A stretch of 64,000 nucleotides of DNA from IMG/VR virus record IMGVR_UViG_3300035211_000050, positions 4,854-68,853 of that record; one strand, given 5' to 3'. Both the position numbers and the translations under genes were made by a program. This stretch comes from a virus. The notes below the pieces were generated by a model. That model ran no database searches and was not told the origin of the DNA. It saw only the letters and a list, made by a program, of their open reading frames with translations. Shown piece by piece: positions 1 to 64,000 of this stretch (positions are counted from its first letter, which is position 1; each line of letters starts with the position of its first letter).

Positions 1-53
1 AATCTATCACTGTCAGAAGATGTTTATTAAACCATTTAATTAAAAGGAGACAA

Positions 54-242
54 ATGATGAAAAATTTAGATGAATTATTAGAAGAATGGTCAGTATGTCC
101 TCCAGGTCTATGGGAAAATAATCACGGACCAAAAGAATGGTATGCAGTATGTAATAATGATGGTATTATTGCATATTTTGGCTCAGAAAAAGATGCTTTT
201 GGTTTCAGGCTTTTTAAGATTAATCAGTTACTAAATACATAA
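54..242 (+). CDS. hypothetical phage protein
   Basis: ORF with AAGGAG RBS upstream. Confidence 0.65.
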   Translation: MMKNLDELLEEWSVCPPGLWENNHGPKEWYAVCNNDGIIAYFGSEKDAFGFRLFKINQLLNT

Positions 243-294
243 AATTTCTAGCTATAAGAGGAAAAGCTAATAATTAATTAAAAAGGAGATCATC

Positions 295-570
295 ATGCCA
301 ACACCTTACAAATTACATAAAAAAGGCAATTATATCGGTCGCATAATCGCTATTGATTCAACAGATATGTACAGCAAACCAGACCATAAATACAGAATTC
401 TTGGAGCTGTAGGAGAAGTTGATAAAGTCAGTCATACAGGAAATGGCATGATTTCATGTTTTTTCTATCCTTTACAGCAGGCTAAAGAAAACAAAGGAAG
501 GAATATCTTTAATGCAGCTCCTTACTACTTCATCAAAGTAAGAGTCCAGAAAATCAAAGAAAAACTCTAA
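295..570 (+). CDS. hypothetical phage protein
   Basis: ORF with AAGGAG RBS. Confidence 0.65.
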   Translation: MPTPYKLHKKGNYIGRIIAIDSTDMYSKPDHKYRILGAVGEVDKVSHTGNGMISCFFYPLQQAKENKGRNIFNAAPYYFIKVRVQKIKEKL

Positions 571-588
571 AATTGGAGTCAGCAAAAA

Positions 589-807
589 ATGAAAAATATA
601 TGGGTAGCAATAAATCCAATAAATGATGATATCTTTCTACTGGAAAGTAGATCCATTCTTATAGAGTCTATAAAGCTTACATGGTCTAACACTGAAAGAC
701 CAATCATTGAAGAACAGCCCGGCAAAGTTATTGTATCTAACAAAGCAGGAAGAATATTATTAATTGCTACACTGAAAAGAATTGAAAACATTGTAACACA
801 TTTTTAA
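589..807 (+). CDS. hypothetical phage protein
   Basis: ORF in the + strand gene run, GGAG upstream. Confidence 0.6.
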   Translation: MKNIWVAINPINDDIFLLESRSILIESIKLTWSNTERPIIEEQPGKVIVSNKAGRILLIATLKRIENIVTHF

Positions 808-817
808 GGACCTCATA

Positions 818-1108
818 ATGGCAATACTGAAAGTTATTTATGCATCTGACCAAGCATGGCTTCAAAAATATTATGACGAAGCCACACACTGGCTACCTGA
901 AAATGATCTTAGCATCACACCATCTTATAAACCACCAGAAGTTATCTGCACTACAGCAGACACAATCCTTGAAACAATTGAAATATTGATCAAAAGTGGA
1001 CATCTAGCACATAATGAAGTAGTCTATCTTGTCGTAGAAAATCCAACTGTAACCATCGCTTATGTATTTAAGGAAGATGGCACTTTTAACAATTTTTTCA
1101 GAGTTTAA
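818..1108 (+). CDS. hypothetical phage protein
   Basis: ORF with AAGGA RBS. Confidence 0.6.
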   Translation: MAILKVIYASDQAWLQKYYDEATHWLPENDLSITPSYKPPEVICTTADTILETIEILIKSGHLAHNEVVYLVVENPTVTIAYVFKEDGTFNNFFRV

Positions 1109-1109
1109 T

Positions 1110-1364
1110 ATGCAAAGAATGAAAAAATTAATTCTATTTGACTTAACAATCATTTTTATTTTCATAATAACTTGTCATATTATTAATTGGTACAACATGC
1201 CAGCATATGCCATTGCCCCAACATTTAAACCATTACCAATAGAAATCAGGCATGCCATACTGAAATGTGGTCCATATTATCACTACAAAATATATCCAAA
1301 CGGCAAATTGATGGTTTTCATAAATGGAAAGTGGTTAAACTTAAATTATTCGGAGGATAAATAA
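1110..1364 (+). CDS. hypothetical membrane/secreted protein
   Basis: N-terminal hydrophobic stretch (LILFDLTIIFIFIITCHII); start moved to the ATG at 1110 to avoid overlap. Confidence 0.5.
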   Translation: MQRMKKLILFDLTIIFIFIITCHIINWYNMPAYAIAPTFKPLPIEIRHAILKCGPYYHYKIYPNGKLMVFINGKWLNLNYSEDK

Positions 1365-1513
1365 TGGATATTAAAACAAGAATTAGCATCTTAATGAAAT
1401 TATCATGGCCAGCCTTAAGACATTTGGCTAATAAATATGGCATAGATTGTACTGCTGATAAGAATCATACAGCTAAACTTATAGCAACTTATGAAGCATA
1501 TTATGTCAATTAA
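1364..1513 (+). CDS. small hypothetical protein (49 aa, MDIKTRISILMKLSWPALRHLANKYGIDC...)
   Basis: Not in the ORF track; GGAGG RBS and TAATG coupling to the upstream gene. Confidence 0.6.
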   Translation: MDIKTRISILMKLSWPALRHLANKYGIDCTADKNHTAKLIATYEAYYVN

Positions 1514-1862
1514 CGATAAGAAAGTAAGAGAGCAATTTAAAAAAGATAAAAAGTTATGTATTTTTCTATTCAGAAAACATTGGCAACGAATGGCTAATGG
1601 AAAAGATAAATTTATCGTTTATGGTGAATTAAGAAAAAAATACTCCAAGAGATTAAAAAACATTAAAGACACTGGAGCAGACTGCTTCTTATGTGATTTC
1701 AGAAATACTTATCGATATATCGTTAATAGTAATTTATGTTTGAAGACCTGCATAATAGATTGGAGTCCAAAAAAGAGTTGCCTTCAATGGCTTTGGCCAA
1801 CTAACAAACTTGCCATTTCAAAACTTCCAACAAGACCTATGAAAGATTTGGAATTAAAATAA
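1491..1862 (+). CDS. Cys-rich hypothetical protein
   Basis: CFLC...C..C motifs; resembles 4993..5400. Confidence 0.55.
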   Translation: MKHIMSINDKKVREQFKKDKKLCIFLFRKHWQRMANGKDKFIVYGELRKKYSKRLKNIKDTGADCFLCDFRNTYRYIVNSNLCLKTCIIDWSPKKSCLQWLWPTNKLAISKLPTRPMKDLELK

Positions 1863-1880
1863 TTTAAAAAGGAAATAATT

Positions 1881-2063
1881 ATGCAAAAACTAACAATCAC
1901 AATAGAGCGTAAAAATAATTCAGTTCATGGTGATTATTATGAAGTAACTTGTTGTGATCAATCAGAAAAGTTTATGGCTCGTACAGATGATAGAAAAGGA
2001 CAATTTACAGCAGGTCAAGCTGTAAAGAATTTTATCGAGAATGATTTAAATATAAAGGAGTAA
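1881..2063 (+). CDS. hypothetical phage protein
   Basis: ORF with AAGGA RBS. Confidence 0.6.
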   Translation: MQKLTITIERKNNSVHGDYYEVTCCDQSEKFMARTDDRKGQFTAGQAVKNFIENDLNIKE

Positions 2064-2068
2064 ACACC

Positions 2069-2419
2069 ATGCATTGTAAATACATAAAAGATCAAATCAG
2101 ATACGAACATCAGATTATTCCAGGAATGCTTATTACTGAAGTATACTTTGCACACGATCCAAAAAAGATTTTTTCTCAAACATTCAAAGTTGATCACATT
2201 GAAGAACATGCAGGATTTAGACCTAAATCAAAGTTTATTCATTACTTAAGACACTCCTTTCATAATGATCAATTATGTTCCGATTATATATCTTTAGCTG
2301 ATCATAATGTTCATCCATATGGTGGATATAATGACAACTTCTTCCGTTATCCAACAATTCAGGAAATCATAGCATTCAATAAAAGGAACAATCAAAATGT
2401 CAACGATTCAAGTAACTAA
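2069..2419 (+). CDS. hypothetical phage protein
   Basis: ORF with AAGGAG RBS. Confidence 0.6.
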   Translation: MHCKYIKDQIRYEHQIIPGMLITEVYFAHDPKKIFSQTFKVDHIEEHAGFRPKSKFIHYLRHSFHNDQLCSDYISLADHNVHPYGGYNDNFFRYPTIQEIIAFNKRNNQNVNDSSN

Positions 2420-2606
2420 GCAATTTACAGCAGGCCCACTTAACGGAATATCTGTCACAGAAACAGTTATTACAAACTTCCCCAATCTTTGGGTAGTTGG
2501 CACTGAAAGAATAGATTACATTACAGAAATACCATATAATGTAACAAATGTTGAATTTATGAATAAAAAAACTGAAAAGGAGTATGAAAATGTCCAAACC
2601 GTTTAA
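2397..2606 (+). CDS. hypothetical phage protein
   Basis: ORF with AAGGA RBS. Confidence 0.55.
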   Translation: MSTIQVTKQFTAGPLNGISVTETVITNFPNLWVVGTERIDYITEIPYNVTNVEFMNKKTEKEYENVQTV

Positions 2607-2820
2607 GTACAATCAATTAAGTAGGATCAGCTGTGCGAAATGTGGAAAGAAGGTTAAATTAAATGTACTGGCAAGGAAGCCAGAAACAAGGCTTTGTTAT
2701 AGATGTGGAGCAGATCAAAATAAGAATTCAACTGCTAGAGATGTTAGAAACAATCCAGCCTTGAAACGCAGACAATTACACTACAACCTCAAGAGTCAAG
2801 GCAAAGCAAATATAAAATAA
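2584..2820 (+). CDS. DksA/TraR-type C4 zinc-finger protein
   Basis: CAKC-x17-CYRC with ARKPETRLC, i.e. Cx2Cx17Cx2C spacing. Confidence 0.5.
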   Translation: MKMSKPFKYNQLSRISCAKCGKKVKLNVLARKPETRLCYRCGADQNKNSTARDVRNNPALKRRQLHYNLKSQGKANIK

Positions 2821-2838
2821 AATTAAAAGGATCTAATC

Positions 2839-3192
2839 ATGCTCCCATATCAGAAAGCAGAAAAGATTGCCGAACTTCAAGAAAAGAAGAAAGCTCTAAA
2901 AGAAGAAGTCAATAGAGCTTTTAAAAGAAGTACAGATTATTACCACTTACATAAGGCAGCAGAAGCCAAATATGATAAACTTAAAAATCAATATGAAGCT
3001 TTAGATCGGGAAGAAAAGTTTCTTTCAATAAATATAACCAGAGAAACAATAAAAGATCCTACTAAGCCAAAAGAGAAAAAAGTTACTCCAGTTGATCCAA
3101 AAGCTCAGGCATTAAAGGCTTTAAATAATTTGCCACCAGCTGTTAGAGCAAAAATAATCGCTGGATTTAACAAGAAGAAGGAGAATGAATAA
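2839..3192 (+). CDS. coiled-coil protein with C-terminal AL..LPP..R motif
   Basis: RBS; C-terminal motif shared with 12359..12748. Confidence 0.65.
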   Translation: MLPYQKAEKIAELQEKKKALKEEVNRAFKRSTDYYHLHKAAEAKYDKLKNQYEALDREEKFLSINITRETIKDPTKPKEKKVTPVDPKAQALKALNNLPPAVRAKIIAGFNKKKENE

Positions 3193-3559
3193 TATGAAAA
3201 TTATAGAAAAAGCTTCACCAAAGAAAAAACTTACTATGCCAAAATTTAACATAGGAGATATAGTATGTATGAAAGATGATTTTTCTTTCAATCCATGTTA
3301 TAAAACTATGTCGATTGGGAAAATTGAAGCTATTCATATGCAAGTAGGGAATGAATTTGGTGCCAGATTTAATAGAAGACTTAACTCTTATGTAAGTAAA
3401 AGTTGTTTTGGCAGAATACTATATTCAATTTCAGGATTCTCTTTAATGCCTGATGAAGATAAAATAGAACTCTTCACTAAGAAACATCTTAAAATTATGG
3501 CATCTTGGAAAAATTTATCAGATGAACAATTTACAAAAATTAGACTAAAAGGAAAATAA
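3185..3559 (+). CDS. hypothetical protein (SH3/KOW-like start KFNIGDIV)
   Basis: AAGGAG RBS; KFNIGDIV motif. Confidence 0.55.
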   Translation: MNNMKIIEKASPKKKLTMPKFNIGDIVCMKDDFSFNPCYKTMSIGKIEAIHMQVGNEFGARFNRRLNSYVSKSCFGRILYSISGFSLMPDEDKIELFTKKHLKIMASWKNLSDEQFTKIRLKGK

Positions 3560-3562
3560 AAA

Positions 3563-3751
3563 ATGATCAGTAAAAGAACACTTGAGAAATGGCGCAAAGA
3601 GTCACTAAAAGTGCAGTCAGAGGAGCTTAATAATGAACAGATTCAAATAGAATCTAGAGCAGATATGTATACTGTTTTAAAAGAGTTTAATTCTAGAATT
3701 ATTAAATTGACTCAAGAACTGTTAGATCAGCAACTTTTAAACAAGAAATAA
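3563..3751 (+). CDS. hypothetical phage protein
   Basis: ORF coupled to its neighbours. Confidence 0.6.
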   Translation: MISKRTLEKWRKESLKVQSEELNNEQIQIESRADMYTVLKEFNSRIIKLTQELLDQQLLNKK

Positions 3752-3762
3752 GGAGGCCAAGC

Positions 3763-4110
3763 ATGGCAATCAGAACAAAAGAAAAATATGACAGAATTCA
3801 CGCACCTTTGAAACCAAAAAGCAGAGTTAAAAAGAAAGCAAAACTGATTATTATAGACACAGTCAGAAATCCTATCAAGAAACTCATTCCTTTCATTCCT
3901 GATAAGGATAAAAGTCCAAAGCCAGTCTCACCAAGAACATTCAAAAGAAATATTAATCCACTTTCTTTATTGGAAATGTTTATACCCTCTTTTAAAGGTG
4001 GCAAGCCAATATATCCTTCTTCATTAAAAGGAGCAAAAAAGCATGCCGGAGAAGTCAGGCGAATCAAAAAGAATCAGCGCCGTCGTGCATATTTAAGATT
4101 GTGCAGATAA
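3763..4110 (+). CDS. highly basic hypothetical protein
   Basis: AAGGAGG RBS; K/R-rich. Confidence 0.6.
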   Translation: MAIRTKEKYDRIHAPLKPKSRVKKKAKLIIIDTVRNPIKKLIPFIPDKDKSPKPVSPRTFKRNINPLSLLEMFIPSFKGGKPIYPSSLKGAKKHAGEVRRIKKNQRRRAYLRLCR

Positions 4111-4124
4111 TTTGTAAAATAAAA

Positions 4125-4152
4125 ACTTGCTGTTCATTTTTGAACGGCCATT
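4125..4152. promoter_or_regulatory. 28-bp palindromic site, copy 1 (acttgctgttc attttt gaacggccatt)
   Basis: GTTCA-N4-TGAAC core with conserved flanks, found 5 times in the window. Confidence 0.75.
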
Positions 4153-4169
4153 ATTTAAGGTAATAAATC

Positions 4170-4418
4170 ATGCAAAAAGCAAAAATTGACATTCAGCCTC
4201 AAAATACAAGATCATACACACTGATGGCTTTTCATGCATTAAATGGCCAAACCGGAAGTATTGTAAAAACAAATGAAATTGAAGGACTAAAGACTGAGCG
4301 TGTTCTAATTAAGTTTGATAAACCAATTGATGGCTTCTACAAGCATGGGACAAAACATACTTATTTTTGGTTCAACAAAGAAGATGTCAAAATACTTTCA
4401 GAAAAGGAACCATCATGA
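4170..4418 (+). CDS. hypothetical phage protein
   Basis: ORF with AAGGT RBS. Confidence 0.6.
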   Translation: MQKAKIDIQPQNTRSYTLMAFHALNGQTGSIVKTNEIEGLKTERVLIKFDKPIDGFYKHGTKHTYFWFNKEDVKILSEKEPS

Positions 4419-4600
4419 AAATATTAAAAACCTTATGGATTAAATTCAATTGTTTCATCGGTAATCATGATTGGACTTGCAAAGCTGAACAAGGCATCAA
4501 GCCAACAGAAGAAGAATTGAGAGATCCCATTGCAGGATTTAAACTTTATGCTGGAATGTATTGCAAGCATTGCGGTCGTATTAGCAGATTGTCATTATAA
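4415..4600 (+). CDS. DUF1660-like small Zn-binding phage protein
   Basis: CFIGNHDW...CKHCG pattern; start at the ATG at 4415 after AAGGA. Confidence 0.55.
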   Translation: MKILKTLWIKFNCFIGNHDWTCKAEQGIKPTEEELRDPIAGFKLYAGMYCKHCGRISRLSL

Positions 4601-4620
4601 CAACTTTTAGGAGAATAAAA

Positions 4621-4977
4621 ATGCCAAATCCAACAATAACTTTCAGACTATCTCCAAATCAAATAGCTCGCGGTCTTCAGGTTATTCGTAACCTTGAACC
4701 AAACTATCAACTTACCAGCATTTCAAAAATTGTTAAAACAATTTATCTTGATTATCTGGCAAAGATGACAGTAAACAAAGCGATTAATGTTCCACAAGAA
4801 TATTTGGATGAAGTAAATATCCTGTTAGAAGGGACGCAGAAAAACTCAATAAAGAATTTCGATGCTCTCAAAGAATTTATTCAAACAAAAGAGGAAGAAA
4901 ATGAAGAGATTCAAGAAGAGCCATCTGTAATTAATAGTGTAGAAGATTTCAGTCCACCAAATGATTGGGATATTTAA
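4621..4977 (+). CDS. ribbon-helix-helix-like DNA-binding protein
   Basis: N-terminal ITFRLSP strand plus two helices (SISKIVK); paralog of 6482..6757. Confidence 0.5.
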   Translation: MPNPTITFRLSPNQIARGLQVIRNLEPNYQLTSISKIVKTIYLDYLAKMTVNKAINVPQEYLDEVNILLEGTQKNSIKNFDALKEFIQTKEEENEEIQEEPSVINSVEDFSPPNDWDI

Positions 4978-4992
4978 AAGGAGATATTATAA

Positions 4993-5400
4993 ATGAGAGA
5001 TTTAGCAGAAATCAAAGAAGATATTGAACTTTTACGCAAAGCAGTAAAGAAATGGTCATTAATATCTGTCGGCCTAGGTGAAGATTTGGCATCAAGAAAT
5101 TGTGCCTTATGTCAAGAATATAATCACCTTGGCTGCAGTAAAACATTTGTGCCAATAATTTCATGTCCTATAGCATCTTATACTCATTGTGATTCATACT
5201 CCTTCATGGCTTGTGGATGCACAAATACTCCATGGCAAGACTGGTCAAAGCATCAACTATTTATGCACAATACACATACTAGATATTCCAGAACAGTTAA
5301 ATGTTCCATATGCCGTGAACTTGCCAATAAAGAACTTATGTTCCTTCAAAAGGTATTAGAAATTAATCTAGCAGAATATAAAAAATTAAAAGGAGCATAA
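4993..5400 (+). CDS. Cys-rich hypothetical protein
   Basis: CALC..C..CPI..C..C motifs. Confidence 0.6.
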   Translation: MRDLAEIKEDIELLRKAVKKWSLISVGLGEDLASRNCALCQEYNHLGCSKTFVPIISCPIASYTHCDSYSFMACGCTNTPWQDWSKHQLFMHNTHTRYSRTVKCSICRELANKELMFLQKVLEINLAEYKKLKGA

Positions 5401-5403
5401 TCT

Positions 5404-5676
5404 ATGGATAGAATCAGAGTAAATAACGTCCTCCAAGGAAAAGTTGTCCTCAGAGATAAAAATTATGCCATCAGTTTTGTAACAAACTATGGAGTGGTAA
5501 CAGTTCGCATGTTTGAACTTGATAAGTTTCTTGAACAAAATCCGCACTTAAAACCAATCATGCAAAGCTCTGTAATTGAAGCCGATCAAATCATTGGAAA
5601 ATACATAAATGTCAGGGATAAGGCAGCAAAGTATTTTACAAAAGCTAATGAAGAAATCAGAATCAGGCTTTTCTAA
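5404..5676 (+). CDS. hypothetical phage protein
   Basis: AAGGAG RBS. Confidence 0.65.
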   Translation: MDRIRVNNVLQGKVVLRDKNYAISFVTNYGVVTVRMFELDKFLEQNPHLKPIMQSSVIEADQIIGKYINVRDKAAKYFTKANEEIRIRLF

Positions 5677-5695
5677 TTAATTGAAGGAACTCAAA

Positions 5696-6019
5696 ATGGA
5701 TCTAGAAAAAATAATTAAAGAAGAAGCTCCAAAGGCAGGCACTAATGATAGTCATGATAATGCTTATGCAGAAGCTTTAAGAAATGCTTATATAAAATAT
5801 AAAGATATTTTAACTAAAGAAGAAATAGAATTTCGTTGGAATATAGTCAAAGCTAAATATGATGGAACTCATAAATCAGTTGCAGAAACAATGATCTTAT
5901 ATTATTTATATGATGAAAAATTATTAGAAGAAAAAGAAAAGTTTAATCAAATTATAAATCAAATAACACTTATAGCTTTTATGATTAGTTTAATAATTTG
6001 TATTCTTGTTAAATGCTAA
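5696..6019 (+). CDS. hypothetical protein with C-terminal TM helix
   Basis: ITLIAFMISLIICILV; start at the ATG at 5696. Confidence 0.55.
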   Translation: MDLEKIIKEEAPKAGTNDSHDNAYAEALRNAYIKYKDILTKEEIEFRWNIVKAKYDGTHKSVAETMILYYLYDEKLLEEKEKFNQIINQITLIAFMISLIICILVKC

Positions 6020-6025
6020 AAGAGA

Positions 6026-6250
6026 ATGATCATGAGATATTTAAATTCTATTAATGGTTTTCGCTGGATTTCTATAGGAAATAATGATCAAAGTCTTGCA
6101 AAAACCAATATTTGTGGAGAAGTATTTTGGATCAGAGAATGTGAAAAACAAGAGAATGGATTTTGGAAAGGTATTGTTGATAATACTTTACTTTTTACAG
6201 ATCAACATGGTCTTAATCTTAATGATGAAGTTATATTCATAATTTCATAG
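6026..6250 (+). CDS. hypothetical phage protein
   Basis: ORF in gene run. Confidence 0.55.
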   Translation: MIMRYLNSINGFRWISIGNNDQSLAKTNICGEVFWIRECEKQENGFWKGIVDNTLLFTDQHGLNLNDEVIFIIS

Positions 6251-6261
6251 GAGAATTAATC

Positions 6262-6468
6262 ATGTCTTTATGGCAAAAATGGGATGGTAAAACAGATTTA
6301 GCTATGGTTGTTTTAGTAAAAACAGAAGATAATATTGTTATTACAGCTCAACAAGCAAAAGGATTAAATAATTATTGGGTAATTTATATTCCTGGAACAC
6401 CTATACTATTTCAGCCAAGACTTGAATCAAAAGTAATAGAATATATCGATCTTAATTGTTTAAATTGA
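6262..6468 (+). CDS. hypothetical phage protein
   Basis: AGGAG RBS. Confidence 0.6.
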   Translation: MSLWQKWDGKTDLAMVVLVKTEDNIVITAQQAKGLNNYWVIYIPGTPILFQPRLESKVIEYIDLNCLN

Positions 6469-6481
6469 AAGGAGTTTCAAA

Positions 6482-6757
6482 ATGTCTACAACCCCAATAA
6501 CTTTTCGACTTTCACCAGAAGATTTGGCCAGCGCATTAGAAGGACTTATTGATAACGGTCATAAAGAAGAAGATTTAAATTCAATAACTTCTATTGTCAG
6601 GACAACTTTCTTTTATGGTCTAATATATTTAAAGAAGAATCCTCAGAAAATAGCCAATGATTCGTCTTTAAAAAAGATTAAGCAAATCATGATTCAAAAC
6701 AAGCAGAACAAAACTATCGGCATTAAGGATATTATGAATAAAACAAATGAAGTATAA
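6482..6757 (+). CDS. ribbon-helix-helix-like DNA-binding protein
   Basis: ITFRLSP...SITSIVR; paralog of 4621..4977. Confidence 0.5.
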   Translation: MSTTPITFRLSPEDLASALEGLIDNGHKEEDLNSITSIVRTTFFYGLIYLKKNPQKIANDSSLKKIKQIMIQNKQNKTIGIKDIMNKTNEV

Positions 6758-6785
6758 AAATCAATCTTAAAAAGGAGAAAAAATT

Positions 6786-8840
6786 ATGTTTAGCAAAATG
6801 AAAAAGGAGTTTCAAGTGCATGTAACCACCATGCTAAGAAGCCAGACGCATTTGTTTCTTGTCAATGCTGACAAGGACGAATTATGGAGACTTTACCTTG
6901 AAAGTTTTCCAGAAGACAATAACAGAACTTTTCGTAAGCGCAGGGAACATGACTGCTCTTGCTGCCGACATTTCATTAAGAGATTCGGCAACATTGTGGC
7001 AATCAGAGATGACAAATTTATTTCAATCTGGGATTTTGAGTCTAATCAGGAAGAATACAATCCGTCATTAAAGGCAATGTCAGAATACATTCACAAGTGT
7101 GAAATTACTGAAGTTTTTATAACTTCAAATGGCAATCTTGGCACTGATAAAAATCATGAACAGCTTAATTCATCAGAGATACTCACATGGGAACATTTCC
7201 ATTTCAGACTGCCTGATTCTTTTGTAGTACATGTAAAAGAGGTAGAATTAAACAGATTGCGCGGACAGTTTCGAGATGATAGAAACGTATTTCTGAGAGC
7301 ATTAACAGAAATAACGCCAGAAGCTATTGAAACTGTCTTGGAATTAATTCAGCAAAAAACTCTTTACAAAGGTCAGGAATGGAAAGCGATTCTTTTAAAT
7401 TTGCAAAGGCTTCAAAAAGAATCCAAGACATTTGATAATGTTGGTGTCTGGGCATGGGAAAGAGCCATTGTAGTTGGCCCTGTTGTAAGCAGAATCCGCA
7501 ACCACAGTATTGGAGTACTTCTTCAAGACATTAGTAAAGGAATTGATTTGAATGATGCAGTTTCAAGATATGAAAAGATCGTAGCACCTTCAAATTATAA
7601 AAGACCAAAAGCAATTTTCACTACCAAAATGCTTCAGGATGCTCAAGATAAGATTGTCGAACTTGGTCTTGAAAACAGCCTCGGCAGGCGCTATGCCAAG
7701 ATTGAAGATATCACAGTAAATAATATCCTATTCGGTAACAAGGATACTATAAAAAAGCTTAGCAATTTTGAGCAGGTTTTCGATAATATGGCTAAAGATA
7801 CTCCGACAAAAGTACCAAATCTTGACAGATTATCTATTGTTGAAATTGATGATTTCATTTCTAATATAATGCCAAAATTAACCAATGTTGAAATTCTTAT
7901 GGAAAACAGGCTTGAGCAGAACCTTGTATCTCTAATTGCTCCCATAGATAAGAATGCACCAACACTTTTTAAGTGGGATAATGCATTCTCATGGGCCTAT
8001 AATGGCAACATGACAGACTCAATGAAACAGCGTGTTCAAAAGGCAGGCGGTAACATAAATGGTGTTCTGCGTTTCAGCATTATGTGGAACGAAGCTGGTG
8101 ATAATAACAATGATTTCGATGCTCATGCCGTGGAACCAAAAGGTGATCATATTTTCTTCAAAAATAAGGGAAGAAAACACCCAAGTTCTGGAATGCTAGA
8201 TGTAGATATTACAAGACCATTTGATTTACATCAAGTTCCTGATGGTGGCGCTGCTGTAGAGAATATTGTATGGACAGATAAAAATCATATGCTTGAAGGT
8301 ATTTATCGTTTTTATGTCCATAACTTCAGTCATAACGGAGGAAAAACCGGCTTCAGTGCTGAGATTGAATTTGATGGAACTATTCATAAATTCCATTATA
8401 ACAGAGAATTGCGAAATGATGAAAATATTGCTGTAGCTGAAGTAATTTTACAGGATAACAAATTTACAATAAAGCCAGCATTACCATCAACTACAGCAAG
8501 CAAAAAACTGTGGAACATTTCAACACAGCACTTTCATCCAGTATCCACTATCATGTATAGCCCAAATTACTGGAATGAGCAGAAGGGTATCGGCCACAGG
8601 CACGTATTCTTTATGATTAACGACTGCCTGAATGATTCAAATCCAAATGGATTCTTCAATGAATTTCTCAAAGAAGATTTTATGGAATATAAAAGAGTTT
8701 TTGAAGCTCTAGGAAGTAAAATGCATGTAAAGGAGGATGAGAATCAATTATCTGGACTTGGTTTCAGTACAACTAAGCACGATTATGTAGTTCTTCGTAT
8801 TATTGGAAGTTTTAATCGTGTTATCAAAGTAAATTTTTAA
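6786..8840 (+). CDS. large conserved phage protein (HDCSCC N-terminus; YfaP/DUF2135-like DxDxH...LDVD domain)
   Basis: 684-aa ORF with strong RBS; motifs HDCSCCRHF, DFDAHAVEP, GMLDVD, VENIVW. Confidence 0.6.
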   Translation: MFSKMKKEFQVHVTTMLRSQTHLFLVNADKDELWRLYLESFPEDNNRTFRKRREHDCSCCRHFIKRFGNIVAIRDDKFISIWDFESNQEEYNPSLKAMSEYIHKCEITEVFITSNGNLGTDKNHEQLNSSEILTWEHFHFRLPDSFVVHVKEVELNRLRGQFRDDRNVFLRALTEITPEAIETVLELIQQKTLYKGQEWKAILLNLQRLQKESKTFDNVGVWAWERAIVVGPVVSRIRNHSIGVLLQDISKGIDLNDAVSRYEKIVAPSNYKRPKAIFTTKMLQDAQDKIVELGLENSLGRRYAKIEDITVNNILFGNKDTIKKLSNFEQVFDNMAKDTPTKVPNLDRLSIVEIDDFISNIMPKLTNVEILMENRLEQNLVSLIAPIDKNAPTLFKWDNAFSWAYNGNMTDSMKQRVQKAGGNINGVLRFSIMWNEAGDNNNDFDAHAVEPKGDHIFFKNKGRKHPSSGMLDVDITRPFDLHQVPDGGAAVENIVWTDKNHMLEGIYRFYVHNFSHNGGKTGFSAEIEFDGTIHKFHYNRELRNDENIAVAEVILQDNKFTIKPALPSTTASKKLWNISTQHFHPVSTIMYSPNYWNEQKGIGHRHVFFMINDCLNDSNPNGFFNEFLKEDFMEYKRVFEALGSKMHVKEDENQLSGLGFSTTKHDYVVLRIIGSFNRVIKVNF

Positions 8841-8868
8841 CAGACCAAATGGTCAAAGGAGACACAAA

Positions 8869-9249
8869 ATGAATATTTTTGAACAAGCAGCAAAAACAAA
8901 ACTTCGCATCAATTACAAAGGTTTGATTACAGCAGAAGATCTATATGATCTAACTATGAATGAGCTGAATGAGATTTACATTACTACAAATAAAGTCCTA
9001 AAAGACATGTCTTCTGAGGGCCTTATTTCAGAACCAGATGCTTCTAAAGGAACTGAAGGATTGCAGCTCATACTCGATCTGGTCAAGCATGTCTTTAAAG
9101 ACAAGGAAAATGCAATGAAAGCCAAGCAGGATGAAGCGGCTCGCAAAGAAAAGAAGAGACGTATCATGGAAATTATCGCTGATAAAGAGGATGCTTCCCT
9201 GATGAGGAAGTCAAAAACAGATCTGTTGAAAATGCTGGAAGACCTGTAA
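8869..9249 (+). CDS. conserved helical partner of the 684-aa protein
   Basis: MNIFEQA..KLR..YKG.I..EDL.DL pattern; AAGGAG RBS. Confidence 0.65.
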   Translation: MNIFEQAAKTKLRINYKGLITAEDLYDLTMNELNEIYITTNKVLKDMSSEGLISEPDASKGTEGLQLILDLVKHVFKDKENAMKAKQDEAARKEKKRRIMEIIADKEDASLMRKSKTDLLKMLEDL

Positions 9250-9259
9250 ACCTATTTTA

Positions 9260-9299
9260 TAGGGACATTAATTAGCTAGATATAAAATTAGTGTCCCTA
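9260..9299 (+). terminator. stem-loop / probable terminator after the 684/126-aa gene pair
   Basis: 14-bp stem tagggacattaatt / aattagtgtcccta with one G-U pair; no clear U-tract. Confidence 0.55.
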
Positions 9300-9321
9300 A
9301 TATATTAAGTTAAGAAATATT

Positions 9322-9513
9322 ATGGTTTCATATCAACGTAATTGGCAGATTAAAAAGATAGCTCAAGGACTATGTAAAATTTGTGGAAAAGAAAAGATAT
9401 TCAAAGCACAAAGATGTGAAAAGTGTTATGAAAAACATCTAATGTATGCTAATGGTTGGAAAGGTATTAAATGGGAAACTCAGCAAAAGAAAAAAGACAA
9501 ATGTCATGCTTAA
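9322..9513 (+). CDS. small Zn-finger protein
   Basis: GLCKICGK...RCEKC. Confidence 0.5.
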   Translation: MVSYQRNWQIKKIAQGLCKICGKEKIFKAQRCEKCYEKHLMYANGWKGIKWETQQKKKDKCHA

Positions 9514-9554
9514 TAAACCAATTAAAATTTTTAATATTTAAGGAGTGTCAAAAA

Positions 9555-9878
9555 ATGATCAAATATGTAAAAATTCCTGGCTATGTTAATTTGGGTGAGT
9601 CTGAAATGTTTTCTCACCTATATCAATTCAAAGCATTAGAACCTGATGAAAATAATTATTATAATATGATCTTTATCTGGGCATATATAGGTCCAGCAAC
9701 TTTATGGCATGGAAATATTCTTGCCAAAACTAAAGAATGTATTTTTGTTGAAAAAGAGTTAGACCTTAAAGAGGCTGAAAGTATGATTGGCCCGATTAAA
9801 ATAATAAGAAATTTTAAAGAATTCATCAAAAATAATGCTTTTGAATCATCTTTTAAAGATTTTACTATTAAGGAATAA
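9555..9878 (+). CDS. hypothetical phage protein
   Basis: AAGGAG RBS before the ATG at 9555. Confidence 0.55.
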   Translation: MIKYVKIPGYVNLGESEMFSHLYQFKALEPDENNYYNMIFIWAYIGPATLWHGNILAKTKECIFVEKELDLKEAESMIGPIKIIRNFKEFIKNNAFESSFKDFTIKE

Positions 9879-9882
9879 TCAA

Positions 9883-10098
9883 ATGGCAAACAATAGATGT
9901 TACTTAGTCCAAAAAGATAATTTAAAAAATATGATTCTTTTAGCAAAATATTATCCAGATACAGGCTGGTGTTTATATCATTCAGAAGGAGAACTTACTG
10001 AATGGTTAGATTCTTTTTCTGATAAGTCTCCATATGGATTAACAAACTTTACTATTCGATTTGAAACAAATAATTTTGATGATGAGCCAGAAGTTTAG
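9883..10098 (+). CDS. hypothetical phage protein
   Basis: AAGGA RBS before the ATG at 9883. Confidence 0.55.
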   Translation: MANNRCYLVQKDNLKNMILLAKYYPDTGWCLYHSEGELTEWLDSFSDKSPYGLTNFTIRFETNNFDDEPEV

Positions 10099-10130
10099 AC
10101 AGATTAAAATTAGTTAAAAGGAAAATAATT

Positions 10131-11684
10131 ATGATAAAATATAAAGGAAAAATTCTCACAGGTGAACAGGAAGCCCATATAAATACTATCATATCAACTA
10201 ATCAAGACTTTGCAATCCAAGCACCTCCGGGTTCTGGCAAGACTTTTCTTCTATTAGCTCTAGCTAGAAAATTAAAAGGCTATGGGCTATCAATATCTTT
10301 CAATAAAATCTTGGCAGACGAAGCCAGTGGGAAGTTTTGTAATTCAGTAACAGCTAAAACTGGTCATGCTCTTGCTTATGGTGAAGTAGGCTATAAATAT
10401 AAAAGCAAGTTACGCAAATTAACAGGAAAACACCTTGCGGATACAGAGGATATCGGCGACTGGCAACCTTATAACACGCCAGCAAACAAGGGATACTTAA
10501 TCCTAAATACAATACGCAAATATTGTTATTCGGCAGACAAAGAAATTGATATTCAGCATGTTCCAAAGCTTACAATTCTGAATGAAGAAAATCTTGATCT
10601 GATGAAAGAAGATTTAATAAGTCATTCAAAAGTAATCTTTAAAAAAATGGCTAACTTATCTAATGATCTGCCAATAACTCATGATATTTACTTAAAATTA
10701 TGGGCACTTCGCAATCCGATCTTAAAAAAGGATTATATCTTTTTTGATGAATACCAAGACAGCAATCCAGTTATTGCGAATGTAATCAAAGCTCAACAAT
10801 GCCAAAAGATTTTTGTAGGTGATCAATTTCAACAAATCTATAGCTGGCGAGGTGCAGTAAATGCACTTAAAGACAAGTCATTGGACATGTTATACATTAC
10901 ACAATCTTTCCGATTTGGTCAATCCATAGCAGACATGGCTAACAAGATTATTACCAGCTATTATCCAACTGATTTTCATTATGTTCCATTTCATGGAAAT
11001 CCAGAAGTTGAGTCAACTGTGTCATATGACCATAAAGAAGTCGATTGTATCATTTGTAGGACAAATAAAACAGTAATATCTGAAACCATTAAAATGCTAT
11101 CTTCAGACAAAGAGGTTTATATTCTCGGAGGTACTTCACAGCTTGAATATCTCATAGACTCTATTCATCGCTTAAAGATTCAAGGCTATTCCAATCATCC
11201 AGACCTATTCCTTTTTAGCAGTTATGCCGATATGAAGGAATATGCCGATTCGCCCATGGGCGGAGATTTGAAACCGATCTTAAAGTTAATAGATACATAT
11301 AGTAGGGAACGCTTACTTAATATTTTAAGCTCAACTGCGCAAGATGCTTCAAAAGCTGACATAACTGTCACTACTTGCCATAAAGCAAAAGGTTTAGAAT
11401 GGCCAAGAGTTAGGCTGGCAAATGATTTTAAATCTCCAAGTGAAGATGGTATTCCATCAACTGAGGAAACCAACATTCTTTACGTAGCCGCATCCAGAGC
11501 ATTGCATAATCTTGATTTAAGCTATTGTAATGCCTGTCAGCCAGAGATATTAGAAAAGGCTCGCAAATTGAATGAAGAACAATATTTGATTGATCAGAAA
11601 GTTTCAGAACAATTTAAAATGAAAGCAAGTGATATTGCATTATTACAAAAGAAACTTGTTTTTGATAATGATCTGCCATCTTAA
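10131..11684 (+). CDS. superfamily 1 (UvrD/Rep-like) DNA helicase
   Basis: APPGSGKT, DEYQD, VGDQFQQIYSWRG, QSFRFG, TCHKAKGLEW, LYVAASRA. Confidence 0.9.
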   Translation: MIKYKGKILTGEQEAHINTIISTNQDFAIQAPPGSGKTFLLLALARKLKGYGLSISFNKILADEASGKFCNSVTAKTGHALAYGEVGYKYKSKLRKLTGKHLADTEDIGDWQPYNTPANKGYLILNTIRKYCYSADKEIDIQHVPKLTILNEENLDLMKEDLISHSKVIFKKMANLSNDLPITHDIYLKLWALRNPILKKDYIFFDEYQDSNPVIANVIKAQQCQKIFVGDQFQQIYSWRGAVNALKDKSLDMLYITQSFRFGQSIADMANKIITSYYPTDFHYVPFHGNPEVESTVSYDHKEVDCIICRTNKTVISETIKMLSSDKEVYILGGTSQLEYLIDSIHRLKIQGYSNHPDLFLFSSYADMKEYADSPMGGDLKPILKLIDTYSRERLLNILSSTAQDASKADITVTTCHKAKGLEWPRVRLANDFKSPSEDGIPSTEETNILYVAASRALHNLDLSYCNACQPEILEKARKLNEEQYLIDQKVSEQFKMKASDIALLQKKLVFDNDLPS

Positions 11685-11696
11685 CAAGGAGCCAAT

Positions 11697-12140
11697 ATGT
11701 TTGACAAATTAATCAATGTTAAAGACGATTTCAATAATGCTTTTACTATTGCAGTCTTTGCACATTTGGACCAAAAAGACAAGGCAGGAATGCCATACAT
11801 TTTACATCCAATAAGAATTTTCAACCAAGTCCATACAAATAAATCAAAAATAGCAGCACTTCTTCATGATGTCATTAAAGATTCTATTTTAACGCTTGAA
11901 AAATTAAAGCCTTACTTTTCTGAAGATATTATTGAAGCTTTAGATGCTCTTACAAGACGAAAAGGAGAAGAATATCAGGATTATTTAGCCAGAGTTAAAG
12001 AAAATGCACTTGCAATGAAGATAAAATATTTTGATTTGAAACATAATCTAAATCCTGAAAGATTAAAACAACTAAAACTTTCTACAAGAGTCAGACTTAA
12101 TAGGAAATATGACGAGGCTCTAAAATATCTATTAAGTTAA
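11697..12140 (+). CDS. HD-domain RelA/SpoT-type hydrolase-like protein
   Basis: AH..Q.DK.G.PYI.HP, AALLHDV, DLKHN; the usual HDxxED reads HDVIKD. Confidence 0.75.
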   Translation: MFDKLINVKDDFNNAFTIAVFAHLDQKDKAGMPYILHPIRIFNQVHTNKSKIAALLHDVIKDSILTLEKLKPYFSEDIIEALDALTRRKGEEYQDYLARVKENALAMKIKYFDLKHNLNPERLKQLKLSTRVRLNRKYDEALKYLLS

Positions 12141-12191
12141 CCTTTTAAGATAAAGCCTGCCTCAAAATAAATAAAATATTTTAAAAAGTTG

Positions 12192-12220
12192 TTGACAAAA
12201 GCCGTAAAAAAAGCTATATT
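12192..12220 (+). promoter_or_regulatory. sigma70-type promoter
   Basis: TTGACA-N17-TATATT with an AT-rich UP-like region upstream. Confidence 0.75.
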
Positions 12221-12358
12221 TGTCCGGTTATATATACAAAAGGAGTGTTTTTAAGGCAAATTGATTTGGTTATTTTTAGTTTGGGCATCGTGTCCATTTA
12301 GCGCGCTGATAGGATTCAGCATATTATTAACTTTTTTATTTTTTAAAGGAGATAGCTT

Positions 12359-12748
12359 ATGAGTCAAATTAAAGTCGTTTCAAATGCAGCAGGCAGGGAA
12401 ATTTCAATAGATGAGCCGGTAGTTCTAGGACTCACAACTATTGAGGATCTTGTCGAATCACTCGGCGAAGATCTTGCAGTAAACATGATCAAGAATCAGC
12501 TCAAAGTATCTTTCAGAGCCGTCATTCGAAGGAAGCTTGAAGAAAAAGACGACAATGAAGAATTTGCTAATAGCGATGAAGCCATTCTTGCCGATGATTA
12601 TTCTGACTGGAAACCTACCCTGAGAGTTACCAAATCTGCCGAGGAAAAAGCAATGGAAGCTCTTGGAAATCTGCCGCCTGACGTCAGAGAGGCCGTTCTG
12701 GCAAACTTTGCAAATTCAGAAAATGATGCTGAGGAGATCGAGGAATAA
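12359..12748 (+). CDS. acidic hypothetical protein, probably highly expressed
   Basis: First gene after the consensus promoter; AAGGAG RBS; higher-GC codons. Confidence 0.75.
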   Translation: MSQIKVVSNAAGREISIDEPVVLGLTTIEDLVESLGEDLAVNMIKNQLKVSFRAVIRRKLEEKDDNEEFANSDEAILADDYSDWKPTLRVTKSAEEKAMEALGNLPPDVREAVLANFANSENDAEEIEE

Positions 12749-12767
12749 TCTCCAGACCTGGGAGGGT

Positions 12768-13054
12768 ATGTCTTTATATTTCCTGATGTAAAGACATTAA
12801 AAAAATACTGGAACATATGATAGAGCGATTATAACATGGTACCCAGTCCTAACAGCTAATCTTATGTTGGTTTTAAACCAGGTAGCCAGATATACCTGAC
12901 TCTGGCAAATCAAATAATAAGCTCCTGCGATTATAAAAGATTGCCACTTACCAAAAGGCTCAAAGGAGCTTATTATTTTAACTAAGTGAGTATGACCAGA
13001 GGTAAGTGTACTGCGCAGTGGCCACTTTAACGCAAGGCGTGACGTCATACTCAC
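12768..13054 (+). ncRNA. putative multi-domain structured RNA
   Basis: 12-, 15- and 11-bp stems plus cross-domain 8-nt complementarity (12945-12952 with 13001-13008). Confidence 0.5.
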
Positions 13055-13077
13055 ATTATTTTTAAGGAAGGAGTGTT

Positions 13078-13320
13078 ATGCCAGATATCGAAGAAAGAAT
13101 AAAAGATATTATAAGTTATTTCTTTCAAGTACCAAAAGAGAATCTTTTCTTAACAACATCTTTTATTATTGATCTTGGAGCAGATTCTTTTGATCTTATT
13201 GAAATTGCTATGGAAATAGAAGAAGAATATGATATTTCCATTCCTAATCCTGATGAATTCTCTATAATTGAAGACCTCATAAAATTCATTAATAAAGAAA
13301 TAGCTCGTCCCAGCAAATAA
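13078..13320 (+). CDS. acpP: acyl carrier protein
   Basis: IEERIKDII...DLGADSFDLIEIAMEIEEEYDISIP; phosphopantetheine Ser retained. Confidence 0.9.
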   Translation: MPDIEERIKDIISYFFQVPKENLFLTTSFIIDLGADSFDLIEIAMEIEEEYDISIPNPDEFSIIEDLIKFINKEIARPSK

Positions 13321-13322
13321 TT

Positions 13323-14347
13323 TTTGAAAGGAATTTTCAAATGGATTATAGAAAGAAAATAGATTATTCATCCCTGTCAACTTACATGTCTTGTCCAAGA
13401 GAATTCCTCTTTCAATATGTTATGAATCTCCGGCCTTTAGGACAATCCATCCATTTAGTATTCGGTTCCTGCTGGCATTACGGCCTTGAAGTAACTTACA
13501 ATCTACTTAAAGAAAATCCAAAATTAACATCATTAGACTGTGCTATAAGTTCTATCAAAGCTTTCAACGCTTTATGGGAATTAGACGGCGCTCCATTTTG
13601 GAAAAATGAAGATATAATATTTCCAAAATCTCCAGGCCATGCAGCAAATATGTATAAAGCCTATTGGGATAGATTCTTAAAGCATGATATAGAACAACAT
13701 TCAATCATCGGTGTAGAAGTTCCATTTGCAATTGATTTATCTTTATATGAAAAAGGTCTTCCTAATTATACAGGTAAAATCGATTTAATATTATCCAATG
13801 GTGCTAATGGAATAGATATTATAGATCACAAAACAGCTAAAGCCATATATAAAACCAGCCCACAAACATATGAAATGTCTTTCCAGTCAGATGGTTATCT
13901 AACTGCCGGCAGAATCTACTATGATAAAATTCCATCAATTACTTATCGGATAGCCCTCTGTCAAAAATCAAAGATTGACTTTCATCCAATTATTGTTAAT
14001 AAACGAGCTGCAGCAATTGATCACTTCTTAAATAATCTGATTCATTATAGTAAAGAGATTTATAATAATCTAAATTTATTTGAGGAAGATAAGATAGCCT
14101 GCAAAGATCGTAAAGATATTTTAAAATCATTTCCTCGCTGTCCGGGATATTCATGCACAACATTCAGCACTGTCTGTGCTTATCATGATTTATGTGTCTT
14201 ACGAAATAATCCATTACTTTGGATTGATCGGGCGCCCCAAGGATTTCATTTTGATGAGTGGGACCCTGACAAAGTAGATGCAAAAACAAAGAAAAGATTA
14301 GCAGAGGTATTAAAATAATAACTTAATTTGAAAGGAATTTTCAAATG
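13323..14347 (+). repeat. 21-nt direct repeat tttgaaaggaattttcaaatg (13323-13343 and 14327-14347), each a hairpin holding the RBS
   Basis: Exact match; 7-8-bp stem with GGAAT loop, overlapping the start codons. Confidence 0.8.
13341..14318 (+). CDS. Cas4-like PD-(D/E)XK exonuclease
   Basis: DYSSL..Y..CPR, GKIDLI, IIDHKT, C-terminal C..C..C..C cluster. Confidence 0.85.
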   Translation: MDYRKKIDYSSLSTYMSCPREFLFQYVMNLRPLGQSIHLVFGSCWHYGLEVTYNLLKENPKLTSLDCAISSIKAFNALWELDGAPFWKNEDIIFPKSPGHAANMYKAYWDRFLKHDIEQHSIIGVEVPFAIDLSLYEKGLPNYTGKIDLILSNGANGIDIIDHKTAKAIYKTSPQTYEMSFQSDGYLTAGRIYYDKIPSITYRIALCQKSKIDFHPIIVNKRAAAIDHFLNNLIHYSKEIYNNLNLFEEDKIACKDRKDILKSFPRCPGYSCTTFSTVCAYHDLCVLRNNPLLWIDRAPQGFHFDEWDPDKVDAKTKKRLAEVLK

Positions 14348-15028
14348 ATCTCACTTATTTGTTTTGAAAGTGATTTATTAATACCAAAAGAAGAAGCAGA
14401 GAAGTTAAATCTCAAGTATGAAATACCAAGTAATTTTGGCTACAATAATTCCGGACAATTAGAAATAATGAATTCTTGGGATTATTTTAAAGATGATTGT
14501 ATTGAAAAAAATGGAAAGTATTATAAAAATCAGGCAGAGTTGGAAAAAGAAAAACCAGCACCAATTTCTAACTATAATCTTTATACAAAATATACAAGTG
14601 ATATTGATTATGCATTAGTAAAACAAGATAATCATTTAGTTGATTTAAATATTTTTGCTCCAAAGTGTAAATACAAATTCTTTCTTAAAGAAACTATTAG
14701 ATCAGAAGAGCCGACAATAAATAATATTCAAATCATTTTACATACACTTGAGGAAAAAGCAGCAAAATTAATCAGCTTAGTAGATGAGATTCAAAACACT
14801 ACCTTTAATTCAAAAACTAATGTTCATGTAGGCGGTGGATTGATTACAACATATAATGATTTAAAGTTAAAAGAAAATGCTTGCACAGATGAATTGCAAA
14901 CAGAACTCAATAATGGCTGGCGAATAATAGCTGCATGCGTCCAACCAAATCAGCGCCGGCCTGATTATATTCTTGGCCGGTACAATCCACAACTTGAAGT
15001 AGATAGTAAACCAAATGCGGATAGATAA
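14345..15028 (+). CDS. conserved hypothetical phage protein
   Basis: C-terminal CTDELQ..L..GWRIIA.C.QP.QRRPDYILGR block. Confidence 0.65.
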   Translation: MISLICFESDLLIPKEEAEKLNLKYEIPSNFGYNNSGQLEIMNSWDYFKDDCIEKNGKYYKNQAELEKEKPAPISNYNLYTKYTSDIDYALVKQDNHLVDLNIFAPKCKYKFFLKETIRSEEPTINNIQIILHTLEEKAAKLISLVDEIQNTTFNSKTNVHVGGGLITTYNDLKLKENACTDELQTELNNGWRIIAACVQPNQRRPDYILGRYNPQLEVDSKPNADR

Positions 15029-15074
15029 ATTATGTTATTTTATATTTTACTATTATTATTAGGATGGTTATTAA

Positions 15075-15317
15075 ATGAATAAAGTATCTTTATATCTTTC
15101 TCCAAAACAAGTAAAACATATGATTATGGGTCTAGCTGATTTACCACAAGAATATGATTTTAATACTATGAATGGACGGCTAGAAATAATCATTTCACAA
15201 GAAAAGAATCTTTTAGAAAAAGCCAAATTGCAAGAGTTCTTACGAGAAAGATTTTCCTTGCCTGAAAGAATGGAAAATAATCAGCAAATAATTAAAACCT
15301 ATACAAAGAGTTCATAA
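15075..15317 (+). CDS. hypothetical phage protein
   Basis: ORF in gene run. Confidence 0.55.
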   Translation: MNKVSLYLSPKQVKHMIMGLADLPQEYDFNTMNGRLEIIISQEKNLLEKAKLQEFLRERFSLPERMENNQQIIKTYTKSS

Positions 15318-15638
15318 ATGGATACTTTTCAAAAAGAAGTTATAACGACAACCATTCGACATATGTTTGAAAGTGCTAATTTTAGTATTTGTACTATTGA
15401 TAGCTGTTTAAAAATTACTGGAGCAATTCCAAACAAAAATGATTACAATGCTCTAAGTGCTTTACATTGCATTAAGTGGAATGAAATGTCTGAAAAGCTC
15501 AGGCAAGAAGTATATGAGAAAACAATCGCAATGCTTTCAGGTAATGGCTTTGATTTATCAACAATTGAATTATCTTTTAATCAACAAGAGGGAGTCTTTG
15601 AGACATCAAAAAGAAAAAGATTTCGTTTATTAGGATAA
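15318..15638 (+). CDS. hypothetical phage protein
   Basis: ORF coupled to the upstream stop. Confidence 0.6.
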   Translation: MDTFQKEVITTTIRHMFESANFSICTIDSCLKITGAIPNKNDYNALSALHCIKWNEMSEKLRQEVYEKTIAMLSGNGFDLSTIELSFNQQEGVFETSKRKRFRLLG

Positions 15639-15642
15639 TACG

Positions 15643-16005
15643 ATGAAAAATAAAGAACTTAATAGATGGCTTGCTGAAAATGTAATGAACTATCATGATA
15701 ATAATGGATATAAAGATGGCGGTTATTTATGGTGGTTTGAAGAATACATGAAAGCCTTTCCTTTAATAAGACAACAAGAATGGACACCAACAACTAATAT
15801 ATCTCAAGCATTCATGTGTCTTGAAGAAATTCTTATTAGAAGTTGGGAGTTAAGAAAAACATCTGGTGGTGAAAAAATTCAATATCATTGCCATTATGAT
15901 TATGGAAAACATACATCAGAAGATACAATAGAAATGGCTATATGTATGGCAGCTTATTGTGCAAAATCAGGCAAGTCCAGATTTACTTTACATTCTATTA
16001 AATAA
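15643..16005 (+). CDS. phage ABA-sandwich-like domain protein
   Basis: LNRWLAENVM...WTPTTNISQAF...MAICMAA pattern. Confidence 0.55.
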   Translation: MKNKELNRWLAENVMNYHDNNGYKDGGYLWWFEEYMKAFPLIRQQEWTPTTNISQAFMCLEEILIRSWELRKTSGGEKIQYHCHYDYGKHTSEDTIEMAICMAAYCAKSGKSRFTLHSIK

Positions 16006-16164
16006 TTAAGGAGTTAAATAATATGGTAAATTTATTTCAAATGGAAAGAATGGGAATTCCATATAATAATGCTGATAGTCTTAAAAGAGTTAATAATAAA
16101 GAAGATTATGAAATAAAAATTTTAAAAGAAAAACTTAAAGAGAAATCTAATAAGGAGCCACAAA

Positions 16165-16947
16165 ATGACGGACCAGCCAAAATTTAATAAGAAACCACTT
16201 GCAGAAAAGCCTCGTAAGTTTGATCTCAAATTCTTACTTACGGGCAATTCAGGTAGCGGAAAGACCCACTTAACAGCAACTTATGATCTAGGTCCGATTC
16301 ATTATTATATGATAGATAAAGGAGGCGAAAAGACCATAGAGAAAATTGCAAAGAATCGAAAAGATATTACAATAGATAATTTCTCTGCAAATGATATAAA
16401 GTTCTCAGACTTCTGGAAACAATTCCAAGAAGATGAAAAGGCAGGATTCTTTGATTGGCTGGCTGAAAATAACGGTTTGTTAGTTTATGATTCTTTAACT
16501 AATGCCAACAAGAAAGCTATTGCAGAGATCGAAAAGAAATCAGGAATAACTCCATCAGGAATTGGCAAAGCTATTGATATGAAAAAAGGTATGGCTCAAC
16601 CACATTGGGGACAGCTTCTTAACTGGATGACAACTTTAGTAACTGCCTTACAAGAACTTCCATGTGCCGTAGCAGTTACAGTCCATCTTCATACCTTGAT
16701 GAATAGTGATCAAGAAGTTGTTGCTCGATATCCTGCTGTTAATGGGCAGTTCAGGCAAACTTTAGCTACTGATTTTGATGAAGCATATCTTCTTACTGCC
16801 AAAGGAGATAAGCGTGTAATCTATTTTACAGAAAAACTTTCTTTTGAAGCCAAGTCAAGAGTATTTGATATGACTAAAATTGAGGGAGCTACAATGAATG
16901 ATATTGCTAAAGCTTATTTGGCTGGCAAGACTAAGATTCAACCATAA
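16165..16947 (+). CDS. AAA_24 / Sak4-like P-loop ATPase (recombinase candidate)
   Basis: GNSGSGKT Walker A, LVYDSLT Walker B; context with Cas4-like nuclease and DUF669. Confidence 0.75.
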   Translation: MTDQPKFNKKPLAEKPRKFDLKFLLTGNSGSGKTHLTATYDLGPIHYYMIDKGGEKTIEKIAKNRKDITIDNFSANDIKFSDFWKQFQEDEKAGFFDWLAENNGLLVYDSLTNANKKAIAEIEKKSGITPSGIGKAIDMKKGMAQPHWGQLLNWMTTLVTALQELPCAVAVTVHLHTLMNSDQEVVARYPAVNGQFRQTLATDFDEAYLLTAKGDKRVIYFTEKLSFEAKSRVFDMTKIEGATMNDIAKAYLAGKTKIQP

Positions 16948-16965
16948 ATTAAGTTTGGATAACAA

Positions 16966-17187
16966 ATGATAACTAGTGGTTATAATGTATTAGCTCCTGG
17001 AATAAAAGCATTCGTAGAATTTCATGATTGTACTTATCAACAAAGTACCCATAAAGCTTTTTGTTGTTTTAAAGATAATAAAATTGAAATAGATAAAGAA
17101 TCTATTTTATTAGAAGCAGCAAAGGAGAATTATAAAGGAGCATTGGCTATAGTATTAAAAGCTATTACAAAAGCAAAGGCGCAATAA
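16966..17187 (+). CDS. small inserted cargo ORF
   Basis: Lies between the AAA gene and a relic of its 3' end. Confidence 0.55.
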   Translation: MITSGYNVLAPGIKAFVEFHDCTYQQSTHKAFCCFKDNKIEIDKESILLEAAKENYKGALAIVLKAITKAKAQ

Positions 17188-17237
17188 TGGGCAATCTCGC
17201 TAAGGCTTACTTTGCAGGCAAAACAGTTATTAATTAA
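17178..17237 (+). pseudogene. relic 3' end of an orthologous AAA ATPase allele (GAIMGNLAKAYFAGKTVIN*)
   Basis: Matches the live end GATMNDIAKAYLAGKTKIQP*; core differences at third codon positions. Confidence 0.75.
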
Positions 17238-17254
17238 GGAGTAAAATAATTATC

Positions 17255-17482
17255 ATGCAAGATGGGACAGCAGTTGGAATATTATTAGATATTAATTGGA
17301 CATTAACAACAATTCTTGTAGCAAAAGTACTTGATGAAGAAGAAACAAATCTTTTTTTCAATATATGTAGAGAAAGACTTCTTGAACAAAATTTTTTATC
17401 ATCAGACATAGACGAGATAATAAACACTTTAAAAGAAAGTATTAATAAAATAAGGAGAGGTTATGAAAAGATGGGTAAATGA
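17255..17482 (+). CDS. hypothetical phage protein
   Basis: AAGGAG RBS. Confidence 0.55.
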   Translation: MQDGTAVGILLDINWTLTTILVAKVLDEEETNLFFNICRERLLEQNFLSSDIDEIINTLKESINKIRRGYEKMGK

Positions 17483-17786
17483 TTATAAAATTGCGGAAAG
17501 GGTTTATAAAGGCTACCGGCCTGTAATTCCATTAGAAATTAAAAAAGTTAGTCTTGAACGAGATGATATGGCAATTCTAATGGAAATGCCGGATGCAGAT
17601 TATAAAAGTAATCAAGAGAATAATCAGATCATAAATGATACTCGTTCTCCAGGAGGTGGGTTTGATTTAACTCGTTATGTTCAACAGGAATTTAGAGTAA
17701 AAATAATGAATCTTTCTGCTTTTTGGTTCTTAAAAGTTTTTATTAGAAAGTTTTTTAATAAAAATTATATACCAAAATTTAATTAA
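17463..17786 (+). CDS. hypothetical phage protein
   Basis: AGGAGAGG RBS. Confidence 0.55.
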   Translation: MKRWVNDYKIAERVYKGYRPVIPLEIKKVSLERDDMAILMEMPDADYKSNQENNQIINDTRSPGGGFDLTRYVQQEFRVKIMNLSAFWFLKVFIRKFFNKNYIPKFN

Positions 17787-17798
17787 GGAGAAAAAATA

Positions 17799-18020
17799 AT
17801 GGAAGCATTTGCAGATTATAGAACTGTAGAACAGGAAATTGTAAATAATTTATCTTTTCTTATTAAAATAAAAATGAATTTACTACATGTAGAACAAGTA
17901 TCTCCAGGATGTAATCCTGATGATATGGATGATAAAATTAAACTTTATAAAAAACAAATAAATTTTTTACTTCATATGCGCCAAGAATTTGAATGCATAA
18001 TGACTGATGTAATACTTTAA
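17799..18020 (+). CDS. hypothetical phage protein
   Basis: AAGGAG RBS. Confidence 0.6.
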   Translation: MEAFADYRTVEQEIVNNLSFLIKIKMNLLHVEQVSPGCNPDDMDDKIKLYKKQINFLLHMRQEFECIMTDVIL

Positions 18021-18033
18021 AAGGAATTATCTT

Positions 18034-18267
18034 ATGCCAAGAATAGCACGTTTAATAATTTATGAAGGTTCAGATATTGATTTAGCAAAGCAATTAGCTC
18101 AATCAATGCCTGAAGGAATTAATGAAAAATCTAAAGTGAAAATAACTATTATAAAATTATCGAAAGAGCCAGTATTAAATGCTTTTGTGGAAGGAGCATT
18201 AATAGAACTTCAAGGTGAGTCAAAAGAACCTTTAATATCTGATCCAATTGATTTATTAAAGAAATAA
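18034..18267 (+). CDS. hypothetical phage protein
   Basis: AAGGA RBS. Confidence 0.6.
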   Translation: MPRIARLIIYEGSDIDLAKQLAQSMPEGINEKSKVKITIIKLSKEPVLNAFVEGALIELQGESKEPLISDPIDLLKK

Positions 18268-18292
18268 ATAAAATATAATAAAGGAGAATAAT

Positions 18293-18499
18293 ATGGAAAA
18301 AACTAAAGGAAAAGAGTTTAAATTGTTATTAAAAGTTGAAGCACCAGTTGGAGGAAGAAAATCGACAACTTTAAAAGAATTAAAACATATACTAAATAAG
18401 AGTTCTTTTTTTACTCCACATAATATTGATTTTGAAAAGCATACTATGGAAATCACATATCACGAATATTCAAAAGAAGAATTACAAAAAAGTTCTTAA
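18293..18499 (+). CDS. hypothetical protein (degenerate P-loop-like APVGGRKST)
   Basis: AAGGAG RBS. Confidence 0.55.
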   Translation: MEKTKGKEFKLLLKVEAPVGGRKSTTLKELKHILNKSSFFTPHNIDFEKHTMEITYHEYSKEELQKSS

Positions 18500-18591
18500 T
18501 AAAGAACGTCAAAAGCAGACCGATCTTTAAATAAGATCTTTTACATAAAGGGTAGTACATATTATTAACATTTAAAACAAGGAGATTTAAA

Positions 18592-19014
18592 ATGGGACTT
18601 ATTCCAAATCTGTCAGATATTCCTGACAAAAAGCCGGTAGAAGCTGGAGAGTATGATCTTAGAATCAGCAAAGCAAAAGAGACAAAATCAACTAAATCTG
18701 GCCGCTATGGTTGTCAGCTGATCATTGCGATTGATGGTGAAGACAATGCTTCTGATATCTTTCACACTCTATGGTATGGTAATTTCAAAGATTATCAAGG
18801 AGATGATCCAGAGAAGAGTAATACAATGTGGCGCATGGTAAAAGACTTTCTTCGCGCTGTCGGACTTGATCCGGAAGAAGAGACTGATGAATCAGATCTT
18901 ATTGGACTGGAATTTACAGCTGAGATAGGTTTTAATGACGGAATGGACACTGATGAAGATGGCAATCCTATCCAAGTTGGGCCACCAAAAAATGAGATCC
19001 TTCGGGTAGTATAG
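18592..19014 (+). CDS. DUF669-like ssDNA-binding protein
   Basis: PVEAGEYDLRI, SKSGRYG, acidic C-terminal part ending KNEILRVV. Confidence 0.7.
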   Translation: MGLIPNLSDIPDKKPVEAGEYDLRISKAKETKSTKSGRYGCQLIIAIDGEDNASDIFHTLWYGNFKDYQGDDPEKSNTMWRMVKDFLRAVGLDPEEETDESDLIGLEFTAEIGFNDGMDTDEDGNPIQVGPPKNEILRVV

Positions 19015-19026
19015 TAAAATTTTAAA

Positions 19027-19054
19027 ACTGGCTGTTCATTTTTGAACGTCAAGT
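19027..19054. promoter_or_regulatory. 28-bp palindromic site, copy 2 (actggctgttc attttt gaacgtcaagt)
   Basis: Same motif as 4125-4152. Confidence 0.75.
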
Positions 19055-19062
19055 AATTTTTG

Positions 19063-19211
19063 TTTGGCCTTGCGGAGCCATCTTAATATTAACTTTTTTT
19101 GTAGATTTAAAAGTTTACATACGAAAAACGGCAATGTATGAGTGAGTGTCTGATCAGATGGTAAGTAGCTTAACTGTTGGGAACTTGGAAGAGATTGCAA
19201 CAGAGGCCAAA
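19063..19211 (+). ncRNA. putative multi-way-junction structured RNA / leader
   Basis: tttggcct/aggccaaa encloses ccatct/agatgg, aactttt/aaaagtt, catac/gtatg and ctgttg/caacag. Confidence 0.45.
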
Positions 19212-19238
19212 TTTTATTTCAAAGAAAGGAGATTAAAA

Positions 19239-19385
19239 ATGAGAACATCCCTAGCTTTAATAGCCATTGCAGTTGTTAATAAAGTATTTGCTCTCACAGA
19301 TTTTCATCTTATTGTATTATGTATTCTACTTCTTTTTTGTATTATTTTTGATATTGTTGATTTTACTAAAACAATTGTAAATTAA
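19239..19385 (+). CDS. small two-TM membrane protein (48 aa)
   Basis: GAAAGGAG RBS before the ATG at 19239; two hydrophobic segments. Confidence 0.6.
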   Translation: MRTSLALIAIAVVNKVFALTDFHLIVLCILLLFCIIFDIVDFTKTIVN

Positions 19386-19402
19386 AAAGAAAGGGGATTA
19401 AG

Positions 19403-19708
19403 ATGAAACCTTGTGATTGTAAAGATAGTATTGATACAAATAAATTATCCGAACAAGGAATATCTATCAATGATTGGCATTTTTTAGTTAAACCAAATTC
19501 AGCAATTATTGCAAATCGAACAACAGAATTTCATATTCCTATGTCAATATTTAAAAGGTTTTCTGAATTTTATTTAACTGATCAATTGCCTATTTTTTAT
19601 ATTTGTAAATGTGGTCATGAGATAGAATTTAATAATAATATAAATATCGAACATTATCCTTGTCCAAAATGTAAAAGACGTGGCCAATGGATAAAACAAC
19701 CATTTTAA
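19403..19708 (+). CDS. Zn-ribbon protein
   Basis: CKCG...CPKC. Confidence 0.55.
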   Translation: MKPCDCKDSIDTNKLSEQGISINDWHFLVKPNSAIIANRTTEFHIPMSIFKRFSEFYLTDQLPIFYICKCGHEIEFNNNINIEHYPCPKCKRRGQWIKQPF

Positions 19709-19721
19709 TTAAAAGGTTATT

Positions 19722-19916
19722 ATGCTTTGTCCAAAATGTAACTCAAAATTAAAATGTTTCAATTCGAGACAGATAGATAATATTTCTCGTTTTAGAGAAT
19801 ACGCTTGCAATAATTGTGGAGTAACATACATTTCAAATGAAAAACTTGAGAAGACTGTGGGAAGGAAATTAGAAGAAATTCCAACCAGAGCAAAAAGAAA
19901 AAGGAAAATAAAATGA
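19722..19916 (+). CDS. NrdR-N/Ogr-like zinc-ribbon regulator
   Basis: MLCPKC...NSR...RFREYACNNCG.TY.S.E. Confidence 0.6.
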   Translation: MLCPKCNSKLKCFNSRQIDNISRFREYACNNCGVTYISNEKLEKTVGRKLEEIPTRAKRKRKIK

Positions 19917-20089
19917 TAATGCCATACGGAAAATTCAAAGGAAAAGACTTTACAGATATACCAAGTAGTTATCTCAAGTGGATTGCTGAAAATATTAGTG
20001 ATGAATATAAGAAAGAAGAATCTCTATGCCTGGCTGCTGATAAAGAATACCAGTTCAGGGAAAAGAATGGCATGCACTTTGAAGATTAA
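19913..20089 (+). CDS. DUF3820-like small protein (58 aa)
   Basis: Not in the ORF track; MPYGKFKGK...DIPSSYLKW motif. Confidence 0.7.
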   Translation: MIMPYGKFKGKDFTDIPSSYLKWIAENISDEYKKEESLCLAADKEYQFREKNGMHFED

Positions 20090-20091
20090 TT

Positions 20092-20316
20092 ATGGATATG
20101 TATCATATACAAGAAACATTTATTTATTGTTGTAAATGTAAGAAAGATATTGCTGTATCTAGAGTAACTGTTCCAGACGGGCAAGAATTTTTAAAATATA
20201 ATCCTCTTGCTAATGGTTGGCAAATTTTTACTTTTAAAGGTGTTTTACGTTACATATGTCCAAAACATTCTTTAAAAATACATATGACTATAGATAATGA
20301 GCTTTATAAGGACTAA
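20092..20316 (+). CDS. small Zn-binding protein
   Basis: CCKC...GW...ICPKH. Confidence 0.55.
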   Translation: MDMYHIQETFIYCCKCKKDIAVSRVTVPDGQEFLKYNPLANGWQIFTFKGVLRYICPKHSLKIHMTIDNELYKD

Positions 20317-20319
20317 CAA

Positions 20320-20520
20320 ATGAAAAGAAGAAGAAAATTATCTGAAGCACAGAAACTGGCAATGAACCGTAATACCAGTAAAGGTCAAATTATGTTTTCA
20401 ATAGGAAGTTTAACACATATTCTATCTCATGGCCACATAACTAAAGATGAAGCTGAAAAGTTAAAAGTTGTTAAAGATTTCTTACAACAAATAATTAAAG
20501 AATGGAAACCGACAATATGA
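20320..20520 (+). CDS. hypothetical phage protein
   Basis: AAGGA RBS. Confidence 0.55.
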   Translation: MKRRRKLSEAQKLAMNRNTSKGQIMFSIGSLTHILSHGHITKDEAEKLKVVKDFLQQIIKEWKPTI

Positions 20521-20762
20521 TTAGATTTACTGAAAATTTATGGTATACATTTCATAAGAATCCACCATTTTATGAGGCTAAAATGATATCAGATATTCTT
20601 ATTCTTTATGGTCCTGGTAATGATGTAAAGCATTCTAATATTGTATGGGCTAGTAACAGATTAACACATTTTATGGATACTAAATTAAAAACTGTACGAA
20701 AAAAGTTATTTAAAAATATAAAAGATGAAGTTATACAATATAAGGAGAATAAAAATGAATAA
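20502..20762 (+). CDS. hypothetical phage protein
   Basis: ORF in gene run. Confidence 0.5.
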   Translation: METDNMIRFTENLWYTFHKNPPFYEAKMISDILILYGPGNDVKHSNIVWASNRLTHFMDTKLKTVRKKLFKNIKDEVIQYKENKNE

Positions 20763-21375
20763 TTCTTATTGGGGAAATAATCAATTAGTTCCAACTACAG
20801 GAGAACCAAAGCAGAATAAAGAAATTATGATTCATGAACCAGCAATTATGCGTCAAGTTAATAATCGTATATATTTTTATGCTGAAATAGATCGGGCAAA
20901 TATTTTACAATTAAATCAAGCTATTCGAGATCAAAGTCATCAATTACAACATATGGCTAAAATAGAAGGAAGAGATCCTTCCCCAATATTTTTACATATC
21001 AATAGTTATGGTGGAAGTATTTTTCATGGATTGGCTGCTATGGATGAAATTCTTAATTGTGGAATTAATGTTATTACAATAATTGATGGATGTTGTGCAA
21101 GTGCTGGAACATTTTTAAGTATTGTTGGAAAGAAAAGATTTATAAATAAACATGCCTTTATGCTTATACATCAACTTTCATCATTTATGTGGGGTAAATA
21201 TGAAGAATTTAAAGATGAAATGACTAACCAAGAAAGATTAATGAAAATGATAAAAGATATATATAATGAATATACAAAAGTCCCTGAAGAAAAATTAGAA
21301 GAGATATTAAAACATGATTTATGGTTTGATGCAGAAACATGCCTTAAATATTCATTAGTAGATAAAATTATTTAA
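20755..21375 (+). CDS. clpP: ClpP-family serine protease
   Basis: INSYGGS, CASAG (Ser), MLIHQ (His), DLWF (Asp); start at the ATG at 20755 after AAGGAG. Confidence 0.85.
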   Translation: MNNSYWGNNQLVPTTGEPKQNKEIMIHEPAIMRQVNNRIYFYAEIDRANILQLNQAIRDQSHQLQHMAKIEGRDPSPIFLHINSYGGSIFHGLAAMDEILNCGINVITIIDGCCASAGTFLSIVGKKRFINKHAFMLIHQLSSFMWGKYEEFKDEMTNQERLMKMIKDIYNEYTKVPEEKLEEILKHDLWFDAETCLKYSLVDKII

Positions 21376-21385
21376 GAGGAATAAT

Positions 21386-21568
21386 ATGAATATTCCAAAA
21401 AGAAAACAAGAACATGATTTTCCTGATGCCTTCAGTTATGAGGCTTACATAGATGAACTCTATTTAGAATTACAGGCAGTTAAATTTGCTATACTAAAAT
21501 TCTGTAGCGAGCCTAGAAGAGATGAATTAATTTCACAATTCATGAAAAGATTTAAGGAGAAATTATAA
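21386..21568 (+). CDS. hypothetical phage protein
   Basis: GAGGA RBS. Confidence 0.55.
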   Translation: MNIPKRKQEHDFPDAFSYEAYIDELYLELQAVKFAILKFCSEPRRDELISQFMKRFKEKL

Positions 21569-22098
21569 TGATAATTTTATTAGATTTAGACGGTGTAATA
21601 ATAGATCTTGTTAAAGGCGTTTGTGAATGGTTTAATGTTCCCCATGAGCCTGAAAAAGTAACTCATTGGGATGCTTTTCCTGAAATTACAAATACAACTT
21701 CTGAAGAATTTTGGAGCAGTATAAAAATGCCTAACTTCTGGGAAGGTTTAGAATTTTATCCTGATGCAAAGAACTTCATTAGTGAATTACAAAAACATGG
21801 CAAAGTAGTTCTATGCACATCTCCTGCTTATGGCTGTGCTGGATATAAGCAGAACTGGATTCAAAAGAACTTGCCTGAATTTTTCTATTCAGGTGATTAT
21901 ATAATTACTCCTAATAAAGAAAATTGTGCTCATCAGAATACCTTATTAATTGATGATTCAGATAATAATTGTAAAAAGTTTCGTCATGCAGGAGGCCATA
22001 CTTTATTATATCCACAACCTTGGAATGATGATAGAAAGACTAAAGTTAATAAAAATGATCTTATTTTAAGTGAGTTAAAATATGACTTCAACTTTTAG
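21568..22098 (+). CDS. HAD-family 5'(3')-deoxyribonucleotidase-like protein
   Basis: LDLDGV, CTSP, K..WI, LLIDD, PWN. Confidence 0.85.
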   Translation: MIILLDLDGVIIDLVKGVCEWFNVPHEPEKVTHWDAFPEITNTTSEEFWSSIKMPNFWEGLEFYPDAKNFISELQKHGKVVLCTSPAYGCAGYKQNWIQKNLPEFFYSGDYIITPNKENCAHQNTLLIDDSDNNCKKFRHAGGHTLLYPQPWNDDRKTKVNKNDLILSELKYDFNF

Positions 22099-22348
22099 CA
22101 ATGAAAATAAAACATTAACTATAGAAGTTCTTCAAGAAGCAATAAAGAAACTTGACCAGACTAAAAGACCTTTCTTTATGTACTCGACATTTTGTCCAAT
22201 AGATAAAGTTATTAAAAGTAAGAAATTAGATCAAGAGGCTGAGAGGTTTATGTCAAGTTTTAATTCAAAATTTCATGAGTTACTTATAATACATCCAAAA
22301 TGGAAAGAATATTTAGAAAAAAGATTTAAAGGATTATATGATGACTAA
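22082..22348 (+). CDS. hypothetical phage protein
   Basis: ORF overlapping its neighbours. Confidence 0.5.
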   Translation: MTSTFSNENKTLTIEVLQEAIKKLDQTKRPFFMYSTFCPIDKVIKSKKLDQEAERFMSSFNSKFHELLIIHPKWKEYLEKRFKGLYDD

Positions 22349-23045
22349 AACATCTTTAGGAAATAGAATGAAAGAAAATTACGAATATAGTTGTCAATCT
22401 AAATTACTTCGACGAGTACCTGTAATTATTCGTTTAGATGGCAAAGCTTTTCATACATTTACAAAAAATTGCATTAAACCTTTTGATGATTTTTTACGTG
22501 AAGCAATGGAACAAACTACCATAAAATTATGTAAAGAAATTCAAGGAGCTAAATGTGGTTATGTACAATCAGATGAAATATCTATTTTATTAACTGATTT
22601 TGATCGACTAAATACCAATGCTTGGTTTGATTATAATATACAAAAAATAGTTTCTATTAGTGCAAGCATGACATCTACAAAATTTAATGCTTTTTATAAT
22701 ACTGGCTCTAATTTAGCTCTCTTTGATTCAAGAGCTTTTAATATACCAAAAGAAGAAACTTGCAACTACTTCATTTGGAGACAGCAAGACTGGATAAGAA
22801 ATTCACTTCAAATGCTTGCAAGAGAATACTATTCTCATAAAGAGTTATACCAGAAAAAGACTTCTGATATTCATGAAATGTTACATGAAAAGAATATAAA
22901 TTGGAATAATATTGCTGATAAATGGAAAAATGGTAGTTTTATTTTTTATCATAATCATGACCTTAAGTGGAAAATTAGACATGATATTATTTTTACTCAA
23001 GATAGATTTAGTATTGAGCAGTTCAATATTCCTATAGAGGATTAA
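22338..23045 (+). CDS. Thg1-like tRNA(His) guanylyltransferase / 3'-5' polymerase
   Basis: IIRLDGKAFHTFT, YVQSDEIS, FDSRAF, YFIWRQQD. Confidence 0.92.
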   Translation: MMTKTSLGNRMKENYEYSCQSKLLRRVPVIIRLDGKAFHTFTKNCIKPFDDFLREAMEQTTIKLCKEIQGAKCGYVQSDEISILLTDFDRLNTNAWFDYNIQKIVSISASMTSTKFNAFYNTGSNLALFDSRAFNIPKEETCNYFIWRQQDWIRNSLQMLAREYYSHKELYQKKTSDIHEMLHEKNINWNNIADKWKNGSFIFYHNHDLKWKIRHDIIFTQDRFSIEQFNIPIED

Positions 23046-23050
23046 TTATA

Positions 23051-24034
23051 ATGACTAAAGAAGAGTTGATTCAAAAAATAACTGAAGCAAATATAGCCTA
23101 TTCATCTGGCATTCCATTCATGACGGATTCAGAATATGATGTTTTGTGGCAAGAGCTTTATGTAATAGATCCAACTAATGATCTTTTATATCATACAGCG
23201 AAGAATACATATGCCGGCGGTTCCATGATTAAACATAAGTACCAAGTATTTGGAACTCAAAAAGCATTCAACATGGACGATTTAAAACCATTCTTAATAC
23301 GTTTTGGAGATCAGCCAATTGTTATCGAACCAAAATATGATGGTTGCGCTGCAGTAATGACTCTAACAAAGAATGGCTGGCTTCTAGTCAAGGAAGGTGA
23401 TGGAAAATTTGGTGAAGATATATCTCATTTACTTCCAATAATTAAAGAACCTTTTGAAGTAAGACATTTTCAAACAGTTGAATTATTAATTCCTTGGGAA
23501 GATTGGGATTCATCTTTTGGTGCAAATCCTCGTAATGTAGTAGCAGGCTGGTTAGCCCGTAAATATGAAGCACCACCAATAAAGATTACTTCAGTGCCAC
23601 ATAACTTTGGTCCATTAAGTGAGACTTATAATTACGATGGAGATCTAGATTCATTAAGTGAAAAACTATTAACTCTTTTTGCTGAATGGAATAAGATTTA
23701 TCCAATGGATGGCTTAATGCTAAAACCATTAGACGAGCAAACCAGATTAATCGCTAGCAATAATGGTCAAGTTAATAATTGGTCAATCGCTTGGAAGCCA
23801 CCAATACAAACCAAGTGGACAACTGTAACTGATATTGAATGGAACGTGTCACGTTTAGGCCGAGTTATTCCTACAATAATTTATGACCCTATCGAATTAT
23901 GTGGCACTACAAATAGTCGAGTCACTGGAAATAATGCCTTATGGATAGTTGAAAGGCAAATAAAAATTGGGAGCAAAATCTTAGTTGGTAAAGCAGGAGA
24001 AATTATACCTAAAATTCTTGATGTAAAAAACTAA
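23051..24034 (+). CDS. ligA: NAD-dependent DNA ligase, N-terminal part (Ia, adenylation, OB domains)
   Basis: AYSSG...MTDSEYD, EPKYDG, DGLMLK, IAWK, VSRLGRVIP, KAGEIIP. Confidence 0.88.
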   Translation: MTKEELIQKITEANIAYSSGIPFMTDSEYDVLWQELYVIDPTNDLLYHTAKNTYAGGSMIKHKYQVFGTQKAFNMDDLKPFLIRFGDQPIVIEPKYDGCAAVMTLTKNGWLLVKEGDGKFGEDISHLLPIIKEPFEVRHFQTVELLIPWEDWDSSFGANPRNVVAGWLARKYEAPPIKITSVPHNFGPLSETYNYDGDLDSLSEKLLTLFAEWNKIYPMDGLMLKPLDEQTRLIASNNGQVNNWSIAWKPPIQTKWTTVTDIEWNVSRLGRVIPTIIYDPIELCGTTNSRVTGNNALWIVERQIKIGSKILVGKAGEIIPKILDVKN

Positions 24035-24201
24035 TGGTTTTGAATAACATCAGTTTATATGGATTTTTGGCTTTGCCCGGACGGTTTGTAAAAATCGTTT
24101 TTATGGGGCCTAGCGTGGCCGTGGTTGGACGTAACCGGATTATGCGTGTATCTGTACGGACGTTTTTTTTGACGTCACCACGTCAATATTTTTGAACCAT
24201 T
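24033..24201 (+). other. GC-rich, G/T-skewed structured intergenic element (candidate single-strand origin or RNA)
   Basis: Several hairpins, a GTAA tetraloop, ggcc-TAGCGT-ggcc, enclosing aatggtt/aaccatt. Confidence 0.45.
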
Positions 24202-24213
24202 GAGGAGTAATAA

Positions 24214-24705
24214 ATGTATGATATAAGAAAATTTAAAACATTTTCAATATTTAAAGAAAAATTCTTATCAAAAATACCAAAAGAATATTTTACAAAAGAA
24301 TATGAAGATAAATGTTGGCTTTGGAAAGGTGGAGGACATTCTGCGGGCTATGGTAGAGTTTATTGGGATGATAAAAGATATTTTGCACATCAAATTTCTT
24401 ATATCATTTTTAATGGAATAATTCCAGATGGTAAAGTTATCAGACATACTTGTAATAATCCTATTTGTATAAATCCTAAACATTTAATTTTAGGTTATAA
24501 ATATGAAAACTCTATTGATATGGTTAAAGCAAATAGACAAGCTCATCAAAGGTTAAATGAAGAGGCTGTCAAAGTTATTAAATGGATGTTGAAATATAAA
24601 TATAAAAAAGGATTAGGAAATAAATTAGCAAAGTTATATAACGTAAAACGAAACACTATTTCAAATATTAAAAATAATCATAGTTGGGCATGGCTAAAAG
24701 TATAA
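24214..24705 (+). mobile_element. free-standing HNH homing endonuclease with C-terminal HTH
   Basis: CWLWKG..GYG..AHQISY..IRHTCNNPICINPKHL..EN; GAGGAG RBS. Confidence 0.85.
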
Positions 24706-24721
24706 ATAAAAGGTAATTTAA

Positions 24722-25492
24722 ATGGAAAATTTAACGCCAAAAAATTGTCCAAAATGTAATGAACCTCTTGAATGGGAAGGAGTTCATCTCATATGTCATG
24801 GAGAGAAATGTATTTCTAAAATCATAACATCTATTCATTATTTCTATACTGATAAAGGAATAATGATAGATGGTATAGGACCTATGGTAATTGAAAAGTT
24901 ATTGCAAAATGACAAAATTTATAAAGTTCTTTCAGTTAAACCATGGGCATTACTCGATCCACTTGCTTATAATATCACTATAGAAGCATATAATATATTA
25001 GGAAGAAAGACATATGATCATATAATGGATGGTATTAAGCAAACATATGGAACAAAAACTATGGTAAACTTTATAGCTGGCTTAGGCTTGCCAGGTTTAG
25101 GTTATAAAAATGCTTTACGTCTTTGCCAGTATATTAAGACAGGTAAGTTAAATTATCACGTACCTTTGAAGGCTAGAGAAAGCTTTCTTGAAGCAGTAGT
25201 TGCTTTTAATGATGCATCAGGTGAAATGAAAAATTTCTCTTTCGCTCCAATACCTTCACCTGCTAAAGCCATTTATTGTATTACAGGAACTCTATCAATG
25301 TCACGAAATGAAATGGTAGAATTCTTATCTAAATATGATTATGAGTTTACACCTCACATGAATAAAGAAACAAATTATCTGATCGTTGGTGAAGATCCAG
25401 GTAATATAAAAATAAAGTTTGCAGAGAAATATAATATTCCACAAATAACAGAAGAACAATTTATGAAACTTTTGGACAAGGAAATGAAATGA
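24722..25492 (+). CDS. ligA: NAD-dependent DNA ligase, C-terminal part (Zn finger, HhH, BRCT)
   Basis: CPKC..L..C..C, IDGIG, LGLPGLG, YCITGTLS..R..YLIVGEDPG..K. Confidence 0.85.
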   Translation: MENLTPKNCPKCNEPLEWEGVHLICHGEKCISKIITSIHYFYTDKGIMIDGIGPMVIEKLLQNDKIYKVLSVKPWALLDPLAYNITIEAYNILGRKTYDHIMDGIKQTYGTKTMVNFIAGLGLPGLGYKNALRLCQYIKTGKLNYHVPLKARESFLEAVVAFNDASGEMKNFSFAPIPSPAKAIYCITGTLSMSRNEMVEFLSKYDYEFTPHMNKETNYLIVGEDPGNIKIKFAEKYNIPQITEEQFMKLLDKEMK

Positions 25493-25714
25493 AATTATTT
25501 TTAAAAAGAACAATTGCTATAGATCATTTATTTATACCTAAAATAATTTCTTATATAGCTTTATATAAATTTTCAAATGCATGTGGTTGGTGTTTTTGGA
25601 CTCATTTAATATCAATTTTGAAATATAATAATACTTTTCTTTTTATGTTATTTCCTGCATGGAATACTCCTTTATGGGTATGGGAGATAAATTTATGAAA
25701 CTTTTGGACAAGGA
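25458..25714 (+). repeat. 25-nt exact direct repeat aatttatgaaacttttggacaagga (25458-25482 and 25690-25714) flanking a small ORF
   Basis: Exact match of the ligase 3' end. Confidence 0.85.
25489..25698 (+). CDS. small hydrophobic inserted cargo ORF
   Basis: Very AT-rich; bounded by the 25-nt repeat. Confidence 0.5.
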   Translation: MKLFLKRTIAIDHLFIPKIISYIALYKFSNACGWCFWTHLISILKYNNTFLFMLFPAWNTPLWVWEINL

Positions 25715-25723
25715 GATTTAACA

Positions 25724-25933
25724 ATGACAACTGAAAACTGTAATAGTAAGATTACTGCCAGAATAGATGATCATACTTATGAAGTAGTAATGGGGCATTT
25801 CCATCATGGGCAGCAAACTTTATTCTTAAGAAAGCTTTTTGATTCCATAAAAAAGTTAATTGAGCAGGATAAATTTGGTGAGGTTGCAGACTATCTTTAT
25901 AAAGAAACTGATCTGACTTTACCTGGCAAATAA
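25724..25933 (+). CDS. small RHH-like protein
   Basis: SKITARIDD strand-helix start; AAGGAG RBS. Confidence 0.5.
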   Translation: MTTENCNSKITARIDDHTYEVVMGHFHHGQQTLFLRKLFDSIKKLIEQDKFGEVADYLYKETDLTLPGK

Positions 25934-25949
25934 ATGAAAGGAATATCTT

Positions 25950-26237
25950 ATGCCATTAATGGATCGTATATACTGCAAGTCATTTCTTGAAATGAATTAT
26001 CTTGAACAATCAAGATTAATTGATAAAGTTCGGACTATCAGAAGCTCTGCTTTGAATGCTGCAAAAGTATCAGCTCAAAAGATTACTAAGTCAGCAATGA
26101 AGAATATCTCTAAACACAGTGGTACTAAACGTGGAAAGAAGATGATGAAAGATCCTACTAAAGCAGCAAAGAAGGCACTGGCTAAATTAACTCCAGATCA
26201 AATAGCAGCAATAACTAAAAAGTTAAAAGGATTATAA
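25950..26237 (+). CDS. basic hypothetical protein with C-terminal AL..LTP motif
   Basis: AAGGA RBS; DPTKAAKKALAKLTPDQI. Confidence 0.6.
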   Translation: MPLMDRIYCKSFLEMNYLEQSRLIDKVRTIRSSALNAAKVSAQKITKSAMKNISKHSGTKRGKKMMKDPTKAAKKALAKLTPDQIAAITKKLKGL

Positions 26238-26238
26238 A

Positions 26239-26520
26239 ATGCTTACTCCGGCTAATTATTCTAAATTAAATTTTATTGAAAAAGCTAATTTACGTAAAGC
26301 ATATATAGTAGAACAGAAAAGACTGTGTTGGTATTGTAAGCATAATATACATAAGCCAGCGCCAGATTTTATAATGGAGAAACCAATCAATAAGAAACTA
26401 TTTCCAGAAAACTTTTTTAATTCACCAATTCATTTACATCATGATCATGAGACAGGCAAAACAATTGGTGCTGTCCATTGTCATTGTAATGCAGTATTAT
26501 GGCAGTTTGAAGGAAAGTAA
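26239..26520 (+). CDS. endonuclease VII-like (His-Me finger) protein
   Basis: Q..LCWYC...HLHHDHETGK..GAVH..CN. Confidence 0.7.
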   Translation: MLTPANYSKLNFIEKANLRKAYIVEQKRLCWYCKHNIHKPAPDFIMEKPINKKLFPENFFNSPIHLHHDHETGKTIGAVHCHCNAVLWQFEGK

Positions 26521-26578
26521 ATTATGGAATATCCAAAATGGAATACAAAGTTTAAAACAAAATAAAAGGAGCTAAATT

Positions 26579-26968
26579 ATGCAAAACTTATTAGTTACGA
26601 TCGGCCTACCAAGAAGTGGAAAGTCCACATGGGCAAAGCAACAAAACTTACCAATCGTTAATAGAGATTCTATCCGTCTCGCTCTTCATGGCAAACCATA
26701 TCTTCAAGAAGCTGAACCAATGGTAACAGTCTTAGAAGATATTATGATCAAATCATTATTTCTTGCCGGACATGAAGAGATCATTATTGATGCTACAAAT
26801 ACAACAAAAGAAAGACGTCAGCGCTGGGAAGACTCTCCATATGAGGTAGATTATGTAGTATTTCCAATAGCAAAAGCAGCATGTATTCAAAGAGCTAAAG
26901 ATTCTGACAGAGAAGATCTGATTCCCATAATTGAAAATATGGCAAAAAAGATAGATTATAATATATAA
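26579..26968 (+). CDS. AAA_33 / polynucleotide-kinase-like P-loop kinase
   Basis: IGLPRSGKSTWA, NRDSIR, IIDATN...RR..W. Confidence 0.8.
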   Translation: MQNLLVTIGLPRSGKSTWAKQQNLPIVNRDSIRLALHGKPYLQEAEPMVTVLEDIMIKSLFLAGHEEIIIDATNTTKERRQRWEDSPYEVDYVVFPIAKAACIQRAKDSDREDLIPIIENMAKKIDYNI

Positions 26969-26979
26969 AAGGAGTTCTT

Positions 26980-27210
26980 ATGGGACTTTTAAATACAGAA
27001 GATGCAATAAATAATGCCATGTTAAATGGTTTAAGTAATTCTTTTAAGGCAGAATTAAAAGGTTTTTTAATGGAGAAAGCTGAAAAAGAAGTAGATCAAA
27101 TAGTATCTATTATTTCAAAAAGGCTTGAATTAAAAATACGACAATCAACAAGTCAGTTAAGTGATCCTAGATTTATTAAACTTGAATGGATATTTAGAAA
27201 GGAAAATTAA
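26980..27210 (+). CDS. hypothetical phage protein
   Basis: AAGGAG RBS. Confidence 0.55.
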   Translation: MGLLNTEDAINNAMLNGLSNSFKAELKGFLMEKAEKEVDQIVSIISKRLELKIRQSTSQLSDPRFIKLEWIFRKEN

Positions 27211-27213
27211 ATT

Positions 27214-28629
27214 ATGCAATTATTTCAAATTGAAGAACGCAATATCAGTGCCATCATAATCAAAAATCGTACTCGTACAGATATCGGCGACATTACTACT
27301 TTAGCAGATAACATTGATATGGTAGGCCAGCTATCTCCGATAATCATCGATAGTGATAATAACTTAATCGATGGCTTGCGTAGAACAGAAGCAATGAAAC
27401 ATCTTGGCAGAACATCTATTGAGGTTAGAGTTGCAGATGGTATTACTAAAGATGATACTTTCTTAATTGAACTTCTTTCTAATATGGATCGTAAGGAGTT
27501 CACATGGTATGAAGAAATAGAACTCAAGGCAAAACTTCATAATTATTGGAAAGCTTCTGCAGAAAAAGAAAAGAAGTCCTGGGGATACCGTGAAACCTCT
27601 AAACGCCTCCGCTGTTCATTAGGTGGCCTTTCAACTGATCTTGCCTTTGCTGAAGCATTGAAAGTATTCCCTATGTTAAAAGAACATACAACTAAAGGCC
27701 GTGCTCGTGAGGCATACAAATCAATGGGCAAGCAAGCCGCTGCTTTACAACGCTTAGATAATTTGAACGATGAGGAAAAAGAAAGACTTAAAAAACTTCA
27801 GCATGGTATGCTAGATATAAAGCCAAAAGAAGTTTTGAAGCAACAAGATTCAGAGAGAACAAAAGAAGCCAGTGAAAAAGTAAGTTCTCTTTTAGAAGAA
27901 GAAGAAAAACAGTCAAAAAGTGAAGTTGTTGTAACTTATGTGGCTGAAAATTATAAAACATTCATTGAAAAGTTTCCTGATAATACTGTGGGCATGGTAG
28001 AACTTGACCCACCATATGCAATTGATTTTGAAAACACTTATGGAAAGGCTTCCAAGATTGAAAGCAAAGCAACAGACTGGACAGAGCAAGAATTGTTTGA
28101 GTTCTATTATAATTATTTGTCTCTCATATATCAAAAGATGCTTGATGCAAGTTGGGTACTCTGCTGGACAGGCAAGGAACATTATATGCAGATCAACAAA
28201 ATTGCCGAAGAGACAGGATTCAGAATTCAACAACCTGGTTCATGGCCTAAGCCAGGTGGAAGTACTAATCAAGCAAAGAAATGTATGATATCTAATTGGG
28301 AAATGTTCTTACTTTTCAGTAAAGGTGAGGCACAGTTTAACACTCCAAGTATGTATTCATCAATTCCACAAATGGCAACTAATCCATCCAGCAAAAGAAT
28401 CCACCAATGGGAAAAACCTATTGAAGTTTATGATTACTTTCTTAAAGCCTTAAGCAAGCCAGGCACATTCTTCTTGAGTCCTTTTGCTGGTAGTGGTAAT
28501 TGCTTAATCAGTGCTGCCAAACATAAAATGATCCCTTATGGCTGTGATAAGACTTCAAAATATATTCCACAATTTTATGAGAGACTTAATAATTATTTAG
28601 GACTAAAGGCAAATGTGAAAGGGTTATAA
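27214..28629 (+). CDS. ParB/Srx N-domain + HTH + N6/N4 DNA methyltransferase fusion
   Basis: GQLSPIII..LIDGLRR.EA, EL.SNMDR; WGYRETSKRLRCS HTH; DPPY, HQWEKP, SPFAGSG. Confidence 0.85.
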   Translation: MQLFQIEERNISAIIIKNRTRTDIGDITTLADNIDMVGQLSPIIIDSDNNLIDGLRRTEAMKHLGRTSIEVRVADGITKDDTFLIELLSNMDRKEFTWYEEIELKAKLHNYWKASAEKEKKSWGYRETSKRLRCSLGGLSTDLAFAEALKVFPMLKEHTTKGRAREAYKSMGKQAAALQRLDNLNDEEKERLKKLQHGMLDIKPKEVLKQQDSERTKEASEKVSSLLEEEEKQSKSEVVVTYVAENYKTFIEKFPDNTVGMVELDPPYAIDFENTYGKASKIESKATDWTEQELFEFYYNYLSLIYQKMLDASWVLCWTGKEHYMQINKIAEETGFRIQQPGSWPKPGGSTNQAKKCMISNWEMFLLFSKGEAQFNTPSMYSSIPQMATNPSSKRIHQWEKPIEVYDYFLKALSKPGTFFLSPFAGSGNCLISAAKHKMIPYGCDKTSKYIPQFYERLNNYLGLKANVKGL

Positions 28630-28630
28630 A

Positions 28631-28816
28631 ATGCGTTTAAATATTGAATGGATTGCTCCTTGGCGTTTTGGAAAACCTATAAAAAATTGGTTATTTAAAA
28701 TACATGGAAAGTCAACTTATGATCCTACTTGTTGGGGTATATGGATTTTTGGTTTTTATATTCACTGGACATCTCAAGCAACAAGACATGGTTTTGGATT
28801 TAATATTCAATTTTAA
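28631..28816 (+). CDS. small aromatic-rich inserted cargo ORF
   Basis: Lies between the MTase gene and a relic of its 3' end. Confidence 0.5.
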   Translation: MRLNIEWIAPWRFGKPIKNWLFKIHGKSTYDPTCWGIWIFGFYIHWTSQATRHGFGFNIQF

Positions 28817-28840
28817 AAAGCAAATGTGAATGGATTGTAA
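28817..28840 (+). pseudogene. relic 3' end of the ParB-MTase gene (KANVNGL*)
   Basis: 20/24 nt identical to 28606-28629 (KANVKGL*); all 4 differences at third codon positions. Confidence 0.7.
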
Positions 28841-28841
28841 T

Positions 28842-28949
28842 ATGTGGAACTATATAATTTATTGGATTTTATTTCCAGCAATAATAGCTTTTATTTTAGG
28901 CTTACTTATTGGTTATTTTATATTGCCAATAATTAATAGGGACAAATAA
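28842..28949 (+). CDS. 35-aa single-TM peptide
   Basis: MWNYIIYWILFPAIIAFILGLLIGYFILPIINRDK; fills the gap exactly. Confidence 0.45.
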   Translation: MWNYIIYWILFPAIIAFILGLLIGYFILPIINRDK

Positions 28950-28950
28950 T

Positions 28951-29205
28951 ATGCCAAATTATCAATCAGGACAAATAATGAAATCTAAAAAGAATATCAA
29001 GTGTTGCTTACATAAGAACATCATTCCACTTGAATATTCTTTTTCTCGTAAGACTTGGCCCAATGGGTATAAAGCAGACCCAGATTATAATCCAGTAAAT
29101 TTAATTGGTGCCGATACAATGAGAGTGAAAACTTATCTTTGTCTTGATTGTAAGTGTGAAATCAAAGCTCCAGATCCTGGACACTGTAAGAAGGATATCT
29201 TATAA
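28951..29205 (+). CDS. small Cys-containing protein
   Basis: CCLH...CLDC. Confidence 0.55.
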   Translation: MPNYQSGQIMKSKKNIKCCLHKNIIPLEYSFSRKTWPNGYKADPDYNPVNLIGADTMRVKTYLCLDCKCEIKAPDPGHCKKDIL

Positions 29206-29489
29206 TGGAAATACGAAAAATTAGTATAGATGACATAAATGGTTATCTACACTTTCATAGTTATGACGAAAATGATCCTATTACAAGAAAAACAAAAATA
29301 GCATTACGTGGTTTATTAGTCCATGAATTTTGTCATGGTTTTATAGATATTCAAAGAATTTCAGAAAATTATAATGCTTTAACATGTCGTTCTTGTAAAA
29401 TGAGAATTCCTTTTCCAATAGAAGTTAAAACATATGGACAATTAAAAAATTATTTATTAAAAAGAAAATTAATCCATGAAAAGAAATAA
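29205..29489 (+). CDS. hypothetical protein
   Basis: HEFC...CRSC; coupled start. Confidence 0.55.
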   Translation: MEIRKISIDDINGYLHFHSYDENDPITRKTKIALRGLLVHEFCHGFIDIQRISENYNALTCRSCKMRIPFPIEVKTYGQLKNYLLKRKLIHEKK

Positions 29490-29772
29490 GAAAAAGAAAA
29501 AATTTCGTGCTCATACCAAGAATAGATTACAAGAAAGATATGATGTTAACTTCAATCATGAAGATTTAAAAATTCTTAAGGGGCTAATACGAGCTGGTAA
29601 ATCAGAAATAGTTAAAGCATATTCAAATGCCAGGAAAGTTCATAAAGTTAATTATAAAGGAATGGATATATTAGTTTTATATAATAAGAACCTTCAAGAA
29701 ATAGCTACAGTATTTGAATATAAAAATAATATTATTGAAAATCGTTTTAATAAGCTACTTAAAAAAGATTAA
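29476..29772 (+). CDS. hypothetical protein (H..R.QER, RelE/DUF4258-like)
   Basis: AHTKNRLQERY...IATV pattern. Confidence 0.45.
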   Translation: MKRNKKKKKFRAHTKNRLQERYDVNFNHEDLKILKGLIRAGKSEIVKAYSNARKVHKVNYKGMDILVLYNKNLQEIATVFEYKNNIIENRFNKLLKKD

Positions 29773-29781
29773 GGATAACCA

Positions 29782-32319
29782 ATGATCATACCTAAAATTA
29801 GTACCACATCAAAATCAAAGAAAGAAGAGAAAAGTTCATTTAATGCCTTAGCAATTGAATGTCCACCAACTGATAATATAAGTACTGCAATGATTGCTAT
29901 GGTAGGTGAGGCACCATCTGATATTGAATTAGTAAAACAAGAACCTTTCGTAGGTCCAGCAGGATCTCAACTCAATCGTATATGTGCAGCATGTAGAATT
30001 GCTCGTTATCAAATCTATATGACAAATGCCTGTAAAGCAAAGCTACCTAAAAATGATGCAAACAAATTATGGACTACTAAAGGATATAGGCATCCCGATT
30101 GGGGAACCTTACAGAATCGATTAATAGATGAACTTGCTGAATTCCCAGGCAAGGTAATAATGCTTCTTGGTGCCACAGCTATGAAGTTATTAATTGACGA
30201 ACCAAGGTTTGATTCCATAACTAAGTATCGCGGATCATTCTATCCAGCTGAAAACTTTCCACATCTTAAAGAGAAGTTAGCAGGAAAAATTATTGGCTTG
30301 TCATATCATCCAGAATACACCCAAGCATATAAACATCCAATTCATTTCTATACAATGATTGCGGATTTTCAAAAAGCATTAAAAATTATTGAAAATCCAG
30401 AACTTCTTAAAGATAATGTAGACATCAAAATCAATCCAAGTCTCGATGACATTTTAAAATTTTACGCAGAAATTTCTACAAAAGAATTTGTTGGCTATGA
30501 TATTGAAGCCACGCCAGAATTTATTACATGCTTTTCCTTGGCATTTTATGATGCGATTACTGATAGAATAAAATCTATGTCAATACCATTATTAAATAAC
30601 CAAGGTAGTATGTGGTCAGTTGAAGAAGAATTAAAAATATGGGCTGGCCTGGCTAAGATATTAGAAGATCCAAAGATAAAAATTATCTGTCAGAATGGAA
30701 TGTTTGATATCATGTATACTTTACGAACTATGAATATCAAAACAGATAACTTTTATTTCGATACTATGCTTGCCCAACATAGATGTTATACAGAACTTCC
30801 AAAAGGTTTAGATTATCTTACCTCAACATATACTTATTATCCATACTATAAAGATGAAGGTAAATTATCCCACCTTAAAATTATTAAAGACTGGCCACAG
30901 TATTGGACATACAATGCTAAGGATGCCGCATATCTCTTACCTATCTCAGAAGCTTTAATGAAAGAACTTGAAGAATTTGAATCTGCAGATGCCATGACAT
31001 ATATGATGGACTTGCATAAACCATTAATGGAAATGGAATATAATGGCATCTTAACAGATCCAAAAGGCATAAAGGATTGCAAGAAAAAATATGAAAAGTT
31101 TATAATAGCATTACAGCATGGTCTTAATAAATTAGCAAATAAAGAACTTAATACAAATTCATCTAAACAAATGATTGCCTATTTTTATGGTACTTTAATG
31201 ATAAAGCCATACATAAATCGAGCAACAGGCAATGCCACTTGTAACGCCGTAGCTCTACATCGTATTGCCAAGAAAGGAATTAAAGGATCTGGTGAAGCAA
31301 AAATAATTATTAAAATGCGAAAGTATGGAAAACTTTTATCTACTTACTTTAATGTAGCTGTAGATGCAGATAATAGATTACGTTGTAGTCATAAGATTAC
31401 TGGAACAGTTTCTGGAAGAATAGCTACTGAAGGAACATTCTTTGGAACAGGAACAAATCTTCAAAACCAGCCTTATATCTTTAAATATTATCTTATCGCA
31501 GATCCTGACTGGATATTATGTGAAGCCGATCTTGCTAAAGCTGAAGCTCATGTAGTTGCATATCTTACACAAGATGCAAACATGATAGAATCATTTGAAT
31601 CGGGTGTAGATGTCCATTCATTTAATGCTAGTAAGATTTTTAATGTTCCTATTGAAGAAGTCATTCATGAGGCTAAAACAAAGAAAGTTGATCAAAGAAG
31701 TACTATGCGTTATATGGGAAAGAAAGTTGTCCACGCCTCGAATTATAATATGGGAGCACAAACATTTTCAGATCAATTAGCTGTTGAAGAAGTCTTTATT
31801 TCCCAATCAGAATGTAAACAATTACTTCAAAATTATCAGGATAGATTTCCCGGCCTAAAAAGATGGCATCAATCAATTGAAAATGAAGTTTCACAATCCA
31901 GAATATTATATAATTTATTTAACTCTCCAAGAAGATTCCTTGGCGAGATGGGACCAGCATTATTTCGTAATGCTTATAGCTATAAACCTCAATCAACTGT
32001 AGCAGAATTATTAAATCGTGGACTTATTAAAATGGCTAATGATCCCAGGCTTGGCAAAGATGGCTATGATATTCGATTATTAACAACTGTTCATGATTCA
32101 GTATTATTTATGTTTCACAAAAGTAAACTTCCACAATTACTTCAAATACTTCTCATCATTAAAGATCATATGACTCATACATTTACTTATAAAGGTAGAT
32201 CTTTTACCATTGGATTAGATGCCAAGATTGGCACTCAATGGGCAGGCAATACAGCAGAAATTGCAAAGTTTACCAAAAATAATATTGATATGGCTATTAA
32301 AAAGATTGGAGTTTTATAA
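29782..32319 (+). CDS. polA: family A DNA polymerase with N-terminal uracil-DNA-glycosylase-like domain and 3'-5' exonuclease
   Basis: VGEAP..E..PFVGPAG, YMTNA.K, YHP; YDIE, FD, YNAKD; TVSGR, NLQN, ADLAKAE, R..GKKVVHASNY, PQST, VHDS. Confidence 0.92.
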   Translation: MIIPKISTTSKSKKEEKSSFNALAIECPPTDNISTAMIAMVGEAPSDIELVKQEPFVGPAGSQLNRICAACRIARYQIYMTNACKAKLPKNDANKLWTTKGYRHPDWGTLQNRLIDELAEFPGKVIMLLGATAMKLLIDEPRFDSITKYRGSFYPAENFPHLKEKLAGKIIGLSYHPEYTQAYKHPIHFYTMIADFQKALKIIENPELLKDNVDIKINPSLDDILKFYAEISTKEFVGYDIEATPEFITCFSLAFYDAITDRIKSMSIPLLNNQGSMWSVEEELKIWAGLAKILEDPKIKIICQNGMFDIMYTLRTMNIKTDNFYFDTMLAQHRCYTELPKGLDYLTSTYTYYPYYKDEGKLSHLKIIKDWPQYWTYNAKDAAYLLPISEALMKELEEFESADAMTYMMDLHKPLMEMEYNGILTDPKGIKDCKKKYEKFIIALQHGLNKLANKELNTNSSKQMIAYFYGTLMIKPYINRATGNATCNAVALHRIAKKGIKGSGEAKIIIKMRKYGKLLSTYFNVAVDADNRLRCSHKITGTVSGRIATEGTFFGTGTNLQNQPYIFKYYLIADPDWILCEADLAKAEAHVVAYLTQDANMIESFESGVDVHSFNASKIFNVPIEEVIHEAKTKKVDQRSTMRYMGKKVVHASNYNMGAQTFSDQLAVEEVFISQSECKQLLQNYQDRFPGLKRWHQSIENEVSQSRILYNLFNSPRRFLGEMGPALFRNAYSYKPQSTVAELLNRGLIKMANDPRLGKDGYDIRLLTTVHDSVLFMFHKSKLPQLLQILLIIKDHMTHTFTYKGRSFTIGLDAKIGTQWAGNTAEIAKFTKNNIDMAIKKIGVL

Positions 32320-32498
32320 TGCTTAAATTTTTTAAATTTATCTCAGCACTTTTTCATATAAGACAAAAAGATGTTTGTGAATTATCACAAGATATGGGAC
32401 TATACGATTTTCATGATTATAGAGATAGTACTTTAGGAGAACCTATACATTGGTATTTACTTGAATGTAAACATTGTGGTAAAAAATTCTATATATAA
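32319..32498 (+). CDS. small Zn-ribbon protein (59 aa)
   Basis: Not in the ORF track; DFHDY...ECKHCGKKFYI; TAATG coupling. Confidence 0.55.
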   Translation: MLKFFKFISALFHIRQKDVCELSQDMGLYDFHDYRDSTLGEPIHWYLLECKHCGKKFYI

Positions 32499-32595
32499 TC
32501 TGAAAAAGATTTTAAAAATGTTAATAAAATTATAAGAGCACTTAATTCAAAATAACAATTGGAACTAATTAAAATTATCATAAAGGAACTTTAAA

Positions 32596-32823
32596 ATGAT
32601 TTTTGGAAAATCTTATAGAGAAAAATATATTGCTGAACAGAAAAAATTAGAAAAACTAAAAAATAAAATATGGTTTGCTTGGTATCCTGTAAAAGAAAAT
32701 TATGGTCGATTTGTCTGGCTTCAAAAAATAAAAGTTGATTATGGTATTTATAATCATTCAGGATATTTAATAAATCCAAAGGAAAAACCAATTTATCATC
32801 TACTAAGTCACGATCAGAACTAA
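32596..32823 (+). CDS. hypothetical phage protein (WFAWYPV..WL motif)
   Basis: AAGGA RBS. Confidence 0.55.
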   Translation: MIFGKSYREKYIAEQKKLEKLKNKIWFAWYPVKENYGRFVWLQKIKVDYGIYNHSGYLINPKEKPIYHLLSHDQN

Positions 32824-32859
32824 TTAACAGTTATTTCACATATTAAGGATTATCACTCT

Positions 32860-34122
32860 ATGGCTCGACAACTTTCTGATTGGCTCGAATATTACATGAA
32901 ATATACTCAAAGAACTGAACCGCCTGAATTATATCATTTATGGTCAGGCTTAGCAGCAATAGCTTCTGCACTTCGCCGCAAGTGTTATTGTAATTGGGGA
33001 GCATTGCGGGGACTAATTTATCCAAATATGTTTATTGCTTTGGTTGGTCCACCTGGAGGTCGTAAAGGAACTGCTATGAGAATAGCAAAAGGTTTTGTAC
33101 AAAAACTTGATATCCCTATGGGTGCAGATTCACTTGGCTCAACTCAGGCACTATATAAAGAATTAATGGATAGTGAAGATTCTTATGTGACTGAAAATGG
33201 CATCACTAAAAAACATAAGAGTGTTTCCATATGGGCTGAAGAATTTCAAGTATTTTTATCTGACAGAGATCAAATGCTTATTCCATCATTAACTGATTTA
33301 TTTGACTGTGCAGACATATGGAAATATAAAACTATTAGTCGGAAAACTGAAGATATTTCTAATTGCTGGATTCATATATTAGGAGCAATAACTCCAGACC
33401 TTCTTCAGGAATGCCTGACTCGTACAGCAGTAGGTGGTGGTCTTATATCTAGAATTATTTTTGTAGTTGGACAGGGACCGAAACAAAGAAGAGCATTACA
33501 ATTTTTAACTAAAGAAGAGCAAGAAATTCAACAAAAATTAGAAAATGATATACAAGAAATTGCTAACTTATCTGGAACATTTCAACTAAGTAAAGAATTT
33601 TTAAAAGCTTATGTTCGCTGGTATGAGCATGAGTATGATGATTCAGGCGTACCTTCAGATAAGTTTCTTGGATATAATCACAGGCGTCCATTACATTTGA
33701 ATAAAGTATGTATGTTATTATCGGCATCAGAATCAAATGAGTTAATTTTAACTGAAGAACATTTTGAAAAAGCTTTAGCTGTAATGCAAATAACAGAACA
33801 AGAAATGCCAAATGCATTTTATGGCCTTGGGTTATCAAGCCAGGCAAATGTATATGCAAAAATCTTAAGTTTCATTGAGGCAAGAGATGCTTTTGATTGG
33901 AGTGAATTAGTACGTAGTTTTCATCTTGATGTAGAAAATATTACGCAGTTACGAGGATATGTTGAGATGGCAGAACAGTCCGGATTAATTACAGCTGAAG
34001 AATCTGCAACTACTTGTAAATATACAACTATTAAAAAACCAAAGGCTCAACGAGATCCAAGTTACATTGAGAAAACTATTTTTAGATTAATGGATAGAAA
34101 TATTATTAAGGAGATAAAATAA
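32860..34122 (+). CDS. DUF3987-like replicative ATPase/helicase
   Basis: E.PELYHLW, YPNMFIALVGPPGGRKGT, LTDLFD, GGLISRIIFV. Confidence 0.7.
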   Translation: MARQLSDWLEYYMKYTQRTEPPELYHLWSGLAAIASALRRKCYCNWGALRGLIYPNMFIALVGPPGGRKGTAMRIAKGFVQKLDIPMGADSLGSTQALYKELMDSEDSYVTENGITKKHKSVSIWAEEFQVFLSDRDQMLIPSLTDLFDCADIWKYKTISRKTEDISNCWIHILGAITPDLLQECLTRTAVGGGLISRIIFVVGQGPKQRRALQFLTKEEQEIQQKLENDIQEIANLSGTFQLSKEFLKAYVRWYEHEYDDSGVPSDKFLGYNHRRPLHLNKVCMLLSASESNELILTEEHFEKALAVMQITEQEMPNAFYGLGLSSQANVYAKILSFIEARDAFDWSELVRSFHLDVENITQLRGYVEMAEQSGLITAEESATTCKYTTIKKPKAQRDPSYIEKTIFRLMDRNIIKEIK

Positions 34123-34613
34123 TGTTAGCAGAAACTTATGAACTACTTAAATATTTGGAAGAACAAATATCTTTTAAGCATACAACAACAATTCTTCTAC
34201 ATAATAACTCATTAACATTACAAATATTTTTTAGAAAAGATGATACTCCATATTATTATCAACAAGCATTAACTAAAAAAGATATAGATGATGTTGTTAA
34301 TAATGAAAGATTTTTTCTAGATTTATTTACAGCTAGTTTAGAAGAATTTTATTTACTAGCTAATACATCAAATTTTGAAGAAAGTGAATTAATTAATCAA
34401 ACAATTATAAAGGAGGAAAATATAGAAGATTCAGTCAAAAAGCAAATGAAAGATTCAGACATGATTTTTACTCAAATATCCACATCAGCAATTGATAATT
34501 TTGCAGAAGCTAAACAACTTATAGTTAAGTTATATGTTCCTGATATGACAATATCACGAGCAGGCATAAGTCATGTATTAAAAAGACTTGAAGAATATTA
34601 TAGTGAAAATTAA
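34122..34613 (+). CDS. hypothetical protein (possibly a fusion of two ORFs)
   Basis: Internal AAGGAGG and a segment resembling the DUF3987 3' end. Confidence 0.5.
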   Translation: MLAETYELLKYLEEQISFKHTTTILLHNNSLTLQIFFRKDDTPYYYQQALTKKDIDDVVNNERFFLDLFTASLEEFYLLANTSNFEESELINQTIIKEENIEDSVKKQMKDSDMIFTQISTSAIDNFAEAKQLIVKLYVPDMTISRAGISHVLKRLEEYYSEN

Positions 34614-34666
34614 CTGGTTTAAGCAATAGTGCAATAAACATTAAAATAATTATAAGGAGAATTAAA

Positions 34667-35449
34667 ATGGATGGAACAGACGAATGTAAAGATGCAATAG
34701 AAGAAGATGTACAATCTGCAGGAATGAAAGAAGTTCATGAAAATAATTATGGAACTTCTGTCGGAGAAACTTTATCAGAAATTAAAGCTGACGTAGATCA
34801 AGCGTATGAAAAAATTAAAGAATTATCAGATTTACCAAAAATCTTATTCTTTGATACTGAGACATCTGGATTCATTAAAAAGGACTTGCCTGCCGATCAT
34901 CCAGATCAGGCATGGACAGTTCAGATCGGTGCCTTATTAACTGATACTGAGGGCAAACAGATTGATAGCATGAATGTAATTATCAAAGCTAATGGCAGAG
35001 AGATGAATCCATTTGCAGAAGAAGTCCATGGCATATCTGTTGAAAGAGCTGATGAAGAAGGTATTGAAGAGCTTGAAGCTGCTGAACAGTTCGGCCTGTT
35101 ATTACGTCAAGCAAGTATGGTTGTTGGACATAACTTTGATTTCGACTGGAAGTATGCTCAGCATCTTTTAGAAAGAAATATAGATAAGCTATCTGATGAA
35201 GCTAGATCTGCTTTCTATCTAGATTTGCCAAACTATTGTACTATGAAAGATAAAGCAATAGTAAAATTCTGTGGATTGAAAAACAAAGCTAACAAGCCGA
35301 AATGGCCAAAGAATACAGAACTTCATTCTATTTTATTTGGAGAAGATTTTGATGCTCATGATGCTTTCAATGATATTATTGCTACCGCAAGAAATTATTT
35401 TGAACTTATTAAAAGAGGCATCATTGAGGATAAGTTGGCAACCGAATAA
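34667..35449 (+). CDS. DEDDh 3'-5' exonuclease (DnaQ-like)
   Basis: FFDTETSG, VHGI, VGHNFDFD, CTM, AHDAFND. Confidence 0.9.
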   Translation: MDGTDECKDAIEEDVQSAGMKEVHENNYGTSVGETLSEIKADVDQAYEKIKELSDLPKILFFDTETSGFIKKDLPADHPDQAWTVQIGALLTDTEGKQIDSMNVIIKANGREMNPFAEEVHGISVERADEEGIEELEAAEQFGLLLRQASMVVGHNFDFDWKYAQHLLERNIDKLSDEARSAFYLDLPNYCTMKDKAIVKFCGLKNKANKPKWPKNTELHSILFGEDFDAHDAFNDIIATARNYFELIKRGIIEDKLATE

Positions 35450-35475
35450 TCGCTGTTCATTTATGAACACCAAGT
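35448..35475. promoter_or_regulatory. 28-bp palindromic site, copy 3 (aatcgctgttc atttat gaacaccaagt)
   Basis: Same motif. Confidence 0.75.
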
Positions 35476-35508
35476 AGATCTATAATAACTTATTAGGGAG
35501 AGATAATT

Positions 35509-35847
35509 ATGGGTGATAGACCAGATTTGGCAGCACCAAGAAAGTTAGGTGAAAAAGAAGAAGTAGTTTTTGGTAATACTGATATCAATCATCCAAAAGT
35601 TGATATTACTTTATCAAAAAAAGAATCAAATCCTTTAGCAGAACAAATTGGAGGAGGTCATTATAAAGGTTTTACTATCCAGCCAGTTGAGTTCATTACA
35701 AAGAATAATCTCAGCTTTCTCCAGGGATGTATTATCAAAAGAATTTGCCGTTATAATCTTAAAGGAACTCCTTTAGAGGATCTTCAAAAGATTAAACATG
35801 AAGTTGATCTTTTAATTGAACTAGATGGATTGGAGAGAAACTTATGA
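35509..35847 (+). CDS. DUF3310-like protein
   Basis: QIGGGHYK..IQPVEFI..N.L.F..G.IIK...R..KG...EDL.K. Confidence 0.8.
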   Translation: MGDRPDLAAPRKLGEKEEVVFGNTDINHPKVDITLSKKESNPLAEQIGGGHYKGFTIQPVEFITKNNLSFLQGCIIKRICRYNLKGTPLEDLQKIKHEVDLLIELDGLERNL

Positions 35848-36527
35848 TATTAATAAAACCAAGTTTTGAAATTTTGAAAATAATGTGTAACTATATAGAT
35901 CTTGATCAAATGATAAAAGAAGATCCATTACAATTAATAGAGTATGCAGGCAGGACTTGCTACAAATCAGAAGATAAAATAACTCCAGACTCTGCTAAAG
36001 ATTTTGTAAAAAGAATTCTCAAGAGTGGCCATGAATCAGTAATTGAACACTCTGCAATGACAGTCAAAGTCATCTGTGATCGCGGTGTAACTCATGAAAT
36101 TGTTCGTCATAGGATAGGATCTTATTCTCAGGAAAGTACAAGATATGTGAATTATAAAGGAGGATGTACCTTTGTGATTCCACCTTGGATAAAAACAATT
36201 ATTTCTGGACAATTCAAAATTAAGTCTACTATGAAACTAACAAATTGTAATGATGCTACAGAACAATGGTTTAATGCTATGTTATATGCAGAAGCTGCTT
36301 ATACAAGATTATTAGATGAAGGTTGGACTCCACAACAAGCCCGTTCAGTCCTTCCCAATTCAACCAAGACTGAAATAGTCATAACATATAACTTTCGTGA
36401 GTGGAGGCATTTCTTCAAATTAAGAACATCAAATGCTGCACATCCACAGATGCAAGAAATTGCCAGACCATTACTTGATAAGTGTAAAGAATTAATTCCA
36501 GTCATCTTTGATGACATTACATATTAA
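35844..36527 (+). CDS. thyX: flavin-dependent thymidylate synthase
   Basis: GRTCYKS, GHESVIEH, RGVTHEIVRHR, SQESTRY, ARSVLP, AHPQM. Confidence 0.95.
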   Translation: MILIKPSFEILKIMCNYIDLDQMIKEDPLQLIEYAGRTCYKSEDKITPDSAKDFVKRILKSGHESVIEHSAMTVKVICDRGVTHEIVRHRIGSYSQESTRYVNYKGGCTFVIPPWIKTIISGQFKIKSTMKLTNCNDATEQWFNAMLYAEAAYTRLLDEGWTPQQARSVLPNSTKTEIVITYNFREWRHFFKLRTSNAAHPQMQEIARPLLDKCKELIPVIFDDITY

Positions 36528-36630
36528 TCCTATGGCTATTCTTTTTGATTCGTTAGTCTTATTTATTGTTATCAATAGCAAATAGAAGCATATACGATCT
36601 ATAAGGTTTAGCCTTGTAAAGGAGACAGGC

Positions 36631-36867
36631 ATGGCAAGACAAGCTAATGGATATTGCGTAAGATGTAAAAAAGATTTTACAACTGTAATTCCTTCTGATG
36701 CTTCAATACCAGACCTTTGCAGTGATTGTCAACAAAAGGCACAAGATGAAGAAAGAAAAATTTATTTTCTTCAATTGGATAAAATGCCCATAGAAAATCG
36801 GTTAAGAAGAATCGAGGAATGGCTTTATGATTATCAACCTTCTATCGATATAAAGCAAAAGTTTTAA
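36631..36867 (+). CDS. DksA/TraR-type C4 zinc-finger protein
   Basis: GYCVRC-x17-CSDCQ with DLC.DC, as in DksA fingers. Confidence 0.5.
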   Translation: MARQANGYCVRCKKDFTTVIPSDASIPDLCSDCQQKAQDEERKIYFLQLDKMPIENRLRRIEEWLYDYQPSIDIKQKF

Positions 36868-36883
36868 TCTTAAGGAGACTCAA

Positions 36884-37174
36884 ATGAAGAAGAAAAAAAT
36901 ATTTCAAATTTTAATAATCATTATCTTTTTTGTTATTTTTTCAGCGAATACATATTCTGAGGAGGCTACTACAGAAGTAATCACAAGCAAGCAGTTACTC
37001 GAAGCTCAGATTATGGCTAGCCAGGAAAAGCTTCAAAGACTGCAAATAGAATTTGAATTGACAAAACAGAATTTAAATATCTTGCAAAGCAGATATAAGC
37101 AGGAGCTGAAAAAAGAAGAAGATAAAAAGAATGCAGAGAATGAAAAGAAAGATAAAAAGAAAAAGAAGAAATAA
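36884..37174 (+). CDS. signal-peptide/TM-anchored coiled-coil protein
   Basis: MKKKKIFQILIIIIFFVIFSA then a heptad-rich region. Confidence 0.65.
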   Translation: MKKKKIFQILIIIIFFVIFSANTYSEEATTEVITSKQLLEAQIMASQEKLQRLQIEFELTKQNLNILQSRYKQELKKEEDKKNAENEKKDKKKKKK

Positions 37175-37179
37175 TATAA

Positions 37180-37208
37180 TGGCTGGAAGATATCATTTCC
37201 TCCAGCCA
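37180..37208. terminator. hairpin between the convergent arms (probable bidirectional terminator)
   Basis: tggctgga...tccagcca with AT-rich flanks. Confidence 0.65.
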
Positions 37209-37228
37209 ATAAAATTTAATTAAAATAC

Positions 37229-37444
37229 TTATTTTTCAGGTTTTTCTTTCTCGTCAATCTTTGATTGTGTATCATGGGAAGATGGCCTGATGAACTCAAG
37301 AGCATTATTAAAAACCATATAAATTTTCATCAATACTTTAATTTTAAATTGGTTTGAAATACTTTTAAGCATTATCAAGAAGATTCCCATAGCCAGCCAG
37401 TTTCCATCTATAAATTCTTTTACTGGAATATCTAATGAAATCAT
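37229..37444 (-). CDS. holin-like small membrane protein
   Basis: Hydrophobic helix and charged tail, in the lysis region. Confidence 0.45.
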   Translation of the reverse strand: MISLDIPVKEFIDGNWLAMGIFLIMLKSISNQFKIKVLMKIYMVFNNALEFIRPSSHDTQSKIDEKEKPEK

Positions 37445-37453
37445 AACAAGCTC

Positions 37454-37612
37454 CTATTTAAAAAACTCTTCTGGGTCCTTGTCAATAAAAAGTGCCCTGA
37501 CATCTTCCACTGTAATTTCTTTTTCCTGCATGGCATTAGCAATGGAAATAATCGCTGTTGGGCCGTACTTTAAAACACTGATGATAATTTCTAATATTAA
37601 TGCTTCAGTCAT
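37454..37612 (-). CDS. small protein (52 aa, MTEALILEIIISVLKYGP...)
   Basis: Not in the ORF track; AAGGAG RBS, overlaps the lipoprotein stop. Confidence 0.6.
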   Translation of the reverse strand: MTEALILEIIISVLKYGPTAIISIANAMQEKEITVEDVRALFIDKDPEEFFK

Positions 37613-37989
37613 TTTGAATCTCCTTTGTCCACATAAGGTTCAACAAGCTGAAGAAGTTCAGTTAATAGCACAGTGGTTCTTGTCAAATTAACAAGATAAT
37701 CCTTTTCCTTTGCAATCTCTTCAGATTGTTTGTAAAGAAGAAAAGCTTCTACGGTAAGATTATGTGCTTTTCTATACTCCCTCGCCTTTGCCACGATTTC
37801 ATCCTTCACGGCCTCTGGAACTTTACCTTGCTTGTAAAGGTCTCCAATAATTGACAACGTTGTTTCATATGTTGTCTGACTAATTGCCAATGTTGAATAA
37901 GTAGTCTGCTCCATTTTACTGGCACAACCAGACAATAAAATCATTAACATAATAAAACTGGCCAAGTTAAAATATTTAATTCTCCTCAT
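37609..37989 (-). CDS. lipoprotein (spanin-like candidate)
   Basis: Lipobox LLSGC after a hydrophobic leader. Confidence 0.65.
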   Translation of the reverse strand: MRRIKYFNLASFIMLMILLSGCASKMEQTTYSTLAISQTTYETTLSIIGDLYKQGKVPEAVKDEIVAKAREYRKAHNLTVEAFLLYKQSEEIAKEKDYLVNLTRTTVLLTELLQLVEPYVDKGDSK

Positions 37990-38011
37990 AACTATCTCCT
38001 ATAATTAAAGA

Positions 38012-38425
38012 TTAACTCCAAAAGAAAACATGTCTCTTTATCCAGGCAATAATTCTCTCATACCATTTTAAATGTGCTGGCGGTGCTGGAGCAACTCTTG
38101 TATCAAAATGCTTTGTAACTTCATTTGAGTAATCAGATTCAAGACCTGATGTATCAAAAGCTGTAACTACCCAATAAAAATCAGATTCAGCATCATCAGG
38201 CACATTTAATTCACTTTGATAATTAGTTACAAGACCTAAAACTGCTGCTGGAGTTTCATAATTACCTGACTCTGTACTTATGTAAACTTTATATCCAGCA
38301 AGATCAGGTTCAGAATTAGCATCCCATGTCAGAGTATATCCTTTTACTTCTGCATAACTGCTGCAACACATGGAAAATAATAAACCTATTGTAAACAATA
38401 AAACTTTAAAAATACTTTTCTTCAT
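38012..38425 (-). CDS. secreted fibronectin type III domain protein
   Basis: Signal peptide; TLTWDANSEPDLAGYKVY...YWVVTAFDTSGLESDYSNEV. Confidence 0.8.
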   Translation of the reverse strand: MKKSIFKVLLFTIGLLFSMCCSSYAEVKGYTLTWDANSEPDLAGYKVYISTESGNYETPAAVLGLVTNYQSELNVPDDAESDFYWVVTAFDTSGLESDYSNEVTKHFDTRVAPAPPAHLKWYERIIAWIKRHVFFWS

Positions 38426-38440
38426 AATTTTCTCCTTTAA

Positions 38441-38791
38441 TTAATATGGCCAAAGAACTTCTTGAGGATTCTCAAACCTGCTACCTAAATGAATGAATGT
38501 CTTTGCAACACCAATACGTCTAAATCCTACCTTGAAAGCCGCCTGTAATATTTTAAAACGTAACGAAGAATTTCTACAACTAATATCAATACCTTCTCCA
38601 GTTAAATGATCAGATGTCTCTTTACCTCCTTCCTTCTTATTATGCTCCTCACATCTACAGGCAGAGTTAACTATTAATGGCTGGCCTACAGTATAGCGTA
38701 GAAAATTTATTCGCTCTAAAAAATCTTCTTCAATATTATAAAGGCCACAGCAAGGACATTTTAATTCATCTTCTGTAAAATAACTTTTCAT
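38441..38791 (-). CDS. peptidase M15 endolysin
   Basis: ELKCPCCG, VNSACRC..HN...GG...SDHL.G.GIDI, FIH. Confidence 0.85.
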   Translation of the reverse strand: MKSYFTEDELKCPCCGLYNIEEDFLERINFLRYTVGQPLIVNSACRCEEHNKKEGGKETSDHLTGEGIDISCRNSSLRFKILQAAFKVGFRRIGVAKTFIHLGSRFENPQEVLWPY

Positions 38792-38793
38792 GA

Positions 38794-38955
38794 TTATCGA
38801 TCCTGTAATCTTTTAATGTTTGCAGATGCATTATTACACAAGTCAGGTATCTTACTCTTATTTTCTTGATAAGCAATAAGAATAGCTTTTAAGACTGCCT
38901 GAAACATATCAAATAAACTATCTATATCATAATCTTTCTTTACAGTATTTTCCAT
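38794..38955 (-). CDS. small hypothetical protein (53 aa)
   Basis: Not in the ORF track; GAGGT RBS. Confidence 0.5.
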   Translation of the reverse strand: MENTVKKDYDIDSLFDMFQAVLKAILIAYQENKSKIPDLCNNASANIKRLQDR

Positions 38956-38963
38956 TATACACC

Positions 38964-39224
38964 TCATTTAAAAAGGCCAGATAGATAACCTCCTATTACA
39001 CCAGTCATTCCAGCAAAACCTTTATCTGTTAATCTTCGCTTGTCAACCTTCTTATCAATTGAATTAATCTTTTCTGTACAAGCACAAACCTGAGCTTCAA
39101 ACTTTGAATTTAAAGTGTCAATAGAACTACTGATATTATCCAACATATCAAAAGTAAGAGCTGATTTAGTTTTTTCATCTGCATCAACATAAGTTTCTTT
39201 TTTTATTCCATGGTCATTTCCCAC
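38964..39224 (-). CDS. holin-like coiled-coil + C-terminal TM protein
   Basis: GTG start after GAGGGAG; C-terminal GFAGMTGVIGGYLSG. Confidence 0.5.
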   Translation of the reverse strand: MGNDHGIKKETYVDADEKTKSALTFDMLDNISSSIDTLNSKFEAQVCACTEKINSIDKKVDKRRLTDKGFAGMTGVIGGYLSGLFK

Positions 39225-39256
39225 AACATTTCTCCCTCAAAAAATGTTAAATAATA

Positions 39257-42200
39257 TTACTTTTCAATTGAGTTAAAATAATTCTGTCTTAATTGTTTTT
39301 GTCGCTCTTTTAACTGACCAATTCTCTTTCTTACGCTTGTAGTTTGCTTAAGCTTTTCTAACCTATTGATTAATGTAGTTATACTGTTTATAGAACTTGC
39401 AAAACCCTCATAATGTTTCATCTGCCTAAATTCTGTAATGTTATCTTTAATAAAACCTCTCTTGTCTTCTGCTTTATCAAAAGAACTCTTAAATTTTCTA
39501 AACTTCTTTCCGGCATCTTTAAAGTCCTGTTCTTCTATAGATGGCCGATATTCACTTCCTCGCCCAACATGCCAGTAAAGAAGCTTGCCAATAAATGGTA
39601 ATGATTCTAAAAGCCTAGAATTTTCAACATCAAATATCTCACCACTCATTACATCTTTACTTAAGGCATTTACAAATTTAACTGGAGGTAAAATCATCTG
39701 ACTTATAGCTGTACCAATTCCTTCTCTTCTTGCCTGCATTCTGACGAATCTATTTGCGCCTCCCATAGTTAGAAAGTTTTCAATTACATTATCACTAAAC
39801 TTAATATCCTTTCCTAACATAAAGTCTTTTATTTCATCTGCGCCGGCATTAGCTAAAGTAAGCAAACCCATTAATTTAACCATATTGCCCATTGCTCTTA
39901 ACTTCTGATTAGCATTACCTCTCTTAAGATCACGCCAAACTTCATTACGAAATACATCAAATTGTTTTATCGTATATGTTTTTAGCATATACAAAATTCT
40001 CCAATTCCCCCCTTTAAGATAATACTCTGGCATTTCAGAAAGTGCTACTGGCTGGAAATCTAACAATCTTGAATACAATAGCATCTTGACATTCTCTGAA
40101 GGATTATCAGCTAATATATCATTAATAACTTCATTAGATTTACTTCCAAAAAGTGGTCTTATCTTTTTTAATAATTCTGCCCTACCTTCTTCTGAACTGG
40201 CCTGACGTTTGAAAGCATCAAAAGCATTATTAATCAGAACCTCTTTACCAATAGAATCAATTTTTTCAAGCCCTGTATATTTGAACACTTTAGAAACTAG
40301 ATTACTTAAAGAATCAAAGTCAGCAAATTCTTGTGCCATTCTTTCAATACCTAAATCCTCTTTAGTAATTTTTGAATTCTTAAATATTGCATTCGTTAAA
40401 TTTTTTACATTGCTTGGTAAATTTCTAGGGTCAAAAATATTCCCTACATACATAGCCCAGGCAAGATCACCTACCTGAGTTACAGCAGCTACTGGATTAC
40501 CCATAACATCAATATAAGCAATATTCTTATACGCATGAACAATCCCAGTTGTGCCTCTCTCATGAAATCTAGATTCAAGAATATCACGAACTGCCTGCTC
40601 ATCTTTCTTATGTAACTTTCCATCAAGCATCAAATCATTAATATATACACCAATATTTTCTGTATAATCTCTTTGGTTCTTATACTTCTCAATGGCAGCA
40701 TCATAATCTCTGATGTTCTCTTCAAGTAAATCCATTCTAGCTATATGAGCATCAGCCAATGCTTGCTGTGCCTCATCTAAAATTGGTTCACTATTTTCAA
40801 AACCAGACAGCTTTTCAAGCTTAATTAATTCCGTTTGTGCTAATGATCTTTTTTGTTTTAATCGAGAAATTCGTTCAGGAACTTTACCAAAGAATCTTCG
40901 AGCTTCTATCTTCTTAGTCATTGAATAAAGATATTGCATTAAAGCAGCATCAGAATCCATATAAAACTTTGCATATTCTTCTGGAATAGTCTCAAATACT
41001 CTACTCTGAATATTGCCAGGCCCAGCAATTCCTTTATACGTACCAAGAATAATATTACTAATAATATCTGCACGAACATCTGGATATCTATAATTAAACT
41101 CAGATACAGTTATTCCAAGCTTATCTGCTTTAGCTTTAATAGCTTCTGTAAAGACAGGCCGCTTAGAAATCTCTTGAGTTGCTTGCAAGAAGCCTTCCTG
41201 ATCTTTTAGAATACGAGGCCAATAGTCTTCAATAAAACCTACATCAAGACCAACATCAATGGCATCCTGCCTGATTTGATTTAAGACTTCTCGTGTTTTA
41301 TTATAAGAATCTAAGATATCATACTTTTCAGCAAGTTGAGTAATCTTTCCTAAATCAGAATTCTTACGTGCCCAATCCCAGGCAGACTTATCTTCTATTG
41401 ACATTTCCTTTTTAGCTTTTTTCATCATTGGATATGCATTATTCAAGGCACTAGTAATTTTCATACTTGTGACAAAATCCAATTTACGAAGCTTATTAGA
41501 TATGTCTTCTAAACCAATATTTTTAAGTCTAGTAGATACAGGCGTAAGACTTTTGTCAGTCATTAATTTCATATCAGATAATTTCATTCGTAATGACTGA
41601 CCAATCTTTTTTAAGATATTTGATTTCTGTTGATAGATTTCATTATACTGTTCATCTGAAAGTTTCTGTTCAGGCAGAGGCTCACGAGTTTCAAACATCG
41701 GAAGATTAGATTGCTCTTCAATGCCTGATTCTCTTTCAAATATTTTTCCACTCTCAGCTTCTCTAGCCAAGCCAGTCGCAGTCTGAGCTTCTGGATTACC
41801 AGTAAGAAATCTCTTACCTGTTAAGTAAAGTTGGTTAAAGAAGTCCATGATTTTTTGAATCATTTTATTAAAAGTAGAATTGTTACGATAAGATTCTCTA
41901 TCTTTCATTATTCGAGCAAACATCTTTGCACGATTTTCACGCATTGCCTGAATAGAATCTTTGTGCTTACTTGGAGTAAATCCTAACTTGCCGGCCTTTC
42001 TTAATTTATTAAACTCTCTATTCAGTGCGGCATCATCCTCTTTTGTAATCATTCCAAGATTATCAAGCACATGTTTATTTTCATGCCAGAGAGTTTCATT
42101 GTCTGCAAAATTGGCATCGAGCATAATATTAGATCCTATTGTAACTCCTAGAATCTTTCCATCTTCTGACATCTCGCCTGATTGGATGGCCATTTCAATA

Positions 42201-42850
42201 AAATCATTTCCGGCATCTTTAATATTTTGAATGGTAAGTCCGCTACCATTTTTGAATCTCACAGCTATTGTATTGTCACTATCAATAAAAACATTCTGAT
42301 TAGGAAACATCTTTTTAATTTCGTTAATATCTAATCCTTGATCAGGCGCTTGATTTTCACGAATTTCCATATTAAATCTTTCAGGATTTTCCTTAGCTTC
42401 AATAACTTCACGCATAAATTGAGCTTGAGTAGTAACTTCTTGAAACTGATCCATTAACTCAAACTTTTTAGCTTTATCAGATTCTTCTGAAGCTTGACTA
42501 TAAATAGTATCTGCTTCTTGTAATAATTGATCTCTACGATTTTGAACTTCTTCAAGCTGTTCAGGAGTAGCAATCTTTGAAAATTCTACAGCATCAACAG
42601 TATTTTTAAGTTCAGGAATATTTATTTCTTCAACAATCTCTTCTGGAATAACTGCGCCAGCTTCTGTAGCTTTATTAATTATATCTTGCTGTTCTTCTAA
42701 TAAAGAATTAAAATGTCCATCAACTGCAAAGACTTCTGCCTGATGTCCACTATAACCATTATCATTAAGTTCTTTAAGTAAGGCTTTAATAGCAACATTA
42801 TCTGCTGGATCAATTTTGTGTAGTCTCAAACAATTTGCAAGAGGTTTCAT
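39257..42850 (-). CDS. large polyvalent internal virion/ejection protein with zincin-like (HExxH) domain
   Basis: 1197 aa; ETLWHENKH; helical C-terminal domain (DYWPR, DFQP, LKTY). Confidence 0.7.
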   Translation of the reverse strand: MKPLANCLRLHKIDPADNVAIKALLKELNDNGYSGHQAEVFAVDGHFNSLLEEQQDIINKATEAGAVIPEEIVEEINIPELKNTVDAVEFSKIATPEQLEEVQNRRDQLLQEADTIYSQASEESDKAKKFELMDQFQEVTTQAQFMREVIEAKENPERFNMEIRENQAPDQGLDINEIKKMFPNQNVFIDSDNTIAVRFKNGSGLTIQNIKDAGNDFIEMAIQSGEMSEDGKILGVTIGSNIMLDANFADNETLWHENKHVLDNLGMITKEDDAALNREFNKLRKAGKLGFTPSKHKDSIQAMRENRAKMFARIMKDRESYRNNSTFNKMIQKIMDFFNQLYLTGKRFLTGNPEAQTATGLAREAESGKIFERESGIEEQSNLPMFETREPLPEQKLSDEQYNEIYQQKSNILKKIGQSLRMKLSDMKLMTDKSLTPVSTRLKNIGLEDISNKLRKLDFVTSMKITSALNNAYPMMKKAKKEMSIEDKSAWDWARKNSDLGKITQLAEKYDILDSYNKTREVLNQIRQDAIDVGLDVGFIEDYWPRILKDQEGFLQATQEISKRPVFTEAIKAKADKLGITVSEFNYRYPDVRADIISNIILGTYKGIAGPGNIQSRVFETIPEEYAKFYMDSDAALMQYLYSMTKKIEARRFFGKVPERISRLKQKRSLAQTELIKLEKLSGFENSEPILDEAQQALADAHIARMDLLEENIRDYDAAIEKYKNQRDYTENIGVYINDLMLDGKLHKKDEQAVRDILESRFHERGTTGIVHAYKNIAYIDVMGNPVAAVTQVGDLAWAMYVGNIFDPRNLPSNVKNLTNAIFKNSKITKEDLGIERMAQEFADFDSLSNLVSKVFKYTGLEKIDSIGKEVLINNAFDAFKRQASSEEGRAELLKKIRPLFGSKSNEVINDILADNPSENVKMLLYSRLLDFQPVALSEMPEYYLKGGNWRILYMLKTYTIKQFDVFRNEVWRDLKRGNANQKLRAMGNMVKLMGLLTLANAGADEIKDFMLGKDIKFSDNVIENFLTMGGANRFVRMQARREGIGTAISQMILPPVKFVNALSKDVMSGEIFDVENSRLLESLPFIGKLLYWHVGRGSEYRPSIEEQDFKDAGKKFRKFKSSFDKAEDKRGFIKDNITEFRQMKHYEGFASSINSITTLINRLEKLKQTTSVRKRIGQLKERQKQLRQNYFNSIEK

Positions 42851-43182
42851 TATATCATCCCCGAAAGTGTAAGTATTTCTAATATTTCAAACATTTCCTG
42901 ATCTTCTTGTCTTAATAATTTATAATTATCTTTAGTTATTATTGGATCATCCCACATACTCCAAGCACTCTGAGGATAATCAGCTGTACCATTTCCTCCA
43001 CCACCACTTGAAGGAATAATTACTGGAGTACTTGGTTCTAATGGGTTTCCCCAAGAATATTCTTTCCATATATTATCAGACCAAGCAAATTCTTTCCAAG
43101 CCCAAGGTTGAGTTCTACTTCCCCAAGAAAGAGTTTTCCAGGTAAAAGTTTTCCAGGCAAGACCTTTCCAAGCATATCCCAT
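42850..43182 (-). CDS. Trp-pentapeptide-repeat structural protein
   Basis: W every 5 residues in two blocks, then GGGG and EDQEMFEIL. Confidence 0.6.
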   Translation of the reverse strand: MGYAWKGLAWKTFTWKTLSWGSRTQPWAWKEFAWSDNIWKEYSWGNPLEPSTPVIIPSSGGGGNGTADYPQSAWSMWDDPIITKDNYKLLRQEDQEMFEILEILTLSGMI

Positions 43183-43734
43183 TTATACAGGTCCCCAAGG
43201 ATCACCTTCAACACCAGTCCCTTCAACAGAAACTCCATTAATTTTTCCTACATCTACTTTTCCAGCCGTTAGATTAATAATTCCAGTAATAGCAGCCTGA
43301 ATTTCTGCAGAGCTAAGATCATTCAATGCAGCAATCAAGGCTGGTATTGTCGTTCCAGTATCTTCTAAAATAGCAGCAATTTCAGTATCAAGATAATTAA
43401 GAATAGATGTTTGATTTGTGGCTGTTGCAGGATCAGCTGGAAGATTAGTAGTCTTCTCATTAATAGCTTGTAAGATTCCAGCAACTTCAGCAGCACATGG
43501 AACATATTTCTCTCCTGCTGGTTGATTAGAACCTCCATAAGCACGACCTGCATAATTCTCTGTGTTATCAGCAGCAGCATATGTATACTTATAAAATCCA
43601 TCACCAACTTCTGACATAGCAACATCAGTAATCACAAGAGAATTATCTGACAAGTCTCTAATTCTAATTGTTGGAGATAACCCTGTTTTTGGTTCTCCAT
43701 ATTCAGTAAAGTATGCAACAAAAAGTAAAGCCAT
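43183..43734 (-). CDS. putative virion structural protein
   Basis: TGLSPTIRI..MSEVGDGFYKY; ILEDTGTTIPA. Confidence 0.6.
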   Translation of the reverse strand: MALLFVAYFTEYGEPKTGLSPTIRIRDLSDNSLVITDVAMSEVGDGFYKYTYAAADNTENYAGRAYGGSNQPAGEKYVPCAAEVAGILQAINEKTTNLPADPATATNQTSILNYLDTEIAAILEDTGTTIPALIAALNDLSSAEIQAAITGIINLTAGKVDVGKINGVSVEGTGVEGDPWGPV

Positions 43735-43754
43735 TTTAGTTTCCTTAATTTATA

Positions 43755-45143
43755 TTATTCGAAATAAGTATCTGCCTTCCTAAGTTTATTTGTATCTTCG
43801 ATTATTTTTATTCTTTCACTCAATTCATTATTAATGATTATTTGTTCTTGCACTGCTTTAGTAAGAACTGATATCATAGCTCCAAGATCCCTTCCATCAT
43901 TTCTTTGAGTAAATTCAGGCAATGTTGAATGATCTATATTTCCATTAACACCTTTAATTTTAGATATTTCTACTAAAGCTTCACCTTCATAGAATGGTGT
44001 TCGGTCAGTAAATGAATCTGCTGAGACATCTCCAGAAAACCAAGCATTACCATTTGCATAAAAAAGAACTAAATCATCATGACTATGTAAGCCAAAAGTA
44101 AGTGCATTACTTGCTGAATTATCTCCTGCATATTTAAATCCAATATAACCAGAATTAGCATTTGCTTTTTCCTGACCAAACATATGAATTACTCTATTAC
44201 CTGTTGTAAGATTTGGATGTAATGCTAGAGAAGCCCAACTAAATGTAGTATTTGCCGTTCCATTTAATGTTAATATTGGAGTAGCATCACCACCAAGTCC
44301 TGATGCTTCAACGTTACCTGTGAATACAGCACCTCCACTATCAAGCAATCTGAACTCTTCTGTGCTTGTAAAATTATATAACTGTAAATATCCGGAAGTA
44401 TTATTATATCCAACATATGCTTTATTAGCACCACTAACTTGTGAATACACTCCAGCTGCAGTACTATTAATATAAACAGGCCCTGAAAATACAGAATGTC
44501 CATCATTCCAAAGAACTAATTGATCTGTTAGAGCTCCACCTCCAGAACTTGTTCTAAGATGTATTTTACCTTCGTAAGAAGATCCTCCTATTGAATCCAA
44601 ATAAGTATCTACATAAGGATAATTATACACTGTAGATAACTTTGACATATAATCTTGACCTGAACCTGCAGATAATCCTAGAAAACCATTTGAAGAATAT
44701 AGATTTTTTGTTAATACAATATCTCCATCAGACTCAATCTGCATTGCATCAGTATCAGACGCAGAACCAATATAACCATCATCAGGAATTATAAGATTAC
44801 CTGTTAATGATAAATTATTAAATGTTGGATTGGCATCAGTAGTAAGATCTTGATTAAGAACACTAGCTGACTCAACTGTTAGAGATCCTGAAAGAGTAAT
44901 TGTCTGACTTTGAATTGTCACAAGATTACTTAAAGAAATAATTGCATCCTCTATTGTAGCTTTTGTAGTAGCATCAATATTATCAAGACCATTTAGATAA
45001 CTATCCCCTTGCATATCGAGAACAGTAACATCAATAGCATCAGCAGTTTTACCTTCACGAACAAGTTGTCCATCTGCAGCAAATGTAACAGATGAAAACA
45101 ATAACAGAGTACTAATAAGTCCTACTAATTTCTTTGCAAACAT
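43755..45143 (-). CDS. fibre protein with S74-like C-terminal chaperone and N-terminal signal-like peptide
   Basis: Gly/Ser beta repeats; FTDRTP..AL..I...GRDLGAMISVLTKAVQE plus coiled coil. Confidence 0.7.
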   Translation of the reverse strand: MFAKKLVGLISTLLLFSSVTFAADGQLVREGKTADAIDVTVLDMQGDSYLNGLDNIDATTKATIEDAIISLSNLVTIQSQTITLSGSLTVESASVLNQDLTTDANPTFNNLSLTGNLIIPDDGYIGSASDTDAMQIESDGDIVLTKNLYSSNGFLGLSAGSGQDYMSKLSTVYNYPYVDTYLDSIGGSSYEGKIHLRTSSGGGALTDQLVLWNDGHSVFSGPVYINSTAAGVYSQVSGANKAYVGYNNTSGYLQLYNFTSTEEFRLLDSGGAVFTGNVEASGLGGDATPILTLNGTANTTFSWASLALHPNLTTGNRVIHMFGQEKANANSGYIGFKYAGDNSASNALTFGLHSHDDLVLFYANGNAWFSGDVSADSFTDRTPFYEGEALVEISKIKGVNGNIDHSTLPEFTQRNDGRDLGAMISVLTKAVQEQIIINNELSERIKIIEDTNKLRKADTYFE

Positions 45144-45444
45144 CGTTTCCCTCTCCTATTAATGTTAATGTTATATCACCACTAAGAACGCATTCTAATT
45201 CATAGGCTAACTTTATATTAGCACTATCTGGAACAGTTATTGTATCTCCGGCATCAGCTTCTAAAACAATAATTTTACCATCAGCTAATCCAGTAACTTG
45301 ATCCAATTGATCTTCTGTACCAGATTCTGCTTGAAGAATCTTTCTGCCAGAACCCAATACAGCGACAACACCACTAGAGATTTCAAGAGTTTCCTTGATA
45401 TCACGTTCAACATAATTGCCTGTTCTTCCAAAGACAAAAGCCAT
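45112..45444 (-). CDS. putative structural protein
   Basis: Beta-rich; GGAGG RBS. Confidence 0.6.
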   Translation of the reverse strand: MAFVFGRTGNYVERDIKETLEISSGVVAVLGSGRKILQAESGTEDQLDQVTGLADGKIIVLEADAGDTITVPDSANIKLAYELECVLSGDITLTLIGEGNDVCKEISRTY

Positions 45445-45457
45445 TTAATATTCCTCC

Positions 45458-45796
45458 TTAATCATACCATTCAAACTCGTATTTAATCGCTACATTATTT
45501 TTATCTCTAATTGGTGTAACACATTTTAGTTTTTTCTTTTCAGGAGTATTAACAATAATCTCCTTGCTTTTAATTGTTCTTATTAACTCATTTATTAAAT
45601 ATACATTTTCTTTAGGAACGTTATTAGAAGATTCTATGAAATCTTTTATAGAAGTAATAGCATAGACAACATTCTTCATTAGATCTTCTAATTTAATTTC
45701 CTTTTTATCATTCTTTAATTCCTGCCGCTTCTTTTTTATTTCAGCAATTCTTATGTCTTTTTCTGACATAACATCTGTCAATTGTCGTTGTTTCAT
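45458..45796 (-). CDS. hypothetical protein
   Basis: AGGA RBS; C-terminal PIRDKNN motif. Confidence 0.55.
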   Translation of the reverse strand: MKQRQLTDVMSEKDIRIAEIKKKRQELKNDKKEIKLEDLMKNVVYAITSIKDFIESSNNVPKENVYLINELIRTIKSKEIIVNTPEKKKLKCVTPIRDKNNVAIKYEFEWYD

Positions 45797-45800
45797 AATA

Positions 45801-48350
45801 TTATCCTGCTAAACAATCTAAAAGTTTTCCAATGGTTTCTTGCTGTTCAGCATTTTCCATATAAGCTTCATAGGCATCAATTTCAATTTCCTCTATGCCT
45901 TCTTTGGTAGATACTGATACAGGCATCTTAATAGTAACTCCTTTAAGAGCTTCTAATTGTTTAGGTGAAAAAGAAATAGTATTTGGTGCATTTACTTCAG
46001 GCTTAGGCTTTAAATAAGGTTTATCTGATTTAAAATCAGTTCCTACATCAATGCCAAGAGTATTTTTAACATAGGCTGCTCTGGAGCGAATAAAAGCTTC
46101 TTCTCCAGGCCCGCCTTTTAAATTGTCTGGAACAGTCATTAATATCTCAGCTTTACGTTCAGGAGATATCTTCTTAGTTTTTACAAGTTCATTCTTATCT
46201 TTTATTCCATACTCTTTGTAAAGTTCATTAATAACCTCAGACTGCTTGGCAATAGTTTCTTTATTTAAATCAATTGTTTTTTCTTCAACAGGAGTTTCTT
46301 TTACTTCTGTTTGTTTAAGTTCAATATTACCAACAAGATGGCCTTTTGAATCATACCAATTATCACCATATTTTAGAAAGAATTTTCCGTCTTCTGATTC
46401 AAAAACATTCTCTTCATTTGGAACTTGTTTAACAGTAATCTTTTTTGCCTTTGTATACAATGGCTTTTTAGTTCTTTTATCATCACCAAGCCAATCTTTA
46501 AACTCTTCTTGATTCATCTCAGTAACAGAACCAAAGCCTTGCCAGCCATCATCATAATTTTCCATATAAATATTTTTAGCTTCTTCTGCAGACTCGGCAC
46601 CCATAACTACTTTATGTTCATCAAATTTTCCTGTCTTAGGATTTACTTGATCAACAATATAGATACGAGGACTTGTAGTTGTGCCTGGCTTAATGAATAC
46701 ATCAATCTGATCTCCGTCTCTTCCTTCAGTGTTAGAGAAATATCCATAATGATCATTCATCTTACTTTCCCATTTCTCACCGTCAGAGTCAACTCCAGAT
46801 CTTGTAGAGCCAGCAGGATTTTCAATCTTAATATTAAAATCATCTACCTTAACAGATGCCTTCTTATAATTTCCAGCTTCCTTTTGAGCTTCACTTGGGT
46901 TCAGATTAACATCAGCCTTTTTTACTTGAGAATCAATATCTTGATTAGTCTCTTCACCTACTTGCTGTTCATCTGTGAACGAACTTGTCAAGCGCTCTTT
47001 CAATTTTGAATAAGCATCAATCTTTGTTTGGACTCCTTTGATAACATCATCCACAGGTATATTTTCTTCTACAGCCATTGCTGCTAAAGAGTCTTGATTA
47101 TTCAAAAGATTATTATGGTCTGTAATTTTTTGATCTATCTTATTCATAGAAGCCTGAACAACTTCAGGTCCATTAGAGATAATATTCTTAGCTTGAGCTT
47201 CTATTGGATCATCAGGTGTTGAAGAACTACTTTCTCTTGATAAAATAACATTAGCACCTGCGCCGGCACTACCACCAACAGCGCCTGCAGACATGCTTTC
47301 AACTATTCTTTCAACATTTTCTACAGTCAATAATTCTTCATCAGTATTGGCCACAGTATTTAGAATACTAAGAAGTTCCTGACCACCTTCTTGCAAAGCT
47401 TCTTCAGGGATATTTTGTAATAGTTCTTTTGCTGATTTCTTAGCAAGTCCTTTTGCACCCTTAGTTAAGGAATCAATAAAAGTACTAACTAATCTGCTAT
47501 TACCACCAAGAAACTCTAAAGAAGTTGCCAAAGAGCCAAAGAATAATGCAGTTTCTGGAGCATCAATACCTTTCTCTACAAATAAGTCTGCATACATGCC
47601 ACCAGATTCCATTGGCAATACAGCTGCTGCAATACCAGCTTTAGAGCCTAATTTCTTCAGCGCTTGTTTGGTAACTTGTCTTCTCAGTTCCTTTTCTGTA
47701 ATTCCTTTAATTCCTTTTTTAAGACCTTCCTTAACCAGCTTGTCGATACTTTTCTTTAGTACAGTACGGCCGGCAAGACCTCCAATACCACCAGCTACAG
47801 TTCCAGGACCTGGGGCAGCTGCTGAACCTACTGCTGCACCGGCGACTGCACCAAGAGCAGCTTCAACCATACTCGGAACAAGCTCACCTAAAGTTCCTTG
47901 TGCCCAATCAATTGTATCACCAATACCTGCTTTACCAGTGTAAATATCTTTAAAAGAAACTTTCTTAGGATACTTTTCAGCCTCTTCAATATTTCTTTTA
48001 TAGCCTTTAATACCATGAGTTTGAAGAACCTCTCCAAGAGAATCAAGACCAACTTTTTTAAGTCCACTACCTGCTAATGCCTCAGCACCATATGCAGTTG
48101 CCTGTAAGTTTTGCAGACCTCGCTTAACGCCAGGCATAAAATCTGAATCCGTTGTAGGAACTTTATCTGCTGCACTAACTTCACGTGCTTTCCTACTTAA
48201 AGAAAGAAGTTCATCTTTTGTATGAATATGTCGATTTGGTTCACTATGAGCTATTTTGATCCCTTCAAATAATTCTTCCTTTTCCTCATCTGAAGAGGTA
48301 CTATCAAAATAACTTTTATATTGTTGTCGTGCTTGTTCTGTAAGAGCCAT
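45801..48350 (-). CDS. polyvalent internal virion protein with InPase-like domain
   Basis: Gly/Ala hydrophobic hairpin; AGNYKK..IENPAGS.RSG..W...HYGY..TEG.DGD.IDVF..FDEHK. Confidence 0.75.
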   Translation of the reverse strand: MALTEQARQQYKSYFDSTSSDEEKEELFEGIKIAHSEPNRHIHTKDELLSLSRKAREVSAADKVPTTDSDFMPGVKRGLQNLQATAYGAEALAGSGLKKVGLDSLGEVLQTHGIKGYKRNIEEAEKYPKKVSFKDIYTGKAGIGDTIDWAQGTLGELVPSMVEAALGAVAGAAVGSAAAPGPGTVAGGIGGLAGRTVLKKSIDKLVKEGLKKGIKGITEKELRRQVTKQALKKLGSKAGIAAAVLPMESGGMYADLFVEKGIDAPETALFFGSLATSLEFLGGNSRLVSTFIDSLTKGAKGLAKKSAKELLQNIPEEALQEGGQELLSILNTVANTDEELLTVENVERIVESMSAGAVGGSAGAGANVILSRESSSSTPDDPIEAQAKNIISNGPEVVQASMNKIDQKITDHNNLLNNQDSLAAMAVEENIPVDDVIKGVQTKIDAYSKLKERLTSSFTDEQQVGEETNQDIDSQVKKADVNLNPSEAQKEAGNYKKASVKVDDFNIKIENPAGSTRSGVDSDGEKWESKMNDHYGYFSNTEGRDGDQIDVFIKPGTTTSPRIYIVDQVNPKTGKFDEHKVVMGAESAEEAKNIYMENYDDGWQGFGSVTEMNQEEFKDWLGDDKRTKKPLYTKAKKITVKQVPNEENVFESEDGKFFLKYGDNWYDSKGHLVGNIELKQTEVKETPVEEKTIDLNKETIAKQSEVINELYKEYGIKDKNELVKTKKISPERKAEILMTVPDNLKGGPGEEAFIRSRAAYVKNTLGIDVGTDFKSDKPYLKPKPEVNAPNTISFSPKQLEALKGVTIKMPVSVSTKEGIEEIEIDAYEAYMENAEQQETIGKLLDCLAG
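46960..46987. promoter_or_regulatory. 28-bp palindromic site, copy 4, intragenic (acttgctgttc atctgt gaacgaacttg)
   Basis: Left arm identical to copy 1. Confidence 0.65.
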
Positions 48351-48382
48351 ATAACACCTATCAATTAAATAGAATTATCTTC

Positions 48383-49012
48383 TTAATCCAGGTCAAGAAA
48401 ATTACTTGATCTATCTCTTCCAAAGAAAAAGTCTTCATCAGATGTATCAAATGTTCCTGCAGCAGTTCCACGTCTTCGCTGTTCTGGAGTATTAATATTA
48501 ACATAATCAATTGGCATACCTGTCTTATCTGTAGCAGGCTGAAAAATTGGTTTTCTTAATTCAGCATTACGCTTTCTACGATTTTCTTCAGACTCGCCGA
48601 CATAACGATCTAATTGTAAATCCATCTCAGCATCTCTTGTAGCACCGATTCTTCTTAATGATTCACGATCTTTAGCTTTCTGCCTGATCATTGCATTGGC
48701 ATCTGCAAGTTCCTGCAAATTCATTGCTCCAGCACTACTCTCACGAGTCTGTTCAATTTGACCTAGATTACGTAGATTTTGTTCTTCAAGACCATATTCA
48801 CCTGCCATACTTGTTGTAGAACTACTACCACGATTCTTCAATTCCTGTTCAACAAGCGGAGCAAGATTTTTCATGGTATGATATGCAAATGTTCTACCTT
48901 TTGAAGTGTAATCTCCTTCACGAAATGTCTCTACAGCATCTTTATACTCATTGATTAAAGAGGACAAATCAGGTCTTTTCTTATTCTCTTCATTATTAAT
49001 ATCTCGTAACAT
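48383..49012 (-). CDS. putative internal virion protein
   Basis: Helical, in the ejection-protein region. Confidence 0.6.
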   Translation of the reverse strand: MLRDINNEENKKRPDLSSLINEYKDAVETFREGDYTSKGRTFAYHTMKNLAPLVEQELKNRGSSSTTSMAGEYGLEEQNLRNLGQIEQTRESSAGAMNLQELADANAMIRQKAKDRESLRRIGATRDAEMDLQLDRYVGESEENRRKRNAELRKPIFQPATDKTGMPIDYVNINTPEQRRRGTAAGTFDTSDEDFFFGRDRSSNFLDLD

Positions 49013-49028
49013 ATTTTACTCCATAAAT

Positions 49029-49832
49029 TTATATTGACCAATATGAATTTTCTGCTAATACTTTAAGCCATCGTTGCTGGGCAATAATAAAAACTCCACT
49101 AGTATAAAAATCCCAGGACCATAAAAGACCATTAGCAGTTAACCAATTTTGGAAAGCACTTCTAATGCTACCATTACTAAATAAAATACTATCAACAATC
49201 CATAGTGGAGCATATATTTTCATGGCATAACTTGGAGCATTTTGTAGTACAATAGAACCTACTCTTTCTGTCCAGTATTGAAGATCTGTCCAAGAATCCT
49301 CTACATCATCTCCACCATAAAAATTAACATAATCTAAACCATCAGGTAATCCATAAGGAGCTACAACATCTAACGCAGTCCCTGTTTGAATAACTACTCT
49401 TGATGGAAAAATTAAAGCACTAGCTCCACCATATGAATTCCAAAGAGCTAAATCTTCAAGCCAAGCAGCTTCATTTGAGGCATAATATGATGTTGCTGCA
49501 AGAACATTAACCATTCCAAGCTGTTGTAGTTTTTCTTTTGGCTCCTCTAAAATTTCTTTAGGTGTAACTGGAGTTATTATCGGAGAATTAATATTCACAA
49601 AAATGAGGCCATGATTTACTTGAATATCTATAGCCTCACCGCTTGGCAACTTCATATGTTTATTCTGAATCTGTTGAGAAAGCTGATTGAATCTATTTGC
49701 ATTATTAATCTCTAACATCCTTCCAACTTGCTGCTTAGCATAATTAATTAATGATTTAGACCTTTCTTTATCTCCAGAAAGATTAAATCTCATAGGAATT
49801 CTAGGAGCACTATATTTAGAAAACTCAACCAT
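49029..49832 (-). CDS. putative virion structural protein
   Basis: ORF in the tail region. Confidence 0.6.
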   Translation of the reverse strand: MVEFSKYSAPRIPMRFNLSGDKERSKSLINYAKQQVGRMLEINNANRFNQLSQQIQNKHMKLPSGEAIDIQVNHGLIFVNINSPIITPVTPKEILEEPKEKLQQLGMVNVLAATSYYASNEAAWLEDLALWNSYGGASALIFPSRVVIQTGTALDVVAPYGLPDGLDYVNFYGGDDVEDSWTDLQYWTERVGSIVLQNAPSYAMKIYAPLWIVDSILFSNGSIRSAFQNWLTANGLLWSWDFYTSGVFIIAQQRWLKVLAENSYWSI

Positions 49833-49835
49833 ATA

Positions 49836-50750
49836 TTATGCTTCTTCAATAAAAGGATGATATTCAGAAAGGCTATTGGATATTGCCTCACTTCTGCTAA
49901 GTGAATCAGATTGACTTGTGCTGTAACCCCAAGACATTCCAACATTCATAGCTCCATAAGCACTTGCCAGGGCTTGAACAACAACAGTTGCTTTAGCTTC
50001 AGCAATCTTTTCAGCTAAACCTCGTTCAGCCCCATAAGCTTCAACCTCAGCACTAATGCCACGAACTTTAGAATCAAATGCAGCTACAGCAGCTTCAAAT
50101 ACTCTAATGATATAATCTTTTGCAGCTTTTGCAGCATCCAAACTGAGTGTATTTGCTTGAGATAGAAAGTTACGCAAAATTTGTTCAAGTTGCGTACCTG
50201 ATTGCAGTGCCAGCTCTTTTGCTTTTGTTGCAAGTTCAAAATCCTTAGCGAGTAAGTTATCTAAAGCAGTCTGATCTTGCTCTGCAATGTCACGAGCAAA
50301 TTCAGTTTCCATTGCAGCAACATGGCCAGCAGGTAGATTAAATCCAGTTGCTCCTACATTATCCAGAGCAGTTTGATAGGCACGAGACTGATTCAATACA
50401 CGCTGTGCCTGCTCTCGATTAACAACAGCATTATAAACAGTACTCGATAAACCAGTTCCCCCATCAATATCTGTCTGAATTCGATTAAAAAGTAATGTCC
50501 ACATTGCCACAGAAGGTTCTTCAGCAGTCCATGAAAAAGTTGTCGATGGCTCTGTAGGTGCTGTAGGATATACATCATTTGGAGTGAATGGAGTATTTTC
50601 AATATCAAGATCAGCTAAGGCATCTTCAAGATTTGAAAATTGTGTATCTGCATGTGTTCTCAACCAGTCAAAAACTTCTTCAATTTCATCCTCACTACTT
50701 GGAACACCTACAGTAACATGTCTATTTAGACGATCAACATAATCACTCAT
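49836..50750 (-). CDS. Ala-rich putative tail/ejection protein
   Basis: Helical, GFNLPAG motif, Ser-rich C-terminus. Confidence 0.6.
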   Translation of the reverse strand: MSDYVDRLNRHVTVGVPSSEDEIEEVFDWLRTHADTQFSNLEDALADLDIENTPFTPNDVYPTAPTEPSTTFSWTAEEPSVAMWTLLFNRIQTDIDGGTGLSSTVYNAVVNREQAQRVLNQSRAYQTALDNVGATGFNLPAGHVAAMETEFARDIAEQDQTALDNLLAKDFELATKAKELALQSGTQLEQILRNFLSQANTLSLDAAKAAKDYIIRVFEAAVAAFDSKVRGISAEVEAYGAERGLAEKIAEAKATVVVQALASAYGAMNVGMSWGYSTSQSDSLSRSEAISNSLSEYHPFIEEA

Positions 50751-50751
50751 A

Positions 50752-51048
50752 TTATCTCCTTCTCACAGGATTATAAATAACTGATAATTTTTCAAGAATA
50801 AAATCATATTCACTGGAAATATTAATTGTCCAATAAATTCCTGTTTGAGAATATTGAATTGGCATCTTAATTAATTGATATCCAGTCCCATTAGGAGTAA
50901 CAGTATATACTACCGAAGCACTTCGATCTGTTGTAATAGTTACAGTAAAAGCATAATCAGTATCGATTAATATATACAGATATCTATGCTTCTTATCTTG
51001 TGTTACTCCATAATTTGTTGTCGCAAATGTAACTGTTTTAGTTGCCAT
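50752..51048 (-). CDS. tail structural protein (C-terminal-half-like)
   Basis: TNYG...K..Y...GIYW...DF.L...RRR. Confidence 0.55.
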   Translation of the reverse strand: MATKTVTFATTNYGVTQDKKHRYLYILIDTDYAFTVTITTDRSASVVYTVTPNGTGYQLIKMPIQYSQTGIYWTINISSEYDFILEKLSVIYNPVRRR

Positions 51049-51050
51049 AA

Positions 51051-52715
51051 TTAGCTTCCATCCGACCAGCCATTAGTAGTTACAATCCATTGACCTGAAT
51101 TCTGATCATCATAAGTTAATTCAGCCCAATCACCATTTGTGCTTGCATTAGTTATTTTATTTCCACCAGAAAGAGCTGTATTATCTAATACCATTATTTC
51201 AGTTCCATCAGGATCAACACTAACTGCAACAGCACCACGAGTAATAACCTTTAAATGCATTCCATCCACAATAGCAGGTAATGTTATTGTACATGCTCCA
51301 GTAACATAAATAAGAGAACCATAACATTGTGCCGCTGTTAACAATTGATTTGTAGAATAAGTATATACAGTAATTGCACTATTAACACTAGCATCAACAT
51401 ATGCTTTTACGGATTGCTGTGTAGGCACTTTTGTATCATCATCAGATGACAAATCATCTTCATCAATAACCCATCCATAAGATGATACATCAGTAACAGC
51501 AACAATTTTGGCTAAAATATAAGTCCAGATTCTACTTATTGCAGATTTTCTATTAGTCCCACTAGCGCCATCATCTACTAGAATTAAATCTGCATCAGCT
51601 AAGGCAGCACTAATATCACTACCTCCGTCAAGGTCTATATCAGTAATATCGCCATCCCAACCACCTCCAGAAGCATCAACATAAGCCTTAACACTTTGCT
51701 GAGTTGGCACCTTTGTAGCTGAATCACTGACCATAGTATCTTCATCAACAACAAATCCCCAACCGCTTGTAGAAGTGATAGCGGCAATCTTTGCTAAGAC
51801 ATATGTCCATACACGACTTAGAGCTGATTTACGGTTTGTACCTCCAGCGCCATCATCGACAATTATAAGATCCGCATCTGCTAGAGCTGCTCCAATATCT
51901 GTACCACCATCAATATCAATGTCAGTAATATCACCATCCCAAACAGTACTTGTGAGAAGTTGATATTCATTTGGAATCCACTCATATAGAAGACCAGTAT
52001 CCTGAGCAACATAGATAATCTCTTCAGTACCAGTCCCAGGAAAGCTGGTATAATCAGCATAAAATAGAACTCCAAGAACTTCATCCAATGCTGTTTCAAG
52101 AGTAGTGATTTCAGCAGCAGTATCAGCAGGTAAATTATCAACTTTTGTTTTTTGTGCATCAGTAAAATTATTATCCGATAATACTTTATCACCTGATGCA
52201 TTAACTTTATTCTCGATAGTATCTACTAATGCTTTATCAGCCGCAGAGTAATTAACATCACTGAGTACCTTAGCTCCATCAACATCAACTTTTAATGCCA
52301 GGCCAGCGGTCAATTCAGCAGGTGTAGCATAATCATCAGGATCAAAAGCTTTTACATCTGCTAAATTAGTTACTTCTGAGTCCATTAAAGCACCTGCAGC
52401 AGTAACATTTGTTGCATCAGTTACATCTGCCCCAGCTTCAATAGCATCTAATTTTGTTTTATCACCATCCTCAAAAGCACCTTCAGATGGCACACTTTGG
52501 TAATCAGTATCAGCTACGGCAGCAGAAATATTACCTGCCCCATCTGATTTTACAATACCAGTAACAGCACCAACAATTGGATCTTCTTCTAATGAAGGAA
52601 CATCACTTTCTTCTGCTTTATCAGTATTGAGTGCGTCAAAATTGGCATTGATTTTATCTTTCTCATTTTCCCAATAGACACCTGTACCTGAATCAATATC
52701 TTGTATTATACTCAT
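51051..52715 (-). CDS. tail fibre / spike protein with internal duplication
   Basis: KINANF, KLDAIEAGADVT, KVLSDNNFT, VPTQQSVKAYVD motifs. Confidence 0.75.
   Translation of the reverse strand: MSIIQDIDSGTGVYWENEKDKINANFDALNTDKAEESDVPSLEEDPIVGAVTGIVKSDGAGNISAAVADTDYQSVPSEGAFEDGDKTKLDAIEAGADVTDATNVTAAGALMDSEVTNLADVKAFDPDDYATPAELTAGLALKVDVDGAKVLSDVNYSAADKALVDTIENKVNASGDKVLSDNNFTDAQKTKVDNLPADTAAEITTLETALDEVLGVLFYADYTSFPGTGTEEIIYVAQDTGLLYEWIPNEYQLLTSTVWDGDITDIDIDGGTDIGAALADADLIIVDDGAGGTNRKSALSRVWTYVLAKIAAITSTSGWGFVVDEDTMVSDSATKVPTQQSVKAYVDASGGGWDGDITDIDLDGGSDISAALADADLILVDDGASGTNRKSAISRIWTYILAKIVAVTDVSSYGWVIDEDDLSSDDDTKVPTQQSVKAYVDASVNSAITVYTYSTNQLLTAAQCYGSLIYVTGACTITLPAIVDGMHLKVITRGAVAVSVDPDGTEIMVLDNTALSGGNKITNASTNGDWAELTYDDQNSGQWIVTTNGWSDGS
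51387..51941 (-). repeat. two diverged 273-nt (91-aa) repeats in the fibre gene (51669-51941 and 51387-51659)
   Basis: WDGDITDID.DGG...VPTQQSVKAYVDAS twice. Confidence 0.9.
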
Positions 52716-53863
52716 GAGCTCACCATTTCTAAATCAGTTAACATTTCTAAAGAACTTAACATCTCTAATCCGGAAGTAATTGCTGTAGCAGCACCCCAAA
52801 TAAGTGAAAGTCCTGAAGAGTTTGCTCCAACTAATTCTCCATTCTCTGTAGCAAGCAGACTATCAAATCCACCATACCACTCTGTAACAGCTTTTCCACC
52901 AGGATTTCCAGCTTTTCCTTGAACAATTATTCCGCTAGAACTACCTGACATAAAAGCTAATGATTCTTCAAAGACTGTAAGAGTAGCGCAATCTACAGAA
53001 GGAGTATATCTTTGTTCAGTTAAATTGATAACATTTCCATCTGGTAATCCAATACAAAGACCCTTTGTAGTATTAAACAATAAAGAATTTTGTTCTGTCT
53101 CTAATCCGAAATTTCTAGGATTGATTAGCAAGGGATTGCTTCCATATTCAATAGCTGGATATGATAAAACCTTTCGCAATATCCATTCATTCGGATTGTT
53201 GCCGGCCAAAAAGTAAGTAGCGGTTTCATCACTTACATAGGTACCATTCTCAACTGTACGCACCATAAGAAGATCAGACTCAAATCTTCTCCAGCCTCTA
53301 ATGGAATTATATAGTCCGACAAGATATGGCTCTGTAAAGATTAGTTCATCTCCATAGGATAATAAAATTCTGCCTGACAAAACATCAATATGAGTTCCAA
53401 CAGGAGGAGTTACCATTTGACTTAAATCTTCACGGCCTGTCCATATGTTATAAGGCCAAGCATATCTTGTGGTATTTACAATGTAACCACGATTTGTACC
53501 GTTAGTATAATAAACTCTATCACCAAGTTTGGCAAAACTTACTTTTACACCCTTAGATAATCCAGTAACAACATTCTGAAAAGTAAATTGACCACTTGAT
53601 AATGTTACATAATAAATAACACTATCACTAGTTCTGTCATTAACAACATAAAATCCGCTATCAACTGGATATAAGGAGTGAAAAGCACCTGAAATTTCTA
53701 CTGAAGAATCAGGCACAGTTTTGAGCAAACCATTATCATCAACATAAACATTACTTGCAACTTCTAAACCGATTAAACCTTTGCCATCAAATTCGATCCT
53801 TGTGGAATCGACAAGATTATTTATTCCGATTGTAGAAGTAAATATTGTTATATCTGTAGTCAT
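52712..53863 (-). CDS. tail nozzle/stabilisation-like beta-propeller protein
   Basis: GINN start, NVYVDDNG, RVYYTNG; follows the adaptor gene. Confidence 0.6.
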   Translation of the reverse strand: MTTDITIFTSTIGINNLVDSTRIEFDGKGLIGLEVASNVYVDDNGLLKTVPDSSVEISGAFHSLYPVDSGFYVVNDRTSDSVIYYVTLSSGQFTFQNVVTGLSKGVKVSFAKLGDRVYYTNGTNRGYIVNTTRYAWPYNIWTGREDLSQMVTPPVGTHIDVLSGRILLSYGDELIFTEPYLVGLYNSIRGWRRFESDLLMVRTVENGTYVSDETATYFLAGNNPNEWILRKVLSYPAIEYGSNPLLINPRNFGLETEQNSLLFNTTKGLCIGLPDGNVINLTEQRYTPSVDCATLTVFEESLAFMSGSSSGIIVQGKAGNPGGKAVTEWYGGFDSLLATENGELVGANSSGLSLIWGAATAITSGLEMLSSLEMLTDLEMVSS

Positions 53864-53865
53864 AT

Positions 53866-54522
53866 TTAATCATCTTTTAATGCGTTATATGGTCTAGCTT
53901 CATAAGGAATGAAAAGCTCAAGCAGCTTAATAGCTCTTTGAAGACGATCTAGATATTTATCTGTATTTGGAGTATCTCCTTCAAGACCATCTTCGATTAA
54001 TTCAAATATTCTCCAACAAGTATGATTAACTAAAAGTCCTCGATGTAAATGCTTTGGAATTCCATCAGGAGTATCTGCATCATCTGACATATCTTCAGGG
54101 AATCTATAATAATGAATTGTAAGTGATTTTGCTGTAGTTGGAATTCCCTGATAATAAAAATTACCACCTAATTCACAGCATTCTACGACAGGACCAGATG
54201 AATCGAGTAATGGATATATCTCACTAAATGAAATAAAGGACTCAGCAATATCAATTTCATTGCCTTCTGGAGAAGCTACAAATTGAAGCTCGCGCTGAAA
54301 ATCTGTTGGCATTGCTACATAAGCAGCATCAGTAACAGTATCAATTGTATCGATAGTTAATAAGCCAGGCAGTGGAGGAGTTATCCAATCACCTAAAGAA
54401 GACTGAACTCCTCCAGCAATTTCAAGTTGTGATTCATTTAACTTAGCTCCGATATCAGCACTTGAAAAAGAATCATCTTGAATAATCTCTGCAACAGCAG
54501 TAATTAATTCTGAGTATTGCAT
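53866..54522 (-). CDS. head-tail adaptor / tail tubular-like protein
   Basis: Y.MPTDF...IHYYR.P..M..D.DTP.GIP...H..L. Confidence 0.65.
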   Translation of the reverse strand: MQYSELITAVAEIIQDDSFSSADIGAKLNESQLEIAGGVQSSLGDWITPPLPGLLTIDTIDTVTDAAYVAMPTDFQRELQFVASPEGNEIDIAESFISFSEIYPLLDSSGPVVECCELGGNFYYQGIPTTAKSLTIHYYRFPEDMSDDADTPDGIPKHLHRGLLVNHTCWRIFELIEDGLEGDTPNTDKYLDRLQRAIKLLELFIPYEARPYNALKDD

Positions 54523-54533
54523 AATAAAGTTCC

Positions 54534-54788
54534 TTATTTAGGAAAGAGTTCATCCATTATAGCTTTGTTTCTTCTCTTCCTACTGGTGATCTGCTTTGCT
54601 CTTGCTCCGGCATTAAATGCACTTTTATCTTTCATTTTTGTACCCTCGTTTAGATCCTTAAGAGTATTCTTCCGCCTTTTCTGAATGGCAGAAGTAGCAA
54701 TAGCAGCATTACCAGTTTCATCATATACACTTTTCCATTGGACATGCTCATCATCGGATAAGTTTAATCCATCAATTTTTCTAGGCAT
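54534..54788 (-). CDS. hypothetical protein
   Basis: Coupled ORF in the structural operon. Confidence 0.55.
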   Translation of the reverse strand: MPRKIDGLNLSDDEHVQWKSVYDETGNAAIATSAIQKRRKNTLKDLNEGTKMKDKSAFNAGARAKQITSRKRRNKAIMDELFPK

Positions 54789-55096
54789 TATAAATCATCT
54801 CCTGTAATTGGTGTTGTAATAAAATACCCATCTGTTGGTTCTGTAGGAGTCGCTGTAAGTTCCAAAGTTTCTGAATCTACAGAAGAAACAAAATTTAGAG
54901 ATTCCTCTTTTCGTAAAACAGGCACAGACTGCTTTTCTCCAAGAGGTTTAGGAGGTTTGAAATGTTCATGTTTAGGTTCCCAACAAGTATCTGCACAGAC
55001 AAGGAAATTATCCCATGTCATTCTGCACTCAGAGGCTAATCTTTTGAACCCACACCTGTCACAAATAACAAAATAATCTCCAGGAACGTAAGTCAT
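54788..55096 (-). CDS. conserved Cys-containing head-region protein
   Basis: ICDRCGFK...WDNFLVC..CWEPKH. Confidence 0.65.
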   Translation of the reverse strand: MTYVPGDYFVICDRCGFKRLASECRMTWDNFLVCADTCWEPKHEHFKPPKPLGEKQSVPVLRKEESLNFVSSVDSETLELTATPTEPTDGYFITTPITGDDL

Positions 55097-55110
55097 TATA
55101 GACCTCTAAC

Positions 55111-55491
55111 TTATTTAGAAAGTTCTAAAATAATACTATAAGAATCACCAGAAGAATGTCCTACTGTAGTAAACAATAGATCTCCTGTAACACCAGTACC
55201 AGCATTATTTACAATTCCTCCAAAAGAAGTAAAGTCAAGACAACCAACTTGATCAGCGCCAAGAGCAAAAGCAAGTACATTAGCTGTGGCATCCCATAAC
55301 ATTTGTACTGCCATACCATTTGTTGCATACCAGATTTTAGTAATTTTGACTTTGGTAGGAGTATTAACAAGAGCACTTACATCTACTTTAACAACAGCGC
55401 TCTCACCAGTACCATCTGAAATGTTGGTAAGTTTTATGATTGTTTTCTTTGATCCATCAAACAGAGTTTGAGAAGTGACTGCATCAGACAT
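55111..55491 (-). CDS. conserved virion structural protein
   Basis: SDGTGESAVVKVDVSAL...GVTGDLLFTT. Confidence 0.65.
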   Translation of the reverse strand: MSDAVTSQTLFDGSKKTIIKLTNISDGTGESAVVKVDVSALVNTPTKVKITKIWYATNGMAVQMLWDATANVLAFALGADQVGCLDFTSFGGIVNNAGTGVTGDLLFTTVGHSSGDSYSIILELSK

Positions 55492-55518
55492 GATATTACT
55501 CCTTGATAATGGTAGTTA

Positions 55519-55548
55519 AATGGTCCCTACAAGATTGCAAGGACCATT
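55519..55548 (-). terminator. hairpin downstream of the 329-aa gene
   Basis: aatggtcc...ggaccatt. Confidence 0.5.
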
Positions 55549-55572
55549 AGAATAATCAGCAAGTTCAAATTA

Positions 55573-56562
55573 TCATGAACCATCAACTGCTACAGCAAGA
55601 CCAGTAGTCGGATCAGCAGGAACAGATCCACCAACAACATATACACCACTGCTGGCTGTTGCAAGAGCACTGATATCAAGATAAGCTGGATCAATAACAA
55701 GGATCTTGCCTTCTGTCTGTGCGGCATCTAATGAGATCGCTACTGCAGGATCAGCTGAGGCAAGAATGGCATTCATAAAGAGAGGCTTTCTGAGAATCAT
55801 TCTACGCTCAACATCTGTTGCAGTTGTGCTATGAATGCAAGAAGTAGCATTTGTAGCAGCTTTGGTAAGAAATTCACAATTATTAAACTCTACATCGCGG
55901 GCAGCTTTTCCGGTAATTGTTTCTCTGGTCAACAATACACAAGGCCTGGATTTACTTGATCCACCTTTTTCATTAACCAGGTCACCAAAAACACAGAAAT
56001 TGTACTGAGAGCTGTCACCATTACAAAGAAGTTCAGCAGCTAAATCATCTGTAAGATCAGTTGATTTGAAGATCTCACAGAAGTTCATTACAGTGTACTC
56101 ACCACCATCAGCAAAGGCATAAATGCCTTCTGCGACTGTATTGGCATTGATAACTTTTATATTGCTAAAGCTGTTGCGAACTCCGGTATTGAGAATCGTT
56201 GCAATGTTGGAAGAGCCGGAAGATAATGTAGAACTGATCTTCGCATTCTGCCCAAACATTCTTCCACCAGGATCATAACCAAATATATGCATGCGGTTTT
56301 TATCTACTGTCAGCATCTCTGTCAATACATGAGTGCTGTTGCCCATTAGAGCAATTCCTTGATTTTTGTTTGAAGTAATCTTTGACTCCGCATAAGCAAT
56401 GGTTTTCCATGGACGATTGACAGCATTAGATTTCACACCAACACCATCACTACCATTACCATAATCCACGAAGAAACATTCCGTAATTCCTTGAGGAAAT
56501 CCATTAATCATTGGAATACCATCCCATGTTGGTATCCCTTTTCCAAAATTAAATCTTCCCAT
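55573..56562 (-). CDS. beta-helix (pectate-lyase-like) head fibre/decoration protein
   Basis: FFVD..NGSD...PWKTI..A start; directly after the capsid gene. Confidence 0.6.
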   Translation of the reverse strand: MGRFNFGKGIPTWDGIPMINGFPQGITECFFVDYGNGSDGVGVKSNAVNRPWKTIAYAESKITSNKNQGIALMGNSTHVLTEMLTVDKNRMHIFGYDPGGRMFGQNAKISSTLSSGSSNIATILNTGVRNSFSNIKVINANTVAEGIYAFADGGEYTVMNFCEIFKSTDLTDDLAAELLCNGDSSQYNFCVFGDLVNEKGGSSKSRPCVLLTRETITGKAARDVEFNNCEFLTKAATNATSCIHSTTATDVERRMILRKPLFMNAILASADPAVAISLDAAQTEGKILVIDPAYLDISALATASSGVYVVGGSVPADPTTGLAVAVDGS

Positions 56563-56583
56563 AGTAATCTACTCCTTTTAGAG

Positions 56584-56612
56584 TGGCTACCCCTACCAAT
56601 TAGAGGTAGCCA
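56584..56612 (-). terminator. hairpin downstream of the major capsid gene
   Basis: tggctacc...ggtagcca. Confidence 0.55.
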
Positions 56613-56632
56613 GATTAGTTATTAAAATAAAT

Positions 56633-56660
56633 ACTTGCCGTTCACAAATGAACAACAATT
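56633..56660. promoter_or_regulatory. 28-bp palindromic site, copy 5 (acttgccgttc acaaat gaacaacaatt)
   Basis: Same motif, immediately after the capsid stop codon. Confidence 0.72.
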
Positions 56661-56662
56661 AG

Positions 56663-57583
56663 TTATGCTCCGGGAGATCCGAAAATTCCTCTTGGATCGG
56701 TCCAACCAAATGAACCTCTGAATGTTGCCTTGAATTTGGCGTTCTCAGTATCGAAATCATTCTCAGATCCGAAAGCATCAGCGCGCCTTTCCATGTACTT
56801 CAGGCCATCAGGACAATTGGTTTTAATAAACCAAGCATCAGTATCAGTCAGATAATGATTTACAGCAATGCCTTTCGGAAACTTCTTTGTAGCTTTAATG
56901 GCATTTATATCATTATTAGCTGTTCCTGACTGGCCAATGGATTCGAGAATCCTAAATGCATCAAATTCCAAATCCGGAGGAATAATAAGCTGCTGAGGCA
57001 TAATTGCTATTGTAAGACCACGATCAGTCTTAAACGCAGCAATATCGATACAAGCCTGCTCAAGAGCTTCTTCACTCAGGTCAGCGGCAGTTGCAAGTTC
57101 ATTTCTCCATGTACCGCCTGACTTATTCGGATGGTCATCAGCGCACAACTCTTTACCATCAGAATTAGCTCCCATAGTATAAGAACTATTGAAAGCTCTA
57201 TTGAGTATATTAGCTCCAACAATTTCTTTGGTCTGCCGAATTGAGAAAGCAAGAGCATTTGCTCGCCTCAGAGAAACTGTAACCGCAATACCATCTTCAT
57301 ACATCTCACGAGTTATGATAAAACCAAGTCCGTAAGTAATATGAACATAGCGATTAACAAATGCCTGTTCCTGAGAATCGTAAGCAATTCCACTGCCCTC
57401 AGTCTTTATTGCAGCAAGACCAAATCCAGTTACACCGGCCTCTTCTTCATAGGCCCGGCCGGATTTCATTACTTCAAAGATATCCTTGTATTCAATTGGA
57501 TATTCTTTGTACTTCTGGCCAAACCAGGTTCTGACACCTGGAATCAAATCTTTCGCAAAATTACTGGTTGAAATAACTCCCAT
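56663..57583 (-). CDS. major capsid protein (Mu gpT-like HK97 fold)
   Basis: YEEE..GFG.A..K.EG..I.YD, YGLGF.ITREM.ED, LIIPP.L, YLTDTDAWF, DPRG.FGSPGA. Confidence 0.88.
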   Translation of the reverse strand: MGVISTSNFAKDLIPGVRTWFGQKYKEYPIEYKDIFEVMKSGRAYEEEAGVTGFGLAAIKTEGSGIAYDSQEQAFVNRYVHITYGLGFIITREMYEDGIAVTVSLRRANALAFSIRQTKEIVGANILNRAFNSSYTMGANSDGKELCADDHPNKSGGTWRNELATAADLSEEALEQACIDIAAFKTDRGLTIAIMPQQLIIPPDLEFDAFRILESIGQSGTANNDINAIKATKKFPKGIAVNHYLTDTDAWFIKTNCPDGLKYMERRADAFGSENDFDTENAKFKATFRGSFGWTDPRGIFGSPGA

Positions 57584-57597
57584 AGTATGATCCCTCC

Positions 57598-58200
57598 TTA
57601 TACGTCAACGACTGTAACTTGTTCACGATAAGCATGCTCAGCAAGGAGGACTTCCCATTTACAATGTTCACCAAGAACATTATCCTCGCGATTCACTGCA
57701 CGCAAAATTCTGAGATTCCCAGCAGTATCAGTACCAGTATCACTGGAATCAATTTCAATACCGCTAAGTCCAGTAGTCGTACTACCACCACCATCAACAA
57801 AGTTTGCCGCAAGGCCAACCATGTCAGCAGTAATAGTATTACCATCACTGTCTTCCTGAACCTCAAAAATAACAAATGGATCATCAACAACAAGAGCATA
57901 CATTGCTGTACTTGCCACACGATACTTCATGTTGGGATTATCAGGATTGCCCATAACCTGGGGCTGTAAACCAAATCCAATAATTACACCAACATTTGTA
58001 ACATCTCCAGCATCCGATTTTGCAATAGAAGGATATTTCCCTGAAGCATCTGCAGATCCAGCCAATTTAACAATGTCACCTATAAACATTGCATCAGTAT
58101 CAGTAGCTGGAATATAATACACATTTGCTTTTCCATTCCATGGACTGCCATTCAAGTTTTTGATTGGTTTAAGTCCAGAAGGTCTATCTAAATTTGCCAT
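57598..58200 (-). CDS. capsid cement/decoration protein
   Basis: MAN.D.P.GL.P, IGD.V, V.DDP...FEVQ, TG.SG. Confidence 0.7.
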   Translation of the reverse strand: MANLDRPSGLKPIKNLNGSPWNGKANVYYIPATDTDAMFIGDIVKLAGSADASGKYPSIAKSDAGDVTNVGVIIGFGLQPQVMGNPDNPNMKYRVASTAMYALVVDDPFVIFEVQEDSDGNTITADMVGLAANFVDGGGSTTTGLSGIEIDSSDTGTDTAGNLRILRAVNREDNVLGEHCKWEVLLAEHAYREQVTVVDV

Positions 58201-58218
58201 ATTTTACCTCACTAAAAG

Positions 58219-58620
58219 TTATGAAATTTGCACTTTTCCGTGAAGTCCATCAGCTTCTGACTGAGTAGAGTTCCTATTAATTTCTTTCTCAATTGCAGTA
58301 ATTTTATCCTGAGCAATTTTTTGATCCTCATTATAAAATTCTTCAGGAATTTCCATAAGAACTTTTCTCTGCCCATCGCCTTGAGAACTTACACTGCTTC
58401 CAAGTTGATTTGGTTTCCCAATTTTTTCATCACCAACTTGAATATCCTCTTCCACGATTGAATAACCAGCATCTTTAAAACGCTGAATACGATCTCCCTT
58501 ATCGTTAACGAATCGGCGCACGAAGCCAGTCCTTTTCGGTGCAGTTAATACGTTACGTGTTCCCAATGGAATTCTTTTCCGAGATTCTTCCTTCTTAACA
58601 TTTGTTGCTTGCTCAGTCAT
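58219..58620 (-). CDS. conserved head-module protein
   Basis: G..RRFVND..RI.....GY..V; LMEIPEE.Y.ED. Confidence 0.65.
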   Translation of the reverse strand: MTEQATNVKKEESRKRIPLGTRNVLTAPKRTGFVRRFVNDKGDRIQRFKDAGYSIVEEDIQVGDEKIGKPNQLGSSVSSQGDGQRKVLMEIPEEFYNEDQKIAQDKITAIEKEINRNSTQSEADGLHGKVQIS

Positions 58621-58621
58621 T

Positions 58622-59638
58622 TTATGCCTCCTGCATTTTTGCTACATCACTTATATATTGTTCTTCTGTCATCACTCCAGATTTTACAAATTGATTCATA
58701 ATTGCTGTTTGTTCTGGAGTAAGATCTGCTTTTGTAAAAGTAGGTTTTTCATTCCCAGGTTTTCTAGCACTTTCTACAGGGCTAGCAGGGCCAATTACTT
58801 TTTTCTGCCCATTATTGTTTTCGTCCTTATCAGAAAGATTCTCAAGCTTATCTTTCTTTACTTCTTTATCATTCTTTACTTCGTTTGGTTTTTTAAACTT
58901 TTCAGGGAATACTTCCTCTACTTTTTTTCGAACCATTTTATAGATTCGTTCTAATGGAGCGCCCTTATAATCCTGGGCAACTGTCTCAGCATAAGCAGCC
59001 ATATCATCATCTATCAGATACCACTGGTTATCTTTGACCCAATCATCAAAAACAGGGTTATTAGAAGATGGTTTTTCAGTTATTGGTTCTTCCATGTCCT
59101 TCTGTAAGTCATCAATCTTTTTGTCAATTGCATCTACCGTATCAACATCTGCCAATTCGATAGCTTTACGCTTTTGATCTTTAAGAGAATCTAACTCAGA
59201 CTGCATTCTTTTTATTTCAGAACGATAGACTCTTTCATTGTGTTCTTTTAAAGATTCAATTGCTCCCTGAACATTTGTCAACTGGTTCTTCAGTTCACGG
59301 TTATGATCTTTCATTGTATCTTGAATCTCACGTGATCTCAAAATATATGTAGTTGCATCAATGAAATCTTCGCCTTTATGGTCTGGATTCCAACCAAGTT
59401 TAGTGGCAATACTTTCTACAGTTTCCACTGGAGTATCATCAGCTGATGCCGCTGCAGCATCCTTGTTCGGATCTTCTCCAGTATCTTGTTTTTGAGAAGC
59501 TGTATCTTTATCTTGATCATTATTAATCGCAGTTCCATCATCTGTTCCTGAATCAATTTTAGGATCAGCTCCTGCAGCTGCATCAGCTCCCGATGTATCA
59601 GTCTCTGCTAAGATATCTTCTATAAATTCCTCTGTCAT
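58622..59638 (-). CDS. scaffolding protein
   Basis: Acidic N-terminus, GW.P, coiled coil, W...N.W, LTPEQ...M..E.Y. Confidence 0.7.
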   Translation of the reverse strand: MTEEFIEDILAETDTSGADAAAGADPKIDSGTDDGTAINNDQDKDTASQKQDTGEDPNKDAAAASADDTPVETVESIATKLGWNPDHKGEDFIDATTYILRSREIQDTMKDHNRELKNQLTNVQGAIESLKEHNERVYRSEIKRMQSELDSLKDQKRKAIELADVDTVDAIDKKIDDLQKDMEEPITEKPSSNNPVFDDWVKDNQWYLIDDDMAAYAETVAQDYKGAPLERIYKMVRKKVEEVFPEKFKKPNEVKNDKEVKKDKLENLSDKDENNNGQKKVIGPASPVESARKPGNEKPTFTKADLTPEQTAIMNQFVKSGVMTEEQYISDVAKMQEA

Positions 59639-59649
59639 GATAATCCTCC

Positions 59650-59979
59650 TTAGAATGACAATACAGCTAAAATATCATTATCATTCAATAAAATATAATC
59701 CACTTCATCCTTTCCTTTCAGGACAACTCCAGCATATCTTGCATAACTGACATGATCTCCAACTGAAGCCCATGGATGACCATCATCAATATCTGCCCAG
59801 GCAGACGCTCCAATAGATATTACTGTGCCTGAAGTAGCGGCTGCTTGATCTTTGTCCCTGGTTGATTCTGGTAAAATAATGCCTCCAGCTGTTTTCTCTT
59901 CAACTGTATCGGCCAAAACTAAAACATGTCCGCCTGTTGGAATAATTCCTGACTCATTTGTACTATACTCTTTTACCAT
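59650..59979 (-). CDS. groES: GroES-like co-chaperonin
   Basis: IIPTGGHVLV...EEKTAGGIILP...GTVISIG...VGD.V.Y.RYAG...DILAV. Confidence 0.9.
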   Translation of the reverse strand: MVKEYSTNESGIIPTGGHVLVLADTVEEKTAGGIILPESTRDKDQAAATSGTVISIGASAWADIDDGHPWASVGDHVSYARYAGVVLKGKDEVDYILLNDNDILAVLSF

Positions 59980-60024
59980 TTTAATCTCCTTAAATTAAAT
60001 ATTTATATGCAACTAGAATAATTT

Positions 60025-60297
60025 TTAATTCTCTATAATGCCTGGGAATCCCTGTGTGTCTGAAATTTCTTCCTCTTCATCTTCTTCATAAGAGATGTTT
60101 AACAATTGATTAAGACCTTCAATCTGGCCCAGCATTTTATTTGTTAAACCATGAGTCTTCTCGGCAGTGTCACCAATTGTAACACCTTCACACATACTAT
60201 CCTTTAAAGAATCCTTTGCTTTTTGTATTTCTTCAAAAACTGCTTGTGTTACTGGATGTGCTTTCCATTCATTAAACATTTCCTTTGTAAGATTCAT
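60025..60297 (-). CDS. conserved protein downstream of the portal
   Basis: F.EWK.HPVT motif. Confidence 0.6.
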   Translation of the reverse strand: MNLTKEMFNEWKAHPVTQAVFEEIQKAKDSLKDSMCEGVTIGDTAEKTHGLTNKMLGQIEGLNQLLNISYEEDEEEEISDTQGFPGIIEN

Positions 60298-60309
60298 TCT
60301 TAATCTCCT

Positions 60310-62385
60310 TTATTCCTTATTATTAGTTTTTAATCCATACTCTCTTTTCATTGTACTTTCTTTTAGTCCATTTGGAGCTTTTCCAAGAGACTGCTGACTT
60401 CTTCCTAGTTTGATCTGTTGCATTACTTTCATCTCGTCAATATCTAATTTTCTATCATCGTTTATTATTCCAGCAGTTGTTTTGCCTTGAAGATGATATT
60501 CACTTCCAATTTTTGCATAATTCAATGCAGTTTCAGACCTTAACTTTTCAATCTTCGCATCAAGTTCTGCCAACTCAGTTTGGACTTTTTGTAAAGTTAA
60601 TTCTTCTACTGGATCTTTTGCATTTTCATCAGGGAATAGTTTCTCAATATCATCTACATCCATAGCGAGTAAATAACGTCTCATGATTTCTATATCATTC
60701 AATCCCTGACCTTTTAATTCAAGCATGGCCTTGGCTTTCAGTAGGCGCTGTATCATAGTTGTATTATTCGGATCAGCTACAGGAAGCACATCAAAATCAT
60801 GTGTTGCAAAGTCTGCTTGAATATCAGCTTCTGCATTATCAAGAACAGTTGAATAGGTCATCTGATCAAGATATAAAGAATTTAATCTGCGAATCTTCTG
60901 GAATTCTTTATATAATGATCGATAGAGTCTTTTATGAATAGCTGAGTAAACTTGTAATCCCTGCTCAATTAATGCAAGAACACTTTCAGCAGGGACATTG
61001 GCACCAGGAGAGTTGCCAGCCAGAATTTCAGTCATGCCTGCAAGTTCTTTTCCGGCCTCTATTAAGAGTCCCAATAAACTAAACAGTGTCGTTGATGGTT
61101 CGCGTATTGGCATTGCAAAGACATTCTTTTTAATATCTTCACCAGATACCTCTATTTGTTTCCATTCTCCTGACTTTAACTGAATTGATTTTCCTCGACC
61201 GAGTTTTATGCCTCTGCCAAGGAAACCATTCTGACGATTTGAAAGTGTTCCTGCATCTATGAGCTGGTTAATTAATGTGTTTATGGCTGCATTTGTACTC
61301 ATTAATAATGAGCCGAATCCCATACCATAAAAACCACCATCAATGGCTGGCATAAAAATATAACGGGTAAAATAATGCTCAGGAATAATCTTAATTATTT
61401 TACCTTTAGCATTTCTTAGAATGCCATCAGTTGCAAATCTTGGCGCTATGCGAACTAATTTCTGAGAATCTGCATGAACAGTTACGATATATGGTTCTTG
61501 ATAACCATCCTCGTCTAGGTCATACCACCTATGTTGTTCTAGAAATAAATGTGGAGTTTCTTCATCAGTATTTGAAGTCTCCTCAGATGTAGCTTCTCCC
61601 AGCTCATCAATATCAAATTGAATAAAGACGCCTGAATTTATACGTTCGACAATTTCATTGTGATATAAATATACTTTATGGGTAACTCTTGGTGCTCTTT
61701 CCAATGATTTTGTAAAATAATTTACAACCAAATCATCAGCGAAAACCATTTCAGATATATTGCGTCTCTCAATGGAATCAAAGTAACTCTTTTTAAATGA
61801 GCATCCAATTGCAGGCAGTGTAAAGAGAAGTTGATCAACATCTTCTTCCCAATCAACCATTTCATTAAGAACCTGAAAAGACATGAACTTGCTAATTCGG
61901 TCAGCCCGTTTAAATTTTAAATCCTCTGGATCATCGCCAATAACTTTACCTTTTACAACATTATCACCTTTGATAATTTCAGGATAGGCACGAGCTGCGA
62001 ACTGGATACAAGCAGTAATGATTAATGGATATTTTATATTTGCAACAACTTCGCCAGCATAAGTCTTTTTACTTACAAGCAGCTTAGCAAGGTCAATGAT
62101 CTGCTTATTGAGGTCTTCCCAATCTTTACGAGAATCCAGATCAAGTTGATAGCCATCAAGAACTTTGGAGGTCAAATCGCTAATGACTTTCTCATCTACT
62201 TTTGGAGCAATGTTACTAATTAGAACAGCAGCTTCAGCTCGCAAGATTTCCTTCTCAATTACTTGAAGTTCTTCTTCCGCAGGCTGGTCTTGCTCAGTTA
62301 GAATAGCTTCAATTGGCTCTTCTGTTGCCCATACTTGACGATTACCTTCAGTTGGTTCTTCTAATATATTTTGATCTGGTTCCAT
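60310..62385 (-). CDS. portal protein
   Basis: 691 aa after terminase; D..SR.DW, YPLI..A.IQF.ARA, DLD.DGY.EPY, FYG.G.G. Confidence 0.85.
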   Translation of the reverse strand: MEPDQNILEEPTEGNRQVWATEEPIEAILTEQDQPAEEELQVIEKEILRAEAAVLISNIAPKVDEKVISDLTSKVLDGYQLDLDSRKDWEDLNKQIIDLAKLLVSKKTYAGEVVANIKYPLIITACIQFAARAYPEIIKGDNVVKGKVIGDDPEDLKFKRADRISKFMSFQVLNEMVDWEEDVDQLLFTLPAIGCSFKKSYFDSIERRNISEMVFADDLVVNYFTKSLERAPRVTHKVYLYHNEIVERINSGVFIQFDIDELGEATSEETSNTDEETPHLFLEQHRWYDLDEDGYQEPYIVTVHADSQKLVRIAPRFATDGILRNAKGKIIKIIPEHYFTRYIFMPAIDGGFYGMGFGSLLMSTNAAINTLINQLIDAGTLSNRQNGFLGRGIKLGRGKSIQLKSGEWKQIEVSGEDIKKNVFAMPIREPSTTLFSLLGLLIEAGKELAGMTEILAGNSPGANVPAESVLALIEQGLQVYSAIHKRLYRSLYKEFQKIRRLNSLYLDQMTYSTVLDNAEADIQADFATHDFDVLPVADPNNTTMIQRLLKAKAMLELKGQGLNDIEIMRRYLLAMDVDDIEKLFPDENAKDPVEELTLQKVQTELAELDAKIEKLRSETALNYAKIGSEYHLQGKTTAGIINDDRKLDIDEMKVMQQIKLGRSQQSLGKAPNGLKESTMKREYGLKTNNKE

Positions 62386-62421
62386 TTATTTCCTATTTAT
62401 AAGTTAGATATAACAAAATTT

Positions 62422-62739
62422 TTACATTACATCTTCTCTTATTTCTCGTGAATTAATAAATCTTTGCTTGCCAAAATTTTCAGTATAAATAGAAAATCTA
62501 TAAATTATTTTTTGTAAATATTTTGGAAAATTTTTCCATCTTCGAATACGAATATAAAATCGAATAACTTTTATTTGCCAGCCATAATAAATATTTTCAT
62601 TATCAAAATTTAGATATTCTTTTGGAAAAATTGGTAAAATAGGAATCTTTATTTTGAGTCCAAGTAAAGTCTTTTCATTTGATAACCAATTTATACCACA
62701 TCTAAGTTTTTCTCCTTCATTCACTCTTCTAATAAACAT
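62422..62739 (-). CDS. AT-rich hypothetical protein between terL and portal
   Basis: AAGGGG RBS; composition differs from its neighbours. Confidence 0.5.
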   Translation of the reverse strand: MFIRRVNEGEKLRCGINWLSNEKTLLGLKIKIPILPIFPKEYLNFDNENIYYGWQIKVIRFYIRIRRWKNFPKYLQKIIYRFSIYTENFGKQRFINSREIREDVM

Positions 62740-62752
62740 TTGATACCCCTTA

Positions 62753-64000
62753 TTAATATCCTGTATGAAGATTAGTATTTAAATCATTATATTGTTCTGA
62801 ATCTTCCCAGGCATCTAATTCCCAAAAGGGTTTAGCAATTGCTCGGGCCAGGCCTGACATTACCAGATATCTTGTATCATCCATTAAATGATCATTCTCT
62901 TTAACGATCTTACCATTCTCATCTCTATGATAAAGTCTAAATTCAGAAAACCAATTAACTAGCGATTTAAATACTTTTAATTTTCCTAAACTTAACATTT
63001 GCCAAGTTTTATATATACCGGCTTCTACTGCTTTATTTGCATTAGCTATGTCAAGACCACATTCCCAATAAGAATTAAAAAGTTGCCTACCATCTTCTTG
63101 TGATCTTCCATGTGCAGCCGAATCGATAACTCCTGGTATCCATATGCCACGAGCTTTTATGGCCTCAGCATGAACAAAAGGTTCAGCCTGGCCTTTATAA
63201 TACTCAGAATAAAGAAACGTAATATTTGAAGTTGGATCAGTTGCTCCCCATAAACAAGCAGTTTTTTTCCAACCTACATCAAGGGCATAACAGCGCAACC
63301 AATGATCAGGAATCATAAAATCAGATACTGTAATCTCACTCTCTTGAAGAGGATAAATTGCTCCAGAACCTAATTGAGGTATTCCTTTAGATCTGGCCTC
63401 ACGTTGATGTGGAGGTAGTGCTGCATATAATTTATCTTTTTGTGCCTTAGTAAGATGTGGAGCATCATCCCATGTTGCCATTATTAAGAACTTGCTGCCA
63501 TTTGTGCCTTCTTTAATTTCTCCGCTTGGCATAAATTGAAGAACAGTTTCAGTGAGTCCTTCAAGCGGTGTGAATGTTAAAAGTATATGACCATTTGTTG
63601 TCATTGTCCTTGTTAAACATTCAGTGTAGATACTAAGTGGGCATTCTTCATCAAGCCAAATAACGTCTTGTTCAGTACCTTCAAATGACTTACGTCCTTC
63701 AGCATATGACTTTATTTTAATTCGTGATATGCCTCCAGATATATGGCGAACCAAGATTGTATCAACTGCATTTGGAACGCCGCCTGCCTTTGGAGTAGTT
63801 TTTATAATATATTTTTTAGGAATCAGTCCTGTTCCGATTTCTTCAGGAGATCCTATTAATTTCTTTTGTACAATATCTCTTGCTGTTGTTCCTGTAGTTC
63901 CAGCAGCCCAGGCATTAATTGGTCTATTAAATCTCTTACCTATCCACCAGTCTGGATATCGGCCTGTAGCATGAAGAGTCAATTCATAAGCGCCAATACC
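62753..64000 (-). CDS. terL: terminase large subunit (5' truncated by the window edge)
   Basis: IWLDEE Walker B, TFTPL.G, D.PHL, ALDVGW nuclease, NDHLMD..RY; frame open to 64000. Confidence 0.92.
   Translation of the reverse strand, partial: GIGAYELTLHATGRYPDWWIGKRFNRPINAWAAGTTGTTARDIVQKKLIGSPEEIGTGLIPKKYIIKTTPKAGGVPNAVDTILVRHISGGISRIKIKSYAEGRKSFEGTEQDVIWLDEECPLSIYTECLTRTMTTNGHILLTFTPLEGLTETVLQFMPSGEIKEGTNGSKFLIMATWDDAPHLTKAQKDKLYAALPPHQREARSKGIPQLGSGAIYPLQESEITVSDFMIPDHWLRCYALDVGWKKTACLWGATDPTSNITFLYSEYYKGQAEPFVHAEAIKARGIWIPGVIDSAAHGRSQEDGRQLFNSYWECGLDIANANKAVEAGIYKTWQMLSLGKLKVFKSLVNWFSEFRLYHRDENGKIVKENDHLMDDTRYLVMSGLARAIAKPFWELDAWEDSEQYNDLNTNLHTGY

What the first reader, a model, noticed from the sequence alone, without database searches (positions are those of the whole stretch)
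4125..56660. Five dispersed 28-bp palindromes: candidate parS-like loading sites for a ParB-HTH-methyltransferase
Seen: GTTCA-N4-TGAAC occurs at 4132, 19034, 35455, 46967 and 56640. The flanks extend to a consensus ACTTGCYGTTC-A-N4-T-GAACRNCAAKT (11-6-11). A rough hand estimate at ~30% GC gives about 0.1 chance hits of the core in 64 kb. Sites are ~10-16 kb apart on both arms. Four sit just after stop codons and one is inside the 849-aa CDS, so they do not behave like promoter operators. Known: parS is a 16-bp TGTT..AACA palindrome bound by the ParB HTH, and ParB/Srx domains are CTP-dependent sliding clamps. The central 16 bp here is YGTTCA-N4-TGAACR. Inference: the ParB-HTH-MTase (27214..28629) may load at these sites and spread, giving clamp-delivered methylation or genome organisation. 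Alternatives are an 11-6-11 tyrosine-recombinase-type site (no recombinase in the window), a LexA-like GTTC half-site operator, or an RHH/Ogr-type target.
Basis: partly seen in the sequence, partly recalled or inferred. Interest (0 to 1): 0.8.

Follow-up and report, generated by a model that had tools for sequence, protein, structure and literature searches.

The report
Dispersed protein-binding palindromes across phage genomes
A 28-base palindrome is kept at about seven evenly spread places in this phage genome and in all its relatives, most likely as docking sites for a phage DNA-binding protein, possibly its ParB-like DNA methylase.

Summary
GTTCA-N4-TGAAC occurs 5 times in the window (0.02 expected) and 7 times in the 68.9-kb phage genome. 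All 18 relatives searched carry 5-8 copies, in the same gene neighbourhoods. One copy sits inside a giant virion-protein gene.

The flanks show symmetric base preferences but no base-pair covariation. The centre prefers AA/TT, and no one-mismatch copies exist. This points to a double-stranded DNA site for a symmetric dimer, not an RNA hairpin or terminator.

The motif survives a complete swap of the structural gene module (G021, now GTTCAA-N3-TTGAAC, 8 copies, 3 in genes). Spacing is more even than random in most genomes. Two distant relatives with an orthologous ParB-methyltransferase have their own dispersed palindromes: GTCCCAA-N-TTGGGAC and TTGAATAAA-N-TTTATTCAA.

The ParB-HTH-methyltransferase is the best candidate binder. 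Its helix-turn-helix is invariant wherever the half-site is GTTCA and differs where the half-site differs. It is a core gene, so co-occurrence cannot prove the link, and binding is not shown.

The closest known case is the unexplained 17-bp TGTTCGG-N3-CCGAACA repeat of Cluster O mycobacteriophages, which also encode a ParB-like protein.

The parts
4125..4152 (.). Site 1 (core 4132-4145, GTTCATTTTTGAAC), intergenic. It lies 21 nt after the stop of ORF 3763-4110 and 24 nt before ORF 4170-4418.
   Evidence: A site in the equivalent neighbourhood is present in relative G001 at 45352.
19027..19054 (.). Site 2 (core 19034-19047), 19 nt after the stop of the 140-aa DUF669-like gene 18592-19014.
   Evidence: The same position after the DUF669-like gene holds in G001 (36496) and in G021 (44105).
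35448..35475 (.). Site 3 (core 35455-35468), overlapping the stop of the 260-aa exonuclease gene 34667-35449.
   Evidence: The same position after the exonuclease gene holds in G001 (25235) and G021 (9614).
46960..46987 (.). Site 4 (core 46967-46980), inside the 849-aa virion-protein CDS 45801-48350(-).
   Evidence: A site lies in the homologous giant gene (907-2633 aa) in 12 of 13 genomes examined. In G018 it carries that lineage's N5 spacer with the reading frame kept.
56633..56660 (.). Site 5 (core 56640-56653), 9 nt after the stop of the major capsid gene 56663-57583(-) and 77 nt before ORF 55573-56562(-).
   Evidence: A site lies within 130 nt after the capsid gene in 71 of 76 related loci.
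27214..28629 (+). ParB(N-domain + HTH)-N6/N4 DNA methyltransferase fusion, 471 aa. It is the leading candidate binder.
   Evidence: - PHROG: ParB-like and DNA methyltransferase families.
- Pfam: N6_N4_Mtase, 60 bits.
- phmmer against PDB: residues 17-208 match Noc 7ng0/7nfu, E about 4e-5 to 8e-5.
- Foldseek on a low-confidence model: ParB, PadC, Noc and KorB in the N half; MboIIA, M.BceJIV and RsrI in the C half.
- The HTH GGLSTDL is invariant in GTTCA lineages.
25724..26237 (+). Two small genes always linked upstream of the ParB-MTase: p69 (25724-25933, possibly ribbon-helix-helix by eye) and a very basic 95-aa protein (25950-26237). They are possible partners or rival binders.
   Evidence: (no family hit). 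The putative DNA-reading strand of p69 varies among GTTCA lineages.
28951..29205 (+). Cys-rich 84-aa protein between the ParB-MTase and PolA. It is conserved in the G000 and G021 clades and is a possible partner or rival binder.
   Evidence: (no family hit). My family HMM did not detect it in the Desulfofustis phage.
32860..34122 (+). DUF3987 primase-helicase, 420 aa. It is the rival candidate binder under the origin or helicase-loading reading.
   Evidence: Pfam DUF3987. It is conserved at 54-85% identity in all lineages that carry a palindrome.

Best explanation
The palindromes are double-stranded DNA recognition sites for a symmetric (dimeric) phage-encoded protein. They are kept at roughly even intervals along the whole genome of a phage superfamily.

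The most likely reader is the ParB-type HTH of the ParB-methyltransferase fusion. Each HTH would read one half-site (Y-GTTCA-Y-W, the same 16-bp frame as TGTT...AACA parS sites), with weaker contacts to the outer TTGCT/AGCAA arms.

The sites would then act like parS or KorB-operator sites. They recruit or load the protein onto phage DNA at points 5-15 kb apart, so that it, and its tethered methylase, acts on the phage genome and not on host DNA.

Shown: the sites, their DNA-level selection, their family-wide conservation and spread, and the domain make-up of the protein.

Inferred: who binds, nucleotide-dependent spreading, and what the methylase does.
For: 1. Double-stranded DNA site, not a hairpin.
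- The flanks have mirror-symmetric preferences. Watson-Crick pairing between mirror positions is at or below the independence expectation at 7 of 8 position pairs (18 vs 26.4, 11 vs 14.9, 24 vs 23.9, 16 vs 16.5, 25 vs 28.2, 14 vs 17.3, 20 vs 23.1 of 53). At the eighth pair it is slightly above (18 vs 14.8).
- Real flanks fold no better than chimeric flanks (-3.1 vs -4.2 kcal/mol).
- The central dinucleotide is AA or TT in 35 of 53 sites, which is strand-symmetric.
- No one-mismatch copies exist.

2. DNA-level selection.
- Copies lie inside genes: the giant virion gene in 12 of 13 genomes, and 3 of 8 sites in G021.
- In G018 all 7 sites, including the in-gene one, have a 5-nt spacer.

3. Family-wide.
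- 18 of 18 relatives have 5-8 copies, against 0-1 for the reversed control pattern.
- The 7 sites of G000 and G001 lie in equivalent gene neighbourhoods.

4. The trans factor travels with the early/replication module.
- G021 shares only that module, including the ParB-MTase at about 50% identity. It has no detectable homologues of G000 structural genes (tblastn, E 1e-4).
- It still has 8 sites, three of them in the foreign structural arm.

5. Spacing is more even than random: P = 0.002-0.1 in 7 of 10 genomes and not significant in 3.

6. Co-variation of reader and site.
- HTH GGLSTDL goes with GTTCA in 15 proteins (the 16th row, G010, is blank in the regions shown) spanning both clades.
- SSISRDL goes with GTCCCAA-N-TTGGGAC in the Desulfofustis phage: 6 exact copies against 0.004 expected, plus 3 one-mismatch copies.
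- GSVHQDL goes with TTGAATAAA-N-TTTATTCAA in G023: 11 copies.

7. In five G021-clade records a site lies in the linker of the ParB-MTase gene itself.

8. G021-clade proteins and L312 keep canonical AGERR and EN..RKD motifs.

9. In a 16-genome table, 6 of 10 ParB_N-positive genomes have a strongly over-represented dispersed palindrome, against 0 of 6 ParB_N-negative genomes.
Against: - No binding data exist.
- The ParB-MTase is a core gene. Other core proteins (p69, the basic 95-aa protein, the Cys-rich 84-aa protein, the primase-helicase, TerS, p136, p129) co-occur with the motif just as well.
- The 16-genome contrast is biased by how some genomes were found. In the subset retrieved by protein similarity alone it is 3 of 7 against 0 of 6 (Fisher one-sided about 0.12, my arithmetic). 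One of those three (TGTGA-N6-TCACA in Vibrio phage 1.213.O) looks like a host CRP site (consensus recalled).
- Four ParB_N-positive phages show no clear palindrome.
- The window's own protein has DGLRR and SNMDR in place of GERR and ENLQR, most of its clade has DGLHR, and it fails Pfam ParB_N even at E 0.1. CTP binding is therefore doubtful for this very phage.
- The conserved span of 28 bp is longer than a 16-bp parS.
- The spacer tolerates 4 or 5 nt, which is unusual for a rigid dimer.
- No ParA-like partner is present (PF13614, 0 hits).
- The test for residues that separate N4 from N5 lineages gave no signal for any protein.
- The structure model is poor (mean pLDDT 51).
Confidence: 0.4

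Rival explanations
1. The sites form an operator network for a different phage-encoded regulator: the small p69 protein, the 118-aa RHH-like protein, the Cys-rich 84-aa protein, the basic 95-aa protein or p136. That regulator would set boundaries between early, middle and late transcription units, as a repressor, roadblock or activator.
For: - Most sites sit at junctions between gene blocks, and two sit in the divergent early/late control region.
- p69, the basic 95-aa protein and the 84-aa protein are tightly linked to the conserved block in both clades.
- The 118-aa and 91-aa proteins begin with a strand-helix pattern (ITFRLSP...) typical of ribbon-helix-helix repressors. This is my reading; there is no family hit. 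The 118-aa gene lies two genes downstream of site 1.
- The site can be read as 7+7+(0/1)+7+7 bp. Heptad operators of the omega type are known (recalled).
Against: - There is no fixed distance or orientation to the next start codon (16 to over 400 nt), and no conserved promoter element at a fixed offset.
- Several sites lie well inside genes.
- The putative DNA-reading strand of p69 varies among lineages that share the invariant GTTCA (KITARID, KATAWID, KVTANVD, KATVDVE, NAAFRVE).
- The 118-aa protein was not detected in G021 or in the Desulfofustis phage.
- The 84-aa protein was not detected in the Desulfofustis phage.
- None of these proteins hits any Pfam or PHROG family.
Confidence: 0.25
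2. The sites are replication origins or helicase-loading sites read by the DUF3987 primase-helicase. This would resemble the iterons bound by the phage P4 alpha protein, with several evenly spaced origins.
For: - The primase-helicase is present in every lineage that has a palindrome.
- Even spacing and freedom from gene context fit origins.
- The half-site TGTTCAC/T resembles the P4 type I iteron as I recall it. My one literature search listed no paper holding both that iteron and a P4 term.
Against: - Six phages with a homologous primase but no ParB_N protein show no dispersed palindrome.
- The C-terminal third of the protein, where P4 alpha reads DNA (recalled), is its least conserved part.
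- Multi-origin designs with 7-11 identical origins are not known for phages of this size (general knowledge).
Confidence: 0.1
3. The sites bind a host protein, such as a LexA-like or other global regulator, that the phage exploits.
For: - GTTC/GAAC half-sites are typical of LexA boxes in several phyla (recalled).
- Vibrio phage 1.213.O carries 10 dispersed copies of TGTGA-N6-TCACA, which equals the CRP consensus as I recall it. Phages can therefore accumulate host-factor sites.
Against: - The motif stays identical across phages with 31-44% G+C. It changes in step with the phage's own ParB-HTH in the Desulfofustis phage and G023.
- Phages with related capsid genes but a different replication module lack it.
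- The half-site order (GTTC...GAAC with a 6-bp gap) differs from the Gram-positive GAAC-N4-GTTC box (recalled).
- The host is unknown, so this could not be tested directly.
Confidence: 0.1
4. The element is an RNA or single-stranded DNA hairpin. It would act as an intrinsic or factor-dependent terminator, an mRNA 3'-end stabiliser or a processing site placed right after genes.
For: - Sites start 5-33 nt after stop codons in most intergenic cases.
- The post-capsid site in the window scores as terminator-like, with 10 pairs (G-U included) and a T-rich tail.
- The spacer can be 4 or 5 nt, as a loop could.
- At the site after the DUF669-like gene in several relatives, the outer arm CAAGTA is displaced by a second small hairpin.
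Against: - There is no compensatory covariation in the flanks.
- Real flanks fold no better than chimeras, and the antisense strand folds slightly better than the sense strand.
- Many sites have only the 5-bp AU-rich core stem.
- The stem sequence is invariant while the loop varies, the reverse of what RNA-binding proteins usually read.
- There is no consistent U-tract.
- Copies lie inside genes on either strand.
- No Rfam family matches.
Confidence: 0.07
5. The sites are 11-6-11 core sites for a tyrosine recombinase (dif-like).
Against: - No Phage_integrase-family protein is encoded anywhere in the genome (PF00589, 0 hits; the control genomes all scored).
- Seven or more copies per genome, and copies inside genes, do not fit a resolution site.
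Confidence: 0.02

Closest known systems
17-bp dyad repeats of Cluster O mycobacteriophages (Corndog and relatives), TGTTCGG-NNN-CCGAACA (PMC4351075; I read passages found by term search)
   Same: - The arms are invariant and the centre is variable and A/T-rich (TTT or AAA in 29 of 34 sites there; AA or TT in 35 of 53 here).
- The repeats are dispersed through the genome, about one third lie inside genes, and there is no orientation bias.
- Most are not at promoters, and the authors predict a dimeric binder.
- The phage is lytic, has no parAB system, and encodes a ParB-like protein (gp90; Pfam ParB_N 27.7 bits).
- TGTTC-N7-GAACA is exactly the frame of the N5 lineages here (GTTCAA-N3-TTGAAC).
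- I confirmed 33 copies of TGTTC-N7-GAACA in Corndog.
   Different: - Corndog has 33-34 copies in 70 kb, against 5-11 here.
- Those repeats are denser at one genome end, while these are evenly spread.
- There are no outer arms.
- The ParB-like protein there is not fused to a methylase and shows no BLASTP similarity to this one.
- The phage type (siphovirus of Actinobacteria) is unrelated.
- Their function is still listed as unknown. My search for follow-up work listed only genome notes.
parS / ParB and NBS / Noc (chromosomal ParB-family sites)
   Same: - The site is a 16-bp palindrome with TGTT...AACA ends (consensus recalled).
- It is read by a ParB-type HTH dimer.
- The protein here aligns to Noc and ParB over the N-domain and the HTH.
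- A site lies inside the parB-like gene in the G021 clade. One B. subtilis parS lies in spo0J (recalled).
   Different: - The inner 6 bp differ, and conservation extends to 28 bp.
- The spacer is 4 or 5 nt.
- The sites are spread over the whole genome, not clustered.
- There is no ParA and no C-terminal dimerisation domain; a methyltransferase takes its place.
- Box II and box III are degenerate in this phage's own protein.
KorB and its 12 OB operators on plasmid RK2 (a ParB-family CTP-dependent clamp acting as a global regulator; recalled, with KorB structures 8qa8/8qa9 among the fold matches)
   Same: The operators are palindromes dispersed over a replicon at varied distances from promoters, and they are read by a ParB-family protein that acts at a distance.
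   Different: - KorB is a repressor working with KorA, and it is not fused to an enzyme.
- OB is 13 bp.
- It is a plasmid system, not a lytic phage system.
ParB-CTPase fold fused to N6/N4 methyltransferase in phages (PMC12704722; passages read)
   Same: The domain fusion is the same. The paper reports such fusions as frequent in phages and enriched in prophages, with roles only suggested (anti-defence or phage-host interactions).
   Different: The passages I read name no cognate DNA site or loading mechanism. The supplementary dataset listing the proteins tested could not be opened.
Stoperators of Cluster A mycobacteriophages (as described in PMC4351075)
   Same: There are many dispersed copies of one short site bound by a phage protein, and many of them are not at promoters.
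   Different: Stoperators are asymmetric, oriented with transcription, and belong to temperate phages with a repressor. These sites are symmetric and orientation-free.

Membership tests
parS-type site of a ParB-family protein | A palindromic site of about 16 bp with two half-sites read by an HTH dimer. | tested here: met
   The core is an invariant inverted repeat with symmetric flanks, and it shows no hairpin covariation.
parS-type site of a ParB-family protein | A ParB-family protein with an HTH is encoded on the same replicon. | tested here: met
   The gene is 27214-28629. phmmer matches Noc and ParB over residues 17-208, and the fold matches are ParB, Noc and KorB. Orthologues in G021 and the Desulfofustis phage pass Pfam ParB_N. 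The window's own protein does not.
parS-type site of a ParB-family protein | The ParB protein binds the site specifically. | not testable with these tools
   The only evidence is indirect: the HTH sequence co-varies with the half-site across three motif types.
parS-type site of a ParB-family protein | CTP-binding motifs are present (box II GERRxR, box III ENLQR; motif names recalled). | tested here: inconclusive
   G000 has DGLRR and SNMDR, and most of its clade has DGLHR. The G021 clade and L312 have AGERR and EN..RKD.
parS-type site of a ParB-family protein | A ParA partner is present and the system has a partition role. | tested here: not met
   PF13614 (AAA_31) gives 0 hits in the genome, while all 14 control genomes scored. 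Only this one ParA-type family was searched.
Cluster O-type dispersed dyad repeats | The inverted arms are invariant, the centre is variable and A/T-rich, and there are many dispersed copies with no orientation bias, some inside genes. | tested here: met
   compared with the paper passages and my count in Corndog.
Cluster O-type dispersed dyad repeats | The phage encodes a ParB_N-domain protein. | tested here: met
   Corndog gp90 scores 27.7 bits on ParB_N. Here the protein is the ParB-MTase fusion.
Intrinsic terminator / structured RNA element | The stem is maintained by compensatory changes, and a U-tract follows. | tested here: not met
   Pairing is at or below chance in the flanks and no better than in chimeras. 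T-rich tails follow only some sites. There is no Rfam match.
Tyrosine-recombinase core site (dif / att type) | A cognate tyrosine recombinase is present. | tested here: not met
   PF00589 gives 0 hits in the whole genome. A host Xer could not be tested.
LexA (SOS) box | The site matches a known LexA consensus and is present in the host SOS regulon. | not testable with these tools
   The host is unknown. The half-site order and spacing differ from the GAAC-N4-GTTC box as recalled.
Ribbon-helix-helix operator | An RHH protein whose DNA-reading strand is conserved together with the site. | tested here: not met
   The strand of p69 varies among GTTCA lineages. The 118-aa RHH-like protein was not detected in G021 or the Desulfofustis phage. 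The RHH assignment itself rests on my reading of the sequences, not on a family hit.

The most novel reading that the evidence does not exclude
A ParB-fold methyltransferase uses evenly spaced, phage-specific parS-like sites as entry points. It spreads or slides from them and so methylates, or otherwise marks and organises, the phage's own genome and not host DNA. This would be a self-addressed DNA-modification system built on the ParB switch. The same logic would explain the long-unexplained 17-bp repeats of Cluster O mycobacteriophages. It would also give the widespread phage ParB-methylase fusions a mechanism and a cognate site.
Probability: 0.3. Interest if true: 0.85.

Novelty: new variant of a known kind. 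Interest (0 to 1): 0.66.

Why it matters
ParB-fold proteins fused to DNA methylases are reported as common in phages, but the passages I read give them no mechanism and no DNA target (PMC12704722). Here a defined site set is linked to one such fusion by comparative evidence. The set has three natural specificity variants (GTTCA-N4/5-TGAAC, GTCCCAA-N-TTGGGAC, TTGAATAAA-N-TTTATTCAA), each paired with a different recognition helix. The question therefore becomes directly testable with short oligonucleotides and recombinant protein from uncultured phages.

The work also connects to the unexplained Cluster O repeats. Even if the binder proves to be another protein, an evenly spread, gene-context-independent site set would remain. 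It is re-created in a swapped-in structural module, which points to a genome-wide function in lytic phages (organisation, marking or replication) that is not ordinary promoter control.

Tried and rejected
- **Near-identical search.** Megablast of 10 kb of the window against named phages gave no match.
- **Capsid relatives.** Phages with capsid proteins 50-56% identical (DSL-LC04, Alcaligenes QDWS535) have only one chance-level GTTCA-N3-TGAAC each.
- **Scan for ACTTG-NN-GTTCA-N4-TGAAC in viral contigs.** The other 52 had one copy each, as chance gives. L182/G020 has just two adjacent GTTCAATATTGAAC copies and no ParB-MTase.
- **Rfam and tRNA scans.** Neither found anything at the sites.
- **Wider ParB-MTase searches.** An alignment query in viral contigs returned 42 family members (at least 61% identity) and one distant hit (L295, 36% identity over about 100 residues). 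tblastn against named phages gave only remote ParB-domain hits, apart from the Desulfofustis phage.
- **Residues separating N4 from N5 lineages.** About 0.5-1.9% of columns separated the two groups in every protein, so the test was uninformative.
- **Structure model of the ParB-MTase.** Mean pLDDT was 51. I use its fold matches only for domain identity.
- **Sigma-70 promoter scan around site 5.** It found 14 promoter-like sites against 11.5 expected, which is no signal.
- **Sequencing runs.** No RNA holder was listed, so transcript ends could not be examined and read laying was not used.
- **Literature.** No search listed a paper linking ParB-methylase fusions to dispersed sites. My one search listed no paper holding both the P4 iteron I recalled and a P4 term.

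Full report
**1. The observation**

GTTCA-N4-TGAAC is at the five stated positions. Dinucleotide-preserving shuffles give a mean of 0.02 matches. Allowing one mismatch adds nothing: 5 found, all perfect, 2.5 expected.

The window is bases 4854-68853 of a 68,853-bp virus record with a 127-bp terminal repeat. The whole record has 7 sites. The two extra ones (genome 1149 and 2871) lie in the gene-poor region between the divergent early and late arms.

The genome is a lytic-type phage:
- Plus-strand early and replication genes include a UvrD-like helicase, a PD-(D/E)XK nuclease, an AAA_24 ATPase, a DUF669-like protein, an NAD ligase, the ParB-methyltransferase, PolA with a UDG-like N-domain, a DUF3987 primase-helicase, an exonuclease and ThyX.
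- Minus-strand structural genes include the terminase, the portal, a 306-aa Mu-gpT-like capsid protein and large virion proteins.

Four window sites begin 5-21 nt after a stop codon. One is inside the 849-aa CDS.

**2. The motif is a family trait**

A relative whose 329-aa protein next to the capsid gene is 53% identical (G001; its capsid protein is 88% identical) also has 7 sites. Each lies in the gene neighbourhood that corresponds to a G000 site.

A capsid-protein search returned 80 loci. A site lies within 130 nt after the capsid gene in 71 of the 76 loci with enough downstream sequence: 62 with a 4-nt spacer and 9 with a 5-nt spacer.

All 18 larger relatives searched have 5-8 copies, against 0-1 for the reversed control pattern. 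Phages with only 50-56% capsid identity lack the motif. In my tally, non-family contigs that matched an extended pattern had single, chance-level copies.

**3. DNA site or hairpin?**

I oriented 53 intergenic N4 sites from 13 genomes by local transcription. These sequences are related, so counts are not independent.

- The logo is mirror-symmetric: A-M-T-K-G-c-Y | GTTCA-Y-W-W-R-TGAAC | R-g-C-M-A-K-T.
- Watson-Crick complementarity between mirror positions is at or below what independent columns give at 7 of 8 pairs, for example 18 vs 26.4 and 16 vs 16.5 of 53. At the eighth pair it is slightly above (18 vs 14.8).
- Real flanks fold no better than chimeras of unrelated left and right flanks (-3.1 vs -4.2 kcal/mol). 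The antisense strand folds slightly better than the sense strand.
- The central two bases are AA or TT in 35 of 53 sites, a strand-symmetric preference.
- Many sites can form only the 5-bp AU-rich core stem.

One site (after the capsid gene) does look terminator-like in this genome, and spacer length varies between 4 and 5 nt. I therefore keep an RNA reading as a minor rival. The weight of evidence is for a double-stranded site read by a symmetric dimer.

**4. Selection acts on the DNA, independent of gene context**

- A site lies inside the homologous giant virion-protein gene in 12 of 13 genomes. It uses the minority codon TTC and a third-position G in an AT-rich genome (TTC is 169 of 692 Phe codons; G is 12% of third positions).
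- In G018 all 7 sites have a 5-nt spacer. The in-gene copy has it too, with the reading frame kept by shifting GTTCA one base.
- G019 (6 of 6) and G022 (4 of 4) are also N5.

**5. Module swap**

G021 (45 kb) shares only the early/replication module with G000, plus TerS, p136 and p129. The shared module comprises the ligase, p69, the basic 95-aa protein, the ParB-MTase at about 50% identity, the 84-aa protein, PolA, the primase-helicase, the exonuclease, the PD-(D/E)XK nuclease, AAA_24 and DUF669. tblastn at E 1e-4 finds no homologue of G000's structural genes.

G021 still has 8 sites, now GTTCAA-N3-TTGAAC. Three are in the foreign structural arm and three are inside genes.

Site spacing, treating genomes as circles, is more even than random placement in 7 of 10 genomes:
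- P = 0.003 for G021, 0.004 for G015, 0.007 for G002, 0.042 for G005, 0.048 for G000, 0.058 for G001 and 0.084 for G010.
- G006, G011 and G013 are not significant.

**6. Who reads it?**

The ParB-MTase is present in 17 of 20 records searched. It is missing only from two incomplete contigs that end before that region and from an unrelated phage.

Its N half matches Noc and ParB in sequence (residues 17-208, E about 4e-5 to 8e-5). It also matches ParB, PadC, Noc and KorB in fold, on a poor model. Its C half is a DPPY beta-class amino-methyltransferase.

Three further observations favour it:
- *Reader invariance.* The HTH segment GGLSTDL is invariant in 15 proteins from both clades despite about 50% overall identity. 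The strand of the neighbouring p69 that would read DNA, if p69 is a ribbon-helix-helix protein, varies among lineages with identical half-sites.
- *Co-variation.* The Desulfofustis phage LS06-2018-MD01 was retrieved by protein similarity alone (primase 37% identical; ParB-MTase with ParB_N, weak HTH_ParB and N6_N4_Mtase). It has its own dispersed palindrome, TTGCTAT-GTCCCAA-N-TTGGGAC-ATAGCAA, with 6 exact copies (0.004 expected) and 3 one-mismatch copies. Gaps are about 7 kb through the main body and about 2 kb near the early control region, and its HTH reads SSISRDL. Its IMG/VR relative G023 (46% identical ParB-MTase) has 11 copies of TTGAATAAA-N-TTTATTCAA, and its HTH reads GSVHQDL. The outer arms TTGCT/AGCAA are shared between the G000 family and the Desulfofustis phage.
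- *Site inside the gene.* In five G021-clade records a site sits in the variable linker of the ParB-MTase gene itself.

**7. Limits**

- Other core proteins co-occur equally well.
- In a 16-genome table, a strongly over-represented dispersed 5+5 palindrome (-log10 P above 11; shuffles at most 7) occurs in 6 of 10 ParB_N-positive genomes and 0 of 6 ParB_N-negative genomes. Several positives were found through their palindromes. In the subset retrieved by protein similarity alone the contrast is 3 of 7 against 0 of 6 (about P = 0.12), and one of the three looks like a host CRP site (consensus recalled).
- The window's own protein has DGLRR and SNMDR where canonical ParB has GERR and ENLQR (names recalled), and it fails Pfam ParB_N. 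The G021 clade and L312 keep AGERR and EN..RKD.
- No ParA-type ATPase and no tyrosine recombinase is encoded.
- No RNA data were available.

**8. Comparison with what is known**

The closest described case is the 17-bp repeat of Cluster O mycobacteriophages, TGTTCGG-NNN-CCGAACA. Corndog has 34 copies with invariant arms and a TTT/AAA centre. A third lie in genes, there is no orientation, most are not at promoters, and the function is unknown. Those phages encode a ParB-like protein (PMC4351075, passages). Its frame, TGTTC-N7-GAACA, equals that of the N5 lineages here.

ParB-fold-methylase fusions are reported as common in phages, with only suggested roles (PMC12704722, passages). A ParB-like activator of a phage thymine dioxygenase is also described (PMC13229309, abstract). 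My searches listed no paper tying such fusions to dispersed sites.

**9. Verdict**

The finding is real and family-wide, and it is a DNA-level protein-binding site set. The ParB-methylase is the best-supported reader (about 0.4), but binding and any clamp mechanism remain inference.

Noticed in passing
window 6786-8840 (+): This 684-aa protein matches PHROG 1735 (unknown function) end to end. It has about 50% identical relatives in 555 named phage records, including Salmonella, Klebsiella, Bacillus, Serratia, Caulobacter and Dickeya phages. Among the 12 fetched relatives compared by tblastn, only one (G005) has a homologue, so it looks like an accessory gene acquired by transfer. From memory, this host range recalls the thymidine-hypermodification enzymes.
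   Followed up: partly
window 29782-32319 (+): PolA carries an N-terminal uracil-DNA-glycosylase-superfamily domain (Pfam UDG, residues 35-186). The G001 orthologue is 1178 aa against 845 aa here, so it may hold an insertion or intein.
   Followed up: no
window 23051-25492 (+): The NAD-dependent ligase is split in this genome. The adenylation and OB part is at 23051-24034 and the BRCT part at 24722-25492, with a 53-aa and a 163-aa ORF between them. In G001 and G021 it is a single gene (625 and 583 aa). A homologue of the 163-aa ORF sits among the structural genes in G018, so it looks like a mobile insert.
   Followed up: no
window 22338-23045 (+): This 235-aa protein has a Thg1 (tRNA-His guanylyltransferase) domain (Pfam, E 1e-27). 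No tRNA gene is present in the window.
   Followed up: no
window 45801-48350 (-): The 849-aa virion protein that holds site 4 carries an InPase (PF18823) domain. In relatives it is part of one giant 2000-2600-aa gene that also covers the 1197-aa ORF 39257-42850. In this genome five smaller ORFs lie between the two parts.
   Followed up: partly
loci L035, L037, L045, L058 and others, about 10-60 nt after the post-capsid site; window 56560-56630 (-): A second conserved element follows the post-capsid palindrome in many relatives: ACTAATTTTAATACTGG, then a G+C-rich hairpin. In the window the equivalent stretch is AATAACTAATCTGG followed by a GGCTACC...GGTAGCC hairpin just before the AGGAG ribosome site. 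It may be the real terminator or a leader structure.
   Followed up: no
G006 24029, G010 4010, G015 37650, G005 37240, G014 29972, G012 22658 (sites after the DUF669-like gene): In these relatives the right outer arm CAAGTA is displaced about 20 nt by a conserved insert, GAACCTGTTGAATGGTTCG, that can itself form a small hairpin.
   Followed up: no
L431 (Desulfofustis phage LS06-2018-MD01, OP947158.1), positions 249, 2251, 7688, 15474, 23059, 29970, 37113, 41281, 42977: This phage has its own dispersed 29-bp palindrome, TTGCTAT-GTCCCAA-N-TTGGGAC-ATAGCAA. There are 6 exact and 3 one-mismatch copies. Gaps are about 7 kb through the main body and about 2 kb near the early control region. The record does not annotate it.
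   Followed up: yes
Vibrio phage 1.213.O (MG592583.1; loci L465-L467): Ten dispersed copies of TGTGA-N6-TCACA are present (0.047 expected). This equals the CRP-site consensus as I recall it. The phage also encodes a ParB/sulfiredoxin-methylase.
   Followed up: no
EBPR podovirus 3 (JF412296.1; loci L460-L461), positions 9408, 13823, 29060, 38979: Four copies of GCCGCTTGTATCTGATAC share an identical asymmetric left flank. This looks more like a phage promoter or direct repeat than a dyad site.
   Followed up: no
G020 (record of L182), 52573 and 52816: Two copies of GTTCAATATTGAAC lie 243 bp apart in an otherwise unrelated 56-kb phage. This is probably a local operator pair.
   Followed up: partly
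genome 1-3290 (upstream of the window) and G001 50000-51900: The gene-poor region between the divergent arms holds two of the seven sites. They flank a conserved acidic 136-aa early gene of unknown function. About 870 nt there has no ORF above 50 aa.
   Followed up: partly
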